From: a virus
Direction: 5' to 3' (one strand)
IMG/VR virus record: IMGVR_UViG_3300019458_000033
Coordinates: 1-64,000 of that record
Length of the DNA stretch: 64,000 nt
The notes beneath the pieces are model-generated. The model did not search any database and was not told the DNA's origin. It worked only from the letters and a program-made list of their open reading frames with translations. Positions 1-64,000 of this stretch are shown one piece after another. The position numbers and the translations under genes are program-made. Positions within the stretch are counted from its first letter, which is position 1, and each line of letters starts with the position of its first letter.

Positions 1-164
1 GGAAGCGATGAGAAAGCTAGGCAAGCCGGTGCGGATTTCATTTGTTGATCATCACGATGCAGCCTGGTGAGACGGTTGAGATCCGCCAGGACGGGGAATT
101 TGTGATGGTGCGCTACAGCTGGATTGAGCGTGGGGCGCCGAGTTTTTCGGTGAGCTGGAGTTGA

Positions 165-359
165 GTGGATGAGCCAGGGCACATCGATCGAGTGGACCGA
201 GGACCTGCGGGTCAGGGAGTATCCGCGATGAGGATTGATCGCGAAGGCGGGCTGGTGTGGCTCTACTGCGAGGTGGGCGGGCTGCGGCTGAAGCTGCCGT
301 TTCGCACCGAGTTAGAGGCGCGGTCGTGGTGGTGGAGGCGGGGGAAGGCGGCACAATGA
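165..359 (+). CDS. small hypothetical protein (start uncertain, ATG at 228 also possible)
   Basis: ORF in track. Its TGA overlaps the ATG of the next gene (ATGA at 356-359), suggesting translational coupling. No recognisable motif. Confidence 0.3.
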   Translation: MDEPGHIDRVDRGPAGQGVSAMRIDREGGLVWLYCEVGGLRLKLPFRTELEARSWWWRRGKAAQ

Positions 360-1792
360 ATATAACGGCCTACGAGTTGGCTCAGCGCTATATCGGGATT
401 GCCGAGCTGTCCTCGGCCGGCCGCGACCATCCGCTGATCCAGTGGTGGCTGTCGCTGTGCTCGGGATTTGATATCGAATCCCCCGACGAGACGCCATGGT
501 GTATGTCTGGCGACGTTGAAATTTTAACGTCATCTGGTTTTACCCGCTTTGACCAACTCTCTGATTTTTGCCACGTGGCGCAGGTCGACCCACTATTTGG
601 AATCAGCTTTACCAGGCCGCTGCGCGTCATTCGTAAAAAATACTGCGGGCCCATTGTGTTTTTTAGCAGCCGTAGCCTTTCGATGAGGACCGATCCAGAA
701 CACCGCTTTTGGGGTATCTGGAATAAGGCTGGCGCCATGACAGGCCAGGTGGAAAAACGACCGATCCGCGAATTGTCGAGCGTTCTCCACGTCCCGCGTG
801 TCGCTTCACGAAACGAGGTTGACGACCTGGAATTTAGCGATAGAGAAATTGGCCTGATGGCCGCCTTCCTCTCGGACGGATTTCTGAGGACTGGTGGAAC
901 GGGAAGAATCGCAATCCAGGTAAGCAAGCAACGAAAGATCGACGCCCTTCACTCGCTGGTTCCGAGCAATTGGTATAGGGCGAAAATAGCCTATGGCCAG
1001 AGTACAGTTCCGCTGACAACTTTCGAGTACCAGATTCCGGCATGGCTGAGTAGCGCTTTCGTTGATTACAAAAAACCGAAATGGTCTATCCTGACCACCT
1101 GGAGCCGGCGCCAACTTCAGCACTTTGTCCTGTCTTACGCTACGTTTGACGGCTCGGCGCGTGGAGATCGCCGAATGATCTATACTTCAAGTCCTGATTT
1201 GCGGGATTGGCTCCAGGCGGCAGTGACCCTCGCAGGGTTTCATTCGAGCCAGAGACAAGGCAGCCAAAGCCCGATTAGCGGCCGACCCTGCTATACGATC
1301 AGCTTTAGTACAGCGAAGAGGACGCGGACCATCAGGCGCGGAGACTTTAGCATCGAAAGCGGCGGCGAGGACCTGTTTTGCGTTGAGGTTCCAACGGGGG
1401 TTATCTTGATTAGGGATCCCAATGGGACCGTTCTGCCGGTGGGCAACTGCTCGGCGTTTGTGAACGGCATCGCCTGGGAGCTGCGGCTGCCGCGGTCGAA
1501 ATCTGCCATGGCGCGGTCGTGGCTGGGAGTGGGGCAGGCGGTCGAGGCAGTCGAAGGCTTTCCTTCCGGGCCGCAAATCAGCCGGATCGGCTTTGATGTC
1601 GTCGTGCTCATGCGTGGCAGCGGCGACCAGCCGGGGCCTGATATCGTGGATGCCCCGGGCCATGTCGGCTTTTTTGGCGGCTGGGATGGCGGACGTGTCA
1701 ACGTGCTGGGCGGCAACCAAGGCAATGCCGTCAGCGTCCAGAGCTTTCCAAAAGACCGCATTCTGGGGATCCGGCGCTTGCGCTCGGAGTAG
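356..1792 (+). CDS. NlpC/P60-CHAP-like cell-wall peptidase (TIGR02594-like phage lysin) interrupted by an intein
   Basis: ATG at 356 follows GAAGG. N-extein ends ...SPDETPW. C-extein starts CSAFVNG and carries GHVGFFGG and LGGNQGNAVS, typical of the small phage Cys-His peptidases. The joined exteins give about 162 aa. Confidence 0.8.
   Translation: MNITAYELAQRYIGIAELSSAGRDHPLIQWWLSLCSGFDIESPDETPWCMSGDVEILTSSGFTRFDQLSDFCHVAQVDPLFGISFTRPLRVIRKKYCGPIVFFSSRSLSMRTDPEHRFWGIWNKAGAMTGQVEKRPIRELSSVLHVPRVASRNEVDDLEFSDREIGLMAAFLSDGFLRTGGTGRIAIQVSKQRKIDALHSLVPSNWYRAKIAYGQSTVPLTTFEYQIPAWLSSAFVDYKKPKWSILTTWSRRQLQHFVLSYATFDGSARGDRRMIYTSSPDLRDWLQAAVTLAGFHSSQRQGSQSPISGRPCYTISFSTAKRTRTIRRGDFSIESGGEDLFCVEVPTGVILIRDPNGTVLPVGNCSAFVNGIAWELRLPRSKSAMARSWLGVGQAVEAVEGFPSGPQISRIGFDVVVLMRGSGDQPGPDIVDAPGHVGFFGGWDGGRVNVLGGNQGNAVSVQSFPKDRILGIRRLRSE
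500..1447 (+). mobile_element. intein with double-motif LAGLIDADG homing endonuclease (316 aa)
   Basis: Starts CMSGDVEILTSSG (block A-like) and ends DLFCVEVPTGVILIRDPNGTVLPVGN, followed by the +1 Cys of CSAFVN. Internal LAGLIDADG motifs are IGLMAAFLSDGF and FVLSYATFDGSA. GC is visibly lower than the flanks. Confidence 0.75.
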
Positions 1793-1807
1793 CCGGGCTG
1801 GTATATA

Positions 1808-1836
1808 AGGAGAGGGGCTGTGAACGCCCCTCTCCT
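1808..1836. terminator. hairpin between convergent genes (possible bidirectional terminator)
   Basis: AGGAGAGGGGC-tgtgaac-GCCCCTCTCCT gives an 11-bp perfect stem with a 7-nt loop. It lies between the stop at 1792 (+) and the stop at 1891 (-). There is no strong U-tract. Confidence 0.5.
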
Positions 1837-1890
1837 GTAAGGGTGGTTTGGGCGGGGGCTGGTCTTGGGGGGCCAGCCCCCGCTGTGGCC

Positions 1891-2574
1891 TCAGTCCCAG
1901 AACTCGAAGCTGACGTGCTCGATCGTGAACGGCAGAGAGCCCTCAACCGCGGCCAGATTCAAAACCACCGAATCCTGGTAGAAGTAGATCCCACCGATCT
2001 GTGGCCGCTTCAGCTCGATGACCCGCTTGGAGTTATCGGCAGTTTTGGCCAGCAGTTGATGCCGCACCTGAGACGGCGGCGAGAAGGTCTCGACCTCGCC
2101 CGGCCCGGTCACCGCCTGCTCGACGGTAAAGATGACATCGCGCGGCGCGTCGCCCGGGTTGCCGGTCTTCACGGTGACAAAGATGCCCTTGAAGGTGCGG
2201 AAACGTGGACCGATCGACCAGGATGCCACAACCGTGTCGGAAGTGCTACATTCGCCTGACCCGATAATTCCGTGCTTGATCCCCAGGGCGCAAAGCTCAC
2301 CAGATTTAAAGGTCAGCCTCGCCTCGTAGTGGTCCTCGCGCGAGCGCACCTCGCCCATTGGCCCGACAGGGCCAACAGGCCCGGCTGGTCCTGGAGCGCC
2401 CTGGGGCCCGACGATCGACTGCCCCGCCGGCCCCCGTGGCCCGGTCGCGCCCGCCGGCCCTGCCGGGCAGGTGGCCGGGCAGGTTGGCCCCTTTGAGCCG
2501 GTCGAATTTGCGAATTCCGCAAAACCCAAAAGCGCCAAGGCGCAGACGATCACAAAACGTTCGGATCTTTTCAT
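1891..2574 (-). CDS. secreted collagen-like repeat protein
   Basis: Start MKRSERFVIVCALALLGFAEFANS looks like a signal peptide. A G-X-Y run follows (GPAGATGPRGPAG...[19 protein letters not shown]), then a globular C-terminus. ATGA overlap with the upstream gene at 2571-2574. Confidence 0.7.
   Translation of the reverse strand: MKRSERFVIVCALALLGFAEFANSTGSKGPTCPATCPAGPAGATGPRGPAGQSIVGPQGAPGPAGPVGPVGPMGEVRSREDHYEARLTFKSGELCALGIKHGIIGSGECSTSDTVVASWSIGPRFRTFKGIFVTVKTGNPGDAPRDVIFTVEQAVTGPGEVETFSPPSQVRHQLLAKTADNSKRVIELKRPQIGGIYFYQDSVVLNLAAVEGSLPFTIEHVSFEFWD
2353..2460 (-). repeat. collagen-like G-X-Y coding repeats
   Basis: Triplet-periodic Gly in the translation of the - strand gene. Confidence 0.7.
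2508..2522. repeat. palindrome family copy, 1 mismatch (TTGCGAATTCCGCAA)
   Basis: Lies inside the signal-peptide coding region of the - gene, where it reads FAEFAN. Confidence 0.7.
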
Positions 2575-3239
2575 GTCAGTCCAAGCTCCTTTTTGAGTTC
2601 GCGCATCAAGCGCAGGTTCTGTTCGGCCTTTTTGAGCCACGGCCCCACTCCTCGGCCCGCCCGCCAGTCCGCCGCCTCCATGAAGGCAATCCCGGCCCGG
2701 CGCGCGCATTCGCGGTCTTCGTCGCTGTCGCCTACCATCAGGCAGTCTTCCAGATGCACCACCCCGGCCTTCAAGCGGGTGATCACGTTCTGCATTCCGG
2801 CGAAAAGCATACCAGGATTGGGCTTGCGGAAGGCATTCGATTCCTCGTCGCCGGGGCAGATCAGGATGTCGTCAAACATAAAATCGGCCCGCCGGCCGTT
2901 CAAATCAAGCGCCGGCTTCGCCATCCGTCCAGTGCGCCGGGCGACACCGACCGCCATCTCCCAGGTCAAATCGCCCCGGGCCACCCCTTCCTGGTTCGAT
3001 ACCCCCACAATGCGCCAGTAAGCCGCCTTGAACCGGTCCATCATCGCCAACGCCTCCGGGTAGACCGCAACATCCTCGGGGCGGTTGCAAAACCCCGACG
3101 GATCGGTCGAATAACGCACCGTGCCGTCCAGATCCAGAAACAATAAATTCAAGCGTGGCGTACGGGCCATAAGTCTAGAAGTACAAAGGGCCAACTGGGC
3201 TCGCGTGGAAACCAGATTCTCGCTCATGGGACCCATCAT
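2571..3239 (-). CDS. HAD superfamily subfamily IIIA phosphatase (GmhB / polynucleotide 3'-phosphatase-like)
   Basis: HAD motifs are present in order: LFLDLDGT (I), GVSNQ (II), RKPNPGM (III), GDSDEDRECA (IV). An alternative start exists at 3170 (MARTPRL). Confidence 0.75.
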   Translation of the reverse strand: MMGPMSENLVSTRAQLALCTSRLMARTPRLNLLFLDLDGTVRYSTDPSGFCNRPEDVAVYPEALAMMDRFKAAYWRIVGVSNQEGVARGDLTWEMAVGVARRTGRMAKPALDLNGRRADFMFDDILICPGDEESNAFRKPNPGMLFAGMQNVITRLKAGVVHLEDCLMVGDSDEDRECARRAGIAFMEAADWRAGRGVGPWLKKAEQNLRLMRELKKELGLT

Positions 3240-3247
3240 AGCACAAA

Positions 3248-3276
3248 ATTATCAAATTCGGCTTGACATGTGACAT
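3248..3276 (-). promoter_or_regulatory. candidate sigma70-like promoter for the leftward genes
   Basis: On the - strand ATGTCA, 17 nt, GATAAT. The -10 ends about 8 nt before the ATG at 3239, which would give a near-leaderless mRNA. Confidence 0.35.
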
Positions 3277-3291
3277 TTTGGGCGGTAGGAT
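3263..3291 (+). promoter_or_regulatory. candidate sigma70-like promoter for the rightward genes
   Basis: TTGACA (3263-3268), 17 nt, TAGGAT (3286-3291). The -35 boxes of the two divergent candidates abut as TTGACA-TG-TGACAT. Confidence 0.45.
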
Positions 3292-3310
3292 GACTGCGGA
3301 AGTCGCAAAA

Positions 3311-3628
3311 ATGGAAGTCTCAAGTCAAGACCCCAACGGCCTGCGGATGTGGGCCATCGTCGAGGTGATGGGCCACCAGCGCTATGTCGGCGAGATGAGC
3401 GAGCAGGTCATCGCCGGACAAGGCTTCATCCGCGTCGACGTCCCCAAAACCGACGAGTTGCCGGCATTCACGAAAATCATCGGCCCTCAGTCGATCTACG
3501 CGATCACGCCAGTAGACGAGCAAATCGCTCGCGGCATGGTCGCCAACATCCGGGCACGCCCCATCGAGGTTTTTGAGCTCAGGAATCTGCTTCCAGCGGC
3601 GCAGCGCGACTTGGAATACGAATCATGA
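3311..3628 (+). CDS. hypothetical protein
   Basis: ORF 3263-3628 in track. ATG at 3311 is the first start downstream of the candidate -10; ATG at 3290 is an alternative. No motif recognised. Confidence 0.55.
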   Translation: MEVSSQDPNGLRMWAIVEVMGHQRYVGEMSEQVIAGQGFIRVDVPKTDELPAFTKIIGPQSIYAITPVDEQIARGMVANIRARPIEVFELRNLLPAAQRDLEYES

Positions 3629-4212
3629 TCGGCCTCTACGTCAAAGCGTGGCGCTCGCGGGAAAACTTCAGCCAGGCCGAGCTCTCCAAGCGCCTGCGCA
3701 ACCACGGCTGGCCGATCACCCAGTCGAAGCTGTCGCGGCTTGAGCTCGACGCCGAAAAAGGGATCGACCACCGGCTCGATTTCGACCAGATCGACGCCAT
3801 CTGCCGGGCAACCGCAGCGCCCAGGTGGGAGGTCTACTTCCACGCCGGCCTAATTCCTGTCGAGTTGCGGCAAACTAGTCCACTGCCGCTGGCCCCCGAT
3901 CCACTCTCGACCGCCCGCGCCAAAGTCGCCATGGCCATGCTCTATGCGGCCATGGGAAAGCCTGAGCTTGGCCCGGTGGTCAGCCCCGAGGTGGCGATCG
4001 AGGCTGGCCTGTGGCCGCCGCCTGAGACCACCGGCGCGCGCGCCGAACTAGAAGCCGATCTTGCTACGCGCGGCATCAGCCCGCCGAGCGCCGAGGAGCG
4101 GGCGCTCGCCGCCAAGGTGCGCGCCGTGCTGCCGGCCAGGCCGGAACCGGGCCCATCGGCCGTCGAGCCGGAGGCTGCGGCGGTGGATTTGAGGAAGCTC
4201 TACGGAGATTAG
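3625..4212 (+). CDS. XRE-family helix-turn-helix regulator
   Basis: N-terminus FSQAELSKRLRNHGWPITQSKLSRLE is a classic HTH_3 pattern. ATGA overlap with the upstream gene. Confidence 0.7.
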   Translation: MIGLYVKAWRSRENFSQAELSKRLRNHGWPITQSKLSRLELDAEKGIDHRLDFDQIDAICRATAAPRWEVYFHAGLIPVELRQTSPLPLAPDPLSTARAKVAMAMLYAAMGKPELGPVVSPEVAIEAGLWPPPETTGARAELEADLATRGISPPSAEERALAAKVRAVLPARPEPGPSAVEPEAAAVDLRKLYGD

Positions 4213-4216
4213 CGCA

Positions 4217-4741
4217 ATGATCCGCCGCCTGCTATTTGCCATCTCGACCGCCAATGCGCGCTGGCTCCAAAGCTACGGCCAGGCGCACGAGTTCGGCTAC
4301 ATCCACCGCAATTCGCTGCGCCTGGCGATTCAGAAGGCGACAGGGCTTCAGGGGGCGTTTGCGTTCTGGCGCACGGGCGATGAGGCGATTCGGCCGGGCG
4401 ACACGATGCGCATCGAGACAGAAGAGTTTGGGATGCTTGAGCTGCTGGTCGTGCGCTCGATCCAGACCGACCGCCACGGCACCTACGGAACCGCGGTGCC
4501 CTCGATCTGGCAGCAGCAGGCGGCAATGGAGGCGGCTTGGCAGGACTTCCGGCGACAAGCCGACAGGGAACTCGAAATGCTGCGGCAGGTGGTCTACGGG
4601 CTGGTCGCACAGTCGCCAGGATCGACCGTTACAGTGCCCTGGAGCTACTTCACCCAGCGCGAGCCGGTCGAGGTCGAGCTGATTCCCGACGGGGAAGGGG
4701 TGTTTGTGCGGGTGACGGCGGGCGAGGTGCGGCATGGATAG
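4217..4741 (+). CDS. hypothetical protein
   Basis: ORF in track, same strand as the operon, tight spacing. Confidence 0.6.
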   Translation: MIRRLLFAISTANARWLQSYGQAHEFGYIHRNSLRLAIQKATGLQGAFAFWRTGDEAIRPGDTMRIETEEFGMLELLVVRSIQTDRHGTYGTAVPSIWQQQAAMEAAWQDFRRQADRELEMLRQVVYGLVAQSPGSTVTVPWSYFTQREPVEVELIPDGEGVFVRVTAGEVRHG

Positions 4742-4910
4742 AGAAACGCTGGCGAAGGCCGCGCTGCTCACGGTCGCGTTAATCACGGGTTCCTTGCTGG
4801 GAATAGTAGAGAAGCAGCTAGGGCCTGAATTTGTCGCCCCGATGGGGTTTACCTGCCTGCTGGTCGCGGCCTCTGTTCTGTGCCGCAGTATCGGCTGGCC
4901 ATGGTTTTGA
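4734..4910 (+). CDS. small two-helix membrane protein (58 aa, below the track cutoff)
   Basis: My own translation: MDRETLAKAALLTVALITGSLLGIVEKQLGPEFVAPMGFTCLLVAASVLCRSIGWPWF. It overlaps the upstream stop by 8 nt and ends 1 nt before a palindrome copy. Confidence 0.4.
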   Translation: MDRETLAKAALLTVALITGSLLGIVEKQLGPEFVAPMGFTCLLVAASVLCRSIGWPWF

Positions 4911-4911
4911 C

Positions 4912-4926
4912 TTGCGGAATCCGCAA
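4912..4926. repeat. palindrome family copy, perfect (TTGCGGAATCCGCAA)
   Basis: Intergenic, 7 nt upstream of the ATG at 4934. Confidence 0.9.
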
Positions 4927-4933
4927 ATTTAAA

Positions 4934-5161
4934 ATGGATTTTGATAAAATCGTTGCTTTGGAATCTGGGGCAATCGTCAAGCTCCACGCCCATGGTGGAA
5001 AAATTATCGAGCGCCGAGTCGTGCGGGTTCACCAATTAAAAAAACATGGCAAGGTCTACGATGTGCGGCCCGAAATTGTCAACGAAGAAGAATGGCTGAA
5101 ACGCGGGAAGAAGTCTCGTGGTATCTGCTGGCCAGCAGATGACGTGGTCGCTGAAGTTTGA
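4934..5161 (+). CDS. hypothetical protein (75 aa), low-GC island
   Basis: MDFDKIVALESGAIV... The ATG follows the palindrome. The region is visibly AT-richer than its neighbours. Confidence 0.55.
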   Translation: MDFDKIVALESGAIVKLHAHGGKIIERRVVRVHQLKKHGKVYDVRPEIVNEEEWLKRGKKSRGICWPADDVVAEV

Positions 5162-5163
5162 AA

Positions 5164-5757
5164 ATGCCAACCTGGCTCAAACCCGACGAAGCGGCTCGAT
5201 ATCTTGATATCGAACCATCCGAGCTTGCGGAGTTGACCGCAAATGGAGAGGGCCCCAAGCACTACCGCAAGGGGCCGCTGGTCCGCTTCTCGATCGAGGA
5301 TCTCGATGCCTGGGTCGAGGCGGCGCTCGCCGACCAGACACCGGAGAACTCCACGGGCTGGGAGGCGGTCGCCGCCGGGACGATGAGCGCGGCCGGTGAG
5401 ACAAAGCCAGCCAAACAAGAGACGCCGGCGCGCGACCTGCGCGAGTTGTATATCGATCCCGAGACGGGCGAGCGGGTGATCGTACCAGCCCCTGAGGAAG
5501 TTGTTCAAGGCCTGCTCGGCCCCGATGGCCGTCCGGTCGATCGCAACGAAATACGGATCGCAACCCGAGGGCAGTTTGTGGGCGTGGGCGACTATGGCAA
5601 CGAGTTTGTGGCGCCGGACCCGACTGCCGGCATACCCCAGGAGCGGTTGGCTGGGACTGGACTAACCCCGCCGCACGTTGTGGAATCATGCGTAGAGGAC
5701 CAACAAGAGCAGCGCCGCCTGTGGACCGAGCGGATGTCGAGAGCTCCCGTCCGCTGA
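5164..5757 (+). CDS. excisionase/MerR-like (HTH_17) DNA-binding protein
   Basis: WLKPDEAARYLDIEPSELAELTANGEGPKHYRKGPLVRFSIEDLDAW matches the Xis/AlpA-type winged HTH pattern. Confidence 0.6.
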   Translation: MPTWLKPDEAARYLDIEPSELAELTANGEGPKHYRKGPLVRFSIEDLDAWVEAALADQTPENSTGWEAVAAGTMSAAGETKPAKQETPARDLRELYIDPETGERVIVPAPEEVVQGLLGPDGRPVDRNEIRIATRGQFVGVGDYGNEFVAPDPTAGIPQERLAGTGLTPPHVVESCVEDQQEQRRLWTERMSRAPVR

Positions 5758-5996
5758 TCGAGTGCGACGGGGTGGCTATTCGCGCGCTGCGGCGTCAGCT
5801 CGGGCTGACCCAGAACGAGTTTGCGCGCCAGATCGGCATCGCTCGCGAGACGCTGTCGCGGCTGGAGAACCTGAAATGGGCTCCCACCCGCGGCGTGCGG
5901 CGGCGCTTCTACGAGATTTGGGAAGTCGAGCAGGCGCGCCGCCAGCGGCTCCAGGACCCGCGGCACCGCGCCGTGATTGCGAGGCTGAATTTATGA
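5688..5996 (+). CDS. XRE-family helix-turn-helix regulator (start uncertain)
   Basis: IRALRRQLGLTQNEFARQIGIARETLSRLEN is an HTH_3 pattern. The ORF overlaps the upstream gene, so the true start may be an internal GTG near 5771. Confidence 0.6.
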   Translation: MRRGPTRAAPPVDRADVESSRPLIECDGVAIRALRRQLGLTQNEFARQIGIARETLSRLENLKWAPTRGVRRRFYEIWEVEQARRQRLQDPRHRAVIARLNL

Positions 5997-6556
5997 AGAA
6001 AATTCCGTCTGTTTTCAAGCGCGATTATGTGGGAACACGTCTTGTCTTTGACGAAGTCGTGCCCGGCTGCGAGTGGGTTCTGGCAGGCGAGGGCGCAGCG
6101 ACCAGAAAGTTCGACGGTACCGCTTGTATGGTGAGTGGCGGTAGGCTGTTCAAGCGGTACGACGCAAAAAACGGCAAGCAGCCACCTGTCGGTTTTGTGC
6201 CAGCGCAAGATCCTGACGAGAAGACCGGCCATTGGCCGGGGTGGGTTCCCTGTGACCGCCACAATCCAGCCGATCGCTATCATTTCGAGGCATGGGATAA
6301 CTTCGAGGAAATTCCAGAAGATGGCACCTATGAGCTTTGTGGGCCGAAAATCCAAGGCAACCCGGAAGGTTGCGAGTCTCACAATTTAGTCCCCCACGGC
6401 TTCGAGCTGATTTCAGAAGAGCCTGGCTTGGACCTGCGAAGCTTTGAAGGTTTGAAAAGATACCTCGGATCGGCTGGCATCGAAGGGATCGTTTTTCATC
6501 ACCCCGACGGCCGCATGGCGAAGATCAAGGCAAGGGATTTCTGCATCAAGCGTTAA
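5993..6556 (+). CDS. minimal ATP-dependent RNA/DNA ligase-like nucleotidyltransferase (187 aa)
   Basis: Motif I KFDGT (ATRKFDGTACMV), EGIVFHH (motif IV-like) and AKIKARDF (motif V-like). MKKIPSVFKRDY N-terminus. ATGA-type overlap with the upstream gene. Confidence 0.65.
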   Translation: MKKIPSVFKRDYVGTRLVFDEVVPGCEWVLAGEGAATRKFDGTACMVSGGRLFKRYDAKNGKQPPVGFVPAQDPDEKTGHWPGWVPCDRHNPADRYHFEAWDNFEEIPEDGTYELCGPKIQGNPEGCESHNLVPHGFELISEEPGLDLRSFEGLKRYLGSAGIEGIVFHHPDGRMAKIKARDFCIKR

Positions 6557-6558
6557 AT

Positions 6559-6573
6559 TTGCAACATCCGCAA
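6559..6573. repeat. palindrome family copy, degenerate (TTGCAACATCCGCAA, right arm intact)
   Basis: Starts 2 nt after the stop at 6556 and ends 23 nt before the ATG at 6597. Confidence 0.5.
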
Positions 6574-6596
6574 ACCACACAGGAGAAGGATAGATC

Positions 6597-7088
6597 ATGG
6601 ATACTCTGAAACTCTCGATGGTTTCCGCCCGCGGCGGCGGAATTTTAATCGGCACTGAGCAGGTGAAACTCAACGTGGTGTTCGGTTGCCCGTTCACCAA
6701 GGCGGCGGCGAAAGTGCTCGGTATCGAGTGGCTCTACGAGCAGAACGAAAACGGTGGCCTGCGCGGGTTCACCGAGCACAAAACCGGCATTACCTACAAG
6801 GATGCCGACCTGTCGTTTAAGCGCGCCGAGGGCGCAAGCGAGTGGGATTTGGGCCTGTCCTGCCCGGTTGACGCGATCGAGGTAGTGCGCGAGGATCGCG
6901 GCAACATCCTGAAGTTTCGTGTGACGGTTCCGATCGACACCCCCGAGATGACAACCTATCTGGTCGAGGCGCGCAAGGAGCCTTGCTGGCAGGTGGTCAT
7001 TCAGGGCAAGCAGAAGGAATTCGACTTCGAGCCCAAAGAAAAGAAACCGCGCGGACGCCCGCGCAAGGACAAGAAAGGCGAGGAATAA
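6597..7088 (+). CDS. hypothetical protein with C-terminal AT-hook-like tail
   Basis: SD AGGAGAAGG upstream. The C-terminus KKPRGRPRKDKKGEE contains the GRP AT-hook core. Confidence 0.6.
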   Translation: MDTLKLSMVSARGGGILIGTEQVKLNVVFGCPFTKAAAKVLGIEWLYEQNENGGLRGFTEHKTGITYKDADLSFKRAEGASEWDLGLSCPVDAIEVVREDRGNILKFRVTVPIDTPEMTTYLVEARKEPCWQVVIQGKQKEFDFEPKEKKPRGRPRKDKKGEE

Positions 7089-7501
7089 TGGCGACATACA
7101 CTGCTTTCCAGGGCAACCAGCTTGCCAAGACGATCCTTCACGACATCGGCAAGGCGCTCGAAGCCCATCCGGCGTTTCAGGCCTACATCGGCCACCACGA
7201 AGCGCGCTACACTGTGAAGATCCATATGGAGTCGTACCCCTACGACGCAGGCCGCGTCCATGACATCGAACTGGCGGGCGCTGCGGCCACGGGCCCAGCG
7301 CCGCCCGCGGTGGCTGAGGCACTGACCAAAAACGACGATGGCTCACCGGCCCTGGTCAAAGGCGACGTGCCCGAGATCAGCCGCGAGGTCGTGATGCCCA
7401 ACGCCGTGCGGCAGGAAGTAGGGCTGCCGGTCGAGGAGATGCAGGAAGTCTCGCCTGGAAACTTCGCCGACCTCAAGGCTGGCGAGACGCCGTTTGACTA
7501 A
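7088..7501 (+). CDS. hypothetical protein
   Basis: TAATG overlap with the upstream gene; ORF in track (internal ATG of 6983-7501). Confidence 0.55.
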   Translation: MATYTAFQGNQLAKTILHDIGKALEAHPAFQAYIGHHEARYTVKIHMESYPYDAGRVHDIELAGAAATGPAPPAVAEALTKNDDGSPALVKGDVPEISREVVMPNAVRQEVGLPVEEMQEVSPGNFADLKAGETPFD

Positions 7502-7502
7502 G

Positions 7503-7769
7503 ATGCCGCTGTTTACCATCAATGCCGACCTTGCCTCGCTCACCGCCGCGGTAGCCGACCTTGCCAGAGCAGTGCGGGAGGCTGCTGGAATTAGGGCGCC
7601 GAAGGGGGCGCCGACCGCGAAGGGCGAGCCCACCGGCTCGGTCGACTACTGCGGCAACGAGTTGCTGATCGAGCAGCACATCGCCAAGGCCATGGCCGAG
7701 TTGCGCAACCAGCCCGCGGAGGTGCAGCGGGAAGTGCTGAGCTATCTGGGGTACGGAGACAATCAATGA
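7503..7769 (+). CDS. hypothetical protein
   Basis: ATG at 7503 within track ORF 7494-7769. Confidence 0.5.
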   Translation: MPLFTINADLASLTAAVADLARAVREAAGIRAPKGAPTAKGEPTGSVDYCGNELLIEQHIAKAMAELRNQPAEVQREVLSYLGYGDNQ

Positions 7770-7803
7770 GCCTGCTCGACAAGGTGGCACAGGCGGACTG
7801 AGG

Positions 7804-8430
7804 ATGAAAAAGGGCCAGCGCCAGATCATCGACGTCACCCCCACGGTAGCTCCCGGCGAGACCCTGCCGGCGAAGCCCGACAAGCCGGGCCGGATGCGCA
7901 CCTACGAATTCCCGATCTCGTTTGACTATCTTGCCAAGGAAATCTTTGGCACCAAGCAGACCGGCCCCGCCGCGCGCGGGCGCTTCATCGACCTGCTGCG
8001 CAATTGCGGCGACGATGAAATCCGCAAGGTGGTAACCCTGTGGGACTCGACGCCGCCATCCAGGCGCAGCAAGTTGCTCATCGAGGACCTCTGCCAGCGA
8101 GCGAACGTCGAATGCCGCTGGCTGGTCGAAAAGGCTGCCGGGCTGATGTTTGACCTGGGCGGCGACGTGTCGAAGATGATTGTGGCGATCTCGCAGCCCG
8201 AGGTGATTCGCAAGACCGTCCAGCAGGCGCTCAAGGCCGATGGGCACAAGGACCGCAAGCTGTTCCTGCAAGGCTCTGGATTTGTGCCCGCGCCGGTCAA
8301 TCAGTTCGGCCTGATGGTCAACAACCAACTGCCGGGGCCCGGCCAGCCGCCCGCGCACGGGCCAGCGCCGATCACCAACGTACTGTCAATCGAAGAGCAG
8401 AATATGGCCGAAGACCAGTTTGGGGAGTAG
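7804..8430 (+). CDS. hypothetical protein
   Basis: ORF in track, co-oriented. No motif recognised; a small-terminase role cannot be supported from sequence alone. Confidence 0.55.
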   Translation: MKKGQRQIIDVTPTVAPGETLPAKPDKPGRMRTYEFPISFDYLAKEIFGTKQTGPAARGRFIDLLRNCGDDEIRKVVTLWDSTPPSRRSKLLIEDLCQRANVECRWLVEKAAGLMFDLGGDVSKMIVAISQPEVIRKTVQQALKADGHKDRKLFLQGSGFVPAPVNQFGLMVNNQLPGPGQPPAHGPAPITNVLSIEEQNMAEDQFGE

Positions 8431-8439
8431 ATTATATAG

Positions 8440-9198
8440 ATGGCTACGTCACCCAGGATCGTGTGTTTCTTCTCATGCGGGGCCGCATCAGCGGTAGCCA
8501 CAAAACTGATTCTGTCGAAATACGACCGGTCAAGGGTAGTAATTCTGAATGCATTCATCCTGGAAGAGCATCCCGACAATCGTCGCTTCCTAACCGACTG
8601 TGAAAAGTGGTTCAACCACCCGATCACGATTTTGCGCGACGAGAAGTGGAGCGCCTCAGTTCATGAGATTTGGCGTCAAAAGCGGTACATCGTTAACGGG
8701 ATATATGGGGCTCCGTGCTCCGCGCATCTCAAAAGAGACGTGCTAGAAGCTGCCTGCTTGCCGGATGACATTTATGCCTTCGGTTACACAGCAGACCCAA
8801 AAGACGTTAGGCGCTCCGAGCGGCGCAGGGGGCCACAAGCCCTATTCCCCCTGATTGAAGCAAACCTCACCCATAACGATTGTCTGGCGATGGTTGAGCG
8901 GGCTGGGATTAGACTGCCAGAAATGTACCGACTTGGCTTCAACAACGCGAACTGTATTGGCTGCTGCAAGGGCGGCGAGGGCTACTGGAACAAGATTCGA
9001 GAGGTTTTCCCGGAGAGATTTGCTGAGGTGGTTCAGATCCAAGAGGCAATCGGACCTGGTTCTTACATGTTTCGCAACCGGAAGACCGGCGAGCGCTTCG
9101 CGCTGAAGGATCTTCCGGTTGGGGCTGGCCGCCACGATGAGCCGCTACCCAACTGCTCCATTTTCTGCGACTTAGCGGAGCAGGATATGAATCAATAA
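8440..9198 (+). CDS. PAPS-reductase-like PP-loop ATPase family protein
   Basis: N-terminal IVCFFSCGAASAV resembles the SGGxDS PP-loop. Cys cluster NANCIGCCKGGEGYW. GC lower than its neighbours. Confidence 0.55.
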   Translation: MATSPRIVCFFSCGAASAVATKLILSKYDRSRVVILNAFILEEHPDNRRFLTDCEKWFNHPITILRDEKWSASVHEIWRQKRYIVNGIYGAPCSAHLKRDVLEAACLPDDIYAFGYTADPKDVRRSERRRGPQALFPLIEANLTHNDCLAMVERAGIRLPEMYRLGFNNANCIGCCKGGEGYWNKIREVFPERFAEVVQIQEAIGPGSYMFRNRKTGERFALKDLPVGAGRHDEPLPNCSIFCDLAEQDMNQ

Positions 9199-9200
9199 AT

Positions 9201-9215
9201 TTGCGGAATCCGCAA
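9201..9215. repeat. palindrome family copy, perfect
   Basis: Starts 2 nt after the stop at 9198 and ends 17 nt before the ATG at 9233. Confidence 0.9.
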
Positions 9216-9232
9216 AAACAGAAAGGTATTCC

Positions 9233-9934
9233 ATGGGAAACGTTTATCAGATCCAAAATCCTGTCACCGGAAATCCCTACACCGTCGCGGATGGCCCGGT
9301 GCCAGGATTTGTCCTGGCTCCCGAGCGGTGGCGCTCGCAATATGCGCCCTATTGGCAGGTGTCGCCGTTCATGCCCGCGCCGTGGACGGCCTTCCCGCTC
9401 GATCCGGTGGAGCACGACGCCAAGCAAGAGCAGTTTGAGCGCGTGCAGGGCGTGATGCTGACCCGCAAGCAGTGGAACGACGCGGGCGGCTCAAACGCCG
9501 ACTACAAGCCGTTTTTGAGCCGCTACGGCCAGGACTACGAGTATTTCCTGGGGATCATTGACCCGATCCCCGCTGATCTGGCGGCGGGCATCGCCGCGCA
9601 CCAGCAGATGTGGGACGCCTACGGGCTGGGTTTGGCCGGCTGCAACGGCTTTGTGAATCGCGGCGCTGACCAGGCCGGGCGGCCCGAGATCGTCAACCTG
9701 TTTTTCGAGGACGCGCCGCTGCCGCCGCCCGCGTCGAAGCGAAGCGGCCGGCTGAAGTGGCGTAAGGAAGACGTGACGCCCGAGGCCCTTTCAAATAGCG
9801 CTGTCTGGGCGAACCAGTGCGTTATCGACTACCAGAAGGCGCTGATCGACGGCGGCATCTACGTGCCGCTACTGCACCCGCACGCGCCGGGTGAGTTGCA
9901 GCAGCGCAATGCGGCCCTGGCCCCGAAGGGCTAA
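9233..9934 (+). CDS. hypothetical protein
   Basis: ORF in track; GAAAGG upstream. Confidence 0.6.
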   Translation: MGNVYQIQNPVTGNPYTVADGPVPGFVLAPERWRSQYAPYWQVSPFMPAPWTAFPLDPVEHDAKQEQFERVQGVMLTRKQWNDAGGSNADYKPFLSRYGQDYEYFLGIIDPIPADLAAGIAAHQQMWDAYGLGLAGCNGFVNRGADQAGRPEIVNLFFEDAPLPPPASKRSGRLKWRKEDVTPEALSNSAVWANQCVIDYQKALIDGGIYVPLLHPHAPGELQQRNAALAPKG

Positions 9935-9944
9935 GGTGGAAAGC

Positions 9945-10160
9945 ATGTCCCTGAAAAGGCGGGAGTTTTTGGCGGCGCTGGTCGGAGCGCCGCTGACTAG
10001 CGCAGAGTTGCGGAATCCGCGAATCATCGTATGGAAGCCTCGTTCACTTGGCGTGACGACAGGGCAGAGGCTTCTCGTTTTGCAGCAGTGGCGCAATGGG
10101 TACATCAGTCCAGGCCCGGCCGAACTATTTCAGTTTATGTCCACGCTCACTGTAGAATAG
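9945..10160 (+). CDS. small protein with twin-arginine (Tat)-like N-terminus, paralogue 1
   Basis: SD AAGGTGG precedes the ATG. N-terminus MSLKRREFLAALVGAPLTSAELRNPR. The 5' end is near-identical to 13649-13729. Confidence 0.6.
   Translation: MSLKRREFLAALVGAPLTSAELRNPRIIVWKPRSLGVTTGQRLLVLQQWRNGYISPGPAELFQFMSTLTVE
9957..9991 (+). repeat. 35-bp perfect direct repeat, copy A (partner at 13661-13695)
   Basis: AGGCGGGAGTTTTTGGCGGCGCTGGTCGGAGCGCC is identical at both sites. An 18-nt core also occurs at 13229-13246. Confidence 0.9.
10008..10022. repeat. palindrome family copy, 1 mismatch (TTGCGGAATCCGCGA)
   Basis: Inside the CDS, where it reads LRNPR. Confidence 0.75.
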
Positions 10161-10167
10161 CTTCCAG

Positions 10168-12363
10168 GTGTACGACGCCGAGATCAACGAGCGGCGGCTG
10201 TTTAAGGCCGAGCAGGGTCTGGGGTTCAAGCTGACACGCTACGAACCCGGGGACTCGATCGACCGGGCCGCCGCCATCATCCGCAAGTACGACCCGCGTG
10301 CAAGACGCTGGAAGAATCCGCCCAATAAATCCGAGCACGAGTTCATCCTCAACGAGCGAACGCTGTGCCGGCATGACTTCCCATATTACACCCGCTACTG
10401 CCACGTCATCGACAAGGAATCCGGTCTAGTCCCCTACCGGCCATACAAGGCGCAGTGGATGCTCAACGAGTTTCGTGCCGAGCACGAGCGCGCTGGCATC
10501 GCAATGGAGTTCTTTAACCTCAAGGCGCGCCAGCTTGGGGTTTCGACCGATTCTGAGATGGTGGTCTCGCACCGGGCGCAGTTCGGCAAGTACCTGTATT
10601 GCCTGGTAGCCTCCGCCGACCCCGACAAGTCGAAAACGATGTCGGAAATGATGATCCGAAACTGGAAGGCGATGCCGTTTTTCCTTATGCCTGATCTAAC
10701 CTCGATTCGTAGCGGGGAGGAAATCCAGTTTGGCAACCAGGATGTAACAATCGCGATTGAGTGGCTCAACCAGAAGTCGGGCTTGGCGCGCGGCCAGACG
10801 CCGCACGTGGCCCACGTCAGTGAGGTCTCAATGTGCGAAGACCCGGAGGACAAGATCGACGCATCGCTAATGCGCGCCATGCACCCGTCGGCCAAGCTCT
10901 ACGCGATGTATGAATCGACCGCCAACGGCCAAGGAAACTGGTACCACGATACCTGGAAAACTACCAAAAAAGAGTATGCGGCAAGGCGCTCCAGGCTGCG
11001 GCCGGTCTTTCTGCCATGGTTTGTCGGAGATGACAAGTATCCGACGCCGGCATGGCTGAGAGCACAGCCTATCCCGAGCGATTGGAAGCCGCACGAGCTG
11101 ACCATCCGGCACGCCGAGCGCGCCGCGGTGCATGTAAAGAATACGCCGTATCTGTGGAAGCGACTTGGCCTGGGCTGGAAAATGCCGGTCGAGCAGATGT
11201 GGTTCTGGGAATGCACGCGAGAGACACACCGCCGAAATAAAACTCTAAACGTTTTCTATCAAGAGTTGTGCTCTGACGACATTGAGGCTTTTCAACTGGC
11301 GCTGACCTCGGTTTTCGACACTGAGCAAATCGCGCTATTCCTGGAGCATCAGAGGGAGCCGCTTCAGATTTGGGGCCTGCGCGCCTCCCCGGACGTAATT
11401 CCACCGCGTAACCAGCCCCAGGATTACGAGGTTGAAAAGGGAAGCGTGCGGCCAGGCAACGAGCCAAGGACGCTGACTTGTCCCAACGGCCAGAAGTTCG
11501 ATATGGTGCCAATTAACTACGAGCAGGCCAAAGCCGACCCGATGGGCAAAATCTTTATCTGGGAAGAGGCGAAACCAGGGAATCTCTACGGCATTGGCTG
11601 CGACCCAGGGCACGGCGTCGGCGAAGACCGCTCGGTAATCGAAGTCATGCGTAAATCGACCATAGCTCGTTGCCCAGGACTGGTTGCCGAATACGCAAAT
11701 GACCGCATCGGCGCTTCCGATATGTTGCCATTCGCCTATGCGCTAGGTGTGCTCTACACGACGACGGTGGAGGACTACCTGCGGCAGCCCAAATTCGTTG
11801 TCGCCGTTGACACCAGCGGCGACACACTGATGAAGGCGTTGATTCGGTTGGGGATGACCAATCAGCACATTTGGGTAACCTACGATCGGTACGGCCGCCA
11901 GATTACCAATAACCCGCGCCTGGGAGTGCTCGGGGTGCATTGGTTTCGCGAGAAGGCGACCGAGAAAATCGTCAAATCGTTGCGAGACTACCTGATCGAG
12001 GTCGATTCACCGTGGTTCCTCGAGGAGATGGGGACGTTAGGGTACGACCCTGGAAAAGATCGCTACGAAGCAAGCGCCCAGGCGCACGACGACCGATTCA
12101 TGGCAGCGGCTTATGTCCATCTTTCGCTTCACGTTGATGATCCAGAGCCGGCCAACTCCGCCTTTGGGCTGCGCAAGATCGAGGCCGAGGTGCCTATCGA
12201 GCAACGCTACGCCCGCTTCCCAGGAGACGCCTTCGCCTCGTCGCTGCCGCTGGGCGATGAGATGCGGGCCTATATGGACCGCTTTATGGGCGGCGCGCCA
12301 CCGCGCGCGCCCCAGCAGGCTAGCCGCGTCAGCTACATAAAGACAAAGCCGCCCGCATCGTGA
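10168..12363 (+). CDS. terL: terminase large subunit
   Basis: KARQLGVSTD Walker-A-like ATPase segment, CLVASAD, and a C-terminal RNaseH-like nuclease part (GIGCDPGHGVGEDRSVIEV, AHDDRFMAAAY). Lies upstream of the portal gene. GTG start is uncertain. Confidence 0.8.
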   Translation: MYDAEINERRLFKAEQGLGFKLTRYEPGDSIDRAAAIIRKYDPRARRWKNPPNKSEHEFILNERTLCRHDFPYYTRYCHVIDKESGLVPYRPYKAQWMLNEFRAEHERAGIAMEFFNLKARQLGVSTDSEMVVSHRAQFGKYLYCLVASADPDKSKTMSEMMIRNWKAMPFFLMPDLTSIRSGEEIQFGNQDVTIAIEWLNQKSGLARGQTPHVAHVSEVSMCEDPEDKIDASLMRAMHPSAKLYAMYESTANGQGNWYHDTWKTTKKEYAARRSRLRPVFLPWFVGDDKYPTPAWLRAQPIPSDWKPHELTIRHAERAAVHVKNTPYLWKRLGLGWKMPVEQMWFWECTRETHRRNKTLNVFYQELCSDDIEAFQLALTSVFDTEQIALFLEHQREPLQIWGLRASPDVIPPRNQPQDYEVEKGSVRPGNEPRTLTCPNGQKFDMVPINYEQAKADPMGKIFIWEEAKPGNLYGIGCDPGHGVGEDRSVIEVMRKSTIARCPGLVAEYANDRIGASDMLPFAYALGVLYTTTVEDYLRQPKFVVAVDTSGDTLMKALIRLGMTNQHIWVTYDRYGRQITNNPRLGVLGVHWFREKATEKIVKSLRDYLIEVDSPWFLEEMGTLGYDPGKDRYEASAQAHDDRFMAAAYVHLSLHVDDPEPANSAFGLRKIEAEVPIEQRYARFPGDAFASSLPLGDEMRAYMDRFMGGAPPRAPQQASRVSYIKTKPPAS

Positions 12364-12501
12364 TAGAGTCTGTGCAGGGCGGTGGTCGTTTACGACGGGT
12401 TCGAACCGGATCGACGGGACTTGGGGGCACGCCCTGGAGAGAGTCCAGGCCCGCCCGTTAAACGGAAGCGCAGTTTTGGTAAACAAAAGGAGCAAATTGG
12501 C

Positions 12502-12693
12502 ATGCCCCACGACAAGAACGGTAAACTGCTGCAAGCTGGCGATAAGGTGATCCTGCGCGGGACCGTCAAGGAAGTCTACACCAGCGAAGATTATTGTAAT
12601 TGCGCCGTAGTCCTTGAAGAGAAGATGCCCCCGGACAACACCGACACTGAGATCGCGGCGATTAACACGCACCAAGTCGAAAAGGCGGAATGA
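12502..12693 (+). CDS. hypothetical protein (63 aa)
   Basis: Strong SD AAAGGAG lies 10 nt upstream of the ATG at 12502. Confidence 0.55.
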   Translation: MPHDKNGKLLQAGDKVILRGTVKEVYTSEDYCNCAVVLEEKMPPDNTDTEIAAINTHQVEKAE

Positions 12694-13265
12694 CCACCTG
12701 CGAAAATTGCGGCGGCCCGGTCGAGATCGGGGATTTCCCGCTCTGCCGCGGCAACCCGGCTGACCACAAGGGCGGGCACGGCTCGATGCTGATCGGCAAT
12801 GCCGCCCGTATCGACACCGTGGTCTATTTCAAGAACTCCAAGGGCGAGGTCTGCCTGCCGGGGCGCAACGACGAGGCAACCCCGCGCGGCTACGAGCGCT
12901 GCGAGACGACGCAGCCCTCGGAGGTTCGCGGGCTGCTCAAGCGCATGGATACCGAGTCGCGCATCCAGCACGAGATGTCCCAGATGCGGCAAGAAATAGC
13001 GATGAACGAGCAGCGGACCGCGCTGCGCTCCGAGCTTCGCCGCCAGATGCAGTCGATGTCGCCCAGGGGCCGCGACTTTGCGCGCCTGGCGATCGAGCGC
13101 ACCAACAACCGCGCCCGGCCGCGCTTTGAGCCCGGCAACCATATGGTGGCGCTCGAATACAACGACTCCAACCACGATGCGGCGATGGCCAAGAACGGGA
13201 GAAACGACCATGCAGTTCAGCAGAAGGAAGTTTTTGGCGGCGCTGGGGCTGGCTCCGGCCACTAA
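12690..13265 (+). CDS. hypothetical protein with N-terminal zinc-ribbon-like CxxC
   Basis: MTTCENCGGPVEIGDFPLC. ATGA overlap with the upstream gene. The 3' end overlaps the next start. Confidence 0.5.
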   Translation: MTTCENCGGPVEIGDFPLCRGNPADHKGGHGSMLIGNAARIDTVVYFKNSKGEVCLPGRNDEATPRGYERCETTQPSEVRGLLKRMDTESRIQHEMSQMRQEIAMNEQRTALRSELRRQMQSMSPRGRDFARLAIERTNNRARPRFEPGNHMVALEYNDSNHDAAMAKNGRNDHAVQQKEVFGGAGAGSGH

Positions 13266-13662
13266 CCTCCCAGAAGCGAGGAAGGCGGTTGCGAAAAAAT
13301 CAGCACCAAGCCTCGATCACTTCGGACTTGGCAAACCGCTCTATGCCGGTGAATGGCTCTCTGACCTGATCGTCACGGAAGGCAATAAATACAGGCCGCC
13401 TGAGACCTTCGTATTGGTGATGCTGTCGCGTTCTGATGGTCGGCTGTTTGCCATGAAAACGCGGCAGTATGACGAGGTTACCGCCGGGTCCTGCGAGGCA
13501 GCGAAGCTCAGCGCGCAGATCCGTCTCGCCAAGGCGCTATTCGCAGAGAATCCTCAATTCTTGCGGTTTCACGGAGAAATAGCCAAGATCGCGGTACCGT
13601 TTCCGTTTGAGATCGTCAGCAGGGCTCTCGATCGATGGGGGATGGCGTATGTCGCTACGTAG
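13210..13662 (+). CDS. protein with Tat-like N-terminus, paralogue 2
   Basis: GGGAGA SD. N-terminus MQFSRRKFLAALGLAPATNLPEA. Confidence 0.55.
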   Translation: MQFSRRKFLAALGLAPATNLPEARKAVAKKSAPSLDHFGLGKPLYAGEWLSDLIVTEGNKYRPPETFVLVMLSRSDGRLFAMKTRQYDEVTAGSCEAAKLSAQIRLAKALFAENPQFLRFHGEIAKIAVPFPFEIVSRALDRWGMAYVAT

Positions 13663-14008
13663 GCGGGAGTTTTTGGCGGCGCTGGTCGGAGCGCCAGCGG
13701 CTAGCGCGGCCGGTTTGCGGATTCCGCAAATGGTCATGAAGACGCGCGCCATTGGGCCTACTGACCTTAGCCTGGCCGAGGTTCTCAACGACGGAATAAA
13801 TCCGAGTTGGGATGGGACGATCGAGGCGGCATACGCCGAAGCCGCGATCGGTGCCGGTGAGCCGGATCTGGGCTGGATGAACGCCGAGGCCATGCGGCAC
13901 TTCGAAGACTCTTTCTATCGGGTAGAGCCCACATTGAACGATATCAATCGATTCACCGTGCGCGAGATAAATAAGTCGGTGGTTGACGAGATTTTCGGCC
14001 GTGCCTGA
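13649..14008 (+). CDS. protein with Tat-like N-terminus, paralogue 3
   Basis: N-terminus MSLRRREFLAALVGAPAASAAGLRIPQMVMKTRAIGPT. The continuation resembles paralogue 1 (IIVWKPRSLGVT). Confidence 0.6.
   Translation: MSLRRREFLAALVGAPAASAAGLRIPQMVMKTRAIGPTDLSLAEVLNDGINPSWDGTIEAAYAEAAIGAGEPDLGWMNAEAMRHFEDSFYRVEPTLNDINRFTVREINKSVVDEIFGRA
13661..13695 (+). repeat. 35-bp perfect direct repeat, copy B
   Basis: Identical to 9957-9991. Confidence 0.9.
13715..13729. repeat. palindrome family copy, perfect (central T)
   Basis: Inside the CDS, where it reads LRIPQ. Confidence 0.9.
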
Positions 14009-14024
14009 CCAGACACCCAGCTAC

Positions 14025-16127
14025 ATGATCCCGGACCGATACTCGAAAGAGGAAGATCGGCTGGGGTGGCTGCGCGAAGCCTACCAGGAAGGCGACTCGT
14101 GGCTGCGCTCCCAAAAGGCGATGTCGCAGATGCGCGCGGCGATGGACCTGCTCGCCGGCAAAGAGATCGAGGACATTCCCGCCGAGTTATCGAAAGCCTT
14201 CCACAACCGCCTGAAACGCCAGATCCGCGAAGCTGTCGCCGTCCAGTCGCAAATCAATCCATCGTGGTACTACGAGACCTCGAATCCGCAGTTTGAGCCG
14301 GTCTCAGAGCAGGTTAACCAGTTGCTAAAAAGCTGGTGGTCGTCGTCGTTTGCCGACCTTGCCATTCGCAAGACCGTCCAGTATAAGGTGCCTCTGGGGA
14401 CCGGGTACTCGTCGCCGCGCTGGTCTAAGCCGCGAGGCTCATTCGGCGACGGCGAGATTGTGCTCGACTCGTTTGGGCCGGCTGACGTGCGACTGATCCA
14501 GCCGCCGCGCGACTACGACATTCAACGCTCCTACGCCGTAATCACTACGGTCGAGATGCCGATCAACATGGCGCGGGCAATGTACCCGGCCAAGGCTGCG
14601 CGCATCATCCCCGACCGCGACACGCCGACGTTTGGCGACTCGCAGGCAAAGCGCTGGATGGAGCGGATGACGCGCGGGTTCGGCTCGCTCGCCTACCGCA
14701 TGTTTGGCGTCAAAAAGACCAAAAAGGATCTGGAGACGCGCTTTCCGACCGTGGACGTGCACTATATGTACGTCAACGATGAGGCCATCAACGACTCGCA
14801 GACGGTCGTCTCGATGGGCCAGCCAGGTTCCACGTGGCACTATCAGGTGCCCTATTTCGGCCAGGACATCCCCGACGGGCTGCCCGACCCGGCTACCGGC
14901 CGGCAGACGATGCGGCCGGCCAAACTCGAAGATATCCGGCTCTATCCGCTGCGGCGGCTGGTGATCTTCACCAACACGGCGCTGCTCTACGACGACACCT
15001 CGATCTACTGGCATGGGCGGGTGCCGCTGGTGCGGTTCCGCTCCGACGATTGGCCCTGGGAAGCGCTGGGCTACGGGATGATTCTCGACGGCGCGCCGCT
15101 TCAACGCGAGTTGAACAACGTGCTGCGCGGGCTGGGCGACCGGGTGAACGTGTCGCTGCGGCCAGGGCTGTTGTTTGATGAGAACTCGATCTCGGCGCGC
15201 GAGATGGAGAAAGTTGATCCGCGCAAGCCCGGCGCCCGTATTCGGCTGAATCTGGCCGGCGCGCTGAACCCGATCTCGACGCTGCTGCCGCCCGAGTTGT
15301 TGCGGATTGATTCCTCCTGGGTCGAGTATATCCGGGTTATTGCCGAGTTCATGGATCATCAGTCGGCGGTGACCGACTTCCGCAATCTCGCGAAGGCGAA
15401 GCAAATCCCCTCCGACGCCACCATCGACAAAATCCTGGAGATTTCAGGGCCCCTGGTGCAGGACGAGACGCGCACGATGGAGAAGGCGATGGCGGAGTTG
15501 GGAGAGATGATCCTGCCGATGCTGTTCCAGTTCTACTCCCAGAAGCGCAAATTCTCGATTATTGCCAACGACAAAATTGGGGTGAGTTTCTTCGACTTCG
15601 ACCCGAAAAACCTCGTGCCTAATGAAATGCAGCCGGTGCTGAGCCGCATTCCAGAAACGCAGAAGTGGCGCGTCATGCAGGAGTTTCAGCACGCTTTCCG
15701 AATGGTCGTCCTGCCCAACAGCTTGCACGAAGCAACCCAAACACAGCAAAAGCTGCTCATGCTGCAACTGTGGCGGGACGGCCGCTTCCCGCTCGACCCG
15801 GTGACGCTGGCCCAAACGCTCGGTATCCGCAACTTTGGCGATCCGTGGCCGGAGGTGACCAGCGTCTACGACCGTTACAAGCACTATCTCAAGGACATGA
15901 CCGAGTTCCAGGCGATCCTGGGCGTGCTGGCGACCATGGTGCAGATGCGCGCCGGGCTCGGTGCGATGGCGGGAGGCGCTGGCGGCATGGAGCAGGGTGG
16001 CGCGCCGGGCGAGCAGCCCAAGGCGTTCCAGAACGGCGAGGAGCGGGGCCGGCCACCGAGCGGGCAGAAAATGCCGCAGATTAAATCGAAAGACGGCGGC
16101 GCGCGAACGACTGTAGCCGAAAGTTGA
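14025..16127 (+). CDS. portal protein
   Basis: About 700 aa, lying between the terminase and the scaffold/capsid genes. Acidic and glycine-rich C-terminus. ATG at 14025 follows the upstream stop at 14008. Confidence 0.7.
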   Translation: MIPDRYSKEEDRLGWLREAYQEGDSWLRSQKAMSQMRAAMDLLAGKEIEDIPAELSKAFHNRLKRQIREAVAVQSQINPSWYYETSNPQFEPVSEQVNQLLKSWWSSSFADLAIRKTVQYKVPLGTGYSSPRWSKPRGSFGDGEIVLDSFGPADVRLIQPPRDYDIQRSYAVITTVEMPINMARAMYPAKAARIIPDRDTPTFGDSQAKRWMERMTRGFGSLAYRMFGVKKTKKDLETRFPTVDVHYMYVNDEAINDSQTVVSMGQPGSTWHYQVPYFGQDIPDGLPDPATGRQTMRPAKLEDIRLYPLRRLVIFTNTALLYDDTSIYWHGRVPLVRFRSDDWPWEALGYGMILDGAPLQRELNNVLRGLGDRVNVSLRPGLLFDENSISAREMEKVDPRKPGARIRLNLAGALNPISTLLPPELLRIDSSWVEYIRVIAEFMDHQSAVTDFRNLAKAKQIPSDATIDKILEISGPLVQDETRTMEKAMAELGEMILPMLFQFYSQKRKFSIIANDKIGVSFFDFDPKNLVPNEMQPVLSRIPETQKWRVMQEFQHAFRMVVLPNSLHEATQTQQKLLMLQLWRDGRFPLDPVTLAQTLGIRNFGDPWPEVTSVYDRYKHYLKDMTEFQAILGVLATMVQMRAGLGAMAGGAGGMEQGGAPGEQPKAFQNGEERGRPPSGQKMPQIKSKDGGARTTVAES

Positions 16128-16130
16128 GTG

Positions 16131-16145
16131 TTGCGGAATCCGCAA
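16131..16145. repeat. palindrome family copy, perfect
   Basis: Junction reads TGA-GTG-palindrome-ATG: 3 nt after the portal stop and 0 nt before the ATG at 16146. Confidence 0.9.
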
Positions 16146-16418
16146 ATGCGCGTAACGTCAATAGAATACTTCTTCAATGACACCGAGGAGGCTCTCGCCT
16201 TCGCGAAGGCGAACGATCTGACCTGTTCGATCAGGATCAATCTCAGAAACGGCGTAATCTGCGGCGGCGCAAACCTGAGTACGCCTCGCCAGATCGATAC
16301 CGCCAACGGTATAATTGCGGAGTCGCCTCACGACCGGGGGCGGGGCGGCGAGGGCGACAAGCCCTCCCGTGAGTATTCCGGGAGTACAACCGCCGCCTCG
16401 CCCTTGACAAACCTGTAG
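16146..16418 (+). CDS. hypothetical protein (90 aa)
   Basis: MRVTSIEYFFNDTEEALAFAKANDL... The ATG directly abuts the palindrome and there is no SD. Confidence 0.5.
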   Translation: MRVTSIEYFFNDTEEALAFAKANDLTCSIRINLRNGVICGGANLSTPRQIDTANGIIAESPHDRGRGGEGDKPSREYSGSTTAASPLTNL

Positions 16419-16471
16419 CGTCGTGTCTTAATTGGTTCAGGCGGACGGCCCTTCCAAGGCTTACCGACTTG

Positions 16472-16509
16472 CCTCAATGGGATTTATTCCTGTTGAGGCT
16501 TTTTCTTTT
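16472..16509 (+). terminator. weak hairpin plus T-tract
   Basis: CCTCAA-15 nt-TTGAGG followed by CTTTTTCTTTTG. Confidence 0.3.
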
Positions 16510-16519
16510 GGGGCGCACA

Positions 16520-16732
16520 ATGGCCGGCGAGTTGTCAAAGGTCAGGAGCTTCACAAAGAAAGCCAGAACGCCAAAGCAAGCGCGGCAATGGAAACACGTC
16601 TACAACTCCCAGAAGCAGCGCGGGCTATCCGAGGGCAGGGCAATCGCTTCGGCGAGTGCGGCTGTCGGGCGGTCGGGTCGGGGCAAGCGAAGAGGCCGCT
16701 ACCGCAGACGGGAACGTTCCAGAGGGAGGTGA
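16520..16732 (+). CDS. small basic protein, ChaB-like pattern (tentative)
   Basis: ARTPKQARQWKHVYNSQKQRGLSEGRAIASASAAV followed by an Arg-rich tail. GC3 is higher in this frame than in the overlapping frame. Confidence 0.45.
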   Translation: MAGELSKVRSFTKKARTPKQARQWKHVYNSQKQRGLSEGRAIASASAAVGRSGRGKRRGRYRRRERSRGR

Positions 16733-16736
16733 TCCG

Positions 16737-16967
16737 TTGAAGGACTCAGGTCCCTACAAGGCCCGCACCGGGGATACGGTGAACCAGGTTCACTCCCCCA
16801 GCGGCACCATCGGCACCCACAAGGGGATGTCGATGAACCCGGCGAGCTACCCGAAGCGCTCGGGTGGCCAGACGGTTGGTCAGGTCCATTCCTCAGCCGG
16901 AACCATCGGCGAGTCGAAGGGTTTGATGCAGAACAAGGATAGCCAAATCCGCGGCGGCTCGAAGTAG
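16737..16967 (+). CDS. hypothetical protein with an internal 2x repeat
   Basis: GGGAGGTG SD upstream of the TTG at 16737. Repeats are GDTVNQVHSPSGTIGTHKG and GQTVGQVHSSAGTIGESKG. Confidence 0.45.
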   Translation: MKDSGPYKARTGDTVNQVHSPSGTIGTHKGMSMNPASYPKRSGGQTVGQVHSSAGTIGESKGLMQNKDSQIRGGSK

Positions 16968-16979
16968 CCGCGATTCAAC

Positions 16980-17294
16980 ATGGCAACCAGCGCGCTACCG
17001 CCTCTTCCCTCCCCAACGCCCGAAGGCCGGGCGATTCCAGAACTCATGTCGGCTCAGGCCGGGCTCAACCCTGGCGCAGCGCCGCCTCGTCCCGAGGATG
17101 CGCTGCAGGGGTACATGCGAATGATGGCCGAGTCGCACATGAACGTGGAAGAGGTTGCGCGGCGGTTTGCCACACGGCCGGATGTCACCGAAGCCGCCCA
17201 GGTGGCGCTTGAGGCTATCCGGAATCTGATGCAACGCATCACAGCCTCCGCGGACCTCGGAGTTGGCGACGAATCCGTACCGATCGGCGGGTAG
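16980..17294 (+). CDS. hypothetical protein
   Basis: ORF in track within the head module. Confidence 0.55.
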   Translation: MATSALPPLPSPTPEGRAIPELMSAQAGLNPGAAPPRPEDALQGYMRMMAESHMNVEEVARRFATRPDVTEAAQVALEAIRNLMQRITASADLGVGDESVPIGG

Positions 17295-17316
17295 CTGCCG
17301 ATGGCCCGAGGCCCGT

Positions 17317-17331
17317 TTGCGGAATCCGCAA
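17317..17331. repeat. palindrome family copy, perfect
   Basis: Intergenic, 22 nt after the stop at 17294 and 70 nt before the scaffold ATG. Confidence 0.9.
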
Positions 17332-17401
17332 ATCTGACTGGCTCGATGCGCGGGAGGGCTTAGCCTGGCCCCGCAGTCAATCGAAGGTCGAGAGATAAGC
17401 G

Positions 17402-18370
17402 ATGGCAAAAGCACCAGAATTCAGCGTTTCCGAATGGCTGGCCGAGCAACTCAAAGGCGCTCAGGTCTCAGACGAGGAACGCAAGGCAGTCGAGAAAGTA
17501 CTCGCCCAAGACGCCGTGGCTAAAAACATCTCAGCATCGGTGATGCGCCACAGCGACTATTCGCGTCGGCAGGATGAGCTTCGCCAGGAGCGCGAGAGCT
17601 TTGACGCCGACCGCAAGAAAATCAACCAGCAGTACCAGGATCGGCTTGCGGAGCTTTCCACCTGGGAAGGCACCGCCAAGCAAAAACTGGCCGAAGAGGA
17701 AAAAGCTCGCAAGCAAGCCGAGGCGGCAGCGGCCGCCGCCCAGCGCAAATACGCGAAAGCGGTCAAAGAAGCCGGGCTTGATCCGGCCGATCTTGGCCTC
17801 GACGATGACGACGATCTCGACCCGCCCCCGCGCCGTCAACCGGCATTCGATCCGGCCAAGGAGTGGGAGGCTCGCGAGGCTAAACTGCGCGCCGAGTTGA
17901 AGAAGGAATTCGAGAACGGCGCCGCCGAGTTGGTCAAGGTCATGGGGCCTTACCCGATTCAGCTTATGCAGCTACAGGCCGAGCACCAGCGGCTTTTCCC
18001 AGAGCAACCATTGGATGTTGGAGCCCTTTACAAGCAGTCGGTTGAGAAGGGCAAGCCGATGGATGAGATTTGGGCAGACCAGTTCCACGTCGCCGACCGG
18101 CGGGCGGAAATGGCTCAGAAGGCGATTGACGATCAGATCTCGCAGGCGCGCGCCGACGAGCGCCGCAAGGTGACCGAAGAGCTTGCGCGGCCACCGATGA
18201 TCGAACCGGAAAGTTACGGCTCCCCGGCCATGAAGAAGTTCGCGGCGAAACCCGGGAGTTCCGAGCAGGACGGCCTTAGCGGCATTGAACGCGCCGTGAT
18301 CGCCGCCCGACAGCACAAACACGCGCCGCCCTCAAGCCCTCACTGGAAGGGCCACCAAAACGGCGCTTAA
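17402..18370 (+). CDS. scaffolding protein (putative)
   Basis: Highly charged, Ala/Glu/Lys-rich coiled-coil-like sequence immediately upstream of the capsid gene. Confidence 0.6.
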   Translation: MAKAPEFSVSEWLAEQLKGAQVSDEERKAVEKVLAQDAVAKNISASVMRHSDYSRRQDELRQERESFDADRKKINQQYQDRLAELSTWEGTAKQKLAEEEKARKQAEAAAAAAQRKYAKAVKEAGLDPADLGLDDDDDLDPPPRRQPAFDPAKEWEAREAKLRAELKKEFENGAAELVKVMGPYPIQLMQLQAEHQRLFPEQPLDVGALYKQSVEKGKPMDEIWADQFHVADRRAEMAQKAIDDQISQARADERRKVTEELARPPMIEPESYGSPAMKKFAAKPGSSEQDGLSGIERAVIAARQHKHAPPSSPHWKGHQNGA

Positions 18371-18406
18371 CGACCGAAATCCGAGGGGCGGCCATTAGGA
18401 CGAAGC

Positions 18407-19519
18407 ATGGACCCACAATTTGACGAACTCAATGCAACGACCAAGATGGAGATGTACCCCTCGGTCCTCGAGGATGTCTTCTTCAAGGGCTCGCCGTTTC
18501 TGGCCTACATGAAGCAGGAAGGGCTGCACCCGTTCCACGGCGGCAGCTCCATGCGGAATGCCTTCGTGTTCCGGCCAGGCATTGGCGGCCCCTACTCGCC
18601 TGGTGACAATTTCCCCACCACGCGCGTCCCTTCGATCTCGGCAATGCAGTTTCGCCCGAAGTACTACTTCGCTGGCGTGCCCGAGTTCAAGGAAATCCTG
18701 CAAGTCGAAAACATCGGCGAAAACGCCGTCTACTCGATTGTCGATGTTGATCTGCGCAACGCGATGCAGACCATCAACGCGATCATTGCCATCGCGCTCT
18801 ACCGCGAAGGGCAGTCGGCGGGCCGCATTAAGCACCTCAACGGCCTCTCCGAGGTGATCGGCAACGGCACCGATCCGAGCTGGGAAGGCACGATTGCGAC
18901 CAGCTACGGCGGGCACCTGCGCGGCGGCGTTGTCGGCGACAAGCTGAGCGCGACACCGCTGTGGGTGGGCAACTCGGACGGCTCGGCTGGCACGATCCAG
19001 TACAAGCACCTCACCGAGTCGTATTGGGATTCCGCCCAAGGCGAGGATGAGCCCAATATCGGCCTCTGCAACAAGGCCGTGTTCGCCTTCATCCTGCAGC
19101 GCATCCAGCCGCAGCAACGCTTCGCCCAGGAGCAGGATCCCTACTGGGGCGCGACCAGCTTCAAGATGTTTCGCGCACGCATCATGGTCGACGAGTACGC
19201 ACCCTCGGCGATCTACGGCGAGTCGCACGCGGTGCTGGGGTCGAACCTGACCGGCAGCTTCGCCGGGCCGACGACACCGACCACCAAGTCGCGCATCCCC
19301 TCGGGCGCGGTGACGCTCACCATCGGCGAGACCTTTTTCTGGCTGAACACGCGCACGCTGATGTTCCGCATGGCGACCGACGAGGAATTCGGGTTTGGCT
19401 GGTCTGGCTTCAAGCCGGGCTTCGACAACACCCGCGTGTTCGGCGAGATCAAGGCGGCGATCAACCTGCAGTGTATCTCGCCTAAACTCAACAAGATGCT
19501 TTTTGGAATAGGGAGTTGA
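18407..19519 (+). CDS. major capsid protein (putative)
   Basis: 370 aa, positioned after the scaffold. The long antisense ORF opposite it is treated as a GC artefact. Confidence 0.7.
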   Translation: MDPQFDELNATTKMEMYPSVLEDVFFKGSPFLAYMKQEGLHPFHGGSSMRNAFVFRPGIGGPYSPGDNFPTTRVPSISAMQFRPKYYFAGVPEFKEILQVENIGENAVYSIVDVDLRNAMQTINAIIAIALYREGQSAGRIKHLNGLSEVIGNGTDPSWEGTIATSYGGHLRGGVVGDKLSATPLWVGNSDGSAGTIQYKHLTESYWDSAQGEDEPNIGLCNKAVFAFILQRIQPQQRFAQEQDPYWGATSFKMFRARIMVDEYAPSAIYGESHAVLGSNLTGSFAGPTTPTTKSRIPSGAVTLTIGETFFWLNTRTLMFRMATDEEFGFGWSGFKPGFDNTRVFGEIKAAINLQCISPKLNKMLFGIGS

Positions 19520-19560
19520 TCGATCCATTGGAGACAAGGAAACAAAGGAGATAGACCAAC

Positions 19561-20124
19561 ATGCGCACCAACGTTATCCAGGTCGCCAACGGTTCGATCC
19601 TCGACGCTGACGACCTCTATCCTGGCGGCGGAAACGAAGCGCCGGGCCTTGCGCCGGGCCAGTTGGGCAAGTCGATCGAGGTGGCCCCCGGCTATCTCGA
19701 TGTGGACTTCTGGGGCCGGGTGCAGTACGTGAAGCTCGACGCGGCGATCACGGTTGTACCTGTCCGCGGCACGCTCGCCTACTGGTCGGACAAGCCGAAT
19801 TTCGGGGTCACCTGCGACAACCCCACCGTGGGCGTCGCGCTGGCCGGAATCATTCTCGGCACGACCACCGACGGCCGCTATGTCTGGATTCAGAAGGAAG
19901 GCCGGGCTGTCGTCAAGTTCCTGTCGTCTACGACTAAGACGACTCCGGCGGCCGGCGATGCGGTTGTTCACAGCGGCACTTCCGGTCTGGCCGACGTGCT
20001 GGCCGATGCTACCGCGGTTGTGTTCGGAACCGACGCGGCACAGCTTAACCGGCTGATCGGCCATTTGGCCGGGTCGGTCGCGTCGCAGTTGGGCTCGGTC
20101 GATCTGATCCCGATCCCCGACTAG
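19561..20124 (+). CDS. head-associated structural protein (decoration-like, tentative)
   Basis: SD AAAGGAG. Position directly after the capsid gene. Confidence 0.5.
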   Translation: MRTNVIQVANGSILDADDLYPGGGNEAPGLAPGQLGKSIEVAPGYLDVDFWGRVQYVKLDAAITVVPVRGTLAYWSDKPNFGVTCDNPTVGVALAGIILGTTTDGRYVWIQKEGRAVVKFLSSTTKTTPAAGDAVVHSGTSGLADVLADATAVVFGTDAAQLNRLIGHLAGSVASQLGSVDLIPIPD

Positions 20125-20128
20125 CATT

Positions 20129-20143
20129 TTGCGGAATCCGCAA
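20129..20143. repeat. palindrome family copy, perfect
   Basis: Starts 4 nt after the stop at 20124. Confidence 0.9.
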
Positions 20144-20148
20144 ACGGC

Positions 20149-20168
20149 GGGGCCTGGCCTCAGGCCCC
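20149..20168 (+). terminator. strong GC hairpin after the capsid genes (attenuator/terminator candidate)
   Basis: GGGGCCTG-gcct-CAGGCCCC gives an 8-bp stem. No U-tract follows. Confidence 0.4.
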
Positions 20169-20190
20169 AGCCAACTTGAGCGAGGCAAGC

Positions 20191-20595
20191 ATGGCTATCA
20201 CCAGACCGTTTCTCGAACAGTGGATGGAAGGCAACGTTTGCAAGATCATTGCCGACGTGGTCTTGCCGACGAGCTATGCCGCTGGCGGCATGTCGATTAC
20301 CGCGGGCGATCTGGGGATGGCGAAAATCCTCGGCGCACGGCAGTTGGGCGTGGTAACCGCCGGCGTCGGCGCGCTCTACGTCTGGAATCAGACCACGGGC
20401 AAGCTGATGGTCATCCTGCCGACCGGCGGCGCTGAGGCTTCGCCGACGACGCTGGCGGCTCCGGCTATTGCGGAAGCCGGCTCGGGTGGCGACTCGGCCG
20501 ATTTCACGATCGTTCCCGGCGTGGGCAAAGAGATCGCCGCGACCGCAAACCTTTCCAGCGTGACCGTTCGCATGGAATTCACCTGCATCCCCTAG
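20191..20595 (+). CDS. hypothetical structural protein
   Basis: ATG at 20191 within track ORF 20176-20595. Confidence 0.55.
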   Translation: MAITRPFLEQWMEGNVCKIIADVVLPTSYAAGGMSITAGDLGMAKILGARQLGVVTAGVGALYVWNQTTGKLMVILPTGGAEASPTTLAAPAIAEAGSGGDSADFTIVPGVGKEIAATANLSSVTVRMEFTCIP

Positions 20596-20606
20596 CAAGC
20601 AAATGA

Positions 20607-21569
20607 ATGTCATACGCGACCACGTGGGCGTTCCTCCAGGCGCAGCTCCCCGAGCTGAACGCGCTGATGGCTCAGCGGCTTGTTCAGCGCGCCTGGGAAA
20701 AACTCCGCGATGAGCGCGATGTTTGGTCGTTTCTTGTCAGAAAGACTGCCCTCAACGTTCATGCCGCCGTCACCGCCGGCAGCGTCACTGTAACCATCAA
20801 CGACAACGAAGTCACCGCGGATTCGACCGCCAAGGCCGCTCTCGATGCCCAGGATGCGCTGAACGGGTCGATCTGGCTGGGCTGGATCTTCCGCATCGGC
20901 AGCGGGCCGGTCTACCGGATTTCCTCTTACGACACTGGCACGGGCGTCATCACGCTCGACCGGGTTTACTTTGAGGATTCCGCCTCGGGCGCGACCTACG
21001 CCGTGCAGCAGGCTTATCTGCGCCCGCCGGCTAACTTCAAGTCCTGGGTCTCGGTGGTTGACACCTACGAGGACTTCGCGCTGGATTTGGAAACCACCAC
21101 TCAGGAGATCGACCGCGCCGACCCGCTGCGCTCCGCGGTCGATACGCCGACCCTGCTCGCGCCATTCACGTTTGAGGCGACGGCGGGCTACACGGGGCCT
21201 CTTTATGAACTCTACCCGCACGCGGTCTCGCGGCGCTCCTATCCGGCGCTCTATCGGACGGATGATTACGACTGGGTCGGCGGGCGCGATCTGCCGGTGT
21301 CGATTCCACAGACGCTGATCGAGGATCTGGCGATGGTCGAAGCCTACGAGTGGGCCGAAGCCAACCGCGAGCGCCACAAGGGCCTGGCCGGCGCCGACTG
21401 GCGGTTTCTGATTGCCGGCAAGGCGCGCGTGATCGAGGATGCCAAGCGCAAGGCGCGCAACAACGACGCAAACCTGCTGCTGACGACGTTCGGGTCGAAC
21501 TATCTCAAACCAAAGCGAGGTGTGGGGGCGAACTACCTGATGACGCACGCACCCTATACGCCTCAGTAA
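20607..21569 (+). CDS. hypothetical structural protein
   Basis: ORF in track; the antisense ORF of similar size is rejected. Confidence 0.6.
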   Translation: MSYATTWAFLQAQLPELNALMAQRLVQRAWEKLRDERDVWSFLVRKTALNVHAAVTAGSVTVTINDNEVTADSTAKAALDAQDALNGSIWLGWIFRIGSGPVYRISSYDTGTGVITLDRVYFEDSASGATYAVQQAYLRPPANFKSWVSVVDTYEDFALDLETTTQEIDRADPLRSAVDTPTLLAPFTFEATAGYTGPLYELYPHAVSRRSYPALYRTDDYDWVGGRDLPVSIPQTLIEDLAMVEAYEWAEANRERHKGLAGADWRFLIAGKARVIEDAKRKARNNDANLLLTTFGSNYLKPKRGVGANYLMTHAPYTPQ

Positions 21570-21581
21570 AAGGAGTCACGT

Positions 21582-21788
21582 ATGAACCTTCCCAAGATCG
21601 CAAACGGCGGCAAGGTGGTCCAAAGCCACGAGCCGTCTCCGCTATCCCAGATCGCCAAGCACGGCGATGGGCCGATTCCCTACATCACCAGGGACAACCG
21701 CATCCCCCACAACCTGCCGCCCGGCATGGGCCACGGCACCGGCACGGCTCGGCCGCCTGCCGGCGGCAACAAGAAAGAGGGGTACTAA
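21582..21788 (+). CDS. hypothetical protein (68 aa)
   Basis: SD AAAGGAG upstream. Confidence 0.5.
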   Translation: MNLPKIANGGKVVQSHEPSPLSQIAKHGDGPIPYITRDNRIPHNLPPGMGHGTGTARPPAGGNKKEGY

Positions 21789-21791
21789 GCC

Positions 21792-22148
21792 ATGGCGATC
21801 CCCGGCGGAACACCGGCCCCGCTCGGCCTCGTGACGGTCACGACGTCGGGGACGCCGGTTCCGATTACTGCGAATTTCGCAAATATGGCTGCCGACGGCA
21901 TCCTGCCGGGTGTCGAGTTGGCCTGCAAGTTGAACTTTATGCCCAAGCTCACCAACACGGGCAACGTCTACGTCGGCAAGGCTGGCATGGACATCGCAAC
22001 CGGCGAGGGCGTGCTGTTCGAGCTCGCGCCGGGGCAGGGCTGGCCGCTGGGCGAGCAGGGTGGCCCCAACATTTACAACGTGCATGATTTCTGGCTGGAC
22101 GCCGACCAAGACGGGGACCAATGCTATGTCTCTTATGAAGCTGGCTAG
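21792..22148 (+). CDS. hypothetical structural protein
   Basis: ORF in track, tightly packed. Confidence 0.55.
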   Translation: MAIPGGTPAPLGLVTVTTSGTPVPITANFANMAADGILPGVELACKLNFMPKLTNTGNVYVGKAGMDIATGEGVLFELAPGQGWPLGEQGGPNIYNVHDFWLDADQDGDQCYVSYEAG

Positions 22149-23535
22149 GCTGGCGGCGTTGGCCGTGGCCATGGGCGGGGTTGCCTGGCCGCAGGCAGCC
22201 CCACCGCTGCAGATCGAGGACGAGGCGACAAACCTCGGTGTTGCCTCGCGGCTGCGCTTTGCCGGCGACAGCGTGACCTGCACCAGGAGCGGGTCGAGAA
22301 TCACCTGCACGATGGCCGAAGGCGGCGCTGGCCTGACATCCTGCGTCTCGTCAACCCCCAACGACGCCTATCAGGCCGATTGCACCCCGGCGCTCACCGC
22401 CCCGCCAACCGATGGGATGGTCATCACCTTCAAGGCCACCGCGGCGGCAAACACCGGGCCGGCCACGGTCACACTGACCGACCCCGACCCAGACGCCGGG
22501 CCATACGCGATCTACAAGAACCACGACGCGCAGGATCTTGACGATAACAACCTGCGCGTGGACGAAACCTACCTGTGGCGATTTTGCGCGGCGTGCGATT
22601 CGGCAAATGGAGCGTTTATCGGAACTACGCCGGAGGATTCAGGATTCGCGCCAGCGAGCTACTACGAAAACGGCGGTGCCGAGGAACTCGACCTGACCGG
22701 CCTCGACGGCGTTGACCACGGGGCGATCGCCGGGCTGACCGACAACGACCATCCGCAGTACGCCTGCCCCGGATGCACCTCGGCGGAACTCACACTCGAC
22801 ACAAACGGCGATATCACGATCCCGGCCGGCGGTGGGGTGTTCTCGCTCGATACGTTCTCAAATGCCGCATCGGACACCTTGGATACCATTGCCTGCACGG
22901 CAGGGAACTCGTTTGTGCTGCGGGCCGAGAACGTCGCGCGAGTGGTGACGATCGCGGCGGCCAGTATCCCGATCTGGGGCGATTCCAACTTCGCCTTCGA
23001 TGAGGCTGCCGATCGCGCCTTTGGGATCTGCCCAGCGACCGACACGCCCTACATTTATGCCGTCTTCAATGCGGCGGGCCGAATCGATGTGCAGGAGATC
23101 GGCGTCGGGACAGCGACCTATAATATCCGCTCGACGGTGATCGAGTTAGAGGTCTTCCCGCCTGGAGAAGTCATCACGACCGGAGACCAGCAGTCTTGCT
23201 TCACGGTTCCTAACACCGTCATCTGGGCAACTTCGCCAACGCCGATGCTGCTGACAGATCTAGAAATCCGCCAGCAGAACGTGGCCGATACAACCGGGTT
23301 ATCGGTCATGGTCTCGCGCAAGCGCATGTCGAGTCCAACCGCCGAAGGCTCTGTGGACATGCTCAGCGCGGCCTGCACCACCGACGCCAACGAATTCTAC
23401 TCCGCCGACGACGCAACTGGCTGCACGGTGAACACCTCAAACGATGACGTTCAGCCGGGCGACAGGGTCTGCGTCGACGTGGATACGGCGAGCAACGGCG
23501 AGGGGCTGCACGTGTGGATGTTGTTCGGGCCGTAA
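22126..23535 (+). CDS. fibre/spike-like protein with signal-peptide-like N-terminus
   Basis: N-terminus [27 protein letters not shown]. Thr/Asp/Gly-rich. Confidence 0.55.
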
Positions 23536-23537
23536 AG

Positions 23538-24503
23538 ATGCTGAAACGTATTCTCATCCTTTTAGCGGTGGTCGCCGTGGTTCTGCTGGCGCAGCGCACA
23601 GGCTTGCGCAGGGATCTGGCCAACATCTCGGCCGTGGGCACCTCTGGCACCGATTCCTATGCGGCAAGCCTTCCAGTCACCTTCGCGTACTACTCGAATT
23701 GTAACATTCGGCTGGTCCTGTTCTATCCTGATGCGCCCAACACCGGCGCTGCCTGTCTGGCGCTGAATGGTCTTTCTTGCCTGCCAATCTATCTCGGCGC
23801 TGACGGCGTGGACTTGACCGACGGCCTGCTACAGGCCAATGTGCCGACGTTTCTACGCTACTGCCCGTCGTGTAACTCGGGCGGCGGCGCGTTCCTAATG
23901 ACTGGTGCGGTTGGCCCAAGCGGACCTCAGGGGCCAACCGGTCCACAGGGTGCGCAAGGAGCTACTGGCGCAACTGGCACACAGGGCGCACAGGGGGAAT
24001 TCGGACCGACAGGACCCACTGGACCAGCTGGATCAAATGGCGCTGTTGGGGCGACAGGACCCACGGGCCCGACTGGTCCATCAGGCGCAGACGGAACCAG
24101 CAATTACGTGATCCAGGCTGGCTCCGGGGTCAACCTCAGCCCCGCCGACGCCACCACCTACTACACGGGCTGCTTCAACGCGCAGGCCCCGACGACCACC
24201 GCTGACCGCACGCGCTGCTACATTCCAAAGACCGGAACGGTGAAGGTGATTTACGGGGTAATTTGGGTTGCCACGACGCTTGGATCATCGGAAACATCCA
24301 CCATCAATTTCCGGCTGAACAACACGACCGACACGGCTATCAGTTCCTCGGTGGTTGCCAATGCCGTCACCACAACGTTCTCCAATACCGGGCTGAGTAT
24401 TGCGGTGACAGCGGGAAATTACTTCGAGTTGAAGTGGGTCTGCCCGACATGGGCCACCAACCCCACAGCGGTGCGCGTGGCCGCCATGGTCTACATCGAA
24501 TGA
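23538..24503 (+). CDS. collagen-like repeat tail fibre protein with hydrophobic N-terminus
   Basis: N-terminus [19 protein letters not shown]. About 64 residues of G-X-Y ([22 protein letters not shown]...). Confidence 0.7.
23904..24095 (+). repeat. collagen-like G-X-Y coding repeats
   Basis: Uninterrupted Gly at every third residue. Confidence 0.8.
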
Positions 24504-25291
24504 AAGTTTTTGCACCGATTCTCGTGTTTCTACTGGTCGCCTCGCTCGCAGGGCAGACCACGATCATGTTCACCAAGGGTCGCACGGATGGCGGCTCGGG
24601 GATCACGCCTTACCCGACGCCGTCGAACCAGTGGGACTTTAGCGACGGCTCTGGGTCAACGATCACCGCCCAGATTGGCGGGGTGAATCTCACCTGCACC
24701 AATCTGGGGACGTGGGCCTCGTCGCCGATAGCCGCGGATTTCAACGGCACCACTTCGGAATGCACATCTGCCTCGACGATCCTGGACAACCTGACGGCGT
24801 GGTCGATCAGTTTCTGCCTGCAAGCAGATACCAGAGGCGAAAATAACGCCGGCGTGGTGATCACCAAAGGCAGCTCGACCACAGTCAACGACTGGCGAAT
24901 CGAGACAGGCGGATCGTCTGGAAACGAGCGGCTACAGAACCTAGTTTTCAACACGTCAGAAGCCTTCGACCGCTGGCACTCGCCAGCGACCTCACTCGCC
25001 GTCGACGGAACGACTTGGGCCCATTGGGCGGTGACATGCACAGCCTATACCAATATGGCTGGCACCTGCACTTGGTATAAGAACGGCTCGGCGGTCACCA
25101 CGGCGAATGACAACTCAACAACAGGCTCGCGGCGTGATTCGACCGGGTATACGGTGCGCGTTGGGAATCGCGTCGGGGCTACCGACCGCACCCTCGATGC
25201 GCGGCTGCGAAAGTTGAAGGTGTGGGCCACGCAGGCGCTCAGCGCCGGAGATGTGGCGCTAGTCGCAGCGGCAGATCCCTGCGGGACCTAG
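24500..25291 (+). CDS. LamG/concanavalin-A-like lectin domain protein with signal peptide
   Basis: N-terminus [26 protein letters not shown]...[10 protein letters not shown]...WAHWAVTC...WYKNGS fits the LamG jelly-roll pattern. ATGA overlap with the upstream gene. Confidence 0.6.
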
Positions 25292-25476
25292 GGATGCTCA
25301 ATACTGTAGTCTTCGGGATGATTGATGAGCCAAATGTCAGGACCGACCAGTAGCGCCGCCATGACCACAGCCAGGGCCAGGACACAGAGGAAAAACTTGA
25401 TGCGATCCAAGAGCCGTTCGTGTTTCGGGTTCATGATTAAAGGGTACACGATTTCGGTGATCGCCACGTGCGCCAT
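25288..25476 (-). CDS. small single-pass membrane protein, antisense to the fibre module
   Basis: GGAGGT lies 3 nt from the ATG. Translation MAHVAITEIVYPLIMNPKHERLLDRIKFFLCVLALAVVMAALLVGPDIW... Confidence 0.5.
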   Translation of the reverse strand: MAHVAITEIVYPLIMNPKHERLLDRIKFFLCVLALAVVMAALLVGPDIWLINHPEDYSIEHP

Positions 25477-25519
25477 ACTACCTCCAAGCCTCGCTGCACC
25501 GATCGGGCCTAGCGAGTTG

Positions 25520-25795
25520 ATGCTTGCTTTCCAGGCGCCGCCGATCCACGTCACGATCAATCTGTACGTCGAGAATCTGTTCGTCGGAGAACAGCCCCTG
25601 CCGCCGCCGGATCCTTCCCCGGCCGTGACCAACACGCCCAGTTGCATCGACCTGCTGGCGAGCTACAACGCCGCGGCAGGACAAGCCGACACGTACGAGC
25701 GCACTACGGAAGCGGAATTTCGCGGTGACCCAAATGGCGCTTCGGGGGCGAATAACGGCTGCCAGATTCAGGCGGCGGTGCCTTTGCGGAATTAG
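25520..25795 (+). CDS. hypothetical protein (91 aa)
   Basis: C-terminal part of track ORF 25322-25795. GC-rich third positions. Start uncertain. Confidence 0.35.
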   Translation: MLAFQAPPIHVTINLYVENLFVGEQPLPPPDPSPAVTNTPSCIDLLASYNAAAGQADTYERTTEAEFRGDPNGASGANNGCQIQAAVPLRN

Positions 25796-25800
25796 TCAAG

Positions 25801-28800
25801 ATGCGAAGAATTATCCTGCTGGCTTTGCTGTGCGCTGCTCCCTTGGCGGCCCAGGGAACGATCTCGTCTTTGCAGTGCCTTAAGCGCGACCGTGCCGTGA
25901 TGATGCGCTGGATCGTGACGCCGGCGCTCAGCAACGACGCCGTGCGGTGCGCCTACGACTACGACACCGTCTCGCTTGACCGCCGCACCCGTCAGATGAG
26001 CGCGTTTTCCGCCAACAGCGGCAGGCGCTCATGCGTCATGTATGACCTAACCCCAGACGATGACGTTTACCTCGGGCCGCAGGTGTCTGATTCCAGCAAA
26101 ACGTTGTGGTCACCGTTCCCAATCTGTTCCGGAGCCTGCACGAATTGTGACAGCAGCGATGATTTATTCTTCCTTTTCGGCGGTAGCGGGTGTGACTGTG
26201 GCGGCGTCGGAGAGTACCCAAAGGTTCACACGGACGCCGAAGACTCCGACCCCACCCCAGATCCGCCGACCACGAACGCGGCAGTCATCCCGCCAGTAGT
26301 CACCGGGCAGACATTCACCGTAGCTTCCGATTGCAGCGACTTCGAGGATCGCAAAAACGATGCTGAGGCCGATGCGGCTTCCGCGCCGAACAGGGTGAGC
26401 GAGTTGCTCGTTCCACCGCAAGGTCCTAACGGCGACGTAGAGTGTGCCCTCAACAAGGCCACGACGTTTCAGCTTGAGCCGATCGCCAATAACGGCAAGG
26501 TGTACATGCACGCGAACGTGGACCCGAAACTGGTGCCGCCTCCTGGAGCGCAAATTGATAAGACCTATCTGCCGTTCCTAGCCGCCTTTACATGGACCGC
26601 CGGAGGGCTACAGGATGCGGACGGCTACAGCCCGTTTTTCGAGGCGCAGGCCAACGCTCGCGGCTACTACATCCGGCACATCGAGGTCCGGCCACCAAAG
26701 TGGCAAACCCATACGCCGATCGTGCTCACCGTAACCGGCGTCAACCAATCGACCGATGTCATCACGGCGAGCGCGACGATTCCCTCGACGATCTCCAACG
26801 GCATGACGGTGATTTCTGACTTGGGATCGACCGGCATTCGCGGCGGGCAAGGCATTTTCAACATCTGCGCGATTTCCGGGGCCACGTTCAAGCTCTCGGT
26901 TGGCATGAGCACGACGACCAACAGCAGCTCGTGCGGCACGGTTGCTGACTTGGTCGGGACGTATGGCTCGGGGGGAACGGTCCAGCGCGTGGTCGCTCTG
27001 CCAATCACGGGCCACGGTGAATCGGGAGGGTTCCACACCGTCACGGTCACCGGGCACAAGCTCCCCACCTATCTTTCGATGGCGATTACGGCCGGTTCTG
27101 GGACCACGATTACCGTTTCTGGAACGCCTGGCGAATACCAAATCGGGAACAGCGCATTTGTTACCCGCAACGCGAGGGCGGTCATCGTCGAAGGAACCGG
27201 CGTGGGCTCCTGCAACGGCCTTTGGCAGGCGACGGTCTCTGGTTCTGTCATCACACTGACTCGCACAGGCAGCACGGCGAACTGCAACACCGTGTCCAGC
27301 GGGACCGTGCGCGGGATCAGGGCTATCTCAATTTTTAAGACGAACAGCGACACCATCGGCGACCACGAGCCACAGTCGCACAACTACGCAGCGCTCGATG
27401 CGAACACACTTCAATTACTTGAGGTTCCCGCGCAGCCTGGAGTCACTGGCGGCTATCTGTTTTGGGACCTGGAGATGTCAGGGCGGCTGATCAACGCGAA
27501 TGCCGCGCCTGACTCAGCGCCTCTGCGGGATGTCACCTTCGACCAAATCGTCGTGAACTGGTGCATGCCATACCGTTCCAGTATCTACAGCATTTTCAAC
27601 AGCGTGGACGTGGCAATCGTCAACTCACACCAGGACATCTGCTCCTACATCCGCGAGAATCCGGTGTCGGCCAGCAGCGATGGCATCCAGGAAAAAGTGT
27701 GGCCGGGAGACGGCGGCTGGTACATTGACCCGCGAGACACCGATGGTCTCGTGATAAAGAACAACTACCTGAGCGACACATTTCTATTTAATGACGATTC
27801 TACAGGCGGCAACCGAACACAGGTCGAAGACTTCACCTTCTCGCAAAACGCTATCTGGAAGCAGGATTGGAAAATCAAATCGACCGCGCTATTCCGAAGG
27901 CATTTCTTTCGGCAAGGCTTCTTTGTCGAGCAAAAGTCGGCCGGTCCGAGAATGCTGATGCGCGGCAACTATTTCAAGGGCTGGCTCTCTGATTTCCAGC
28001 AGACTGCTGCCGCTGTCGCCCTGTCAGCCAACGGCTCACAAAGCGCTGTGCCCAACGGCGCAGCGCACTGGAACATCGAGTACAACGTATTCGATCGCGG
28101 CGGCACGCTGTTCGCTTTCACGCAGGCCAACGACGGTACGTATGGTGCCCAAAAGTTATTCAATATCCACGAGAAATTCCGCATCGCCCACAATCTCGGC
28201 GTGCGTATTGACGTTCCCAAGTACAAAAGCGGGCAGGCCGGAGCCTCTACTGGAGGGTTTCTGATTGCGTCCCATGGATATCGGGATTTTGTAGTCGAGA
28301 GAGATACTTGGATTCCTGAGCGTGTAAACCAGGGCAACGTATTCGCTTTCGGAACGCACCGCAATTCAGGCCTTAGGGTCCTTAACAACATTCTCGGGTT
28401 CACCGAAGGTTGGTTCAATACGTTCATCGGCATCGATGCCGGCGTGCCGATCACTGGCGGCCTGCCGGTCATGTCAGAAAACAGCGGCTATGCTGCGCTG
28501 CAGGCCTTCCATATTCGCGGGACCTCGACCGACCCGCTGACAGACGTTTCGGGTAACATCGGCATCCCGATGCTCAAGACTTCATCGTCTGGAACGTTTG
28601 CGGTCAAGGCGGCGAGCCCCAATATCGCCGATGCCCATTGCGTTGACTCTGTTTCGTCACTTGCCAAAGTACTCAATATTCCAATGACATGGGTCGGTGA
28701 CCCGAATCCCTGCCCGAGCTCTTTGGTCGAGACGGTTGCCGATCGCCTGAACAGCGTGTTCGAGCCCGGGACCTGGATGCCGAAGCCTGCATATTCAGGA

Positions 28801-29127
28801 AAGGGTGCTGACATCCAAGGCATTGCCGATGCCATGGGTCAGCCCGGCCCGGTGACAGTGACCGCCGACAATGATGAGTTCACACTGAGCTTCCACGCTC
28901 CCTCAACCACCGGCTGCTACGGCCAACGCGCCGTGTTCGATACCGACTGGGCGACGACGTGGAGCGAAGCGAACCTGGCGAACATGTCGAATTGGATTCA
29001 GGACGCCAGCGCCTCGCAGACGCAGTCGATCAATTTGCCAGGTCTTGCTGCCGGGACGCGGTATCTCTGGCGGCTGTATTGCTCGAAGGGAGCGATCGGG
29101 GATATGACGACCGAGGGGACGCCCTAA
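25801..29127 (+). CDS. large structural protein with signal peptide (tailspike/depolymerase candidate)
   Basis: N-terminus MRRIILLALLCAAPLAAQG, 1108 aa. Beta-rich repetitive middle and an FN3-like C-terminus. The function call is inference only. Confidence 0.6.
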   Translation: MRRIILLALLCAAPLAAQGTISSLQCLKRDRAVMMRWIVTPALSNDAVRCAYDYDTVSLDRRTRQMSAFSANSGRRSCVMYDLTPDDDVYLGPQVSDSSKTLWSPFPICSGACTNCDSSDDLFFLFGGSGCDCGGVGEYPKVHTDAEDSDPTPDPPTTNAAVIPPVVTGQTFTVASDCSDFEDRKNDAEADAASAPNRVSELLVPPQGPNGDVECALNKATTFQLEPIANNGKVYMHANVDPKLVPPPGAQIDKTYLPFLAAFTWTAGGLQDADGYSPFFEAQANARGYYIRHIEVRPPKWQTHTPIVLTVTGVNQSTDVITASATIPSTISNGMTVISDLGSTGIRGGQGIFNICAISGATFKLSVGMSTTTNSSSCGTVADLVGTYGSGGTVQRVVALPITGHGESGGFHTVTVTGHKLPTYLSMAITAGSGTTITVSGTPGEYQIGNSAFVTRNARAVIVEGTGVGSCNGLWQATVSGSVITLTRTGSTANCNTVSSGTVRGIRAISIFKTNSDTIGDHEPQSHNYAALDANTLQLLEVPAQPGVTGGYLFWDLEMSGRLINANAAPDSAPLRDVTFDQIVVNWCMPYRSSIYSIFNSVDVAIVNSHQDICSYIRENPVSASSDGIQEKVWPGDGGWYIDPRDTDGLVIKNNYLSDTFLFNDDSTGGNRTQVEDFTFSQNAIWKQDWKIKSTALFRRHFFRQGFFVEQKSAGPRMLMRGNYFKGWLSDFQQTAAAVALSANGSQSAVPNGAAHWNIEYNVFDRGGTLFAFTQANDGTYGAQKLFNIHEKFRIAHNLGVRIDVPKYKSGQAGASTGGFLIASHGYRDFVVERDTWIPERVNQGNVFAFGTHRNSGLRVLNNILGFTEGWFNTFIGIDAGVPITGGLPVMSENSGYAALQAFHIRGTSTDPLTDVSGNIGIPMLKTSSSGTFAVKAASPNIADAHCVDSVSSLAKVLNIPMTWVGDPNPCPSSLVETVADRLNSVFEPGTWMPKPAYSGKGADIQGIADAMGQPGPVTVTADNDEFTLSFHAPSTTGCYGQRAVFDTDWATTWSEANLANMSNWIQDASASQTQSINLPGLAAGTRYLWRLYCSKGAIGDMTTEGTP

Positions 29128-29131
29128 AGCG

Positions 29132-29150
29132 GGCCGCAAGTGGTGCGGCC
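29132..29150 (+). terminator. hairpin after the large gene
   Basis: GGCCGCA-agtgg-TGCGGCC; no U-tract. Confidence 0.25.
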
Positions 29151-29195
29151 AGAACATCAAGCAGCAGTAGTCGCATCGTTTGATTGTAATAGCCG

Positions 29196-30548
29196 ATGCC
29201 TTATTCGCACACAAGCTGGGGTGATCTCAAGGACGGTCTTGTCGATCGGCTTGGCGGCGGGGCCTTCTGGACAGACACGGCGACGTTCTCAGAGGTTGGC
29301 GGCTACCTGCGCGAGGCGATGCGGCTCTATGCCGCGCTGTCGCTGCGCTGGAAAAAGCGCGTCACATTCAACCTGACCAGTGGCGACAGGTTCTACGACC
29401 TCGCACCGCATATCGGCTTCCAGAACGTCACCAACCGCGAAGTCGCCGCCCAGGCCCTCTATCACTTGCTCGAGCCTCCTGATACCTCCACCTGGAGTTG
29501 GATCGGGACCGAGCAGTTTACCATTGCGCAAGTTGCAAATGCGATCCGCGAGATGCGCGACCAGTTTCTGCTGGAGACCGGCATCCGCCTGGTGCGCCGC
29601 GATCAGGCCGTGTCTTCTCCCAACGCCAGCGGGCGCTACGAGCTGACAACGCCGGCGATCGCCGTCCAGCGCATCACGTGGCTACCCGGGGTTGGCAACC
29701 GAGTGCACCTGTGGCGGGAAGATGAGTTCCAGGCCAACTCGCTCGCCGCTGGCTGGCACTCTTCGCAAGACGCTCCTTCAGCCTATTCGGTTGCGGTCAC
29801 CCCGCCCATCACCGTGCAACTCATCAAGCCGCCATCGGCGGCTGGCACGATGGAAATGGTCCTCATCGAGCCCGGCGCCGACATGGACCTTGCCTCGTCG
29901 ACGCCGCTGGGCATCCCCGACAACCTCGCTTGGGCAGTCAAGTGGGGAGTTGTCGCCGACCTGCTCTCCAAAGACGGTCAGGCACGCGACCACCAGCGCG
30001 CCGACTACGCCACCAACCGCTACCAGATGGGCGTGAAGCTCGCCCTACTGAACCCCTCGGTTGCGGTCGCCTACGTCAATGGCGCGCACGTCCCGGTCGT
30101 CTCGCTGCAGGAGCTTGACGCGATGGAGCCTGAGTGGGAGTCGACAACTCCCGGCCAGCCGCAAGTGCTCGCCTTGGCCGGTCACAACCTCGCGGCCTTC
30201 TGGCCAACGCCTGACGCCGACTACGGCGTCGAACTCGATGTCACCGCCGAGGCCCCCATTCCGGCGACCGATGGTGCCGACGTGCAGATCGGCCAGGAAG
30301 AGCTATCGGCGATTTCCGATATGGCTTTCCACCTTGCCTGTTTTAAGATGGGGGCGGATGAGCTTTCGGCAACCATGCAGGCTTCGGAGAACTTGTTTGC
30401 GATCGCAACCGCCCAGAACGAGCGCATTCGCGGATTCACCACCTCGCCAGAGCCACTCCACGACCGCTCGCAGCGCGAACGTAAGCGCCGCCGCTACCGC
30501 GAATCTTCCGCCGATCAGGAGTTACCGGCCGTAGTAGACAATGCCTGA
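29196..30548 (+). CDS. hypothetical structural protein (450 aa)
   Basis: ORF in track. It overlaps the next gene by 8 nt. Confidence 0.6.
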   Translation: MPYSHTSWGDLKDGLVDRLGGGAFWTDTATFSEVGGYLREAMRLYAALSLRWKKRVTFNLTSGDRFYDLAPHIGFQNVTNREVAAQALYHLLEPPDTSTWSWIGTEQFTIAQVANAIREMRDQFLLETGIRLVRRDQAVSSPNASGRYELTTPAIAVQRITWLPGVGNRVHLWREDEFQANSLAAGWHSSQDAPSAYSVAVTPPITVQLIKPPSAAGTMEMVLIEPGADMDLASSTPLGIPDNLAWAVKWGVVADLLSKDGQARDHQRADYATNRYQMGVKLALLNPSVAVAYVNGAHVPVVSLQELDAMEPEWESTTPGQPQVLALAGHNLAAFWPTPDADYGVELDVTAEAPIPATDGADVQIGQEELSAISDMAFHLACFKMGADELSATMQASENLFAIATAQNERIRGFTTSPEPLHDRSQRERKRRRYRESSADQELPAVVDNA

Positions 30549-33500
30549 GCGATACCAGCGCGTTGCGATCCCCTTCCTGGCCTCCGGCGTCCAGACGGCT
30601 ACCCCCGACGACTCGAAAAGTCCCGGCAAGTTCGCCAAGTTGTTGAACGTTCGCGCCTACCGCAAGGGAGAGATCGCGCCACGCGGCGGGCTGGTCGCTC
30701 CCTTCGGCAACAACCCCGGCGGCGGCGCGGTGCATTCGGGGCGGCAGTTTCTGGATTCAAACGGCGTCGAGGTGTGGGTGCTGGGGGTTGGCACCACGGT
30801 CAAGCGCGGCACCGGAGCGGTGGCTTGGTCCACCATCGACACCAGTTTTTCGGGCTTCCCGGTCTCGGTGCTGTTTGACCGTCCCGAAACGCAAGGCCTC
30901 GCCTACGCCTACATCTACGATCAGTCGAAGCAGGAGAAAGTCGATAGCTCGTTCAACCTGCGTAACATCGGCATCGCCCCGCCAGGCAAGTCTGCCTCGG
31001 CTGCCTACACGCTGACGCCAGCGGGCGCACCGACCGTGGCGGTGGGATCGGCCGGCGGTCCGACGGGCGTCTACCAAGTCAAGTACCGCTACCGGCATGA
31101 AGCCTCGGGGGTGACGTCGAATTACTCGGCAGAATCCGACGAGGTGACCGTCGATAACGAAGCGATCGACGTTTCCGATCTTGCCGATCGAACCGACACC
31201 AGCTACGACAAAATTGATATCTTCCTGCTCGGCGGCACGATCCAGCAATGGACCTACGTCGACACGGTCGATAAGGCCGTGGCGACCTATTCGATCACGG
31301 CCACAGACTCTGATCTTGCCGGCAACGAGACCCAGGAGACGTTTGAGCGCGACAAGCCCTGGGTGCTGACCGATTCCTCGGGAGTGGCAACGGGTGGCAA
31401 TCCCCTGGGGCGCACCTGGGGGCCGGTCTACGGGGTGATCTTTGCGATCCTCTCCGGCGCGCAGGCGCATTGGATTTGCTGGACCAACGGCAATGAGCCA
31501 GACACCCAGGATCGGGCGAACACCTTGCAAGTCTCTGGGGCCAACGAGCCGCTCATCAACGGCTGCATCTACGACAATCGCGCCTTCGCCTACTCGAACG
31601 AAACCTTCTATGTCATCTATCCGACCGTGGCCGGGCTGGCGAGTTTCGAAGCGCTGCCGACCGGCTGCAGCCGCGGGCCGGTGCATCCGTGGGCTGTCAC
31701 GGTTGGCCCGGAGATGTATTTCATCGCCCGCGACGGCATCTTTGCGACATCGGGCGGCCCCGAGCGTTCCCTCACCGAAGACCTGTACGACATGTTCCCG
31801 CACGAGGGGATTACCGCTGGCCCAACAGCGAAGAACGGCGTTGTGCCGCCCAACCTGAACGTGGTGGTCGTGGCCGACCTGCCGCGGCTGACCTACCACG
31901 ATGGGTACCTGTTTTTTGACTACAAGGGCACAGACAACAATTACTACACCTGGGTCTATGACCTCTCAACCGGCGGCTGGTTCACTGACGCCTATGCGAT
32001 CGTTTCGGACCACGTGACGCTGCACATCGCTCCTGAGGGGCAGATCCAAACCATTGGCTTTCCGCCGGTTGCCGCCAAGCGCATCTTGATCGGGACCGAG
32101 CAGGGTGGCGCGTTCAACTACGTCCGCGGATTCCGCGACAACGGCTTGACGTTTTCCTGCGCGGTGTGGCCGCCAAAGGACGATGGCGGCGATCCAACGA
32201 CGCAGAAGCTTTATGGCGATTTCATTATGGAGCTCGACCGCGACGGCCGCACGGTGACCATCCAGCCGGCATTTGACAACGACAGCAACGTCCCTGGTGC
32301 CGACTCCGAGGCGATCGCGTCGGGGTCTGGGCGTCAGCGCTACATCGTCGATTTGAACTCAGGATCAGGCCGGCTGGCCCGCAATGCCTCCCCGCGTGTG
32401 TCCTGGGATGTGGACTCAAGCGACGGCAACAAGGTCGGCCCAATCCTCTACAAGTGGCACCCGCGGCGGATGCTCAAGCCCGACGAGGTGCAGCAACGCG
32501 CCGTCGAGTGGCATGAGTTTCGCGAAGGGCTGAAGGACGCCTACGTCTGGGGCTGTGAGCTTTGGGTCGATACAGAAGGCGAAGACATCGACTTCTCGGT
32601 CTTTGCCGACCAGGCCGACACGGGCGTCAACTTCACGGCCAATGCCGATGGCGAGCAGAAGCTGCGGTTCACCTGGGTTGGCAGCGTCTTTCGTGGCTCG
32701 CTCGGCAAACTGGTGATCGATACCTTCGACGGCCCGTGGCGGCTGACCAGGCTGCTGTGGCTGGCCGATGAAGAGCCGCCGCTGACGCCCGACTTCGACT
32801 CCAACTGGCGAAAGCCGCTCGATGGGTGCGGCGTGGCCTACGTGACCGGCGTCAAGGTTCGGCTCGACACGCTGAACATTTCCAAAGCGCTGATCTTTAA
32901 GTCCGAGCACGAAGGCACGGTCTCGACTCTTACCGCGCGTGAGTCGCAAACCGCGCAGCACAACGGGCCGCGCACCAAGACGTTTACCTTCGAGCCGTTC
33001 CGCGCTTCGCAGGTGCGAGCTTACTCAACCGATGGCGTCGAGGCCCGTGTCTACGATATCTGCTGGATCGCGCACCCCGAGCCTCCGGCGCTCGCGCACG
33101 GCGATGCGCTTTATCAGGACTTTGGAAAGATCGTCATGGTCAAAGGCGTTGAGGTTTTTGCGGATTCCGCAAATCTCGCCAAAGACGCCAATATCGAACT
33201 CGATGGGTCGGTTTACACCACGATCAACATTCAGCACAACGGCCGCCAGCGCAAAGCCTATGCGATTCCGGTGGCTGGCGGCGATTCGGAGTTTCCGCGG
33301 GCGGGCTCGGCGCGGTTCATGCCCCAGGACACCGACGACCTCTACCTCTATAACGTTCGCTGGATCGTTGAGGAAGAGCCGGAATTTCTGACCCACTTCG
33401 CGCCCGTGTGGTCGAATGGCGGCCGCATCGGCGCAAAGCTCGTGCAGGGCGTCAAGGTCACTGCCGACACGCGCGGGGCCTCAAAGACATTCCTGGTCGA

Positions 33501-34035
33501 GCACGATGGCGGCGCGGCTCTTGGGCCGTTCACTATCCAGACCACGCGCAAGCAGACGGTGCCGTTCTGGTTCACCACGCCCATCATCGCCTCACAGATG
33601 CGCGTGCGCCCGACCGACTCAAACGCAGGCTTCCGCTACGAAGAGGACTGGATCTTCAACCCGGCCCCTGAGGCTGCTGCGGTATGGCGACCGCCGGTAA
33701 CCTCACATGGGTTTCCAGGCTATCATCACGTGCGCGACCTACAGGTAGCCGTCTTTGGAGCAACGGCGGCGATCGGGCTGACGCTCAATGGCGATGGCGC
33801 GGCGGTTGGCTCGCCGCTGTCGTTCACGCCGTCCTCGTCCGGCTACCACAAGGTCTACTTGGTGCCGGCGCCTAACAAGGCCAAGCAATTCGAGTATGTG
33901 TTTTCCTCAGCGAACCCGTTTCGGCTGTTCCTGCAGGACTCGGTCGTTCGCGCCAAGGGCTGGGGCGATGGCGGTCCCTACCGCGAGCTGCGGCCGTTTG
34001 GCGATGACTCGTTCACCTCGGGGGCGCGCATCTAA
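30541..34035 (+). CDS. large structural protein (1164 aa; tail tube/nozzle-like by position)
   Basis: Long uninterrupted ORF with coupled starts on both sides. It contains one perfect palindrome copy and one core copy. Confidence 0.65.
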   Translation: MPERYQRVAIPFLASGVQTATPDDSKSPGKFAKLLNVRAYRKGEIAPRGGLVAPFGNNPGGGAVHSGRQFLDSNGVEVWVLGVGTTVKRGTGAVAWSTIDTSFSGFPVSVLFDRPETQGLAYAYIYDQSKQEKVDSSFNLRNIGIAPPGKSASAAYTLTPAGAPTVAVGSAGGPTGVYQVKYRYRHEASGVTSNYSAESDEVTVDNEAIDVSDLADRTDTSYDKIDIFLLGGTIQQWTYVDTVDKAVATYSITATDSDLAGNETQETFERDKPWVLTDSSGVATGGNPLGRTWGPVYGVIFAILSGAQAHWICWTNGNEPDTQDRANTLQVSGANEPLINGCIYDNRAFAYSNETFYVIYPTVAGLASFEALPTGCSRGPVHPWAVTVGPEMYFIARDGIFATSGGPERSLTEDLYDMFPHEGITAGPTAKNGVVPPNLNVVVVADLPRLTYHDGYLFFDYKGTDNNYYTWVYDLSTGGWFTDAYAIVSDHVTLHIAPEGQIQTIGFPPVAAKRILIGTEQGGAFNYVRGFRDNGLTFSCAVWPPKDDGGDPTTQKLYGDFIMELDRDGRTVTIQPAFDNDSNVPGADSEAIASGSGRQRYIVDLNSGSGRLARNASPRVSWDVDSSDGNKVGPILYKWHPRRMLKPDEVQQRAVEWHEFREGLKDAYVWGCELWVDTEGEDIDFSVFADQADTGVNFTANADGEQKLRFTWVGSVFRGSLGKLVIDTFDGPWRLTRLLWLADEEPPLTPDFDSNWRKPLDGCGVAYVTGVKVRLDTLNISKALIFKSEHEGTVSTLTARESQTAQHNGPRTKTFTFEPFRASQVRAYSTDGVEARVYDICWIAHPEPPALAHGDALYQDFGKIVMVKGVEVFADSANLAKDANIELDGSVYTTINIQHNGRQRKAYAIPVAGGDSEFPRAGSARFMPQDTDDLYLYNVRWIVEEEPEFLTHFAPVWSNGGRIGAKLVQGVKVTADTRGASKTFLVEHDGGAALGPFTIQTTRKQTVPFWFTTPIIASQMRVRPTDSNAGFRYEEDWIFNPAPEAAAVWRPPVTSHGFPGYHHVRDLQVAVFGATAAIGLTLNGDGAAVGSPLSFTPSSSGYHKVYLVPAPNKAKQFEYVFSSANPFRLFLQDSVVRAKGWGDGGPYRELRPFGDDSFTSGARI
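32126..32136. repeat. palindrome core only (GCGGATTCCGC)
   Basis: 11-nt core without the TT/AA flanks; reads RGFRD. Confidence 0.4.
33158..33172. repeat. palindrome family copy, perfect, intragenic
   Basis: Reads FADSAN in the frame of 30541-34035. Confidence 0.9.
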
Positions 34036-34457
34036 TGGCCGGACCGGTCAACCGGATGCTATTGCCGGAGGTTTTGGACGGCGAGGGCAAACTCAATCCG
34101 CGCAAGACCCAGGACATTCTCTACCTGCTCCACAAGGCGATCCGGTTTCTTGAGAGCCGTGTTGCGGCTGGCGATAGCGGGGTCACTGTCACCGGGGCGG
34201 CCGGGATCGTCTTCATCGATATTTCGCTGACGGCTGACCACAATATCTCGGACCCAACCGTCCCCGACGACTCGGTCGTCATCTACACGTTCACGCAGGC
34301 AAACGGCGGCGGCTGGGTGGTGAATTGGACGGCATCGTTTACGACCGCGCCGCGCGTGCAATCGCTCGAAGGCTGGAAAACAACGATCATGTGGCGGTCG
34401 ATCGCGGGCGGCACGTTTGAGCCGCTGCGCGACCATGGGAGCTACGAAGGGCCATGA
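34035..34457 (+). CDS. hypothetical structural protein
   Basis: TAATG overlap with the upstream gene. Confidence 0.6.
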   Translation: MAGPVNRMLLPEVLDGEGKLNPRKTQDILYLLHKAIRFLESRVAAGDSGVTVTGAAGIVFIDISLTADHNISDPTVPDDSVVIYTFTQANGGGWVVNWTASFTTAPRVQSLEGWKTTIMWRSIAGGTFEPLRDHGSYEGP

Positions 34458-34629
34458 GATTCAAAATTCCGGCGCTGGGCGTGGCCGGGCACAGGCATAT
34501 CCCCGGCATCATATGGCAGGTGCGCACCCTGTCGTTTTGCCGGGCAGGGTGCTACCATGCTCCCGGCTGGGCGCTGGTTTACTGCAAAGAGAACTGCGTT
34601 GCGCTGATTTTTCCGCTGGGGATGAATTG

Positions 34630-37600
34630 ATGAGAAAACTACTCAGGCTCGCGCTGGTCGCGCTCGCATTTGCGAATTCCGCAAACGCTCAGAACCCGGG
34701 GACCGACGACTTCGCAAACTCGATGACCGTGTGGGGTGGGGTGCGCTTCCGCGACATCGCCGACTCGGGCGAGTCGGTCTACGTGCGCGGCCCAAAGGGC
34801 ACGGCGTCTGCGACCTACTCGATCCACTGGCCGGTCGATCCTCCGGCGGTTGGCAATGTGCTCGCGGTCGATGGGACCGACGCGCAGCAACTGGTCTGGT
34901 CGGCGGGGTCGTTCTCCTGCTCGACGGCGAATGACTGCGTCAACATCACCGGCACACAGACCGTTACGGGACTGAAGACGATCAACAACTCGCTCGACTT
35001 CACCAACGATCAGGATCTTCGATGGCAGGACGCTACCGGGACGCCGGTCATCCTCGCGACCCTGGGGACCGACAACGAGTTCCATATCGGACTGGGGTTC
35101 AACAACGTAGCAACCGGAGGCGGCACCAATATCTACGCCGGTGGCGGATCCGGCGGCGATGTCCATCTGAAGCTGCACTGGCTCGGTGCCGGGGCGGGCG
35201 TGTTCGCCCCCGAGAGCGGCCACGTGGTTGATGTTGGCACGACGACTGTGTCTGGTCTTGGGATTTTCGACCACTTCCGCGGACACGAGCTGATCCTGCA
35301 CGATCCAGGCGCCGGCCGTGGCGTCATCACCTTCTGGGACGATACCGAGACAGATTTCCTGGCGTTTGGGGCGCCGGCGACGATGGCCGCAGGGGATGTT
35401 CTGCTCGTGCTGCCGGAGGATCTGCCAGCCGTCGGCGACACGATGACGATCACTGCCGATTACGGCGCCGGGCAGTTTCAACTGAATTGGGAGCCCAGCG
35501 GCTCCTGCTCGACAGCGTCTAACTGCGTCACCCTCGACGGGGCGCAGACGATCACCGGGTTGAAAACGATCAACAACGTTCTAGATTTCACCAACAACAA
35601 GGCACTACGCTGGCAAGATTCGACGGCAACGCCGGTCACCGGAGTGATTCTCGGCTCAAACAACGAGTTTCACGTTGGCCTTGGCTTTAACAACGTGCCG
35701 ACAGGCGGCGGGTTGAACCTCTACGCGGCTGGCGGATCGAGTTCCCCGGTCCACCTCAAGCTTCACTGGCTGGGGGCCAATGCTGGGGTCTTCGCCCCCG
35801 AAAGCACGGAAACTGTCGAGCTTGGAACGACGACGGTGTCTGGCCTTGGAATCTGGCAGCGGCTCTGGACTAAGGATGTCCAGATCCGCGACCCAGGGAC
35901 TGGTCGCTCAGTGCTTGGGTTTTGGGATGACTCGAATTCTGCAACGCTGACGTTCGGCGGCCCAGCGACGATTTCAGGCGGCACGATCGCCATGGTACTT
36001 CCTGATGACTTGCCAGCCGTCGGCGACACGCTAACGGTTATTACAGACCTCGGAGCGCGGCAGTATCAACTCGCGTGGGAGCCTGGCGGCGGCGTGTGCG
36101 GCGGCAATTTCGCCTGCCTCGACGCCGAGAACATCTTCACGGGCAGCCCGCAGACCATTTCGACAACTACCGAGAACGCGCGCCTGCTGCTTGAAACCGA
36201 CTTCACTGGCGCCGCAGCCGTGCTTTCCGGGTTCATGTATTCGGGGGCATCGGCGCCGACAGGATTCGACATGGCTGGCCTATCGGCCCGCGGCTCGAAG
36301 GCTTCCCCGACGGCCGTCCAGGATCAGGACATGTTCTTCCGGCTATCGGGTGCTGGCTACGACGGCTCGACGCACGGTAACGCGGTCGAGATCCGCGGAC
36401 GGGCGCTGGGAACCTTCAGCGGGTCAAACCACGGCGGGAAGCTGACGTTTGGCACGGCTAGTCAGGGATCAACAACCGTCACCGAGCGCATGGCGATCGG
36501 CGTCGACAACTCCTGGTTGCGCGTCGGCCCGACCGTCACGCCGCTTGCGCCGACGAAACTGCTCGTAAGCGCCAGCGGCGAGACGACCCAAGCCACGCTT
36601 TATGGAGACGCCGCACAGGCGCAAGTTATTCGCGTTGAGAAAGGCGATTCGACGGCGTGGTCGCTCTACCGGCCAGGAAGCTCGAGCGAATTCCGCTTCT
36701 TCCATTCCGCGATTGGCGACCTGGTGGCGATTGAAAGTGACGGAGACTTTCGGCTGACGCGGAACAACGTCGGATTTTGGATCAACGATACGGGAGGTAC
36801 GGCGATCCGTCAGGTTTGGATGGATGGCTCGAACAACCTGAACCTTGGCCCATCGAATCAGGTAGTCCCGTCTGGTGGCGACACGATCCTATGGGCGGCT
36901 GGCACGGTAGCTAGCGGGCAAATTGGCATGTCTGTCGACTGGACAGGATCGAATAATGGCGTCTTCCATCCGATCAGCGGCGACAGCATCACCATCGGCA
37001 CCAACGGCGTCGACGCCGAACAGCCAACCGGGGTTTACACCAAAAACACGGTCCAGATCAACAGCTCTGGCGGTGGCTTCATCGCTGCGACGCTGTCGAT
37101 CGAGGATCTCTCCGATGGCGGGGCTTACACCTCGATCCGGCGAGCCTCGGGCGGCTCGACCCACACCCTGACGCTGCCGAATGCGAACGCGGCTGGGGCG
37201 TTGACCAACGACGGGGCTGGGAACCTTTCGTGGTCTATTGGTGGCGGATCGTTCACTTGCAACACGGCGTCGAACTGCTTCAACCTGACCGATGCCCAGA
37301 CGGCGGCCGGAAACAAGATTCTGACCGGGACGCTTAGTGTTCGCAACACGCTTTCGGTCCAAAGCTCCGGTGGCAGCAACAGGGCCGTCTTGCAAGAGGT
37401 ATCATCCCAGGGCCGGTTAACGCTGGTCAATGCTTCGGGGATCAGTGAAATGCTGTTCCATGCACAATCTTCGTCAAGTTCCGGCCAGAACATCCTGATC
37501 AACAATTCATCCGGCTCGGAGCGCTTCCGATCTGGCGTCATCGCCTCTGGCGGCGAGTATCAAATCAGGCTGACAGGACTGAACACGGTGCAACTCCACA

Positions 37601-37755
37601 CGACATCGCCAGCCGGGCTGGCGATCAACGGGAATATGGTCGTGACTGTTCGCCAGTTGGCCGTCGCCAGCCCGTCAGCCGACGTAACAAGTCTAAAGAC
37701 AGCGGTGGACGCTATTCGCGCGCGGCTGATCGCACACGGGCTGATCTCTCCCTAG
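34630..37755 (+). CDS. repeat-containing tail fibre protein with signal peptide
   Basis: N-terminus MRKLLRLALVALAFANSANAQNP. Contains a 196-aa tandem duplication. Recurring module LP..G..L..DG.G.L.W followed by CSTA(S/N)(D/N)C. Confidence 0.65.
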   Translation: MRKLLRLALVALAFANSANAQNPGTDDFANSMTVWGGVRFRDIADSGESVYVRGPKGTASATYSIHWPVDPPAVGNVLAVDGTDAQQLVWSAGSFSCSTANDCVNITGTQTVTGLKTINNSLDFTNDQDLRWQDATGTPVILATLGTDNEFHIGLGFNNVATGGGTNIYAGGGSGGDVHLKLHWLGAGAGVFAPESGHVVDVGTTTVSGLGIFDHFRGHELILHDPGAGRGVITFWDDTETDFLAFGAPATMAAGDVLLVLPEDLPAVGDTMTITADYGAGQFQLNWEPSGSCSTASNCVTLDGAQTITGLKTINNVLDFTNNKALRWQDSTATPVTGVILGSNNEFHVGLGFNNVPTGGGLNLYAAGGSSSPVHLKLHWLGANAGVFAPESTETVELGTTTVSGLGIWQRLWTKDVQIRDPGTGRSVLGFWDDSNSATLTFGGPATISGGTIAMVLPDDLPAVGDTLTVITDLGARQYQLAWEPGGGVCGGNFACLDAENIFTGSPQTISTTTENARLLLETDFTGAAAVLSGFMYSGASAPTGFDMAGLSARGSKASPTAVQDQDMFFRLSGAGYDGSTHGNAVEIRGRALGTFSGSNHGGKLTFGTASQGSTTVTERMAIGVDNSWLRVGPTVTPLAPTKLLVSASGETTQATLYGDAAQAQVIRVEKGDSTAWSLYRPGSSSEFRFFHSAIGDLVAIESDGDFRLTRNNVGFWINDTGGTAIRQVWMDGSNNLNLGPSNQVVPSGGDTILWAAGTVASGQIGMSVDWTGSNNGVFHPISGDSITIGTNGVDAEQPTGVYTKNTVQINSSGGGFIAATLSIEDLSDGGAYTSIRRASGGSTHTLTLPNANAAGALTNDGAGNLSWSIGGGSFTCNTASNCFNLTDAQTAAGNKILTGTLSVRNTLSVQSSGGSNRAVLQEVSSQGRLTLVNASGISEMLFHAQSSSSSGQNILINNSSGSERFRSGVIASGGEYQIRLTGLNTVQLHTTSPAGLAINGNMVVTVRQLAVASPSADVTSLKTAVDAIRARLIAHGLISP
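34670..34684. repeat. palindrome family copy, 1 mismatch (TTGCGAATTCCGCAA)
   Basis: Reads FANSAN in the signal peptide. Confidence 0.7.
34909..36090 (+). repeat. tandem duplication, 2 x about 588 nt (196 aa), inside the fibre gene
   Basis: SFSCSTANDCVNITGTQTVTGLKTINNSLDFTN... versus SGSCSTASNCVTLDGAQTITGLKTINNVLDFTN... Both units end with ...LPAVGDT.T...G..Q.QL.WEP. Confidence 0.85.
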
Positions 37756-38044
37756 CGAGCCGTCGCAGCCATTCGTCGGCTTCGGCCTGCTGCTGCTGGA
37801 CGAGCGCTGGGTTAGGCTCGCAGAAAGCGTAGAGGTAGGTGATGGATGGATCGCCGATTTCGCCGAAAAGCGGCACGCAATCCCAGCCAACCGGCGGCGG
37901 CATGTACCCGCCTCCCAAAAACAGCCAGTTGATGGCAAAACGCATTTCGGCGTTTTCTTTCGCGCCGGGCTGATCGAAGGGCGGGTCGGGGACCTGGGCG
38001 GCAAGCGGCAAGCAGAGGCAGAGCAGAAGCAGCAGTTTTCTCAT
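37712..38044 (-). CDS. small secreted protein, antisense to the late operon
   Basis: SD AGGAGAAC. N-terminus MRKLLLLLCLCLPLAAQVPDPP. Its 3' end overlaps the fibre gene's 3' end. Confidence 0.55.
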   Translation of the reverse strand: MRKLLLLLCLCLPLAAQVPDPPFDQPGAKENAEMRFAINWLFLGGGYMPPPVGWDCVPLFGEIGDPSITYLYAFCEPNPALVQQQQAEADEWLRRLARERSARVRSAARE

Positions 38045-38114
38045 CGAAGTTCTCCTGTGTGGTTTGGGCTGGCGTCAAACCAGCCGGACTCATAATAGTC
38101 CAGAAGGGGGCTAT

Positions 38115-38129
38115 TTGCAAATTCCGCAA
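38115..38129. repeat. palindrome family copy, 2 mismatches (TTGCAAATTCCGCAA)
   Basis: Intergenic, 27 nt before the ATG at 38157. Confidence 0.55.
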
Positions 38130-38156
38130 ATTCGTCTGCAATTAGGGAGGATCAAA

Positions 38157-38513
38157 ATGCCTGTGGAAGTCTTCAAAGGCACCGGCGGCGGCCTGGGCGG
38201 AACGGTGGGGGCGCTAGCCGGAAGCGGCTTGGTCGGCATGACCGACGTGCCGCATCACGTCAAAACGATCGTCGAATACGCCGTCTATGTGCGGCATTCC
38301 GACCTGCCGCCCGAGGTGCTCATGGCCCTCCAGGGGTTGGCGGTGTTTTTTGCAAACGCGGTCACGTTCCTGGTTGGGGTGGCGATGTCGGCGGGGCTGG
38401 CCTGGATCGGCGCGCACTTCGGCCAGGCCACGCAGAATGGCGGCCAGGGGCCTGGCGGGTTGGCCGAGGAAGTGGTAGGGCCTAATGGCGATAAGGCAAA
38501 GGTTCTGGAGTAA
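38157..38513 (+). CDS. membrane protein (holin-like by topology only)
   Basis: GGGAGG SD. Gly-rich and hydrophobic segments GGGLGGTVGALAGSGLVGM and LAVFFANAVTFLVGVAMSAGLAWIGA. Confidence 0.5.
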   Translation: MPVEVFKGTGGGLGGTVGALAGSGLVGMTDVPHHVKTIVEYAVYVRHSDLPPEVLMALQGLAVFFANAVTFLVGVAMSAGLAWIGAHFGQATQNGGQGPGGLAEEVVGPNGDKAKVLE

Positions 38514-38916
38514 GGTTGCTGTCGGCGAGCCTTCGGAATGCTGGCCGTGGACAGGGTTTGTAAACCCTGGAGGATATGGAATGTTCAGGTGTGGCGGGGT
38601 CCCATCCAGTGCCCATCGCGCTGCATGGGTACTGGAGCACGGGGAAATTTCTCCGGGGTTTCATGTCTGCCATCATTGTGACAATAAAAAATGTTGCAAC
38701 CCAATGCATTTATTCGTCGGCACGCGGTCCGACAATATGCAGGACGCCATCAGAAAGGGCCTGAAGCCGCGTAGGTTCACACCGGACCAGGTGCGGGAGA
38801 TCCGAGCAGCCATCGATAGAGGGGTTAGGGTGGCCACGTTGGCGGCAGTGCATGGTGTAAGTTGGCAGCCGATTTGGATGATTGGCAAGCGCCGTTCCTA
38901 TGGCGATGTCCGATAA
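38485..38916 (+). CDS. free-standing HNH homing endonuclease
   Basis: ECWPWTG...GGYGMF...AHRAAW...HVCHHCDNKKCCNPMHLFVGTRSDNMQD is the classic phage HNH_3 pattern. Lower GC. It overlaps the upstream gene by 29 nt. Confidence 0.8.
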   Translation: MAIRQRFWSKVAVGEPSECWPWTGFVNPGGYGMFRCGGVPSSAHRAAWVLEHGEISPGFHVCHHCDNKKCCNPMHLFVGTRSDNMQDAIRKGLKPRRFTPDQVREIRAAIDRGVRVATLAAVHGVSWQPIWMIGKRRSYGDVR

Positions 38917-38935
38917 ACGGTGATATAGTGGGCCT

Positions 38936-39307
38936 ATGGGCAAACTGATCGCAGTGCTCTTGCTGGGGGCTGGTCTCGCTATGGCCGCCGATCCCGGACC
39001 GGTCGCTCCCGCCGACCTTGTCGAATGGCTGCAATTGCGCAGCGAGGCCGCCGAGGTTGAGCGCGATTTCGCGCAAAATGAAGCCGAGATCAACAAGTAC
39101 CTGCAGGCGATGCGGCGCAGGCATCCGCTCGACTCAAAGCAGGACGCGCTGCTCAAGCAATTCGAGGGGCTGCAAAACCAGTTGAACTTGCTGCGCGACA
39201 AACTGACCGAGAAGTATCAGGCCAAAGGCTACACGATGAAACCCGATGGCACCTGGGAGAAGGTCGTCGCGCAAGCGCCAGCCGTCGAGTCTCCCGCTAA
39301 AGAGTGA
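38936..39307 (+). CDS. secreted coiled-coil protein
   Basis: N-terminus MGKLIAVLLLGAGLAMAADP, then a heptad-like charged helix. Confidence 0.55.
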   Translation: MGKLIAVLLLGAGLAMAADPGPVAPADLVEWLQLRSEAAEVERDFAQNEAEINKYLQAMRRRHPLDSKQDALLKQFEGLQNQLNLLRDKLTEKYQAKGYTMKPDGTWEKVVAQAPAVESPAKE

Positions 39308-39311
39308 GCCG

Positions 39312-39998
39312 ATGCCGTTTCCGCTTTTGATTCCGATCATTGCCTCGCTTGCCGGAAGCGTTGGTGGTTCGCTTGCCAACAAAGCTCTGAGCGGTGGTGG
39401 CAAAAAGGGATCCTCGCCTTCCTACAACGACACAGAACGCAGCTTCCTCGATACGACTCGCGGCATTGCCGAGACGGCGATGCCATTCTCGAAAGACTTC
39501 CTTGGAAAGGCCGGCGAAAGCCTTGGCCTCTCCCAAGACTTCTGGAAGTCGCTGATGCAGATGGACCCGGCCACGCTTGCGCAGGTATTCAGCCCGGAAA
39601 TCTCTAGGATTCAAAAGAACAAGCAACAGAAGATCGACACCGTGAGCCGGTTTGCGCCACGCGGCGGCGAACGCGACCGCGCGCTGACCGAGAGCCGCAC
39701 CGATGCACTGTCGCAAATCTCGCGGCTGTTTTCGTCGGCGCGGCCGATGGCAGCGGAAGGGCTGAGCACGGTTGGCGGCCAGTTCGGCTCGTTGGGTTTG
39801 GGCGCTGGGAGCCTTGCGCTGGGCGGCGCATCGAGCGGCCTTGATTTTCTTTCGGCGCGGCGCAATCAGAACCTCCAGAAAGGATCGGCGATCGGCGAGG
39901 GCTTGGGCGGGCTGATCGGGCAGTTGCTGCCGATGCTGCTGGGCAGGGGCGGGTCGAGCGGCGGCGGCTATTCTGATCCGAGAATTACCGGCGGATAA
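39312..39998 (+). CDS. internal virion protein-like, Gly/Ser-rich
   Basis: MPFPLLIPIIASLAGSVGGSLA hydrophobic start, low-complexity Gly-rich ends, and a position before the giant protein. Confidence 0.5.
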   Translation: MPFPLLIPIIASLAGSVGGSLANKALSGGGKKGSSPSYNDTERSFLDTTRGIAETAMPFSKDFLGKAGESLGLSQDFWKSLMQMDPATLAQVFSPEISRIQKNKQQKIDTVSRFAPRGGERDRALTESRTDALSQISRLFSSARPMAAEGLSTVGGQFGSLGLGAGSLALGGASSGLDFLSARRNQNLQKGSAIGEGLGGLIGQLLPMLLGRGGSSGGGYSDPRITGG

Positions 39999-40003
39999 AA
40001 TCC

Positions 40004-41110
40004 ATGGGAACTTGGGGTGGTTTGGCTGGCGGGCTGCTGCGCGGTTTCTCAAACGAGACGGCGCGGCAGGAGGCTATTCGACGCGACGAGGACTCGCGCC
40101 AGCAAGGCGTTGCGATCGACTTCTGGTCGAACATCCTCTCCCGCGGCGACCTCACCCCCGAAGGCCGCCAGTTCGTGCTTCAGAATATCGGCCAGACGAT
40201 GGGCCAGAAACCATCGCGCGGGTTTGGCGGCGTGCGCCGCGGCGGCAAAGGTAAAGGCCAGTTCGACATTACAAACCTTATCAGCCAAGCAATGGATTTC
40301 GAGGCGCAAGGACCCTCGCAAGGCCAGATGCCGTTCGGCGAGTCCGGCGGCACGATGATGGAGGTTCCCGGCGTCAAGCGGGGCATGTTCTCCGACCCCG
40401 AGCAGATGCTGCGCAGCGAGTTGAACATCCGCAATGAGGCCGGCATTGCTGGCGCGCGCGGCGAGGCGGAGGCTAAGCTCACGATCGAGCGTGGCGAGGT
40501 CGAGCGGCGCGGCAAGATGATCGAACAATGGCAGAAGGAAGGCAAGATCGACGCCGCAACCGCTCAACAGATGGCCGCGCTGAATCTGTTCGGCCATACC
40601 CTGCCGTCTCAGCCGCGGCAGGCAGCCGGTAAAAAGGTTGGGGTCTATAACGATAAGTTCTCCTACTACAACGAGATCCTCGGGCTGCCGCCCGACGAGG
40701 CTCATGGCCGTGCCCTTGGCGATATCGAGAAAGAGGACAAGGCCACTGCCGACCAAGCGGCGCTCGACCTCAAGCTCAAGCAGGCTCTACTCGCCAATCG
40801 CATCGACACGGGCGATGACGATTTGTCGCCGGCGGCCAAGATGTCGAATATGCGCATCCTTCGCCAGCAGGCGATGGCGCAGGCGCTGACCGCTGAGCAG
40901 AACGCCATGTTCGACCCACGCTATCGGGCACTCGATCCTGACGCGCAGCGCCGCTATCTGCAGCAGGTACGCGATGAGACCTACCGGCGAGCCATCGCCC
41001 CGCTGACGCCCGAAGAAATCGACGCGGCCATGCTGAATCTTCGCGATACCGGCAATACCGATGCCTTGCGCGAGCGCGGCCCTGGAGACTTTGCCGACGA
41101 CATGCAGTAA
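40004..41110 (+). CDS. internal virion protein-like
   Basis: ORF in track; charged helical sequence. Confidence 0.55.
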   Translation: MGTWGGLAGGLLRGFSNETARQEAIRRDEDSRQQGVAIDFWSNILSRGDLTPEGRQFVLQNIGQTMGQKPSRGFGGVRRGGKGKGQFDITNLISQAMDFEAQGPSQGQMPFGESGGTMMEVPGVKRGMFSDPEQMLRSELNIRNEAGIAGARGEAEAKLTIERGEVERRGKMIEQWQKEGKIDAATAQQMAALNLFGHTLPSQPRQAAGKKVGVYNDKFSYYNEILGLPPDEAHGRALGDIEKEDKATADQAALDLKLKQALLANRIDTGDDDLSPAAKMSNMRILRQQAMAQALTAEQNAMFDPRYRALDPDAQRRYLQQVRDETYRRAIAPLTPEEIDAAMLNLRDTGNTDALRERGPGDFADDMQ

Positions 41111-41120
41111 ATGACCCACG

Positions 41121-44100
41121 ATGCCCACTGGTGCCGAGCGCGAATTCTACGAATCCCTGAAAAAGACGCGGCTTCTACCATCTGAAGCTCGCGAGATTTG
41201 GGACGCCCGCTCGGATCAGTCCAAACTCCAGCAGGCTCTCACCCGCTACCGGAACTACATCCCCGACGCCCTCCGCGGCGAGATCAACGAGCGCGCCCGC
41301 AACACAGCACTTGAGATTACGGGCTCCTCGCCCGCTGGCCGCGCCGCGCGGCTGATGTCCACCTTCGGTATCGAGGCAAAGCCCGAGCCCGTTCAGCCCG
41401 CCCCCGGCGCGCCGATGACATTCGGCGAGATCGGCCGCTCGGTCGCCGAGGGCCTGCCGATCAAACCCACTATCACCGGCAAGACGCCCGGCGGTGCGCT
41501 GGGCCAGTTCGCCCTGGGGACCGAAGAGCGCCCGACACTACTGGGTGGGGCGCTGCGCTCCAGCCGCGCGATCGAGCCACTGAGCGAAGTTCCCGGCATG
41601 CTGCTTGAGCCGGCGGTCGATGTTACTGCCCTGACGCCAGAGCGGGGCGCGGCGCGCGGAGTTGCGGAATTCGCAACCGGGATGGCATCGCCTGCTGGCC
41701 TTGCGCTTGGCGCTCTGGGCCTGCCAGCCATTGGCGCAACCGCCGGCTCACGGCTGCTGTCGCAGATGGCGGCGCGGCTGGGCTTGGGCGCATCGCTGGC
41801 CTACGAGGCTGGCAAGCGCGTTCCTGGGTTCTTCGAGCGACTCAATGAGATCGTCAAGCCTGGCAGCGATCCTGAACTCGTCAAGATCCAGCAGGAAGAA
41901 ATGACGCAGGCGTTGCTGGAGAGCGCGACAGGCCTCGGCCTGATCCGCTCGGGTCTTGGGCCGCTGCGAAGCGTCGCGCGCGCCGGGGCTGCTCCTAAAG
42001 CCGCCGCTGGCGTAGCTGGCGCGCGCGCAGGGCTGCCGCCTCCACGCCCGCCGGGCATTGAGGCTCCCAGACCCCTAATCGAGCCTCCTGGGCCACGCAC
42101 GGCGACCGGACGCAGGCCGCCTGCCGGTGCGCCGCGCGCCATGCCTGGCCAGCGCCCACCGGCCGCGCCACGCTTCCGGCCCGACCAGCCGGTGTTGCGC
42201 CGCGATCTGCCGCCCATGCCCGGCAAGAGTCCATTCCCGCCGCTGCCCACGGGTGCGCCAGGGATGCCGCCGATGCGCCAGCGGCCCAAGGGCTTCCTGC
42301 CCCGTGGCGCGTTTCAGATGGGGCCCGCAGCGGGCGTGCCGCAGGACCTCGAAGCGACTGGCGGGGCGCCGCCGCGCGCGCTCGACTTCACGCCTTCGGA
42401 CATGGCAAAGCCGGGCGGCTCGCAGCCGCTGTCGCGCGGCCGGCCGGTTTGGATGAAGGCGGGCGAGTCGTCGGTAATGGGTGAGTGGGCTGTCGTGCGC
42501 AACCGGGACCTGGTGACGTCGAACTCGTCGGCGCTGGTGGAGAACCCCGACTATCCGCAGTTTCTCCAGAACCGCGATCGTTCGTCGCGGGCTTCAGAGG
42601 CCTCGATCCGCCAGATTCAGTCGCGGCTCGACCCGGAGCAGTTGGGCGAAAGCTATCTGGCGTCGGATGGCGCGCCTGTTATTGGCGGCGACATGGTGGT
42701 CGAGGCGGGCAACGGCCGCACAATCGCCCTGCGGCGCGAGTACGACTCCGAGACGCCGCGCGCGGCGCGCTACAGGGACTGGCTGCTGAAAAACGCCGAG
42801 CGCTTCGGCGTCGACCCCAAGGCCATCGAGAGCGTCCCCGATCCTCAGCTTGTGCGAATCCGCTCGGATGCGAACCCGATCGACCGGATGGAGTTTGCCA
42901 GGTTGGCGAACGTGTCGCAGGTCGCCCAACTCTCCCCCGCCGAGCTTGCCTCGCAGGACGCCGCACGGATGCCGCCGCGGCTGCTTGAGTTGTTCGACAC
43001 CGAATCCGAGGCCGGGCTGCTGGCCGAATCAAACCGTGACTTTGTGCGCGGCTTCGCCGAGACGCTGGTCGAGCCGTCCGAGCAGCCTGGGTTCATGGCC
43101 GCTGGCGGGGAGCTATCCTCGCAAGGGCTGACGCGCGTGCGCAACGCGATCATCGCCAAAGCCTACGGCGACCCGCAGATTCTGGCGCGAGTTGCGGAAT
43201 CCGCAAACGACGAGCAGAAAAACATCCTGGGCGCGCTGGTTGGCGCGGCCCCGAGAATGGTCTATTCCCAGAAGGGCATCGCCGACGGCGTGTTTCATGA
43301 CCTGCCGATTCACCAGGACGCGGCGCGCGCGGCAAACCTGATGACGGAGCTTGCCGGCCGCGGCTTCACGGTCGAGGATTTCGTCCGCCAGCAATCGCTA
43401 TTTGCGACAGGCCGCGAGTTGACGGCCGAGCAGGAAGCCATCGCGCGCTACTTCGAGGCAAATGCCCGTTCGCCGCGCAAGCTGCAGGCCTATCTCGACA
43501 ACTACAACGAGGCGCTGGTGGCGGCCGGCAACCCGCGGCAGAGCGCCATCTTTGGCGGTCGGCCGCCATCCAGGGTTGACCTGCTCGAAGCCGCGCGGCA
43601 GGTGACGGAGGCCGAGTATGCAGAAAAAGCCAGACAACGCAAAGGGCTCAGGGAAGCCGAAGCCAAACCCGGTCGTCGTGCGCAGGTTGGTCAGAAGGAT
43701 GCAGGCCTTAAAGCGCGCCTCGGCGACCGCCAACTCCAGCCGTTCCAAGGCTCATTCAAAAACCCCGTAGACCTGATGCAGGGCGCGGACATGGTGTACC
43801 GCAAGCCGCGCAAGAATCGGCCGGGCATGTTGTTCGTCAATGAAGGCGGCTCAGCGCTTGTCGAAATCATGTCAGGCCACATGGGCTCGGGCCAGTTGCT
43901 CGGAGCGCAGATTCCTGAGAAAGCCTCCCGCTCGATGCTCAAGAGGATGGACGAGGTTATCGGCAGGGAAACGACACAGCTATTGCCCTGGGTGCGTGAT
44001 AAATTGCAACTGATGCGTCTTGAGATGCAGCGCGCGCTGGACGATAACGGACAGATTCTCGTGGCACGTGCCGATCGCCCGATGGGCGAAGTTAAAGAGA

Positions 44101-47100
44101 CCATCAGGCACGAGCGCGCCCACTACTTCATGGAAGCGCTAGGCCTGAAGGTAGATCCCGTCGCGCTCCTGTCCGACCCACTGTTCTACGATTACGGGCA
44201 CGAGTTAACCAAACTCGGCTACGGCAATGCCAACGCCCGCCAGATTGTCGAAGAAATTGCCAACTATGCGATGGCTGGCCGTGGGAACTGGAAGCAGATC
44301 GGTATGCCGCGCGTCGACGCGCGGCAAGTCGTCGCCTCATGGATCATGCACCTGGCCGAGCGAAACGGCTCCGCTGCTTTTGCCGTCTCAGAAATGGCGA
44401 GCCCCGAACTGTTTGAGACGGTTCGCATAGTCCGCGAACAGGCTTCTGAAGCCTTTGGGATTGATTATGACCCTGCCACCGTTGCCCAACAAATCGAAGC
44501 TCTTGTCGGTGGAGGACGCCCAGCGGGCGGCCTTGAACATGCAGCGCCTGCTGAAGGCGGCGCAGGCGGGGGGCCGCCAGGCGGTACTGGAGGAATTCGA
44601 CCGCCTGTTCCCGGAGACACCGGAGGACCGGGCGGACCCAACTTCGCCCTCCGCCGCCCCCGGCTCGACCCCAAAATCGAGCAACAGCTTGCCGCAACTG
44701 CCAAAAAAGCCAATGCCCTGACGCGCGCTAAAGACTTCCTGGGCGAGCGCTTCATTCACGAGTGGAAGGTCCGCCACCTGCCGGAATTCTCGAACCGCCT
44801 CCGGCTGTTCCGCGGCGCTGGCATCGATTCTGCCCGGCGCGCGGTCACCCAACTGGAAACGGTGCTCGAAGGCTTGCGGCGCGACGAGTATAAGCAGTTC
44901 TTCTCGCCGCTGGCAATCCTTTACGACTTCCGCGCCACGGCACAGCGCGGGCTGGGATTGCCGAACGACATTGACCCGGTGGCGGTCGATCAGGCTATTG
45001 CGGCGCTCGAAAAGGCTGCGCCGAAGCCTGTCTTTGCGGCGCTGGCCCGCCACATGGATCTGGTGCAGCGCGAGGTGGGTGCCGACCTGGTGGCCCGCGG
45101 CAAGATCACGCCCGGGGCGGCCGCCTCGCCTTACTTCCCGCACATGGTGATGGACTATTCGGAGCGGCTGGGCGAGATGGCCTGGATGCCGTCGCGGCTG
45201 CGCACGCCGGGCCGGCGCTACGCCCGCAAGCGTTCCGGCTCGAAGCGGCTCATCAACCCCGACTACATCGATGTCATGTACAAGCACCTGATGCGGGTGC
45301 ACCTCGACAACGCCGTCGATGACTTCATCCAGGGCGTGGCGAACGACTACGACCAGTTGGGCTCGCTCACGCCGCAGGAGCGGCTGAACCTGTTCGGCAA
45401 GACGCGGCAACCGCGACCTGATGAACTCGTTGAGATCCAGAGGCTTGTCACGCGCACCGTTGCCGGCCCGCGTGGGCCTGTCGTGCAGCGATCTCTTGAG
45501 ACGGTGACACTCGTTGGCTGGTCGCCCAACCCCGGCAACCGCTTCGAGAACGTCAACACGATCACCGACGCGCGGCTCGACAAGGCGAAGGCCCAGCAGA
45601 TGACCGCCGACCAGATGGAGCAGGCCGGCATGTTCGGCGAGCGGCTGGCGATGGCGGGACCAACCAAGACCTACCTGCTTGAGCCTGCGATCGCCGAGCG
45701 GCTCAACAAGTTCCGCGAGCCCAAGCAGAACTCGATCCTGATGGACTTGCCCTACGGCACGCCTGAGTGGAAGCGCTGGACGCTCGCTTGGGCAGGGTTG
45801 CCGTTCCAGGTGCACAATTTTGTCGGTGACGCCGCGGCGGCCTATCTGTTCATGCCGAGTTACGTGGGCCTCGTTGTCGGCAATGCCGCCGGCACGGTGA
45901 TCGGTGGCCTGCTCGGTGGACCTGCGGGTGCGATCATTGGCGGATACGGCGGCTCGATCCTCGGCGGTGCGATGGGCATCGAGTTCTTCGAGGCAATCCA
46001 GGTGCTATCGGCCAACCCCCCGCCGCATCTGGCCGGCATCAAGGACATGATGTACGCGCAGCGCGTCGTCGAGACGTCGACGCTGCAGGGCGGCGAAGTC
46101 CTTGGGCAGGTTCCCCGACCGGAGTTGTCGCGCAAGATCGGGCCACTGGTGCCTTTTGAAAACCCCTACATCGAAAAGGTGTTCGGCGGCTGGAAAGGCG
46201 CATGGGCGAAGTGGAATCCGCTGCACCTGTACGAGACGGCCGGCACCTACAGGGAGAGCTTGCTGCGCACGGCAATCTTTCTTCGTGGCATGAAGAAAAT
46301 CCAGGCTGGCCAGTACGCTCAACTCGAAAGGCGCATGGCGAAGATGTTCAAGGTCAGCGGCCTGAAGCCTATCGACGTAGTCGGCAAGGCCAGCCGGCGG
46401 CTGCTGGTCGATTACGGGGAATCAGCCCCAGTCTACGAGCGTGAGGTGCGCGGGCTGGTGCTACCGTTTGTTCATTGGGCAGCGTCGATGACCTACAATG
46501 TCGGCCGCTACGCCTGGAATTTTCCGTTTGAATTGGCGGCAAAGATCGGTATCCCGCTGACGCTGCTCTACCTGTGGAATACGATGGGCGACCGCGCCGA
46601 AAGCGAAGCCAACGCTCCAGACTATCTGCGGTCGATGACGCACTTCAACACCGGCTGGCGCGACGACGAAGGCAAAGAGATCTGGATCGCCTTCGAGAAT
46701 CCCTGGGACATGTTCGCGCGGGTGTTTGGGTTCGACAAGGCGCGGGACTATTTCGAGCAAGTCGAGCGTGGGGAGATTACGCCTCTCGATGCCGGGGCAA
46801 AGTTCGCACGCGACGTGATGATTGGCAAAGCTGGGCCGTTGGCTGTAGCCCACGACATGCTGCACCCGGTTGCGAAAATCTTAGAAGGCTGGGCGTCGGG
46901 AAAGGACCAGTTTTCCGGCCGGCCCATCTGCCCGCCGTCGATCGAGGGCACCGGCGAATGCGCAATGATAAAAGGCATGTGGGGTGTCGGGCAGCTGTTC
47001 TCACCAGTGGGAGCGTTTCTGAGGGCTGAGAACGTTGTCGGAGAAGGTGGCCCGCTGAGGCGCACGCTGCAGCGACCGATCGACTGGCAGCGCGCGCTGG

Positions 47101-47522
47101 GGATCTACAAGGTGGACCCCTACCAAAACGCCGTCCGCCGCAACTACGAGTCGCAGGCTGAGGCTGAGGCTGGCTATAACGAGATGATGTACCGGCTCGA
47201 AACCGCGCTGATCGCCCGCGAGACCATGGGCGACGTCGAGAGCTTCTACAAAGAGGACTTCGACCGGATCGTCAACGAATACCCGTTCGGCGGTAGCCGT
47301 GTGGCCATGGACATCGTCAAGCGGCAGAAGTCGGTCGGGTTCCAGGCGCGGCGCACGCGCGAGATGCTCATCAAAGGCGACCTGACAGAGGCCCAGCGCG
47401 AGCAGTTGAAGCGCCAACTCGAAGCGCTCCAGGACCGCCAGATGATCGAGTCTCGCAAGAATATCCGCGTTGGGGCGCGGCCCGTGCTGCCACCGCTGCC
47501 GGCGCCCGAGCAGGAGCCCTGA
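41121..47522 (+). CDS. giant multi-domain (polyvalent-type) internal/ejected protein, 2133 aa
   Basis: ParB/Srx-like segment (FLQNRDR...VVEAGNGRTIALRRE). HExxH zincin motif HERAH at 44109-44123. Pro-rich linker around 42000-42300. Gly-zipper hydrophobic block VVGNAAGTVIGGLLGGPAGAIIGGYGGSILGGAMG. Confidence 0.7.
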   Translation: MPTGAEREFYESLKKTRLLPSEAREIWDARSDQSKLQQALTRYRNYIPDALRGEINERARNTALEITGSSPAGRAARLMSTFGIEAKPEPVQPAPGAPMTFGEIGRSVAEGLPIKPTITGKTPGGALGQFALGTEERPTLLGGALRSSRAIEPLSEVPGMLLEPAVDVTALTPERGAARGVAEFATGMASPAGLALGALGLPAIGATAGSRLLSQMAARLGLGASLAYEAGKRVPGFFERLNEIVKPGSDPELVKIQQEEMTQALLESATGLGLIRSGLGPLRSVARAGAAPKAAAGVAGARAGLPPPRPPGIEAPRPLIEPPGPRTATGRRPPAGAPRAMPGQRPPAAPRFRPDQPVLRRDLPPMPGKSPFPPLPTGAPGMPPMRQRPKGFLPRGAFQMGPAAGVPQDLEATGGAPPRALDFTPSDMAKPGGSQPLSRGRPVWMKAGESSVMGEWAVVRNRDLVTSNSSALVENPDYPQFLQNRDRSSRASEASIRQIQSRLDPEQLGESYLASDGAPVIGGDMVVEAGNGRTIALRREYDSETPRAARYRDWLLKNAERFGVDPKAIESVPDPQLVRIRSDANPIDRMEFARLANVSQVAQLSPAELASQDAARMPPRLLELFDTESEAGLLAESNRDFVRGFAETLVEPSEQPGFMAAGGELSSQGLTRVRNAIIAKAYGDPQILARVAESANDEQKNILGALVGAAPRMVYSQKGIADGVFHDLPIHQDAARAANLMTELAGRGFTVEDFVRQQSLFATGRELTAEQEAIARYFEANARSPRKLQAYLDNYNEALVAAGNPRQSAIFGGRPPSRVDLLEAARQVTEAEYAEKARQRKGLREAEAKPGRRAQVGQKDAGLKARLGDRQLQPFQGSFKNPVDLMQGADMVYRKPRKNRPGMLFVNEGGSALVEIMSGHMGSGQLLGAQIPEKASRSMLKRMDEVIGRETTQLLPWVRDKLQLMRLEMQRALDDNGQILVARADRPMGEVKETIRHERAHYFMEALGLKVDPVALLSDPLFYDYGHELTKLGYGNANARQIVEEIANYAMAGRGNWKQIGMPRVDARQVVASWIMHLAERNGSAAFAVSEMASPELFETVRIVREQASEAFGIDYDPATVAQQIEALVGGGRPAGGLEHAAPAEGGAGGGPPGGTGGIRPPVPGDTGGPGGPNFALRRPRLDPKIEQQLAATAKKANALTRAKDFLGERFIHEWKVRHLPEFSNRLRLFRGAGIDSARRAVTQLETVLEGLRRDEYKQFFSPLAILYDFRATAQRGLGLPNDIDPVAVDQAIAALEKAAPKPVFAALARHMDLVQREVGADLVARGKITPGAAASPYFPHMVMDYSERLGEMAWMPSRLRTPGRRYARKRSGSKRLINPDYIDVMYKHLMRVHLDNAVDDFIQGVANDYDQLGSLTPQERLNLFGKTRQPRPDELVEIQRLVTRTVAGPRGPVVQRSLETVTLVGWSPNPGNRFENVNTITDARLDKAKAQQMTADQMEQAGMFGERLAMAGPTKTYLLEPAIAERLNKFREPKQNSILMDLPYGTPEWKRWTLAWAGLPFQVHNFVGDAAAAYLFMPSYVGLVVGNAAGTVIGGLLGGPAGAIIGGYGGSILGGAMGIEFFEAIQVLSANPPPHLAGIKDMMYAQRVVETSTLQGGEVLGQVPRPELSRKIGPLVPFENPYIEKVFGGWKGAWAKWNPLHLYETAGTYRESLLRTAIFLRGMKKIQAGQYAQLERRMAKMFKVSGLKPIDVVGKASRRLLVDYGESAPVYEREVRGLVLPFVHWAASMTYNVGRYAWNFPFELAAKIGIPLTLLYLWNTMGDRAESEANAPDYLRSMTHFNTGWRDDEGKEIWIAFENPWDMFARVFGFDKARDYFEQVERGEITPLDAGAKFARDVMIGKAGPLAVAHDMLHPVAKILEGWASGKDQFSGRPICPPSIEGTGECAMIKGMWGVGQLFSPVGAFLRAENVVGEGGPLRRTLQRPIDWQRALGIYKVDPYQNAVRRNYESQAEAEAGYNEMMYRLETALIARETMGDVESFYKEDFDRIVNEYPFGGSRVAMDIVKRQKSVGFQARRTREMLIKGDLTEAQREQLKRQLEALQDRQMIESRKNIRVGARPVLPPLPAPEQEP
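41662..41676. repeat. palindrome family copy, 1 mismatch (TTGCGGAATTCGCAA), intragenic
   Basis: Reads VAEFAT. Confidence 0.7.
43192..43206. repeat. palindrome family copy, perfect, intragenic
   Basis: Reads VAESAN. Confidence 0.9.
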
Positions 47523-47524
47523 CC

Positions 47525-47701
47525 ATGTCCAAGCAGGAAGCCGAGCGTCAGATCGAGCGCGTCAAGTTTTTGCGCGAGCTCGCCGAGGTGGATCGCCAAC
47601 GCGCCGAACGGCTGGATGAGCGGGCTCAGGCTATGGAGATCGAGGCGCTTGAAACCCTCTCCGAGCTTTGGCGGCAGGAGCATAGCGGGCAGGAGGTCTG
47701 A
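47525..47701 (+). CDS. small coiled-coil protein (58 aa, below the track cutoff)
   Basis: My own translation: MSKQEAERQIERVKFLRELAEVDRQRAERLDERAQAMEIEALETLSELWRQEHSGQEV. Confidence 0.45.
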   Translation: MSKQEAERQIERVKFLRELAEVDRQRAERLDERAQAMEIEALETLSELWRQEHSGQEV

Positions 47702-47703
47702 TT

Positions 47704-47913
47704 TTGCAACTTCCGCATACCGGAACGTGGCGCGAGTTGGTCGCCTGGATTCTCACCGGCGCGCTCGGAGCCGCTGCGGCCTACACTGAGATGCGCCGCG
47801 GCGAGACCGAGGTTGGCTGCGCCCAGACGGTCGAGCGGGCCGTTGCCGCCCAGCGCGACAAGGATACGGAAACCCTCAAAATCGTAGTTGAGATCGCGCA
47901 GGGGAGACTCTGA
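47704..47913 (+). CDS. small membrane protein
   Basis: AGGAGG lies 7 nt before the TTG start. Contains WRELVAWILTGALGAAAAY. Confidence 0.5.
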   Translation: MQLPHTGTWRELVAWILTGALGAAAAYTEMRRGETEVGCAQTVERAVAAQRDKDTETLKIVVEIAQGRL

Positions 47914-48561
47914 TTGATCCAGCCAAACGTTCTTGTCGGCCTACTACTGGCTATAATTGCCTGTACGGTTGGAATCCAGTTCGCTATTCTCCAGATCGCC
48001 TTCGGGTACTGGCGGCCGGATTGGCGGCTGTGGATACGCCGCGGCGGCCACATGGTCATGTTCATGATGGTGCTGGTGGCTGGCGGCGGCAGCCAGAATA
48101 CTCCGGCGCAAGCCCAGCAGGACGCGACCACGCGCCGCGTCGAGCGGCTTGAGGATCAGGCGACTGGGTTCACCGCAACCGATGCCGACCTGAAGGCCAT
48201 CGTCGCGCAGCAGAAAGACATGCTGCAGCAGTTGATTGCCACAAACGCCAAACAGGACGAGCGAATCAACGTCAACACCGACACATTGCAAAAAATCTCG
48301 ATCGCCGCCGACACAATAAAGGAATCCCAGGATCAATTCGCCGACCGTGTGACTTGGGTCGGCGGACTGCTGACAACGGCGGTTATTTTGGCTGGTTTTT
48401 TCCTGGACAGGCTCCGGGAACGCAGAATGCGCAACGGGCACAGCCCGTTCACCGAGCCGTTTGTAAAGCTGGAAAAGAAGATGGCGGAAGGTCGCAGCGA
48501 GACTAACGAGTTACTGCGGCAGTTGCTTGATGTCCAGACTGGAAGAAGGAGAACACGATGA
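47914..48561 (+). CDS. membrane protein with coiled-coil ectodomain
   Basis: Two N-terminal TM segments and one C-terminal TM segment. TTG start. Confidence 0.5.
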   Translation: MIQPNVLVGLLLAIIACTVGIQFAILQIAFGYWRPDWRLWIRRGGHMVMFMMVLVAGGGSQNTPAQAQQDATTRRVERLEDQATGFTATDADLKAIVAQQKDMLQQLIATNAKQDERINVNTDTLQKISIAADTIKESQDQFADRVTWVGGLLTTAVILAGFFLDRLRERRMRNGHSPFTEPFVKLEKKMAEGRSETNELLRQLLDVQTGRRRTR

Positions 48562-48755
48562 AACACCTGATCGATTGGAGCCCTATCGGGCTGTTCATTG
48601 TCGGAGCGCTGGCCATCGGCGGCGCGCTGCTGAAGGTGGCGGGGATCGACCCGCAGTCGTTCCGCCAGAACGGGATGGAGCAGTTGATTGCCTGCGCCGG
48701 GTGCCCGGAGCCGCCTTGCCCCTCGCCATTCCCAGGGATCTGCGAGGATAGCTAG
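48558..48755 (+). CDS. small membrane protein, Cys-rich tail
   Basis: ATGA overlap with the upstream gene. Contains IGLFIVGALAIGGALLKV. It is the last + strand gene. Confidence 0.5.
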   Translation: MKHLIDWSPIGLFIVGALAIGGALLKVAGIDPQSFRQNGMEQLIACAGCPEPPCPSPFPGICEDS

Positions 48756-48847
48756 CTCCAGCGGCGAATCGCCGAGTAGAGAAACGCCGCCACCGAGAAC
48801 CCAACCAGCACGCCGGCGGCGAACCCAAGTCCGTATGCCAGGCTCAC
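48752..48847 (-). CDS. possible 31-aa membrane peptide coupled to the VRR-NUC gene
   Basis: GTGA start/stop overlap. Translation SLAYGLGFAAGVLVGFSVAAFLYSAIRRWS. Confidence 0.2.
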   Translation of the reverse strand: MSLAYGLGFAAGVLVGFSVAAFLYSAIRRWS

Positions 48848-49368
48848 AAGAGATGTGCTTTCGGCGGGATATAGAGCCTGAGGTCCTCCGGACTCGACAC
48901 CAGCCACCACAGCGCGTTCTGCTTGCGGCAGAGGTCCTGAAACTCGCGCTGTTCGCGGCTTAACCGGCCACTGGATGATTTTGTTTCGATCCATGCGATC
49001 CTCGCGTAAGTGGTTGCGGCCGTCTCGCCGCTCCAGATGTCATGCACCGGCCTGCCTGCCGGGATCATCAGCAACATGTCGGGAGTTCCGGTCGGTGCCA
49101 GGTCGATCCACTGCTCAGCGGTGCGCACGATGCCCTTGTGGGCGCCAGCGAGCGCGGCTGCCGGGTTCTCGTCAGGGAACACATTGGCTGGCAGCGTGAA
49201 TCCGGGGGCGAACCGCCCGCCGTGGCGCGCCTTGCCGCAATGCACGCGCATCGCCCAAATGGATTCCCAGCCGAGGTATTCCTTGACGTGGCGCAGCAGG
49301 TTGCCCTCTTTCGAGGGGGCCTTGTGGCCGAAGCGTGGCCGGCGCTTAGTGGATGATTCCCGCACCAA
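48844..49368 (-). CDS. VRR-NUC domain nuclease
   Basis: GTPDMLLMIP...IAWIETKSSSGRLSREQREFQ is the PD-(D/E)xK VRR-NUC pattern. Confidence 0.7.
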   Translation of the reverse strand: MVRESSTKRRPRFGHKAPSKEGNLLRHVKEYLGWESIWAMRVHCGKARHGGRFAPGFTLPANVFPDENPAAALAGAHKGIVRTAEQWIDLAPTGTPDMLLMIPAGRPVHDIWSGETAATTYARIAWIETKSSSGRLSREQREFQDLCRKQNALWWLVSSPEDLRLYIPPKAHLL

Positions 49369-49594
49369 GCACCGCCGTTGTCAACCGGGTGACTTCTTCG
49401 TCTTCGGGGAATTGATGCTGCGCGTGGCGCGCGACGACTGCCGCGCCGGCGTGCTCGCGGTCGGGACAGTGTAGGACATCGACGAGCAGGTCGATCAAAA
49501 ACTGCCGCCAGTGGGCGTCGTCAGCGGCCTTCTCGCGCGTCGTGGCACGCGGCGCAGAGCCCTGTGGTTGTTTCGGGGAGGTCTTTTCTGCCAT
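49346..49594 (-). CDS. hypothetical protein
   Basis: GAAGGAGAAGCC precedes the ATG at 49594. It overlaps the HNH gene's 3' end. Confidence 0.45.
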   Translation of the reverse strand: MAEKTSPKQPQGSAPRATTREKAADDAHWRQFLIDLLVDVLHCPDREHAGAAVVARHAQHQFPEDEEVTRLTTAVLGAGIIH

Positions 49595-49874
49595 GGCTTC
49601 TCCTTCGGGTATGGTGTCCCTGTAGTGGTTTGATCTTGCCGCAGTCAGCGCACTTCCAACTCTGGCGCTTGAACACAAACGCGCACACGCGCCGCCAGTT
49701 CATCTCGACCAAGTCCAGCAGCGCCTCGCCCTCGGTCGGCCCGCTGCCGAATGCCGCCTCGATCTGCTGCTCAGGGTGGCGGCCGGAAGCCACCCAGCCC
49801 TCGTGGCAGGGCGTGATGACGATCTCAAGCTCGGTGATCGTGCGGGCGTTTTCGAGAGTCAATGGTGGTACCAA
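49521..49874 (-). CDS. HNH nuclease with HicB-like N-terminal domain
   Basis: N-terminal LEIVITPCHEGWVASGRHPEQQIEAAFGSGPTEGEALLDLVE. C-terminal CADCGK...LQGHHTRRRSHGRKD...GLCAACH. Confidence 0.6.
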   Translation of the reverse strand: MVPPLTLENARTITELEIVITPCHEGWVASGRHPEQQIEAAFGSGPTEGEALLDLVEMNWRRVCAFVFKRQSWKCADCGKIKPLQGHHTRRRSHGRKDLPETTTGLCAACHDAREGR

Positions 49875-50251
49875 GCCTCCGGGAACTGATTCCCTGGTTC
49901 GAAGATGTTATCTGAGATACGAATCCCGACAGTGTCTGCGTCTTGCAGCGTGATGTATGCGCCTTCTCCTGGCGGCGTTATAGATGGGAATGAGATCTGG
50001 AAATTATCACTCGGTACGCATACCGGGCTGAGTTCGCGCAGCATAGCATGGGCCTTATCGACCGCCTCGAATTGGCGCTTAATGACCTTGTCCTGGTAGG
50101 CTATCACGGCGCTTTGGGTGTCAATCGTTGCCCTTAAGATATCAACCGGTTGATGCCTGCGATGCTGCCAAAAGGCGTTCCCAAGCAGCGCAATCGAAAG
50201 GCAGCAAGCGCAAACACACGCAGAAAATACCACAACTTTAAGAATCTTCAT
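49859..50251 (-). CDS. membrane-anchored hypothetical protein, low-GC island
   Basis: GGAGGCGAG SD. N-terminus MKILKVVVFSACVCACCLSIALLG. Confidence 0.55.
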   Translation of the reverse strand: MKILKVVVFSACVCACCLSIALLGNAFWQHRRHQPVDILRATIDTQSAVIAYQDKVIKRQFEAVDKAHAMLRELSPVCVPSDNFQISFPSITPPGEGAYITLQDADTVGIRISDNIFEPGNQFPEAWYHH

Positions 50252-51003
50252 CTCGCCTCCTGAGCCTCCTGAATTTGCGAAATCCGCAACTCCTGCTGGT
50301 AGCCCCTGGCCAGCGCCGCCTCGGCCTCGGCCTCATTCTGGCGATCGCGGTAGTAGGCGACAATCCATCGCATCTCGGCTTCCGAGCGCGGGTTGCGCAT
50401 ATTGCTGACCACGCCTTGGAGTTCCTCGGGGATCGCCTCCGGCTTCCCCAGCACTTCGGCCAGCCACTGGTTGATCTTGGCGATGGCCTGCTGCCCAGTC
50501 GCGACCTGGTCGGCAGGCTCGAACAGCGCACCCACCGGATCCACCGCTCCGGCAATCAACTTGGGCGTGTAGCGGCTGTAGATGGTCACAAAGCCAGCCT
50601 CGGCCGGCGTCTCCTGGAACTCGTTGGGTGCGCCGCCGAAAAACTTGACGCCTTCCTCAGTCAACTTGGGCCCGGCAATCAGCGCGCCGATCTGCCAGTC
50701 GAGCAGCTTGTCGTTGTTGGCGAGTAGCCCGCCTGCGAGCGAGGTCGCAAAGCCCAGGATCTGCAGCCCGCGGATCACCCGCTGCTTGCGCGAGCGGTAG
50801 TTTGCCGTCGAGCCAAGTTGGGTCACCTTGGCGTTACGCACCGGGGCGATACCGTTGGCGGTCAGCAGGTCCCAGGCCTGATCGTAGTCCATGCGCTTAC
50901 AGGACCACTCGCTGATATCGGACAGCGCAGGCGTGGGCTGCTGGGAGCAGGTCTGCGGCCAGGCAATGGCTTGGAATAGGACAATGGCGAGTAGGAATTT
51001 CAT
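50248..51003 (-). CDS. secreted hypothetical protein
   Basis: N-terminus MKFLLAIVLFQAIAWPQTCSQ looks like a signal peptide. Confidence 0.6.
   Translation of the reverse strand: MKFLLAIVLFQAIAWPQTCSQQPTPALSDISEWSCKRMDYDQAWDLLTANGIAPVRNAKVTQLGSTANYRSRKQRVIRGLQILGFATSLAGGLLANNDKLLDWQIGALIAGPKLTEEGVKFFGGAPNEFQETPAEAGFVTIYSRYTPKLIAGAVDPVGALFEPADQVATGQQAIAKINQWLAEVLGKPEAIPEELQGVVSNMRNPRSEAEMRWIVAYYRDRQNEAEAEAALARGYQQELRISQIQEAQEAR
50275..50289. repeat. palindrome family copy, 1 mismatch (TTGCGAAATCCGCAA)
   Basis: Lies in the 3' end of 50248-51003 (reads ELRISQ), 23 nt before the start at 50251. Confidence 0.7.
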
Positions 51004-51018
51004 GGGTTAGCTATCCCT

Positions 51019-51546
51019 TTACATGTCAAGGTCGTACTTGCGTGGCTTTGGCTCTGCCTGGTTGTAGGCCGGGGCCTTGGGAGACGGGGGTAGGCCTTGC
51101 AAACCAGCCCAACGACCAGGCGAACCCTTGCTGGCTATCTTGCGAAGCCTGGCTATCTCGGCAGCGTACTGGTCTGGCCGGTCCTTGCGCCATTGGATAT
51201 CGGCATCAAGACATTGACGGAGTTGTTCGATTGGCATCGAGGCAAGGTCGGCGATATCGATCGCGCCATATGCGGAGTACTCAAGCAGAATTGCACGCTG
51301 GGCATCGTTAAGTAGGCGCATTGTATCGGCTGGCGTGCGGCGCTCGGATTCGCCCTTGACGGTGACCGAGAACAGTGTGAATTCTTCGGCGCACGGATCT
51401 GGCTCGAAGCGTAGCGTGGCTTTGGTTTCCATGGTGATTTGGTGGTAGCCGCGATACGGCGCCGGTGGAATCTTGACTGCTTCTTGGCCGGCGACTACCC
51501 AAGCGCCACTCGGAAAAACTCCGTCAATCAGGTAGTTAACAGGCAT
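51019..51546 (-). CDS. hypothetical early protein with conserved C-terminal tail
   Basis: ATG lies 1 nt from the palindrome and there is no SD. C-terminus PPSPKAPAYNQAEPKPRKYDLDM. Confidence 0.55.
   Translation of the reverse strand: MPVNYLIDGVFPSGAWVVAGQEAVKIPPAPYRGYHQITMETKATLRFEPDPCAEEFTLFSVTVKGESERRTPADTMRLLNDAQRAILLEYSAYGAIDIADLASMPIEQLRQCLDADIQWRKDRPDQYAAEIARLRKIASKGSPGRWAGLQGLPPSPKAPAYNQAEPKPRKYDLDM
51029..51076 (-). repeat. 48-nt repeat encoding the shared C-terminal tail, copy 1
   Basis: 44 of 48 nt are identical to 52361-52408. Confidence 0.85.
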
Positions 51547-51547
51547 T

Positions 51548-51562
51548 TTGCGGATTCCGCAA
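51548..51562. repeat. palindrome family copy, perfect
   Basis: On the - strand the junction reads TGA-AAG-palindrome-A-ATG. Confidence 0.9.
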
Positions 51563-51565
51563 CTT

Positions 51566-52351
51566 TCAGCGCTGCGCCCCAAAGGCTGCATCAGAGACAC
51601 CGTTGACCCATTGCCTGGTCGCCTCATCGCCTTCCTGGCGAATTCCGGCCGCCACGTGCGTTGCTACGTAGCCCAGGATCGCATCGATGCGGTTGTCGGG
51701 CCCCTCCCCAGCATAAGCCACTAGGTCGGCTGACTCAATGAAGTCGGCAAACGCCTTGGCCGCCTCGGCGCTCGCTCCGGCGAGTACCTTCAGGATGCGC
51801 TCGATCTGGCCCGCGGCGGCTTTGTCAGGGACCCACACACGCACCGTGGCCCCTTCCTCGGCGGAGACTTCGCGGCGGAAGTCGCGCGGGCGCAGCGTCA
51901 CCGCCTGCTCGACGATTCCAGGGTCGAGCTTTTTGCCGGAGGCTTTCTGCGCCTTCTCGACCTTAACGATCGTTCGGGCGTTGGTCAGCGGCAGCGCGGC
52001 AAGCCTTTCGGGGTCAAGCGATGCGATCGCCTCCGACTCAGCCATCTCGATCGCCTCGTAGGCGGTGCGCGTCGCCACAAACGCCAGCGCCGGCATGTCG
52101 TCCATGAACGCGCCCCAACCGTCGTAACCCCACTCCAAGTGCAGTTTGCGCTGCTTGGTTTCGGCCAGCACATGCCCCAGCGCCTTGCGGGCTGGCGTGC
52201 CGGCGTTCTCGACCGCCTGTAGAAAGCGTCCTGCTTCGCGCAGGATACCCTTGACGGCGTCGGGGGCGGCGCGGTGGAGCTTTGCCTGCCAGTCTGGCAG
52301 TACCAGCGCTGCGGCGTCAGGAACGAGCTTGATGGTGGTCTGCACGGTCAT
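51566..52351 (-). CDS. hypothetical early protein
   Basis: ORF in track; ATGA-type overlap with the upstream gene. Confidence 0.6.
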   Translation of the reverse strand: MTVQTTIKLVPDAAALVLPDWQAKLHRAAPDAVKGILREAGRFLQAVENAGTPARKALGHVLAETKQRKLHLEWGYDGWGAFMDDMPALAFVATRTAYEAIEMAESEAIASLDPERLAALPLTNARTIVKVEKAQKASGKKLDPGIVEQAVTLRPRDFRREVSAEEGATVRVWVPDKAAAGQIERILKVLAGASAEAAKAFADFIESADLVAYAGEGPDNRIDAILGYVATHVAAGIRQEGDEATRQWVNGVSDAAFGAQR

Positions 52352-52887
52352 TCTCCTGAAAGGTCGTACTTACGTGGCTTGGGCTCTGCCGGGTTGTAGG
52401 CTGGGGCCCTGGGCGGCGGGGGTTGCTCTGGTGGTGGCGGCGGTGGATCATCGACGACGACATCACCCCAGCCGTCAGGCGCCGTGAAAGCAAGGCGACC
52501 CTGCCCTCCGAGCCACCTTAGAATTTTATCTTGCTCAGCCTTTCGGGCCTGCTCTGCCGCCTCATTACGTTCGTTCCGTTCGCGCACCGCCGCGAGGTCG
52601 GCTTGGAGCTTGGCGATGAACTCGGCGTAGCGCAGAACGGCGGTGCTGTCCGGGTCTGTCTGGTAAAGGCGATCCATAGTCCGCTGTAGCGCGGCGATCT
52701 GGATGTAAAGCGACTCCTCACTAGGCAGGATGGCAACGCTACGCGAGTCGCCAACAAACCGCTGCAACTCAGCCGCGGACAAACTCCCGCCGGCCACTAC
52801 GCGCCCGCGAAGGCGCCTGCGAAGGGAGTCGACCTCCCTGTCGCGGTTGAACCCCTTGGCGATGTCGATGTCAAATTGGTCAGGCAT
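52348..52887 (-). CDS. hypothetical early protein with conserved C-terminal tail
   Basis: Start MPDQFDIDIAKGF overlaps the upstream stop (TGATG). C-terminus PPPPRAPAYNPAEPKPRKYDLSGE. Confidence 0.55.
   Translation of the reverse strand: MPDQFDIDIAKGFNRDREVDSLRRRLRGRVVAGGSLSAAELQRFVGDSRSVAILPSEESLYIQIAALQRTMDRLYQTDPDSTAVLRYAEFIAKLQADLAAVRERNERNEAAEQARKAEQDKILRWLGGQGRLAFTAPDGWGDVVVDDPPPPPPEQPPPPRAPAYNPAEPKPRKYDLSGE
52361..52408 (-). repeat. 48-nt repeat encoding the shared C-terminal tail, copy 2
   Basis: See 51029-51076. Confidence 0.85.
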
Positions 52888-53306
52888 CAAGCCACCTCCC
52901 GCTGTTTGCGGTGCGAGATCAGCCGGCCGATGTGGCACGTGCATAGGCGCGCCTGGGTCAACCCCGGCCGATTGGGGACCGGCTCCTGCCTCCAGCCGGT
53001 GTTGCTGCACTCGGGGCAGTTCTGCTTGTCGGCCAGCGTGCGCAGCTTATCAGCCAGTGACAGCGTCCACAGGTTCGCCTTCGACATCGCCTCGACGTGG
53101 CCCGGCGTGGGACGCTTATGGGAGGGGTCGAGCAGGAAGGCGTCGATCGCCTCGTCGATGTGCTCCTCGCCCACCCACTTCTCAAACGCCTCGACCAGCG
53201 CATCCCACGCCGCAGGCTCCATGAACGGGCCATCGAGGCAGGACAGTCGCGTCACCTTGTTGCGGAACTCGTCTGACGCGCGCTTGGTTCGACGTTTACT
53301 TGGCAT
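52887..53306 (-). CDS. zinc-finger-like hypothetical protein
   Basis: NCPECSNTGW...RLCTCHIG. Basic N-terminus. Confidence 0.5.
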   Translation of the reverse strand: MPSKRRTKRASDEFRNKVTRLSCLDGPFMEPAAWDALVEAFEKWVGEEHIDEAIDAFLLDPSHKRPTPGHVEAMSKANLWTLSLADKLRTLADKQNCPECSNTGWRQEPVPNRPGLTQARLCTCHIGRLISHRKQREVA

Positions 53307-54330
53307 GTTTGTACTCGTTCTCGAACGTGGCGGCTTCGCGTTTATTGCAGCCCTTGATGGCTTCAAATAAGATCCCCATCACCTGAGATCCATCGAGGCC
53401 ATCATAGCCGTTGGTGCGGTCGTAGACCGGGCCGCCATAAACTTCATCCTCAAAGTAGTTTGGGAATGCCATCCTGAACCCGTCCACCTCCTGCCATTTC
53501 CAATCTGGTACGTCAGCGCCAAGTTTTGTTTCGATGTCCCTTTCTTCCAACCATTTGACCATATTGGAACAGGCTGGGAATACGTTTGCGCCGCGCTCTC
53601 GGCCGCTCCGGCCGATCTTGCGTGGCAACTGCTTAGGGCCGCCGCCGCCGTTGCGCTGTTCCGACGACACAAACCGGACTTTCAGTAGGCGCTCTCCAAG
53701 TGGCAGGCCTGCCGGCTCGGCACGGTACTCTGTCATGGCACCGGCCAGCGCCTCCCGGTACGAGCACATCTGCTCAAACCCCTCCAGGCGTGCTACCTGG
53801 TCACGCTGGCGAATCTTTACGAGTACAGCCTGGCCGGGGAGCCTGGCTCCGATCTCCTTGCAGGCGTCACGAATCCCATTCTTGATCGACCCAGAACAGG
53901 GAAGACTTAGGGCTGGTAGTTCTTCCTTCTTGTCTTCCAAGTCTTCTTGTTTAAGATATATAGTGGGGTCCGCCTGATACTCGGGCGGGGGCGGCCCGGA
54001 TTGGCTGGCCGCAGGGGGCGTGTTACCAGGCTCCCTAACGATCTCGTAGAGGCGACCACTGGGGTCGTCTTGAACTCTCAGAATTCCGATGTCGACCAAC
54101 CTAGCTGTCGCCCTAGTGAGCGAGTCTCGGCTGTTTTCACAGAGGCTGCGCAACTCGTCACGGCCGAACTGAACAGTTGCCTTGCCTTCACCAATAGTCC
54201 ATCGGCAGAGCACAATCAAGAGCTTTAATTCACACCCTGAGAGGGTTGGTAAAACTTCATCCACCAACTGGTGGGGAAGCATGGTAAAATGGCTTGCAGG
54301 GTAGCGATACTTTCCCATAAGCGATTCCAT
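53296..54330 (-). CDS. replication initiator-like protein (winged-helix N-terminus)
   Basis: FTMLPHQLVDEVLPTLSGCELKLLIVLCRWTIG resembles the phage O/DnaD-type HTH_36 N-terminal domain. Confidence 0.55.
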   Translation of the reverse strand: MESLMGKYRYPASHFTMLPHQLVDEVLPTLSGCELKLLIVLCRWTIGEGKATVQFGRDELRSLCENSRDSLTRATARLVDIGILRVQDDPSGRLYEIVREPGNTPPAASQSGPPPPEYQADPTIYLKQEDLEDKKEELPALSLPCSGSIKNGIRDACKEIGARLPGQAVLVKIRQRDQVARLEGFEQMCSYREALAGAMTEYRAEPAGLPLGERLLKVRFVSSEQRNGGGGPKQLPRKIGRSGRERGANVFPACSNMVKWLEERDIETKLGADVPDWKWQEVDGFRMAFPNYFEDEVYGGPVYDRTNGYDGLDGSQVMGILFEAIKGCNKREAATFENEYKHAK

Positions 54331-54381
54331 TCAGCCCTCGGGGTCACTCAATCCGGCCCCGGGGGCTTTCCCTTTTTAAAT

Positions 54382-54396
54382 TTGCGGATTCCGCAA
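54382..54396. repeat. palindrome family copy, perfect
   Basis: Lies in the 193-nt intergenic region, 51 nt upstream of the start at 54330. Confidence 0.9.
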
Positions 54397-54523
54397 AACG
54401 CGGCTGGATGGCACCACTGCGTCGAAGGGGATGGCGGGCGGGGTCGACGCCCCCGCCGCCAAAGTAGAAGTGCAAACAGCCGAGTCGGCCAAACCAGGCG
54501 AGAACGAGAGTAACACCAAAGCC

Positions 54524-56398
54524 CTACACTGTCAACTCCGTTGCTGTCGCCTCGCCAGTCCCATTGCGCTCGACCCACCAAGTTCGCCATGCGGCCCCAG
54601 CCGGCGGCGCCGTCTTCTCGTCGGAGGTGTAGACTTGGATGATCTGGCAGCCCGACCCCATCAGGGCTTTAGCCAGCAACCTCTCGCGGGTCTTCGACAG
54701 CGGCGCGGCATGCTCGATCACCGCCACGCCGATGCCGGTTGTCTTCGCTGCGGCAACCCGGAACGCAGCTTCGAGGATCTGCCGGCGCTCGCCGTCCGAC
54801 CAGCGCTCGGCCTCCCAGGTCTCGGTGCCAAAGCCCGAGTCAAGCTCGTAGCGCACCGGGCCCAACCCGAACGGCCTCAGGAACTCGTTCATAGCCTTGA
54901 CCACCGCGCCGATCCTAGACTCGACAATACGGGTGCGCTCCGATTCCAGTTGCTTGACGAGTTCTTTCACCTCGCGCACGCCGGCCGTGGTTGCCTCCAG
55001 GTCCGCCATGTAGGCCGTCGCCTTCTGGTCGGTGCGTTCGTAGTCGGCAATCTCCTCCAGGGCTGTTTCGGCCTTGGTGAGGATCATCTGCACGGTCGAG
55101 AGTTTCTGTTTGGCGGCGTCGAGCTCCGCAGTAACCGCGGCGAGGCCGGCCTCGTGCTGCGAGGCGGTGGCTGCCGCGCGGTGGGATTCAAGCCTCAGCG
55201 TGGACTCTCGCAGGGTTTCCCTAGCAGCGCGCAGCCCCTCAGCAAGCGCCGCCGCCGCGGCTTGGGCGTCCTGCTCGGCCTGGATCGCCTTCTTCTGCTC
55301 CTTGTCGAGCTTGGTGTAGGCTCCCTCCAGCCGCTTGAGCTTGGCCTGCTGCTCGGCGTTCTCCTTGGCGGCCGGCGAGTCGGCAAACGCGGCGAGCACG
55401 GGACAGGCCTTGGCTGGACACTCGACCGGCTCGGGGGTGATCAAGCCCTTCACGCGAAGCTGCTCAGCGAGGTTTTTCTGCATCGCCTCGCTAGCTTTCT
55501 GCCGCTCGGCTGTGGCCCCCTTCGACTTCTGCTCGGCGTCGGCCCACAACGGCTCATTGCGCGCGATTGTTGCGGTGAGTTTCTCGATCGCCTCGGCAAG
55601 ATTGGCGGCAGCGGCCTCCGATAGCGCCTCCCCACCTGTTTTGCCGGCGGCGATTGCGGCTTCTAGATCGGACTTACGGCGCTCGATCGCCCCCAACTCG
55701 CGGTTGATCTTGTCGCGCTGCTGCTGGGCCTGCTGGTGGCCTGAGCGCAACTGCTCGGCTGTCTTACCCTCGCGAGGCCATTTAGGCCGCTCGACGGCGG
55801 AATCCTGCAGCCGCTTGAGGTCTTTGTTGAGCGAGCGCAGGGTGACGTCTTTGAGGTCCCGAACGGTGCGGTCGATCTGCTCAAGACTCGCCAAGCTCTC
55901 GATCGAGTATTTGCGCATCAACTCGGTAATCTTGACCGGCTCAGGCTTCAGCACCCGCGAGATCAGCACCTTCTGCTGCTGTGGGTCGCGGTCCATAATC
56001 GGCAGCGGGTCGAGCAGCGCCGTCAGCAGTTGCTCGTTGCCGCCCATGCGCTCGTAAAGCAGCGCCTGGCAGGTATCTACGTTCGCGCTGTCAACTCCAG
56101 CAACCTGCAAGCGGTGGCCGCCCATGCCGCGCCCGCTGCCACGCTGCCGCGCCCACGTGGCGATGTCGGAGACGACCTTGACGCCGACCGAGTCGGCGCC
56201 CCACGACACCAGCCGCTCCCATTTGGCGCCGCTCAGGTGCGTCTCGCGGCAAATTCCGGTGGCGGCCCAAGCCAGCGCCATCAGGATCGAGGATTTTCCA
56301 GCGCCGTTGTCTCCACGAAGGATCGTGTAGTCGCCGAACTCGATGGGCGCGTTAGGAAACCCTCGAAAGTTTTTCAGGTGGATTTGGCTGATTTTCAT
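54524..56398 (-). CDS. SMC/SbcC/RecF-like AAA ATPase
   Basis: MKISQIHLKNFRGF...GDNGAGKSS (Walker A), a long coiled-coil middle, and C-terminal SDGERRQ signature with VAVIEHA. Confidence 0.75.
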   Translation of the reverse strand: MKISQIHLKNFRGFPNAPIEFGDYTILRGDNGAGKSSILMALAWAATGICRETHLSGAKWERLVSWGADSVGVKVVSDIATWARQRGSGRGMGGHRLQVAGVDSANVDTCQALLYERMGGNEQLLTALLDPLPIMDRDPQQQKVLISRVLKPEPVKITELMRKYSIESLASLEQIDRTVRDLKDVTLRSLNKDLKRLQDSAVERPKWPREGKTAEQLRSGHQQAQQQRDKINRELGAIERRKSDLEAAIAAGKTGGEALSEAAAANLAEAIEKLTATIARNEPLWADAEQKSKGATAERQKASEAMQKNLAEQLRVKGLITPEPVECPAKACPVLAAFADSPAAKENAEQQAKLKRLEGAYTKLDKEQKKAIQAEQDAQAAAAALAEGLRAARETLRESTLRLESHRAAATASQHEAGLAAVTAELDAAKQKLSTVQMILTKAETALEEIADYERTDQKATAYMADLEATTAGVREVKELVKQLESERTRIVESRIGAVVKAMNEFLRPFGLGPVRYELDSGFGTETWEAERWSDGERRQILEAAFRVAAAKTTGIGVAVIEHAAPLSKTRERLLAKALMGSGCQIIQVYTSDEKTAPPAGAAWRTWWVERNGTGEATATELTV

Positions 56399-56943
56399 TT
56401 CTTCCCTTTCATGGCCCTGACGCGCTTCGCAACAAACTGTAAGCGCAGGCCGTATTCATGGATTACTCCCGGCCGGTAGCCGTTTTCTTTGCCAATTGCT
56501 TTATATCTTGACAGCCACTCACCAATTGGCAGAGAGTGGCATCCGACGCGGACCTCATCGCATCCCGCCACCGCGATGATGTCATGGCCAAGTCCAGAAA
56601 TGCGCAGGATTCCTTTGGCCCCGCTCAGGTCGGCCCCGCTCAGCTTGGCCCCGCGCAGGTCGGCCCCGCTCAGGTCGGCCCCGCGCAGGTCGGCCCCGAT
56701 CAACTCGGCCTCGCGCAGGCCAGCCCCGCGCAGGTTGGCCCCGCGCAGGCCAGCCCCGCGAAGGTCGGCCCCGATCAACTCGGCCCGGCTCAGGTTGGCC
56801 TCGCTCAGGTCGGCCCCGCGAAGGTTGGCCCCGATCAGGTCGGCCTCGCGCAAGCTGGCCAGGCGCAGGTTGGCCCCGGTGAGCGACGAGGCATCGACGA
56901 TGCGCAGCACGGCGCCGGATAGGGATTTGATCTCGATTGGCAT
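56395..56943 (-). CDS. pentapeptide-repeat protein
   Basis: AAGGAG SD. About 20 consecutive A(D/N)L-type pentapeptides (ANLRGADLSEANLSRAELIGADLRGAGLRGANL...). Confidence 0.8.
   Translation of the reverse strand: MPIEIKSLSGAVLRIVDASSLTGANLRLASLREADLIGANLRGADLSEANLSRAELIGADLRGAGLRGANLRGAGLREAELIGADLRGADLSGADLRGAKLSGADLSGAKGILRISGLGHDIIAVAGCDEVRVGCHSLPIGEWLSRYKAIGKENGYRPGVIHEYGLRLQFVAKRVRAMKGKK
56617..56885 (-). repeat. 15-nt periodic coding repeats (pentapeptide repeats)
   Basis: GGCCCCGC(T/G)CAGGTC-type units in tandem. Confidence 0.85.
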
Positions 56944-56962
56944 GGGTTCTCCTTTTTTGTGG

Positions 56963-58105
56963 TTAGTCAAACATCTTGTCCAGATCGTCGAGCGAAGCCT
57001 CGCCCTTAGCCGGTGGCAGCTCCGCACTGAAGGGATCGTCACCCGACGGCTCGGCTTGCTTCTCCCCTTCCGGCTCATCGGGATCGCCAATCGACTCGAC
57101 AAAGTCGTCAACCTCGGGCTTTACTTGTTTAGCGAGCGCCTTGGCGGCCTCAGCCGTTGTCTTTGCCGCAGCGGGCTTTGAGCGGGGCTTTTTGGCTTCG
57201 AGTTTGCCGCTGTAGGCCTCGATCAGCTTGAGCACGCTGGCGTTGACGTAGGCTTTGGGATCGTCCTGTTCGCTAGACGCCATGCAGATATCGAGCATCA
57301 CGTTGATCGCTGTGGCGATTGGCACGCCAGCCTTGTGCGCCAACTCTTTGACCTTCTGCTGGTCGGCAATGGAAATCAGCGCCTCGTCGATGTCGTCGCT
57401 GACGGCAGCCTGCTGCTGCATGGCTTCGAGCTTTTCCTCGGTGGTTGCGGGCGGCAAGGCTTCAGGCTGATGGTCGATGTCGATGGCCTCCTCGGAGGTG
57501 TACATGCCGCCGATAATGTCAGGAGCGATCTCGCGCGCCGCCTCCGAGCAGGCCCGCTGCCGCAGCATGTTCTGAAGCTCCTGGCCCGAGCGCCGCCACT
57601 TCTCGGCAAGGTTGGAGCGCTCCTTAGGACCGTCGCGGTCTTGCTTGTTGGGCAGCCAGACCGGATAAGCCTCGGCGCGCGCCTTGGTCCACGTCGCGGC
57701 GTAGCTTTGAGGCTTGGAGCCGTTGACGCCCGGCCGGGTGACATTGCAAACAACCTTCTCGGCCTCGTTGACCGGGTATTCCACCGTGCAGCCAGCCTGG
57801 ATCAGCAGCGCCCGCATAGCCTTTGCCTCCAGGCCCAGGTTGCCGCCAGGAGTGGGATAGATGACCTGTAGCGCCATACCGAACGGCATCCCAAGCTCGC
57901 GCGCGCGCAGCATCATGAACATGACCGACATCGGCTTGCCGCGGGCGTGGACGGGAATCTGCGGCGCGTTGCAGATCAGCGCCGCCTTGATGAGGTTGGC
58001 GCGGTCGGGGTCATCGGCCGGCAGCATCTCGGCGTATTTGAGAATTTGGTCCATGCCGGCCGTGGTCGGCAGGCCCGCGCTAGGTGTCTGAGGATAGTTT
58101 CCCAT
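56963..58105 (-). CDS. recT: RecT/Bet-family single-strand annealing protein (putative)
   Basis: MFMMLRARELGMPFGMALQVIYPT.GGNLGLEAKAMRALLIQAG and LQNMLRQRACSEAAREIAP fit the RecT pattern. Acidic C-terminal tail. CAGGAG SD before the ATG at 58105. Confidence 0.6.
   Translation of the reverse strand: MGNYPQTPSAGLPTTAGMDQILKYAEMLPADDPDRANLIKAALICNAPQIPVHARGKPMSVMFMMLRARELGMPFGMALQVIYPTPGGNLGLEAKAMRALLIQAGCTVEYPVNEAEKVVCNVTRPGVNGSKPQSYAATWTKARAEAYPVWLPNKQDRDGPKERSNLAEKWRRSGQELQNMLRQRACSEAAREIAPDIIGGMYTSEEAIDIDHQPEALPPATTEEKLEAMQQQAAVSDDIDEALISIADQQKVKELAHKAGVPIATAINVMLDICMASSEQDDPKAYVNASVLKLIEAYSGKLEAKKPRSKPAAAKTTAEAAKALAKQVKPEVDDFVESIGDPDEPEGEKQAEPSGDDPFSAELPPAKGEASLDDLDKMFD
58031..58068 (-). 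repeat. 38-nt perfect direct repeat, copy 1 (RecT codons about 13-25)
   Basis: GGCGTATTTGAGAATTTGGTCCATGCCGGCCGTGGTCG is identical to 58302-58339. Confidence 0.9.
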
Positions 58106-58376
58106 TGTCAATACTCCTGATAATGCCTGTCAGTTTGTCTCGGAATTCTGTCAATTGCTGGCGGCTGCTGAACCGCAGCAGTGTGCGCACCGAGTTTGCG
58201 CTACCGTGGATGAGTAGATGCACCTCGGGGGAGCCGGCGCGCGGTCGCCACAGCCGCCACGACTGAACCTTGTGCATGTAGAGCTCGCGCTGGATGGACG
58301 GGGCGTATTTGAGAATTTGGTCCATGCCGGCCGTGGTCGTCGGCAGGCTGCCGAATGACTTCAGGATCCACTTCAT
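58080..58376 (-). CDS. hypothetical protein sharing an N-terminal segment with RecT
   Basis: AGAGG SD. N-terminus MKWILKSFGSLPTTTAGMDQILKYA... It overlaps the RecT start by 26 nt. Confidence 0.45.
   Translation of the reverse strand: MKWILKSFGSLPTTTAGMDQILKYAPSIQRELYMHKVQSWRLWRPRAGSPEVHLLIHGSANSVRTLLRFSSRQQLTEFRDKLTGIIRSIDNGKLSSDT
58302..58339 (-). repeat. 38-nt perfect direct repeat, copy 2
   Basis: See 58031-58068. Confidence 0.9.
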
Positions 58377-58414
58377 CGGATTGCCTCTTTTGAACATACA
58401 TTCTCATTAAAAAG

Positions 58415-59215
58415 CTAGATGAGGAAAACCTCTGTTGGTTTATCCTGCTCGCTTACTCGCATCGCCAGGGGCAGCCCGCGCTTGTCATAGGCTTTGCGCA
58501 GGACCCGACGCAGCAGTTCAGGATCGTTGTTCTCCCTGGACACATGCACAAACACTGCCACGCGCGCCTCGGGGCCCATCCCGCAAACCACCTCGGCGGC
58601 TTGGTCGTTCGACAGGTGCGTGTGGTAGGTGCGCTCGTTGATATGCCGCGGGCGTTTCTCGTTGTCGGCGCACATGTAGGGGTCGTGGTTGGCTTCGATC
58701 ACGTAGCCTTGGGCGCCCGCGCCGAGCTTGAGCATCTGCGGGGTTACCCGGCCCGTCTCGACAAACATCGCGAGCTTTGAGGCGCGCTCCTTGACGAAGT
58801 AGGTCACCGCGCCAGCCGCGTTGTGATGCGTCTCGACGGCAATGAATTTGACGTGCGGCAACTTGGGCATAAAGAACACCTTGCCGGGCTCGACCACCTC
58901 GCACAGCAAGGGGTGCGCGGCAAGATAGTCGACGCTCTCGATGGTGGCGGCGGTGGCGTAGACGCGGTCAAAACCTTCGCGCTCAACCAGTGTTTTGATC
59001 GACTGGATATGGTCGCCGTGCGAATGCGTCACAAGCAGCGTGTGGATCTGCGCCAGCGGCACGCCCCGCTCGGCGCATCGCAGGCGGATCTGCTTGCAAG
59101 ACAGGCCGGCGTCGATGAGCACACCCCAGTCCTCTCCCCACGCCGCAATGGCGTTGCCCGCCGAGCCAGTACCGAGGCAGCAGAAGTTCAAGGGGTGCGC
59201 CCCTCCTTGACGCAA
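58415..59215 (-). CDS. metallo-beta-lactamase fold hydrolase, YycJ/WalJ-like
   Basis: LGTGSAGNA...LIDAG...LLVTHSHGDH...ANHD...THLSNDQAA...HVSRENNDP. Confidence 0.75.
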   Translation of the reverse strand: MRQGGAHPLNFCCLGTGSAGNAIAAWGEDWGVLIDAGLSCKQIRLRCAERGVPLAQIHTLLVTHSHGDHIQSIKTLVEREGFDRVYATAATIESVDYLAAHPLLCEVVEPGKVFFMPKLPHVKFIAVETHHNAAGAVTYFVKERASKLAMFVETGRVTPQMLKLGAGAQGYVIEANHDPYMCADNEKRPRHINERTYHTHLSNDQAAEVVCGMGPEARVAVFVHVSRENNDPELLRRVLRKAYDKRGLPLAMRVSEQDKPTEVFLI

Positions 59216-59424
59216 TCGGGGCAGAGATCAACCGTATCCCAGCGGCATTGTCGGCGGCCCTTTTTGTCGGCGTAACTGAGGTGGTATGTCGACACTTTCT
59301 TGGCGCACTGGCGGCAGACTTGCCTGTCACAGGTCTTGCCGTCTGGCAGGCGCCCATCACAGAGAAGGTTCGACGGCTGACCACAGAACGCGCAGACCAC
59401 AAAGCCTTGGTCGTCTAACGGCAT
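59188..59424 (-). CDS. Cys-rich zinc-finger protein
   Basis: GAGGAGG SD. Contains CAFCGQ...CDRQVCRQC...CPDC. Confidence 0.55.
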   Translation of the reverse strand: MPLDDQGFVVCAFCGQPSNLLCDGRLPDGKTCDRQVCRQCAKKVSTYHLSYADKKGRRQCRWDTVDLCPDCVKEGRTP

Positions 59425-59426
59425 TC

Positions 59427-59804
59427 TCACCCCTCCTCGTTTGCGGATTCCGCAAATTTGGTCTCGATCCGCTCCAGCACATCAAGCAGCCGATAGCCGT
59501 TGATGCGGGCGGTCGGGCCGCAGTGCTGCAGCCACTCGGCCAACAGCGGCAGTGCGAGGCGCTCGGCCTTGGCCGGGTCCCCCAAATAGTCTTCAAGGAT
59601 CTGCCGGCAGATGCACCAGCCTTCGTGGTTGTAGCCGGTGCCCGTGGTGATACCTTGGTCGCCGAGGTCGACAAACTTGATGGCGAGTTCCTGCTTGCGG
59701 ATCGGCGGCTCAAGCTCGCCGCTAGTGAGGTCCGTATTCTCTCGCCACAGTCGGCGCTCGTGCTGGCTGGAGCGGATCTCGTAGGTTGTGGTCTCGTCTC
59801 GCAT
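59427..59804 (-). CDS. hypothetical protein
   Basis: ORF in track. The C-terminus KFAESANEEG is encoded through a palindrome copy. Confidence 0.55.
   Translation of the reverse strand: MRDETTTYEIRSSQHERRLWRENTDLTSGELEPPIRKQELAIKFVDLGDQGITTGTGYNHEGWCICRQILEDYLGDPAKAERLALPLLAEWLQHCGPTARINGYRLLDVLERIETKFAESANEEG
59441..59455. repeat. palindrome family copy, perfect
   Basis: Lies in the 3' end of 59427-59804, 16 nt before the start at 59424. Confidence 0.9.
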
Positions 59805-59919
59805 GTGGTATTCTCCTTGTCAAAGCAGCAGCAGTTGGGGCCGAGCCCGTTCACACTCCTTCCAAGAGCCGATGCGGGCTATCCTGGGTAGCGAAGCAAA
59901 CCAAAAGGCTCGGCCCCCC

Positions 59920-60129
59920 TCACATCTTCCTGAAGGCGTATTCCCCCTTTACCAGTCGCCGCAGCGCCGCCCCGACCGAGCCGGCCTGAATCAGCGCCTG
60001 GAAGGTTTCGGGCGGCAGGCCGTCGTATTGATAGACCGAGCCGTTGAGGAATTCAACCTCCAGGGTGCGGCTCGCCTCGTCGTAGCCGATGGCGGCAATC
60101 TGTGAGGATTTAACTGGGTGTCTTTCCAT
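59920..60129 (-). CDS. KTSC domain protein
   Basis: VKSSQIAAIGYDEASRTLEVEFLNGSVYQYDGLPPETFQALIQAGSVG is the KTSC pattern. AGGAGA SD. Confidence 0.7.
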   Translation of the reverse strand: MERHPVKSSQIAAIGYDEASRTLEVEFLNGSVYQYDGLPPETFQALIQAGSVGAALRRLVKGEYAFRKM

Positions 60130-60142
60130 GGGTTTTCTCCTG

Positions 60143-60640
60143 TCATCCAACTTTCTTTCGAGGCCATGGCGTCACGATATAGCCAGGCTCGACCATCCCG
60201 CCTTCTATCGGCTCCATGTCGTACGCTTCACGGTTACGCAGGGCCTCGCGGCCAGCTTCAGTAATCCGAATTGACCGGGCACAACGCTTCTGCGACCAGC
60301 GCCCTCGCCGCCACCAATCCTTGTGGGAATCAAGCCAATAGTAAAACTCGTTGCTGCCCAGCAGGCCGAACACGTAAACGCCGTCGTCGGGGACCTGATC
60401 TAACACGCTCTTACAGCGAACGCATCGCCATTGGTGGCCGTCGGGCTCAAACGTCCGGGACTCGCACTTGCAGCGAGGTCCATGGCGATGATATTTGTCC
60501 CACGGGCACATCCAGACAACGCCCTCGCGTGCCACGCGCTCCATGAATTCCCATTGGGAATCGCGCTCCCTGCGCGCCATGAGCCGCGAGCTACGGTCTG
60601 CTAGGCGCTTCGGTTTTGCGGATTTTACGGAGGTAGTCAT
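60143..60640 (-). CDS. Cys-rich hypothetical protein
   Basis: ORF in track. Contains CPWDKYHRHGPRCKC...CVRC. Confidence 0.5.
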   Translation of the reverse strand: MTTSVKSAKPKRLADRSSRLMARRERDSQWEFMERVAREGVVWMCPWDKYHRHGPRCKCESRTFEPDGHQWRCVRCKSVLDQVPDDGVYVFGLLGSNEFYYWLDSHKDWWRRGRWSQKRCARSIRITEAGREALRNREAYDMEPIEGGMVEPGYIVTPWPRKKVG

Positions 60641-60660
60641 CTAATGCAAATCTCCTTCCG

Positions 60661-61599
60661 CTATCGCCAACACACTTTCTCAAACGCACATCTGCCCGGG
60701 TAATGGCAGGCGAACGGGTTGCGGCCGAGGTTGCCGTTGAACCGAAAGCGCGTTGCTTGTAGCGCCGTGCCAACCGCCAATCGGCAGTACTCCCAGTTCT
60801 CGGCCACGCGCCGCGGCGACCGAAACGACTCGGTGAATGGGCTCTCGCTGCCCGATGGCCGCTCGCGGTAGGCTTCCCAGAGCGCATCGACCCAAGCAAC
60901 GATCTGCTCGGTTGACTCAAAGATTTCCTTGTCGCCAGAGCGCCGCTTGCGGGTCTGGCCCGAGGGGTCGCGCGGGTCGCGGTAGGTGAGCGTGTAGACC
61001 TGCTGGCCGTTCGAGAGCCGGTAGCGGCGCGTCCAGGGGTTCTCGTAGGTATCTGGCGAGCGGCGCCCCACAATGACCGGCACGACCGTGGCGATCTGGT
61101 CCTGGTCGACCTCCATCGACCACGTCGGATCGCGCTCAAGCGTGGCTGCGGCGTCGTCGTCAAACTCGCCATAGCAGCGGAAAAAGTAATGCATATTGCC
61201 CATCACCAGCCGCGTTTGGCGGATGTAGGGAAAGGGTGGACCATCGATCTTGCCGCTGGCCCAGTTTGCGCCCCCAAGGCCTGCCAGCTCGGCCCATTTC
61301 GAGCCAGCATAGAGCACGCCGGCCGCGCACAGCTTCTCGCGTACCAGCATCGCCGAAGGGTCGGGTTGGTCAAGCCTCAGCCGCTTCTGGCGCGGCAGAT
61401 TCGAGATGGCTGCGTAGGCCTCGCCCAGCGCGAGCTCGAATTGGCCGCCGGCGGCTTGGGGCAGCAGGCGCTCGATGATTCGGCGCGTCTCGGGTCCAAG
61501 GTCGTACTCGCCTTGGTCTGGCCAGGTTCGTGCGAACTCGAACAGCTGGGCGCAGCGGAAGGCGTTGTAGAGGTCAGCATGGCGGTAGGGTTGATCCAT
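60661..61599 (-). CDS. hypothetical protein with C-terminal Cys cluster (nuclease role speculative)
   Basis: AGGAGA SD before the ATG at 61599. The C-terminus ACHYPGRCAFEKVCW plus an N-terminal Cys is reminiscent of Cas4/AddB-type 4-Cys nucleases, but the spacing differs. Confidence 0.5.
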   Translation of the reverse strand: MDQPYRHADLYNAFRCAQLFEFARTWPDQGEYDLGPETRRIIERLLPQAAGGQFELALGEAYAAISNLPRQKRLRLDQPDPSAMLVREKLCAAGVLYAGSKWAELAGLGGANWASGKIDGPPFPYIRQTRLVMGNMHYFFRCYGEFDDDAAATLERDPTWSMEVDQDQIATVVPVIVGRRSPDTYENPWTRRYRLSNGQQVYTLTYRDPRDPSGQTRKRRSGDKEIFESTEQIVAWVDALWEAYRERPSGSESPFTESFRSPRRVAENWEYCRLAVGTALQATRFRFNGNLGRNPFACHYPGRCAFEKVCWR

Positions 61600-61915
61600 T
61601 GGGGTCCTCTCCTGGCATCCTGCCGACCACATCCTTGAGCTTATCGATTGATTCTCGAATCACGCGCAGTAAGGCAACTACACCCTCGGGCGTCGCCACG
61701 TCGATCAGGATGCGGCAGGGGTCCTTGAGCTTGAGGAAAGTTGACTCAACCGCTTTAGGATGATCGACATGGGTCGAGGCTCTGGTTACCTGAACGGCGA
61801 ACTCGATTTTGAGCCTGACGCGGCCACGGCTGTAGGCCGCAGCAAGGATTTCATCGTTCGATGGCGTGCCAAGGCGCGACAGAACGCGCACGCGGCGGGA
61901 TTGTGGGTCTCGCAT
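61574..61915 (-). CDS. hypothetical protein
   Basis: ATG at 61915 within track ORF 61574-61951. Confidence 0.45.
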   Translation of the reverse strand: MRDPQSRRVRVLSRLGTPSNDEILAAAYSRGRVRLKIEFAVQVTRASTHVDHPKAVESTFLKLKDPCRILIDVATPEGVVALLRVIRESIDKLKDVVGRMPGEDPNGSTLPPC

Positions 61916-61961
61916 AAATGAGAGCCTACCGAAAATACGTGCGGCAGTCAAGTCCAGTTAC

Positions 61962-61989
61962 ATCATAAATGTAGAGAGCGGTACGTCAC
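61962..61989 (-). promoter_or_regulatory. candidate sigma70-like promoter
   Basis: On the - strand GTGACG, 16 nt, TATGAT, upstream of the 61915 gene. Confidence 0.3.
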
Positions 61990-62062
61990 ACTTGGCGGCG
62001 TGCCTAATGTTTCAGTGGCCCCCTGGACCCGCTGTGACGCGCTCCGGCGTGACGTAGGCGGT

Positions 62063-62077
62063 TTGCGGAATCCGCAA
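62063..62077. repeat. palindrome family copy, perfect
   Basis: Lies in the 310-nt intergenic region, between the terminator and the candidate promoter. Confidence 0.9.
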
Positions 62078-62212
62078 ATTGGGCCGATTCGTGTCTGGAT
62101 TTGTCACGCTGGCGTGTCTGATTGTGTGGCTCGTTTGGTGCTGTGGGGCTGGCGCGTCTAGCGCCGTCGCGGGCATTATTCCTGATTGGTGCTGGATCGT
62201 ACCTCGGGCGCA

Positions 62213-62242
62213 AGAAAAACCCCGGGCCGTGGGCGCCCGGGG
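62213..62242 (-). terminator. rho-independent terminator
   Basis: On the - strand CCCCGGGC-gcccacg-GCCCGGGG followed by TTTTTCTTG, about 20 nt after the stop at 62262. Confidence 0.8.
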
Positions 62243-62261
62243 TCGGATTCGGGAGGGGCTG

Positions 62262-63239
62262 TTACTGGGTCAGGTCGTAGCGGCGGGTCCGGGTCGTCGC
62301 GGCGGCGTCCAGGGCTGCCTTGATCTCGGCCATATTGCGGGCGGTGGCGTCTCGCAGGGCCTCGTTCGAGCGCAGGTCCTTAGGGCTGACGCCCTGGAGC
62401 ATCTCGCGGGCCTGGTCAACGAGTCCGGCCAGTTCTGAATCATTGGTCACGTTGCGCAGGGGGAAGGTCTCGAGGTACTCGGCCATGTTGGCAACGAGTG
62501 AATCGCGAAAGACCTTGGGCTTGCCGTCGTCGCCCGGAGTGAGCCGCTCGGCCATATGCTCGACGAGTTCGGCGAAGCCGGCGCGGAGCAAGTCCCGGAT
62601 CTCGTCGGAGGCCTGGCGCCATGCGGCGGCCGTCTTCGCCTTTTCGCGCTCCCAAACGTCGCGGCTGATGCCCTGTAGGGCGTCGGGGGCTCCCAGGGTC
62701 ACGTAGCGCCACTCGATGCGAAACAGCCGCTGTACGGCGCTTTGATCGACGTAGACGGCGCCGTCAGGGGAGATCTGGGCTTGCGGGTAGTCGGCGGGGT
62801 TGAACTGGCTCCTAAGCCGCGCGCGGGCCGCTGCCACTAGTCCCGGATAGGCGCTCGCAAACAGCGCAGCGAGGTCGGAAAGCTGTACTTGGTGGGACTG
62901 CAAGCGCTGGTCGACGTCTTCGACCATGGCCACGGGTAGCACGTAGACGCCAGCCCTAAACAGCGAGGGAACCTGCAGCGCCTTCTTGTAGATCCACTGG
63001 CGTAGCTGGCCGTTCAGGGTCTCGATAGCCTTGAGCTCTTCGGAGTCGAAAAGCTCTTTCGACAAGCTGAGCATATCGCGGTCGGCGTCGGTCTCGATCT
63101 GGTCAAGCCGGCCCTTGCGGCGCTTACCGGGGCTGGTGATGGTGAGCGAGAGCAAGACAGTTGCCTTATCAAGGCGGGGCTCGGCGGTGGTCGCACCGTT
63201 TGGCGCGGTCGCCGCCCATAGCGGCTGATTCTGAGTCAT
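62262..63239 (-). CDS. hypothetical early protein (325 aa)
   Basis: ORF in track, followed by a clear terminator. Confidence 0.65.
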   Translation of the reverse strand: MTQNQPLWAATAPNGATTAEPRLDKATVLLSLTITSPGKRRKGRLDQIETDADRDMLSLSKELFDSEELKAIETLNGQLRQWIYKKALQVPSLFRAGVYVLPVAMVEDVDQRLQSHQVQLSDLAALFASAYPGLVAAARARLRSQFNPADYPQAQISPDGAVYVDQSAVQRLFRIEWRYVTLGAPDALQGISRDVWEREKAKTAAAWRQASDEIRDLLRAGFAELVEHMAERLTPGDDGKPKVFRDSLVANMAEYLETFPLRNVTNDSELAGLVDQAREMLQGVSPKDLRSNEALRDATARNMAEIKAALDAAATTRTRRYDLTQ

Positions 63240-63322
63240 TTGGCGGTTTATCTCCTGTTTCTGGGGCGCGTAGGGCGCTCCGGGGCGGGCCCTGGGGTCA
63301 AGGCCCGCTGGCGGAGAGTCCT

Positions 63323-63514
63323 TTAGGCGTGTGGCTCGATGTTGAGTCCTCCGTCTTCGCAGAGGGCCTCCTCAGCGATGCGAATATGGGCCAACACGGT
63401 CTCGGTAGCCCTGTGTGCTTGGCTGCTGTACCCGATATCCCTGATTCGCTCAAGGGCAATCCGAAGTAGATCCACGCGCTTGGTGAGCATCAGTAGTCGG
63501 TGTGCCTTCTTCAT
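63323..63514 (-). CDS. hypothetical protein
   Basis: ORF in track; ATGA-type overlap with the upstream gene. Confidence 0.45.
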   Translation of the reverse strand: MKKAHRLLMLTKRVDLLRIALERIRDIGYSSQAHRATETVLAHIRIAEEALCEDGGLNIEPHA

Positions 63515-63714
63515 TGCCCAGCCTTCGCTTTCTCGCCTTCGTGGGCGTGTTCGTGGTGGTGGGCGTGGCCCTGTTTGCGTTTGCGCTCGGATTTGCCAAG
63601 GGTCGCCACGGCGCGGAAGAGCCCCTCGGCTGATGCGTGGTTAGGCCCGCTGATCTTGTCAGCGCTGGCACGGATGCTGCCGTCTGGCAGGATATCGATA
63701 ATGATCTCGTCCAT
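63511..63714 (-). CDS. small protein with His-rich C-terminus
   Basis: C-terminus KQGHAHHHEHAHEGEKAKAGQ. Confidence 0.5.
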   Translation of the reverse strand: MDEIIIDILPDGSIRASADKISGPNHASAEGLFRAVATLGKSERKRKQGHAHHHEHAHEGEKAKAGQ

Positions 63715-63748
63715 AGGTGTGCTCCTGTGTGGTTAGTCCTGATTTGGT

Positions 63749-63763
63749 CTGCGGAATCCGCAA
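63749..63763. repeat. palindrome family copy, 1 mismatch (CTGCGGAATCCGCAA)
   Basis: Intergenic, 34 nt upstream of the start at 63714. Confidence 0.75.
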
Positions 63764-63785
63764 GCCGCGATTGTTCAATGGGCGT

Positions 63786-63908
63786 TCACCTGCCACCAAA
63801 AATACCATGCAAGATCATGCCCACGCCAATTGCCACAAGGCCTGTCCTTAAGGCCTCCATCCCGGTCTTGAAACCGTCCGCTAAAATCTGTGCAACCTCT
63901 GGTGTCAT
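63786..63908 (-). CDS. small membrane protein (40 aa)
   Basis: GGTGGAGG SD. Translation MTPEVAQILADGFKTGMEALRTGLVAIGVGMILHGIFGGR. Confidence 0.45.
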   Translation of the reverse strand: MTPEVAQILADGFKTGMEALRTGLVAIGVGMILHGIFGGR

Positions 63909-64000
63909 TCCTCCACCGCCTTTCTGATTGCCGCGCCTATGTCCGGCGCAGTCTATCGCTTTCTGACTTTGTACTGCCCCTCGGCCGTCTTGGTGCACGC

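Follow-up and report, generated by a model that had tools for sequence, protein, structure and literature searches.

The great majority of known phage and bacterial inteins reside in proteins that replicate, repair or package DNA or serve nucleotide metabolism. No lysin host is listed in the phage intein survey of Kelley 2016 (PMC5050341), no lysin occurs among the 19 host proteins of the 784 inteins compiled by Gosselin 2025 (bioRxiv 10.1101/2025.01.02.630785), and, according to Payne and Hatfull (PMC3314691), all 224 mycobacteriophage Lysin A genes are intein-free. These surveys bear out an earlier note on the DNA described here, which had called a lysin an unusual intein host. In a literature search with limited coverage of subscription-journal papers, no paper describing a lysin with an intein was found, and the arrangement was absent from the GenBank phage records searched. 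The element itself is of a known kind, i.e. an intein with its own homing nuclease; it is the lysin host that these surveys do not list.

A described full-length homologue is the gp51 intein of mycobacteriophage Bethlehem (hhalign 99.3%, E = 1.9 × 10−20, 297 columns). Its native penultimate residue is Gly; splicing in E. coli is complete, the G316H substitution slows it, and the intein was treated as class 1 (Kelley 2016, PMC5050341). By tblastn, this intein and its sisters were recovered at about 25% identity and 100% coverage. Their hosts comprise (i) the Bethlehem gp51 RDF / metallophosphoesterase; (ii) the Cali gp3 nucleotidyltransferase; (iii) DNA methylases; (iv) the Ruotula gp57 DnaG-type primase; (v) a primase/helicase of Pseudomonas phage KIL1; and (vi) a ClpX-like ATPase of a Lak megaphage. 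All of these act on DNA, nucleotides or ATP, whereas the host here is a cell-wall peptidase. Like the present intein, the sisters are about 310-330 aa long and have Cys1, a block F of the form ...(V/L)xC(V/L)xVP..., a C-terminus of the type (T/V)-G-N and a nested double LAGLIDADG nuclease. The lysin-hosted lineage differs from the gp51-type sisters in that residue +1 is always Cys and doubles as the nucleophile of the enzyme. One apparent lysin match reaching into the N-extein, from Prevotella phage Lak-A2, was rejected, as the gene encodes a ClpX-like ATPase with a sister intein.

Among inteins of solved structure, PI-SceI (yeast VMA1), TliVMA, PhoVMA and PI-PkoII share with the present insert a Hint domain split by a LAGLIDADG nuclease, but they are larger (361-537 residues in the solved chains) and only 10-12% identical to it (TM about 0.53-0.61, query-normalised). 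PI-SceI and the archaeal VMA-type and PI-PkoII inteins are also distinguished by a penultimate His and by additional regions for DNA recognition. Class 3 inteins, such as the AceL NrdHF split intein and Bethlehem DnaB, share the invariant Cys at F:4 with the lysin-hosted family, and AceL NrdHF also has a C-terminus of the Thr-Gly-Asn type; however, class 3 is defined by the lack of a nucleophile at position 1 (PMC5050341), whereas the lysin-hosted family always has Cys1. It has been suggested that class 3 inteins arose in association with phages (PMC5050341). A homing element in a lysis gene is itself known, since the lysin genes of Staphylococcus phages such as K and G1 carry group I introns with homing endonucleases, which must be removed for an active enzyme (PMC5526547). 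Those introns leave the RNA, whereas here removal would be from the protein.

The window analysed here is a stretch of 64,000 nt of viral DNA (IMG/VR record IMGVR_UViG_3300019458_000033, positions 1 to 64,000). Near its start, positions 500-1447 very probably encode a full-length intein of class 1 type with a nested double-LAGLIDADG nuclease, inserted into a phage peptidase at its catalytic Cys. The following features were assigned:

356 to 499, plus strand: N-extein, 48 aa (MNITAYELAQ...SPDETPW), N-terminal part of a TIGR02594 / NlpC-P60-CHAP-type peptidase
500 to 1447, plus strand: predicted intein of 316 aa, with a double-motif LAGLIDADG homing endonuclease nested in its Hint splicing domain
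500 to 538, plus strand: splicing block A, CMSGDVEILTSSG, with Cys1 (500-502), the predicted first nucleophile, present in 75 of 75 clusters
677 to 715, plus strand: splicing block B, LSMRTDPEHRFWG, with His68 at B:10 and Asp65 at B:7 (Thr usual)
815 to 1324, plus strand: LAGLIDADG homing endonuclease domain, approximately intein aa 106-275, helix/strand alternation in the model
854 to 883, plus strand: LAGLIDADG motif 1, LMAAFLSDGF, Asp126 and Gly127, closing predicted helix 114-126
1130 to 1156, plus strand: LAGLIDADG motif 2, LSYATFDGS, Asp217 and Gly218, closing predicted helix 203-217
1367 to 1414, plus strand: splicing block F, EDLFCVEVPTGVILIR, with the invariant Cys294 (1379-1381)
1424 to 1447, plus strand: splicing block G, GTVLPVGN, with Gly315 as penultimate and Asn316 as last residue of the intein
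1448 to 1792, plus strand: C-extein, 114 aa and stop codon, starting with Cys+1
1448 to 1450, 1661 to 1663 and 1715 to 1717, plus strand: predicted catalytic triad Cys, His and Asn, from invariance across homologues

The precursor of 478 aa is encoded by the ORF at 356-1792 on the plus strand. The ORF list gives 257..1792, from an upstream GTG, but the start with the best support is the ATG at 356, where the homologues without an intein begin with MNITAF.... The 316-residue insert at 500-1447 was present exactly as first described: it runs from CMSGDVEIL... to ...LPVGN, is followed directly by CSAFVNG... and splits a 162-aa peptidase between Trp48 and the conserved Cys. Likewise, the two motifs noticed earlier were located at intein aa 119-128 and 211-219. 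The same gene was assembled from independent samples. The insert also stands out by composition, as had been claimed: GC was 0.537 (GC3 0.595) in the intein versus 0.638 (GC3 0.765) in the exteins, with a mean GC of 0.617 for the window, and only 2 of 1262 windows of 948 nt were lower in GC than the intein.

Alignment with intein-less homologues, a check proposed in the earlier note, revealed a clean insertion at the Cys. In nine such homologues (147-166 aa, 58-74% identical), the N-extein aligned with their N-termini and the insert appeared as a single gap, extending exactly from after Trp48 to before the Cys. The search for such homologues gave 1894 matches, and the 120 among the matches listed were all 144-183 aa long. 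Joining the exteins in silico restored a contiguous match to TIGR02594 (profile positions 4-131 of 132, E = 1.3 × 10−17) with 64.3 bits, which falls below the NCBI cut-off of 70.55 bits; the unspliced precursor matched in two stretches with 46.2 bits. For phrog_1259, too, the spliced extein scored higher and matched contiguously. Against Pfam CHAP the precursor reached 13.7 bits, while the spliced exteins of relatives reached 27-36 bits (cut-off 26). Exteins of distant family members match CHAP, and some also carry PG_binding_1.

The predicted triad (Cys49, His120 and Asn138 in spliced numbering) was invariant in 42 sequences, i.e. the spliced extein and 41 intein-less homologues, and the same three residues were invariant in 15 intein-bearing proteins. 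In the best structural model of the extein (pLDDT 90.1; the other four models 59-72), a helix begins at the Cys and a strand at the His. Its top fold matches were NlpC/P60 proteins and CHAP endolysins (NlpC1/2, Ly7917, BCE_2878 and PlyGRCS), although these matches were weak (best E = 3.2 × 10−3). Sequence comparison of the extein with the PDB, as a single sequence or a 42-sequence profile, gave nothing meaningful. The homologue alignment, triad, fold and CHAP matches support the initial view of an NlpC/P60-CHAP-type peptidase interrupted at its conserved Cys. The host is predicted to be a small phage peptidase of the TIGR02594 / NlpC-P60-CHAP type that would target peptidoglycan and, by analogy, act as a lysis enzyme.

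The insert was modelled with AF2 at pLDDT 93.9, with Hint half-domains flanking the nuclease. In a Foldseek search of the PDB, the 14 best matches were all LAGLIDADG inteins (E = 4.6 × 10−13 to 1.4 × 10−8), headed by the TliVMA, PI-SceI, PhoVMA and PI-PkoII inteins and followed by I-DmoI. The proposed LAGLIDADG intein is therefore supported by fold for both its Hint and its double-LAGLIDADG part. The nuclease domain matched I-DmoI (E about 3 × 10−5) and I-Tsp061I over about 175 columns. In BFVD, nearly all of the top 50 matches of the model were intein-bearing viral proteins. The first of them was UniProt A0A8S5NZS4 of Myoviridae sp. ctLnO19, a virome assembly (E = 4.8 × 10−30, TM 0.89, 29% identity). 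Judging from its name and length, this protein is apparently a peptidase of the same kind carrying the same intein; it comes from another phage, is longer (561 aa) and is labelled only 'TIGR02594 family protein', with no intein mentioned in the record tables.

Pfam and NCBIfam HMMs matched neither a Hint nor a LAGLIDADG domain in the insert, so the HMM search suggested earlier would have failed by itself; the intein was detected by a family profile, fold comparison and hhalign. A homologue (P0011) has PF14528 on record, whereas the present copy lacks a Pfam match. Searched against the PDB, the sequence profile matched inteins, the best being AceL NrdHF (E = 0.0024). PHROG gave only weak matches, to thymidylate synthase and PhoH-like families. 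The sole match of a single-sequence phmmer search of the insert against the PDB, an oligoribonuclease, was judged to be due to chance.

An exhaustive profile search yielded 75 representative clusters (50% identity) with an intein at the same site. A lysin host is unusual, as the earlier note had it, but the present case is no singleton and belongs to a sizeable lineage. All 75 clusters share the in-frame junction [PA][WY]-C...GN-C, and Cys1, B:10 His, F:4 Cys, G:6 Gly, G:7 Asn and Cys+1 were each found in 75/75. The LAGLIDADG Asp was conserved in 74/75 at both motifs, and the adjacent Gly in 75/75 at motif 1 and 74/75 at motif 2. As the clusters are otherwise only about 30-57% identical, this pattern indicates purifying selection on both splicing and nuclease activity. 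The penultimate Gly in place of His, pointed out earlier, is indeed there, but it is no oddity of this copy, being shared by 75/75 lysin-hosted and 65/65 sister inteins; since all 140 aligned inteins of the clade have it, it is no defect. At B:7, Asp occurs in 67 of the 75 lysin-hosted inteins, including the present copy, versus Thr in 59 of 65 sisters. In having Asp for Thr in block B and no penultimate His, the present intein deviates from what textbooks give for class 1. A six-frame hmmsearch of the window revealed no further copy of the family. A scan of 185,579 species genomes with six sequences found no intein-bearing allele, which is weak evidence because only two peptide patterns were used. 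The genome of one cluster member (P0137) was permuted.

Based on these features, the following course of splicing is proposed. The 478-aa precursor would be translated with its peptidase fold split at the nucleophile. The residue completing splicing is also the nucleophile of the enzyme, so the unspliced protein is presumably inactive. Cys1 would undergo an N-S acyl shift, and Cys+1, also the catalytic Cys of the peptidase, would receive the N-extein by trans-thioesterification. Cyclisation of Asn316, with no penultimate His assisting, and an S-N shift would then restore ...DETPW-CSAFVN.... After splicing, the peptidase would measure about 18 kDa and the free intein about 35 kDa. The order of the nucleophilic steps is not certain, because just such an invariant Cys in block F characterises class 3 inteins. 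As for homing, the nuclease would be expected to cleave DNA of co-infecting phages at the uninterrupted allele, ...CCATGG-TGCTCGGCG..., into which the intein would be copied. The predicted target of the nuclease is the 60-bp reconstituted site GATATCGAATCCCCCGACGAGACGCCATGG-TGCTCGGCGTTTGTGAACGGCATCGCCTGG (hyphens mark the insertion point), and an empty site in another phage (L095), identical at 50 of 60 nt, is a candidate homing target. Homing would explain both the spread across diverse lysins and the foreign base composition.

Possibly, the intein also serves as a post-translational gate on lysis, with the nucleophile locked as the +1 residue and active lysin released only under set conditions late in infection. 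The three invariant cysteines (Cys1, Cys294 and Cys+1) could tie splicing to redox state or timing, and the lineage-specific Thr-to-Asp change in block B together with the fixed penultimate Gly could tune the splicing rate. We regard this extension as rather unlikely. A residue with two roles offers a natural test case for inteins that regulate their hosts and, as a possible tool, a ready-made design for lysins that become active only after splicing.

The block-F Cys invites another reading of the chemistry, in which Cys294 starts splicing through a class 3-like branched thioester, or in which splicing is modulated by a redox-sensitive pairing of the two cysteines. This Cys is present in 75/75 lysin-hosted and 60/65 sister inteins and corresponds in the alignment to Cys124 of AceL NrdHF, a class 3 intein (the solved chain is the C124A variant) that ends similarly in Thr-Gly-Asn. 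Trp at B:12 in 19/75 and Thr at G:5 in 35/75 are remnants of the class 3 Trp-Cys-Thr motif, and disulfide-bonded precursor conformers were described for the gp51 G316H mutant (Kelley 2016, PMC5050341). Yet Cys1 occurs in all 75 clusters although class 3 has no nucleophile at position 1, the present copy has Phe at B:12, Cys at F:4 and Val at G:5, and the gp51 intein was treated as class 1 in the same study. Chemistry of this kind is unlikely, and a class 1 type remains our preferred assignment. Decay of the element is very unlikely. A splicing-dead intein, leaving either a dead, pseudogene-like lysin or a 478-aa protein that works unspliced, would fit the non-canonical Asp at B:7, the penultimate Gly and the failure of curated HMMs; this phage has many unannotated genes, which could include a further lysin, and most of its other large ORFs have no Pfam or PHROG match. 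The ORF, however, is intact, conservation across the diverged clusters covers all splice-junction residues and the Asp of both nuclease motifs, the extein triad is kept in intein-bearing alleles as well, and a homologue with penultimate Gly splices fully.

Hint domains of secreted or cell-surface proteins (BIL domains) often cleave without ligation, and side reactions occur in some inteins that lack the penultimate His. It is nonetheless highly improbable that the insert is such an autoprocessing domain, cleaving without ligating the halves: both flanks belong to one compact 162-aa peptidase domain that is uninterrupted in homologues, separate halves would lack the N-terminal helices or the nucleophile context, the terminal Asn and Cys+1 are invariant, and true inteins typically contain a nested homing endonuclease. 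Given the introns in Staphylococcus phage lysin genes, a group I or group II intron with an in-frame LAGLIDADG ORF was considered as well, as was a sequencing error that joined a free-standing nuclease gene to the lysin. Both are scarcely conceivable, since the reading frame is continuous, nt 1-2500 gave no match to any Rfam family (E up to 1), the model places the nuclease between Hint half-domains, and the same in-frame junction recurs in 75 clusters, with the gene itself seen in independent samples.

In isolated phages, TIGR02594 proteins are annotated as endolysins, and their genes adjoin holin and Rz genes (PMC5418858, PMC10709362). The intein-less homologues of the present protein are located after tail genes or beside small membrane proteins. 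No recognisable holin or spanin genes adjoin the present gene, and the small upstream ORFs lack membrane segments; for this reason, the endolysin role is proposed by analogy only. The host gene may encode the endolysin of this phage, and lysis may depend on splicing.

With at least 75 clusters (50% identity) in cell-wall peptidases, the lineage extends the intein host range to the lysis machinery, and its nuclease has tracked a short conserved motif, ...PW-C(S/A)AF..., across very different CHAP-type proteins. In current annotations, such genes appear as "hypothetical" or simply as "TIGR02594 family protein", and the small lysin is masked by their length. The CHAP-type proteins hosting the intein also include modular ones with peptidoglycan-binding domains, and ones of more than 1000 aa.

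The lysin gene was listed by the ORF finder as 257..1792 (+) with an upstream GTG start, but the ATG at 356 is the likely start because intein-less homologues begin with MNITAF; translation from there gives a product of 478 aa. What the earlier note had described of the ORF, the limits of the insert and its two LAGLIDADG motifs was right throughout in translation and coordinates (arrows mark splice junctions hereafter):

nt 356-499 (+), residues 1-48: N-extein, terminating in ...SPDETPW
nt 500-1447 (+), residues 49-364: insert of 316 aa, CMSGDVEIL to LPVGN
intein residues 119-128: LAGLIDADG motif 1, LMAAFLSDGF
intein residues 211-219: LAGLIDADG motif 2, LSYATFDGS
residue 365 onward (+): C-extein, sequence CSAFVNG...

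The insert is also poorer in GC than the exteins, as claimed (GC 0.537 and GC3 0.595 vs 0.638 and 0.765; window mean GC 0.617), and only 2 of 1262 same-length windows had a GC below that of the insert.

A protein search with the 162-aa spliced protein, joined in silico from both exteins, returned 1894 relatives; the 120 listed were all 144-183 aa long with query coverage of 97-100%. Alignment of the precursor with nine intein-less homologues (58-74% identical) showed a single gap, extending from after an invariant Trp to before an invariant Cys, so that the proposed clean insertion at the Cys was borne out by one exact gap. The NCBIfam profile TIGR02594 matched the spliced protein as a single block (positions 4-131 of 132, 64.3 bits, E 1.3e-17) and the precursor as two (46.2 bits). 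Likewise, phrog_1259 ('baseplate hub subunit and tail lysozyme') was contiguous in the spliced protein and split in the precursor.

HMM searches for Hint and LAGLIDADG domains, suggested as a check, failed to recover them: Pfam and NCBIfam gave no match to the insert, and PHROGs only weak ones (thymidylate synthase and PhoH-like families). In a protein search, 15 relatives were recovered (32-56% identical), each within a protein of 467-518 aa. The profile of these 15 inserts had five PDB matches, of which three were inteins, i.e. AceL NrdHF (E 0.0024), the V-ATPase intein chain 7qss and the Spl DnaX mini-intein. The AlphaFold2 model built from the same alignment reached a pLDDT of 93.9 and a pTM of 0.92. 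Among solved structures, its best 14 Foldseek matches were all LAGLIDADG-containing inteins (TliVMA, PI-SceI, PhoVMA and PI-PkoII; E 4.6e-13 to 1.4e-8), followed by the free-standing LAGLIDADG enzymes I-DmoI and I-Tsp061I and by the AceL NrdHF intein. The top 50 matches among predicted viral structures were almost all intein-bearing proteins, with hosts such as RNR, DNA polymerase, methylase, portal, TerL and phosphoesterase; first among them was a virome myovirus protein of 561 aa, named 'TIGR02594 family protein' (E 4.8e-30, TM 0.89). No Rfam family matched nt 1-2500 in an intron search. Together, the family profile, the modelled fold and this Rfam result indicate a full-length intein with a predicted Hint domain and a nested two-motif LAGLIDADG nuclease, in agreement with the original call.

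In the spliced protein, Cys49, His120 and Asn138 were invariant in an alignment of 42 sequences (the spliced extein and 41 intein-less homologues), as were their equivalents in the intein-bearing set. The best AlphaFold2 model (pLDDT 90.1; the other four only 59-72) placed the Cys at a helix start and the His at a strand start, which is the papain-like NlpC/P60 arrangement. Its best PDB fold matches were weak (best E 3.2e-3) and comprised T. vaginalis NlpC1 and NlpC2, the CHAP endolysin Ly7917, a B. cereus NlpC/P60 protein and the endolysin PlyGRCS; by sequence, the spliced extein had no match in the PDB. TIGR02594 proteins have been annotated as endolysins beside holin and Rz/Rz1 genes in phage genomes (PMC5418858; PMC10709362), and in T6SS papers the domain counts as a peptidoglycan peptidase of the NlpC/P60 type. 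An intein-less homologue lies directly after tail genes in another phage (L095); a further one (L096) is flanked by small ORFs, of which one is TatA-like, and its phage also carries a capsid gene of SU10 type. The assignment of the host protein as a peptidase is well supported. The insertion site is, as claimed, exactly before the conserved Cys of this NlpC/P60-CHAP-type peptidase; we infer that this Cys is the catalytic nucleophile and that the gene encodes the endolysin of the phage.

An exhaustive HMM search of 1.84 billion cluster representatives yielded 14,215 matches at E <= 0.001 and 428 at E <= 1e-30. Junctions and residues were counted in the best 150 of the 14,215 matches plus the first 15 relatives. 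The junction [P/A][W/Y]↓C...GN↓C, followed by a CHAP-like (S/A/G)(A/S)F, was common to 75 full-length representatives, mostly of 450-560 aa with a few of 600-1525 aa. Cys1, the block-B His, the block-F Cys, the penultimate Gly, the terminal Asn and Cys+1 were each present in 75/75, the LAGLIDADG Asp residues in 74/75 each and a Lys of the nuclease domain in 73/75. Such conservation despite a whole-protein identity of only ~31-55% among the first 15 relatives is an argument that splicing and nuclease activity are both under purifying selection. Pfam CHAP matched the spliced exteins of distant members with up to 36 bits (cut-off 26), so the same intein occupies the same Cys in many different CHAP-type wall hydrolases. 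Three of these exteins carried an N-terminal PG_binding_1 (two above its cut-off), and PG_binding_1 followed by CHAP is a common endolysin layout. The intein also occurs in longer proteins whose CHAP-type domain is internal or C-terminal, i.e. P0162 (1072 aa), P0164 (1525 aa, with long Gly-rich and charged repeat regions), P0153 (749 aa) and P0147 (673 aa); rather than as endolysins, they may serve as wall hydrolases that are virion-associated or tape-measure-like.

The penultimate Gly, which had been noted in place of the usual His, is present but not peculiar to one copy. Besides the 75 lysin-hosted inteins, Gly-Asn was found in 65/65 sister inteins of other host proteins (the next-best matches), together with Cys1 (65/65) and the block-F Cys (60/65). 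Sister inteins in GenBank phages include:

Cali gp3 nucleotidyltransferase: ...MHGN↓T
KIL1 primase/helicase: ...ITGN↓T
Willsammy DNA methylase: ...ITGN↓S
Ruotula primase: ...VTGN↓C
Lak-A2 ClpX-like ATPase: ...VTGN↓C

The last of these lies in a 735-aa protein of the Lak megaphage Prevotella phage Lak-A2 (MK250019.1, an unannotated record; L007, 1048-3255) and, with FLDE↓CFDGNTEV...VTVTGN↓CDKIA, has the Cys1, block-F Cys and Gly-Asn of the same clade. The intein of Bethlehem gp51 gave a 297-column alignment with the lysin-hosted family (hhalign probability 99.3%, E 1.9e-20), with which it has the ...VWCLRVPNG...LTGN ending in common. Kelley et al. (2016, PMC5050341) report little conservation of the penultimate His among mycobacteriophage class 1 inteins; in their work the gp51 intein, whose native penultimate residue is Gly, splices completely in E. 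coli and is slowed by G316H. The penultimate Gly is therefore a clade trait with experimental support for activity.

The best-supported reading is that of a class-1-type intein, belonging to the phage clade of LAGLIDADG inteins that includes the gp51 intein. Its last splicing nucleophile would be the catalytic Cys of the peptidase, and its nuclease would home into CHAP-type lysin genes at the conserved coding motif ...PW↓C(S/A)AF.... A class 3-like or redox-modulated splicing mechanism is kept as a minor rival, because the block-F Cys, the hallmark nucleophile of class 3 inteins, is invariant and because 67/75 lysin-hosted inteins have Asp at position 7 of block B, where 59/65 sisters have Thr; unlike in class 3 inteins, however, Cys1 is always present. 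Position 7 corresponds to intein aa 65 in the precursor (window 692-694), and the Thr-to-Asp difference between lineages could have arisen by co-adaptation with the Trp at -1, or could tune how fast splicing proceeds.

The lysin host had been called unusual, and published surveys agree. No lysin is among the hosts in Kelley et al. (2016) or among the 19 host proteins of 784 inteins in Gosselin et al. (2025; bioRxiv 10.1101/2025.01.02.630785), none of 224 mycobacteriophage Lysin A genes carries an intein (Payne and Hatfull 2012, PMC3314691), and Novikova (2016) mentions neither peptidoglycan nor lysin nor lysozyme. Our other literature searches, largely of papers outside subscription journals, found no report of an intein in a lysin. 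The observation is confirmed, and sequence and structural models support its interpretation as a self-splicing-type intein in a phage peptidase. The element itself is conventional; new are the class of host gene and the size of the lineage. A short experimental follow-up is worthwhile in view of the host gene, the double role of the Cys and the lineage's breadth.

The window represents a tailed-phage genome, with portal (phrog_156), major head protein (phrog_9953) and SU10-type adaptor (PF24175); most other genes lacked a family match. Other assemblies of the same phage (L008, L009; contigs of 68,111, 68,129 and 19,665 nt) were circularly permuted, so the window end joins its start, through ~4 kb absent from the window that hold a 512-aa AAA ATPase. 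The lysin gene is nearly isolated on the + strand, flanked by leftward gene blocks, and no membrane segments were found in the small ORFs upstream of it. Membrane proteins follow the tail genes at 47914-48755 (+), where two overlapping ORFs lie behind a 2133-aa ORF (41121-47522): one of 215 aa with hydrophobic segments near both ends, and one of 65 aa with an N-terminal hydrophobic segment and a Cys/Pro-rich tail with LIAC. Neither matched a family; the two may be holin- or spanin-like partners in lysis, although the circular map places them ~24 kb from the lysin.

Further features of the window were noted:

1891-2709 (-), directly 3' of the lysin and on the opposite strand: protein with collagen-like Gly-X-Y repeats, matching Pfam Collagen weakly
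2571-3239 (-): HAD / polynucleotide-kinase-3'-phosphatase-like hydrolase
8150-9450: second low-GC island, as low as the intein (minimum GC 0.534), with ORF 8440-9198 (+), phosphoadenosine-phosphosulfate-reductase-like (phrog_424, E 3.3e-46)
27250-28800: third low-GC stretch (GC about 0.54) inside ORF 25801-29127 (+, 1108 aa), which had no Pfam or PHROG match

Because the first two overlap by ~140 nt as listed, the true start of the collagen-like ORF is probably later; another assembly gives it 227 aa. ORF 8440-9198 is probably a horizontally acquired auxiliary gene. The third stretch could be an inserted or swapped domain; a six-frame hmmsearch ruled out a copy of the lysin-hosted intein family.

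In IMG/VR, four related intein-bearing loci were found. No GenBank phage record covered at least 80% of the precursor, and UniProt already includes at least one protein apparently of this kind, named only 'TIGR02594 family protein' (561 aa). The empty site of the L095 phage was identical to the reconstituted site at 50/60 nt, with 29/30 on the 3' side. A scan of 185,579 species genomes with two peptide patterns did not find an intein-bearing allele, which is weak evidence of absence. With patterns chosen from an alignment, 327 relatives of the spliced extein were retrieved; Vicinamibacterales MAGs had the closest. One of these acidobacterial MAGs (contigs CBDFLL010000003, 5 and 6; L015-L020) holds at least six separate intein-less TIGR02594 homologues at scattered chromosomal sites, with 52-54% identity to the spliced extein; so many copies are unusual for a small peptidase. 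The copies could represent prophages, T6SS effectors or another repeated element, and may hint at the host phylum of the phage.

Follow-up and report, generated by a model that had tools for sequence, protein, structure and literature searches.

IncP plasmids carry 12 dispersed KorB operators, each an odd palindrome of 13 bp (TTTAGCSGCTAAA), and lambda-type HTH operators have half-sites spaced by about one helical turn. The KorA/KorB operator sets of IncP plasmids and the stoperators of mycobacteriophages are similar in proposed working to the element described here, which is symmetric and differs in this respect from the stoperators. Its closest analogue is the 17-bp palindrome of Cluster O mycobacteriophages, where the repeats are likewise unexplained; phages with this palindrome also encode ParB-like domain proteins (PMC4351075). 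Neither this analogue nor the association with gene starts was part of the initial annotation.

The source is an uncultured tailed phage of 68 kb with a circular or permuted genome (~67,988 bp), of which 64,000 nt, hereafter the window, were analyzed. About 21 copies of one 15–17 bp palindrome are spread across the phage genome, including one (L431:2677, CTGCGGAATCCGCAA) in the 3,988 nt outside the window. Perfect copies of TTGCGGAWTCCGCAA number 12 in the window, where 0 are expected and none occurred in 100 dinucleotide-preserving shuffles. Copies with up to two mismatches number 20, against 0.54 expected and a largest shuffle value of 3. The palindrome is a selected element, as the initial annotation had proposed; its 12 perfect and six one-mismatch copies were all recovered, and the two copies that it called degenerate have two (38115) and three (6559) mismatches. 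The large gap that it placed at 20–32 kb is real and extends to 33 kb, and a second motif-free gap lies at 43–50 kb. One further near-match, missing from that list, falls in the terminase gene at 11684. It encodes the peptide VAE[YF]A[NS] (VAEYAN in this phage), and because this peptide is conserved without gaps in all relatives, the match is probably a chance one and not a functional copy. Some copies share longer flanks, namely 63749 with L431:2677 and 4912 with 54382. The sites and the candidate genes are collected in Table 1.

Table 1. Motif copies and candidate DNA-binding genes in the window (window coordinates).
Feature	Position	Strand	Context
Motif, 1 mismatch, TTGCGAATTCCGCAA	2508-2522		~52-66 nt inside 5' end of minus-strand gene 1891-2574, signal-peptide coding (..GFAEFANS..)
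Weak HTH_31-like N-terminus	3625-4212	+	Below Pfam cut-off; third candidate
Sigma70-like promoter match TTGACT-17-TAAAAT, 10/12	4907-4935	+	17-nt spacer is motif copy 4912; best sigma70-like match
Motif, perfect, intergenic	4912-4926		Starts 1 nt past stop of 4734-4910; ends 7 nt before ATG 4934
HTH_17 (MerR/excisionase-like) protein	5164-5757	+	Solid HTH_17 match; second candidate
XRE/Cro-like HTH_3 protein, 91 aa	5721-5996	+	Solid HTH_3 match; leading candidate motif binder
Motif, 3 mismatches, degenerate, TTGCAACATCCGCAA, intergenic	6559-6573		2 nt past stop 6556; ends 23 nt before ATG 6597
Motif, perfect, intergenic	9201-9215		2 nt past stop 9198; ends 17 nt before ATG 9233
Motif, 1 mismatch	10008-10022		Codon ~22 of ORF 9945-10160 (N-terminus Tat-signal-like, MSLKRREFLAALVGAP..); phase 0, LRNPR
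Near-match, 2 mismatches	11684-11698		Inside terminase gene
Motif, perfect	13715-13729		Codon ~23 of ORF 13649-14008, reads LRIPQ; just upstream of portal module
Motif, perfect	16131-16145		3 nt past portal stop 16127; ATG of next called gene (16146) adjoins
Motif, perfect, intergenic	17317-17331		70 nt before ATG 17402 of scaffold-like gene
Motif, perfect, intergenic	20129-20143		4 nt past stop 20124; ends 47 nt before ATG 20191
Motif, perfect	33158-33172		Deep in 1164-aa gene 30541-34035, codon 873; phase 1, F-A-D-S-A-N
Motif, 1 mismatch	34670-34684		Codon ~14 of gene 34630-37755, Sec signal peptide (MRKLLRLALVALAFANSANA); phase 1
Motif, 2 mismatches, divergent intergenic region	38115-38129		Between minus-strand start 38044 and plus-strand ATG 38157, 27 nt before the latter
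Motif, 1 mismatch	41662-41676		Inside 2133-aa gene, codon 181; phase 1, V-A-E-F-A-T
Motif, perfect	43192-43206		Inside 2133-aa gene, codon 691; phase 1, V-A-E-S-A-N
Motif, 1 mismatch	50275-50289		Last codons of minus-strand gene 50248-51003; 23 nt upstream of RBS and ATG 50251 of next minus-strand gene
Motif, perfect, intergenic	51548-51562		Minus-strand block; 3 nt past stop of 51566-52351; ends 1 nt before ATG 51546
Motif, perfect, intergenic	54382-54396		51 nt upstream of ATG 54330 of minus-strand, weakly O-like replication-initiator gene
Motif, perfect	59441-59455		Last codons of minus-strand gene 59427-59804; 16 nt upstream of RBS and ATG 59424
Motif, perfect	62063-62077		Long intergenic gap of minus-strand block; ~147 nt upstream of start 61915
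Motif, 1 mismatch, CTGCGGAATCCGCAA	63749-63763		34 nt upstream of ATG 63714 (minus strand); extended flanks common with L431:2677

The bulk of the copies lie at gene starts. Site centres fall between -90 and +80 nt of a start codon in 16 of 20 cases, while random placement gives a mean of 4.2 and a maximum of 13 (20,000 trials), and 11 of the 20 are fully intergenic (random mean 0.82) in a genome that is 95% coding. Many copies begin 1–4 nt past a stop codon and end 0–23 nt ahead of the next start. Where genes abut, the motif invades tolerant 5' coding sequence, the site centre being 47–73 nt inside the next gene in a region coding for a signal peptide (2508, 10008, 13715, 34670); the Tat-like N-terminus of ORF 13649-14008 is paralogous to that of ORF 9945-10160. 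The distance to the start codon is variable, from 0 to 78 nt upstream (and ~147 nt at 62063, a copy downstream of a canonical terminator at 62244-62218), and other copies lie inside genes.

The dyad is odd, 7-1-7 or 7-3-7 (TTTGCGG AWT CCGCAAA), with left and right arms equally conserved and half-site centres separated by roughly one turn of the helix, the spacing also seen in lambda-type HTH operators. The central base is A or T without exception. It is A on the transcribed strand in nine of the 12 perfect copies, the count from which a directional role had been suggested, but this hint is lost over all sites (13/20, p = 0.26). The flanks are asymmetric: on the transcribed strand, 19 of 20 sites have an A immediately 3' of the motif, whereas 12 have the mirror-image T on the 5' side (Fisher p = 0.02). 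At the motif sites the stem lacks a following T-tract on the sense strand, so the palindrome is not an intrinsic terminator, as had been noted. The GANTC centre, to which attention had also been drawn, is incidental, because there are 236 such sites against 224 expected and the motifs of related phages lack it.

Two related phages of sister lineages, L119 and L116, carry different motifs (TCCGCAAAWTTTGCGGA and GTGCAAAACTTGCGAA, respectively) at places orthologous to window sites. These positions are upstream of the scaffold-like gene (L119:8954 and L116:8939, orthologous to window 17317 and each with the motif of its own phage), at the portal module, and at codons 3–8 of an orthologous signal-peptide gene, where the encoded residues differ between the phages. 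In register, the window and L119 motifs are only four symmetric base-pair swaps apart. Over 37 sites, five of the eight dyad pairs have changed on both sides, and the observed covariation was reached by none of 500 shuffles. Comparison of these genomes shows that the motif has changed in concert between related phages. The L116 motif has a predicted RNA hairpin of only -2.4 kcal/mol (z = 0.08), yet 16 nt are conserved over nine sites. It is consistently asymmetric, with seven plus-strand matches (0–3 mismatches) co-oriented with transcription and two minus-strand matches with 2–3 mismatches. Because the L119 swaps are symmetric and the L116 motif would barely fold as RNA, these data favor sequence-specific recognition of DNA over a plain hairpin. 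Among other close relatives, L117, L120 and L161 have no such motif in the DNA sampled.

In bacterial genome, metagenome and viral collections, the window 17-mer is single-copy in almost all stretches listed, and no dense repeat of the motif was found among the matches listed. The palindrome is specific to this phage and is not a host repeat. The matches in Acidobacteriaceae are coincidental, arising where an amidohydrolase-like gene encodes LRNPQ. The L119-type 17-mer occurs at least seven times in a 101-kb viral contig, where it forms a stem of 11 bp (-14.3 kcal/mol) whose distance to the following AAGGAG and ATG is fixed at 8–12 nt. In the parts sampled, no detectable common protein links this contig to L119 (46 kb sampled) or to the window.

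We tentatively favor, with somewhat less than even confidence, the reading of the palindromes as operators or roadblocks bound by a dimeric HTH protein that the phage encodes. On indirect evidence, it is the best supported of three hypotheses put forward in the initial annotation, and it agrees with the conservation of sequence, and not merely of structure, in 12 identical 15-mers and with the persistence of the poorly folding L116 variant. We infer that the motif is recognized by a protein acting on DNA, that the XRE protein encoded at 5721-5996 would be this reader, and that the motif would affect transcription. Of the two XRE-type and one Xis-type regulators annotated initially, the HTH_3 and HTH_17 proteins stood, while the assignment of the gene at 3625-4212, which scores below the Pfam cut-off, was overstated. 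The XRE protein is the leading candidate binder. The candidate genes appear to travel with the motif. Synteny of the XRE gene with the HTH_17 gene is common to the window phage, the L119 phage and L429, and L429 has an XRE relative 68% identical to the window protein together with a window-type motif copy at its ortholog of site 4912. For the recognition helix, the prediction is RET[LI]SR in both the window phage and L429 but FVSVCR in the L119 phage, whose motif differs, a correlation over three sequences that tracks overall divergence. An operator role is further supported by copy 4912, which fills the spacer of a promoter-like match, and by copy 38115 in a divergent intergenic region. However, this match has not been preserved at the corresponding site in L429, the XRE promoter of the L119 phage is without the motif, and few sites (1/20) coincide with a promoter-like match, which weakens the operator reading, as does the patchy distribution of the motif among close relatives. 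The flank asymmetry and the orientation of the L116 motif also count against a purely symmetric dimer, which does not predict them. A stoperator role in lysogeny is unlikely because the ORFs scanned in the window and the precomputed Pfam hits for the other ~4 kb revealed neither an integrase nor a partition ATPase.

The flank asymmetry and the L116 orientation, both aligned with transcription, would be expected if the motif acted in RNA, as would the fact that five of eight single-arm variants give G-U pairs on the transcribed strand. The motif would then be an intercistronic stem-loop whose sequence is recognized by an RNA-binding protein or endoribonuclease. Polycistronic mRNAs would be segmented and stabilized, or translation of the next gene would be gated by coupling through hairpin melting. 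The window hairpin (6–7 bp stem, AAU or AUU loop) is predicted to be stable (-7.9 to -9.3 kcal/mol, z = -2.8 to -4.2), a terminating ribosome would be expected to melt the many copies that sit between close stop and start codons, and the stem in the 101-kb contig has a fixed place before its ribosome-binding sequence. On the other hand, a structural element needs no identical sequence at 20 places, three variants have A-C on the transcribed strand, and the L116 variant is conserved with essentially no hairpin stability. Distances to the start codon vary, some copies lie inside genes, and the strand preference of the central base is not significant in the window and has the opposite tendency in L119. 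Rfam gave no match, and no candidate RNA-binding protein or RNase was found. The RNA hairpin suggested in the initial annotation is thus weakened, and we regard action in RNA as unlikely. The N4 virion RNA polymerase recognizes hairpin promoters with a 5–7 bp stem and a 3-nt loop, a geometry that the window motif matches; T7 has roughly 17 promoters, resembling the ~20 copies upstream of genes, and the MotA boxes of T4 are activator sites that redirect host RNA polymerase. A role as promoter elements or activator sites of phage-specific transcription would also suit flanks oriented with transcription, but the sites are symmetric, no -10-like element is conserved at a fixed distance, and in several cases the start codon follows 0–7 nt after the motif, leaving no room for a transcription start and leader. 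With no RNA polymerase or sigma-like gene detected in the large ORFs (Pfam, PHROGs, PDB sequence search), such a role is very unlikely.

Alternatively, phages of one host might recruit a factor of that host to the sites, for example a nucleoid protein or a global transcription factor, as alphaproteobacterial phages do with CtrA, the motif differences then reflecting different hosts. This is conceivable because the 101-kb contig has the L119-type motif without common proteins in the parts sampled, and no link between the motif and any phage protein emerged; there is precedent in the CtrA boxes of phage genomes (PMC9437464). Nevertheless, among the matches listed the 17-mer is single-copy in each bacterial genome stretch and no regulon-like host cluster was seen, and the partial sampling of the contig leaves room for a common regulator gene, so that a host reader seems improbable. 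The 2133-aa protein encoded at 41121-47522, which is probably injected, contains a ddrB-ParB domain (E = 1e-27), and its gene holds two motif copies. Like the dispersed KorB palindromes and the palindrome of the ParB-encoding Cluster O phages, the sites might be parS- or OB-like, loading or being recognized by a ParB-superfamily protein, with this ddrB-ParB domain as the putative reader, and serve genome-wide silencing, DNA internalization or organization, not classical operator control. However, in polyvalent proteins such domains are commonly viewed as effectors resembling nucleases or NTPases, neither an HTH nor another DNA-reading domain was detected beside this one, and a bias to gene starts is not predicted, so we give this proposal little credence. 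The sites may also serve genome organization or packaging, as suggested initially. A functionless REP/MITE-type repeat, mobile or host-derived, could account for the patchiness among close relatives and the longer common flanks, but it is hardly credible: dense copies are absent among the matches listed, neither a transposase nor a RAYT-like gene was found among the ORFs scanned (in line with the initial annotation, which saw no mobile-element genes flanking the copies), copies lie in frame inside genes, and random insertion does not predict different motifs at orthologous positions.

In the operator or roadblock model, one sequence-specific and probably dimeric protein of the phage would recognize the palindromes in double-stranded DNA throughout the genome. 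Bound at gene boundaries, this protein would act as an operator or roadblock, and such roadblocks would determine the segments expressed from each of the two long transcription blocks. A full-text literature search for the motif sequence found no relevant description, as the initial annotation had anticipated, and as a sequence the palindrome is undescribed. It is new, yet it joins a known but poorly understood class of phage repeats.

The palindrome, with arms TTGCGGA/TCCGCAA around one central base (in its different forms TTTGCGGAATCCGCAAA, TTGCGGAWTCCGCAA and TTTGCGGAWTCCGCAAA), is a real and strongly non-random feature of this phage genome. Twelve exact copies of TTGCGGAWTCCGCAA occur in the 64-kb window and none in 100 dinucleotide-preserving shuffles; at up to two mismatches, 20 copies of it are found in the window against 0.54 expected. 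A pattern scan recovered all 12 perfect copies of the initial annotation at exactly the same positions, and a repeat finder independently returned a 22-nt family of 18 members that is the same palindrome family. The 20 sites considered below are the 12 perfect copies, six copies with one mismatch, 38115 with two and 6559 with three. A match with two mismatches at 11684, in the large terminase gene, was rejected as a real copy: it encodes VAEYAN, which is an ungapped VAE[YF]A[NS] in every relative examined, and is counted as a probable coincidence of coding sequence. One more copy, CTGCGGAATCCGCAA, lies outside the window, 53 nt upstream of a minus-strand gene in the missing 3,988 nt of the genome.

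When the copies are oriented by local transcription, the consensus on the transcribed strand is (T)TTGCGGA-W-TCCGCAA(A), the dyad of which can be read as 7-1-7, or as 7-3-7 when written TTTGCGG-AWT-CCGCAAA. The +1 base is A at 19 of the 20 sites, against 12 sites for the mirror T before the motif (Fisher p = 0.02), and flanks of 40 nt show no conservation beyond this -1 T and +1 A. The central base, once thought to hint at a direction, is A at 13 of the 20 sites (p = 0.26) and gives no significant indication of this kind. Outside the palindromes, TTGCGGA or TCCGCAA occurs 15 times against about 8 expected, a mild enrichment without pattern, on which a half-site (Chi-like) function was set aside.

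The copies are tied to gene boundaries. Coding sequence makes up 95% of the genome, and 11 of the 20 copies lie wholly between genes (random mean 0.82, maximum 6; 20,000 trials). The centres of 16 copies fall in the interval from -90 to +80 nt around a start codon, against 4.2 on average and at most 13 in the random trials. The remaining classes are 5' signal-peptide coding sequence (four copies), the last codons of the upstream gene (two) and positions deep in genes (three). In the usual layout, seen at 4912, 6559, 9201, 16131, 20129 and 51548, a stop codon is followed after 1-4 nt by the motif and after another 0-47 nt by a start codon. The distance to the start ranges from 0 to 78 nt upstream, with motif end-to-start distances that include 0, 0, 1, 7, 16, 17, 23, 23, 27, 34, 47, 51 and 70 nt where the motif is not intragenic, and ribosome-binding sequences are separate from the motif, between it and the start. 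In four cases the copy is contained in the next gene and has its centre 47-73 nt downstream of the start; these are exactly the genes whose start is abutted or overlapped by the upstream gene. Sec signal peptides contain the copies at 2508 and 34670 (..GFAEFANS.. and ..LAFANSANA), and these two share with the deep-in-gene copies (33158, 41662, 43192) a single phase, xTT GCG GAW TCC GCA Axx, from which the peptide [VF]-A-[EDN]-[SF]-A-[NT] results. The tail genes that contain intragenic copies are too divergent to align. The placement statistics, together with the in-gene copies, therefore imply that the motif is wanted at gene boundaries and is accommodated where coding sequence tolerates it.

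A 59-nt repeat, present three times, encodes a twin-arginine (Tat)-like N-terminus, reading MSL[KR]RREFLAALVGAP.. or MQFSRRKFLAALGLAP..., that opens three small paralogous ORFs near the terminase and portal genes; in two of the three the palindrome (10008, 13715) directly follows this signal. Phage proteins with Tat-type signals are unusual.

The window represents a divergent tailed phage with G+C of about 0.61, organized in a plus-strand block (about 3.3-49 kb) and a minus-strand block (49-64 kb plus 1.9-3.2 kb). In addition to the features in the table below, it encodes an SU10-type adaptor and a 731-aa terminase-like protein, and the minus-strand block carries an AAA/SMC-like ATPase, the weak RecT-like protein, a metallo-beta-lactamase-fold protein, VRR-NUC and HNH nucleases, and a weakly O-like replication initiator. 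The structural block seems by far the less divergent compared with the early/replication block. Megablast of the window against 50,697 deposited phage records gave no nucleotide match, and the nearest cultured relatives are Tunturiibacter (Acidobacteria) phages, with a portal identity of 28%. The clade is uncultured and probably soil-borne, its nearest cultured relatives infecting Acidobacteria. The same genome is present in public assemblies (Logan SRR7811943, ENA ERZ27251176), which indicate that the genome is circular or permuted, with about 67,988 bp; the Logan contig is identical to the window and revealed no microdiversity. The missing 3,988 nt also encode an AAA ATPase. Among the scanned window ORFs and the precomputed Pfam hits for genes on the remaining ~4 kb there is no integrase or partition ATPase (ParA), nor an RNA polymerase, sigma factor, DNA methyltransferase or transposase; no tRNA genes were found.

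Features of the window (positions in nt)
Feature	Position	Strand	Remarks
Weak HTH_31-like protein	3625-4212		below cut-off
HTH_17 protein	5164-5757		PHROG 'excisionase and transcriptional regulator'
XRE/Cro-like HTH_3 protein	5721-5996		37.9 bits against a cut-off of 23
RNA-ligase-1-like protein	5993-6556	+
PAPS-reductase-like protein	8440-9198	+	PHROG E = 3e-46
59-nt repeat (three copies)	9945-10003, 13210-13268, 13649-13707		encodes Tat-like N-terminus
Portal	13983-16127
Canonical terminator	16471-16499	+	12-bp stem, T-tract
Major head protein	18407-19519
HNH endonuclease	38485-38916	+
2133-aa ORF	41121-47522	+	ddrB-like ParB domain, residues 451-581, E = 1e-27; C-terminal glycine-zipper-like segment
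VRR-NUC	48844-49365	-
HNH endonuclease	49521-49874	-
64-nt direct repeat	51028-51091, 52360-52423		89% identity; 3' ends of two minus-strand genes, so that both proteins get the same Pro/Lys-rich C-terminal tail
Pentapeptide-repeat protein	56395-56943	-	encoded by the 15-nt repeat; Pfam E = 7e-29
Tandem repeat	56558-56923		15-nt period, 17 overlapping copies
Weakly RecT-like protein	56963-58105	-	380 aa; search of 5.8 billion clustered proteins returned itself alone
38-nt direct repeat, exact	58031-58068, 58302-58339		271 nt apart; spans the RecT-like gene start and the gene upstream
Canonical terminator	62244-62218	-	10-bp stem, T-tract

Several familiar kinds of element do not account for the palindrome. 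It is not an intrinsic terminator, as had been proposed from the missing U-tract: at 19 of the 20 sites an A and no T-tract stands 3' of the stem, where the flank is A-rich rather than T-rich. A terminator scan flags a single site, on the antisense strand (9216-9200), and the canonical terminators found elsewhere in the window indicate that the host uses ordinary terminators. A GANTC/CcrM methylation target was rejected, since GANTC occurs 236 times against 224 expected, is absent from the motifs of the three related phages described below, and no methyltransferase was found among the scanned ORFs. A sigma54 or fixed -10 element was rejected on the flanks, which lack conservation beyond the -1 T and +1 A, and a known RNA family on the lack of any Rfam match.

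A REP-like repeat of the host was likewise rejected, because matches to the 17-mer in viral, genome and metagenome collections are nearly all single-copy among the matches listed, and because copies also occur inside genes. In IMG/VR, TTTGCGGAWTCCGCAAA is found in six contigs among the matches listed, one copy each. Genomes representing 185,579 bacterial and archaeal species, one per species, contain at least 120 stretches with the 17-mer, each with one exact copy, and the 15-mer core (up to one mismatch) is single in 116 of the 120 stretches listed. For JGI metagenomes, 110 of the 117 stretches listed have a single core site at the same threshold and three hold 2-4 exact 17-mers; of the multi-copy stretches, inspection showed L317 to be a short tandem array and L349 to have a two-copy repeat on a low-G+C contig, and none of the 117 resembles the window. 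Three Acidobacteriaceae matches are the same coding site in orthologues of an amidohydrolase-like gene, where it is read as DLRNPQM. The idea that the motif is equally dense in the host chromosome, considered in the initial annotation, thus receives no support among the matches listed from these collections, in which the true host may be missing. As a dense repeat, the motif is specific to this phage among the matches listed. Two unrelated contigs have the same 15-mer in short tandem arrays: L006 (IMGVR_UViG_3300013131_003009: 4056-4145) with four copies spaced by 18-33 nt, and L317 (Ga0065721_10010896: 72-345) with five at a 65-nt period.

Related phages carry motifs of their own. About 50 related loci (Logan, JGI, ENA, IMG/VR) were reached via major-capsid homologues, a portal-based search of IMG/VR having given no lead to relatives, and the window motif is in none of them. 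Three relatives, sampled over about 21 kb each, have their own dispersed motif: TCCGCAAAWTTTGCGGA at seven sites in L119, GTGCAAAACTTGCGAA at nine sites (up to three mismatches) in L116, and GGAAGCSGCTTCC at nine sites in L153, a more distant relative with a capsid identity of 40%. The L116 motif is asymmetric, and its seven plus-strand matches are all co-oriented with transcription. The records are IMGVR_UViG_3300042196_000161 for L119, the 67.7-kb JGI contig Ga0679468_0000599 for L116 and IMGVR_UViG_3300031576_000036 for L153. Capsid identity makes L116 and L119 sisters (68%) and places the pair with the window phage and the relative L117 (ERR1883820_18564). No such palindrome is present in L154, the sister of L153, and no such motif in the DNA sampled from L117, L120, L161, L163, L164 and the cultured Tunturi_1; the trait is therefore patchy. 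The terminase-like gene of L117 (L117 693-3905), the closest long-contig relative of the window, contains an intein with a LAGLIDADG domain; the window copy is without an intein.

When the 15-mers of the window and L119 are placed in register, GC at positions 3-4 and 12-13 and A at position 7 are common to both, and the differences are confined to four symmetric pairs (1/15, 2/14, 5/11, 6/10), all of them dyad-preserving transitions. Over 37 sites from five genomes, both sides change in five of the eight dyad pairs while 89% of cells remain complementary; none of 500 shuffles reached the observed covariation, and the signal is lost on sliding the register. Lineage-own motifs also occupy orthologous positions. 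Upstream of the scaffold-like gene, the window (17317), L116 (8939) and L119 (8954) each have their own motif and L117 has none, and the portal module displays the same pattern. An orthologous signal-peptide gene of L116 and L119 has the motif as its codons 3-8, with the result that the residues there read VQILRT in one phage and SAKFAL in the other. Proximity to gene starts recurs in these relatives: five of the six good sites of L116 fall within -50 to +70 nt of a start (JGI gene calls), and the association in L119 has P = 0.02 with crude gene calls. These comparisons show a site set that evolves in concert and is under selection at the level of the nucleic acid.

The palindrome may be recognized as RNA or as DNA. 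As RNA, the window motif is predicted to form a 7-8 bp stem with a 3-nt loop (-7.9 to -9.3 kcal/mol), and the L119 motif reaches -8.9 kcal/mol. The L116 motif is predicted at -2.4 kcal/mol (z = 0.08), in a fold that differs from the expected hairpin, and its 16-mer is conserved across nine sites, non-symmetric positions included. This weak fold of a conserved sequence, together with the identical copies, argues for a sequence-reading protein over a purely structural hairpin; protein recognition of the sequence is thus favoured over a plain hairpin. The single-arm variants on the transcribed strand, five G-U and three A-C, are non-discriminating. We regard it as unlikely that the element is an RNA stem-loop, whether one that a specific protein or RNase recognizes or one that gates translational coupling. 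Our preferred reading, which we hold tentatively and rate a little short of an even chance, is that the copies are dispersed double-stranded DNA sites for a phage-encoded sequence-specific protein, with the XRE protein as the first of three candidates, the others being the HTH_17 protein and the weak HTH_31-like protein. The bound protein would serve as an operator or roadblock at gene boundaries and so segment the expression of the two long transcription blocks. Two observations speak against a simple symmetric dimer: the +1 A has no equally frequent mirror base, and the L116 motif is asymmetric and oriented in a consistent way. In the L119 phage, homologues of the XRE and HTH_17 proteins are syntenic and situated upstream of the terminase; a search of IMG/VR with its XRE protein, encoded at L186:10711-10953, returned itself alone. 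The only close relative of the window XRE protein in 5.8 billion proteins is 68% identical and is encoded on a 2.1-kb contig, L429. The position on this contig that is orthologous to 4912 carries a copy of the window type, CTGCGGAATTCGCAA, immediately in front of the ATG of an orthologous 75-aa gene. The predicted recognition helix is RET[LI]SR in the window phage and L429, and FVSVCR in the L119 phage with its other motif. This three-point correlation, confounded by overall divergence, is consistent with the XRE protein as reader of the motif.

The copy at 4912 occupies the 17-nt spacer of the region's best sigma70-like match, TTGACT-17-TAAAAT. An autoregulated XRE promoter was rejected, because this promoter-like match is not conserved in L429 and because the clear promoter of the L119-phage XRE gene is without the motif. 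A promoter-like match is present at one of the 20 sites, so control of initiation is impossible for most of them. The motif fits the geometry of N4-type hairpin promoters (5-7 bp stem, 3-nt loop). The idea of a phage RNA polymerase found no support in the four largest ORFs, which have no match to one in Pfam, PHROGs or PDB sequences, a search that very divergent polymerases could escape. We rate a phage-specific promoter element as very improbable. The 2133-aa ORF with its ddrB-ParB domain resembles an injected 'polyvalent' protein and is without a match among PDB sequences; no HTH was detected adjoining the domain. That the palindromes are ParB/KorB-like loading sites linked to this domain is improbable. 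A host factor as reader seems improbable to the same degree. It bears on this that a 101-kb contig, IMGVR_UViG_3300014348_000112 (sampled as L166, L177, L178, L185, L187 and L189), has the L119-type 17-mer, TCCGCAAATTTTGCGGA, at least seven times. There it is part of a 25-bp palindrome, AAATCCGCAAATTTTGCGGATTT, that always precedes AAGGAG and an ATG start codon by 8-12 nt; in the 46 kb sampled, no protein is detectably shared with L119 or the window. Either the reader gene would be in the unsampled DNA of that contig and move horizontally, or the reader would be a host factor. Finally, a functionless mobile repeat is the most remote of these explanations.

Dispersed site sets have been described in other mobile genomes. 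Cluster A mycobacteriophages have stoperators (L5 gp71, Bxb1 gp69 type), 20-30 short conserved sites dispersed genome-wide, mostly in short intergenic gaps inside operons, with a lineage-specific consensus that co-evolves with the phage's own regulator (PMC9283540). They are 13-14 bp, asymmetric and strictly oriented with transcription, and are bound by a monomeric two-domain repressor for prophage silencing in temperate phages (PMC9283540). The window motif is alike in number, dispersion, frequent placement in short intergenic gaps inside operons and lineage specificity, and the L116 variant also in its asymmetry and co-orientation with transcription. However, the window motif is a perfect palindrome without strict orientation, and no lysogeny genes were found: the HTH proteins of the window are putative regulators, but the temperate markers integrase and ParA were not found in the scanned ORFs. 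The start-associated sequences (SAS/ESAS) of Cluster K are likewise repeated at phage gene starts; the SAS is reportedly 13 bp, asymmetric, contains the ribosome-binding site and keeps a constant spacing of 3-8 bp to the start codon, whereas the window motif is palindromic, variably spaced and sometimes intragenic. The KorB operators OB and KorA operators OA of IncP-1 (RK2) plasmids, and chromosomal parS, are odd or even palindromes of 12-16 bp, with 7-12 dispersed copies in a mobile genome, and the OB and OA sets are read by one element-encoded global regulator. The window also encodes a ParB-superfamily domain; but these are plasmid systems, and in KorB the ParB domain adjoins a defined HTH, whereas none was detected in the window ddrB-ParB protein. 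The PeSL cassettes of T4-type phages (an early promoter plus a terminator-like stem-loop) and the RNase III sites of T7 (long imperfect hairpins without shared sequence) are repeated stem-loop elements at gene boundaries of lytic phages, as here, but the window element is a short, sequence-identical palindrome without a T-tract or an associated promoter.

By analogy of architecture and distribution, the closest described thing to the window motif is the 17-bp palindrome 5'-TGTTCGGNNNCCGAACA of Cluster O mycobacteriophages, Corndog and its relatives (PMC4351075). Of the 34 copies in Corndog, 14 lie between ORFs, 10 are close to 5' ends and the other 10 are far inside ORFs; genomes of the cluster have 31-34, and the central bases show no meaningful orientation (PMC4351075). 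These phages lack integrase and parAB and encode proteins with ParB-like domains, and the authors predicted a dimeric DNA-binding protein with a role other than initiation control, stressing that the repeats are not closely tied to translation starts and describing their function as unknown (PMC4351075). As a search of papers from 2015 to 2026 listed no functional study of the repeat either, the comparison supplies no mechanism. Both palindromes have the same 17-bp build, with 7-bp inverted repeats around a 3-bp A/T-rich spacer, and near-invariant arms; both occur in tens of copies genome-wide and in both transcription directions, in rough thirds of intergenic, near-5'-end and deep-in-ORF sites. 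Neither has a convincing central-base orientation, integrase and parAB are found in neither phage, and both encode ParB-like domain proteins. In contrast, the sequence, the phage lineage and the host phylum are different, the copies number 31-34 against about 21 here, the start-codon association is statistically strong in the window phage, and lineage-specific variants at orthologous places are found here but not reported for the very similar Cluster O genomes. With sequence and lineage unrelated, the window motif is thus an analogue of the Cluster O repeat and not a homologue. The two may conceivably represent a single type of control, so far unrecognised, that non-temperate tailed phages use, a speculation that we consider rather unlikely. 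Each phage would then encode a factor, a dimeric HTH protein or a ParB/KorB-like clamp, for a private 15-17 bp dyad at gene boundaries genome-wide; the factor would give genome segments a timed or insulated expression, or would label phage DNA as self, and the site set and the specificity of its reader would switch together between sister lineages. Such joint switching is suggested by the window and L119 motifs, which differ by four symmetric base-pair swaps at orthologous places.

To our knowledge, dispersed short phage repeats have been described several times and their mechanism worked out for Cluster A stoperators alone, the palindromic repeats of Cluster O having stayed unexplained since 2015. 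A literature search found no relevant paper on the window sequence, in agreement with the initial annotation, which knew of no described phage motif with it; the gene-start association, the evidence against a host repeat and the lineage-specific swaps at orthologous places go beyond that annotation. The phenomenon has precedents, and its mechanism is one that we infer. The advantage of this clade over Cluster O genomes is that relatives have the same architecture with different motifs at orthologous positions. These swaps make the reader protein experimentally identifiable: the question becomes tractable through a gene whose specificity co-varies with the motif, and through binding to own-phage versus sister-phage sites. 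If the reader were ordinary, for example a Cro-like repressor with many sites, the motif would still help to annotate gene boundaries in such genomes. Should the motif instead be read by a lytic phage's global regulator, the palindromes would constitute a second, symmetric type of genome-wide operator set, and orthogonal protein-site pairs would also be gained.
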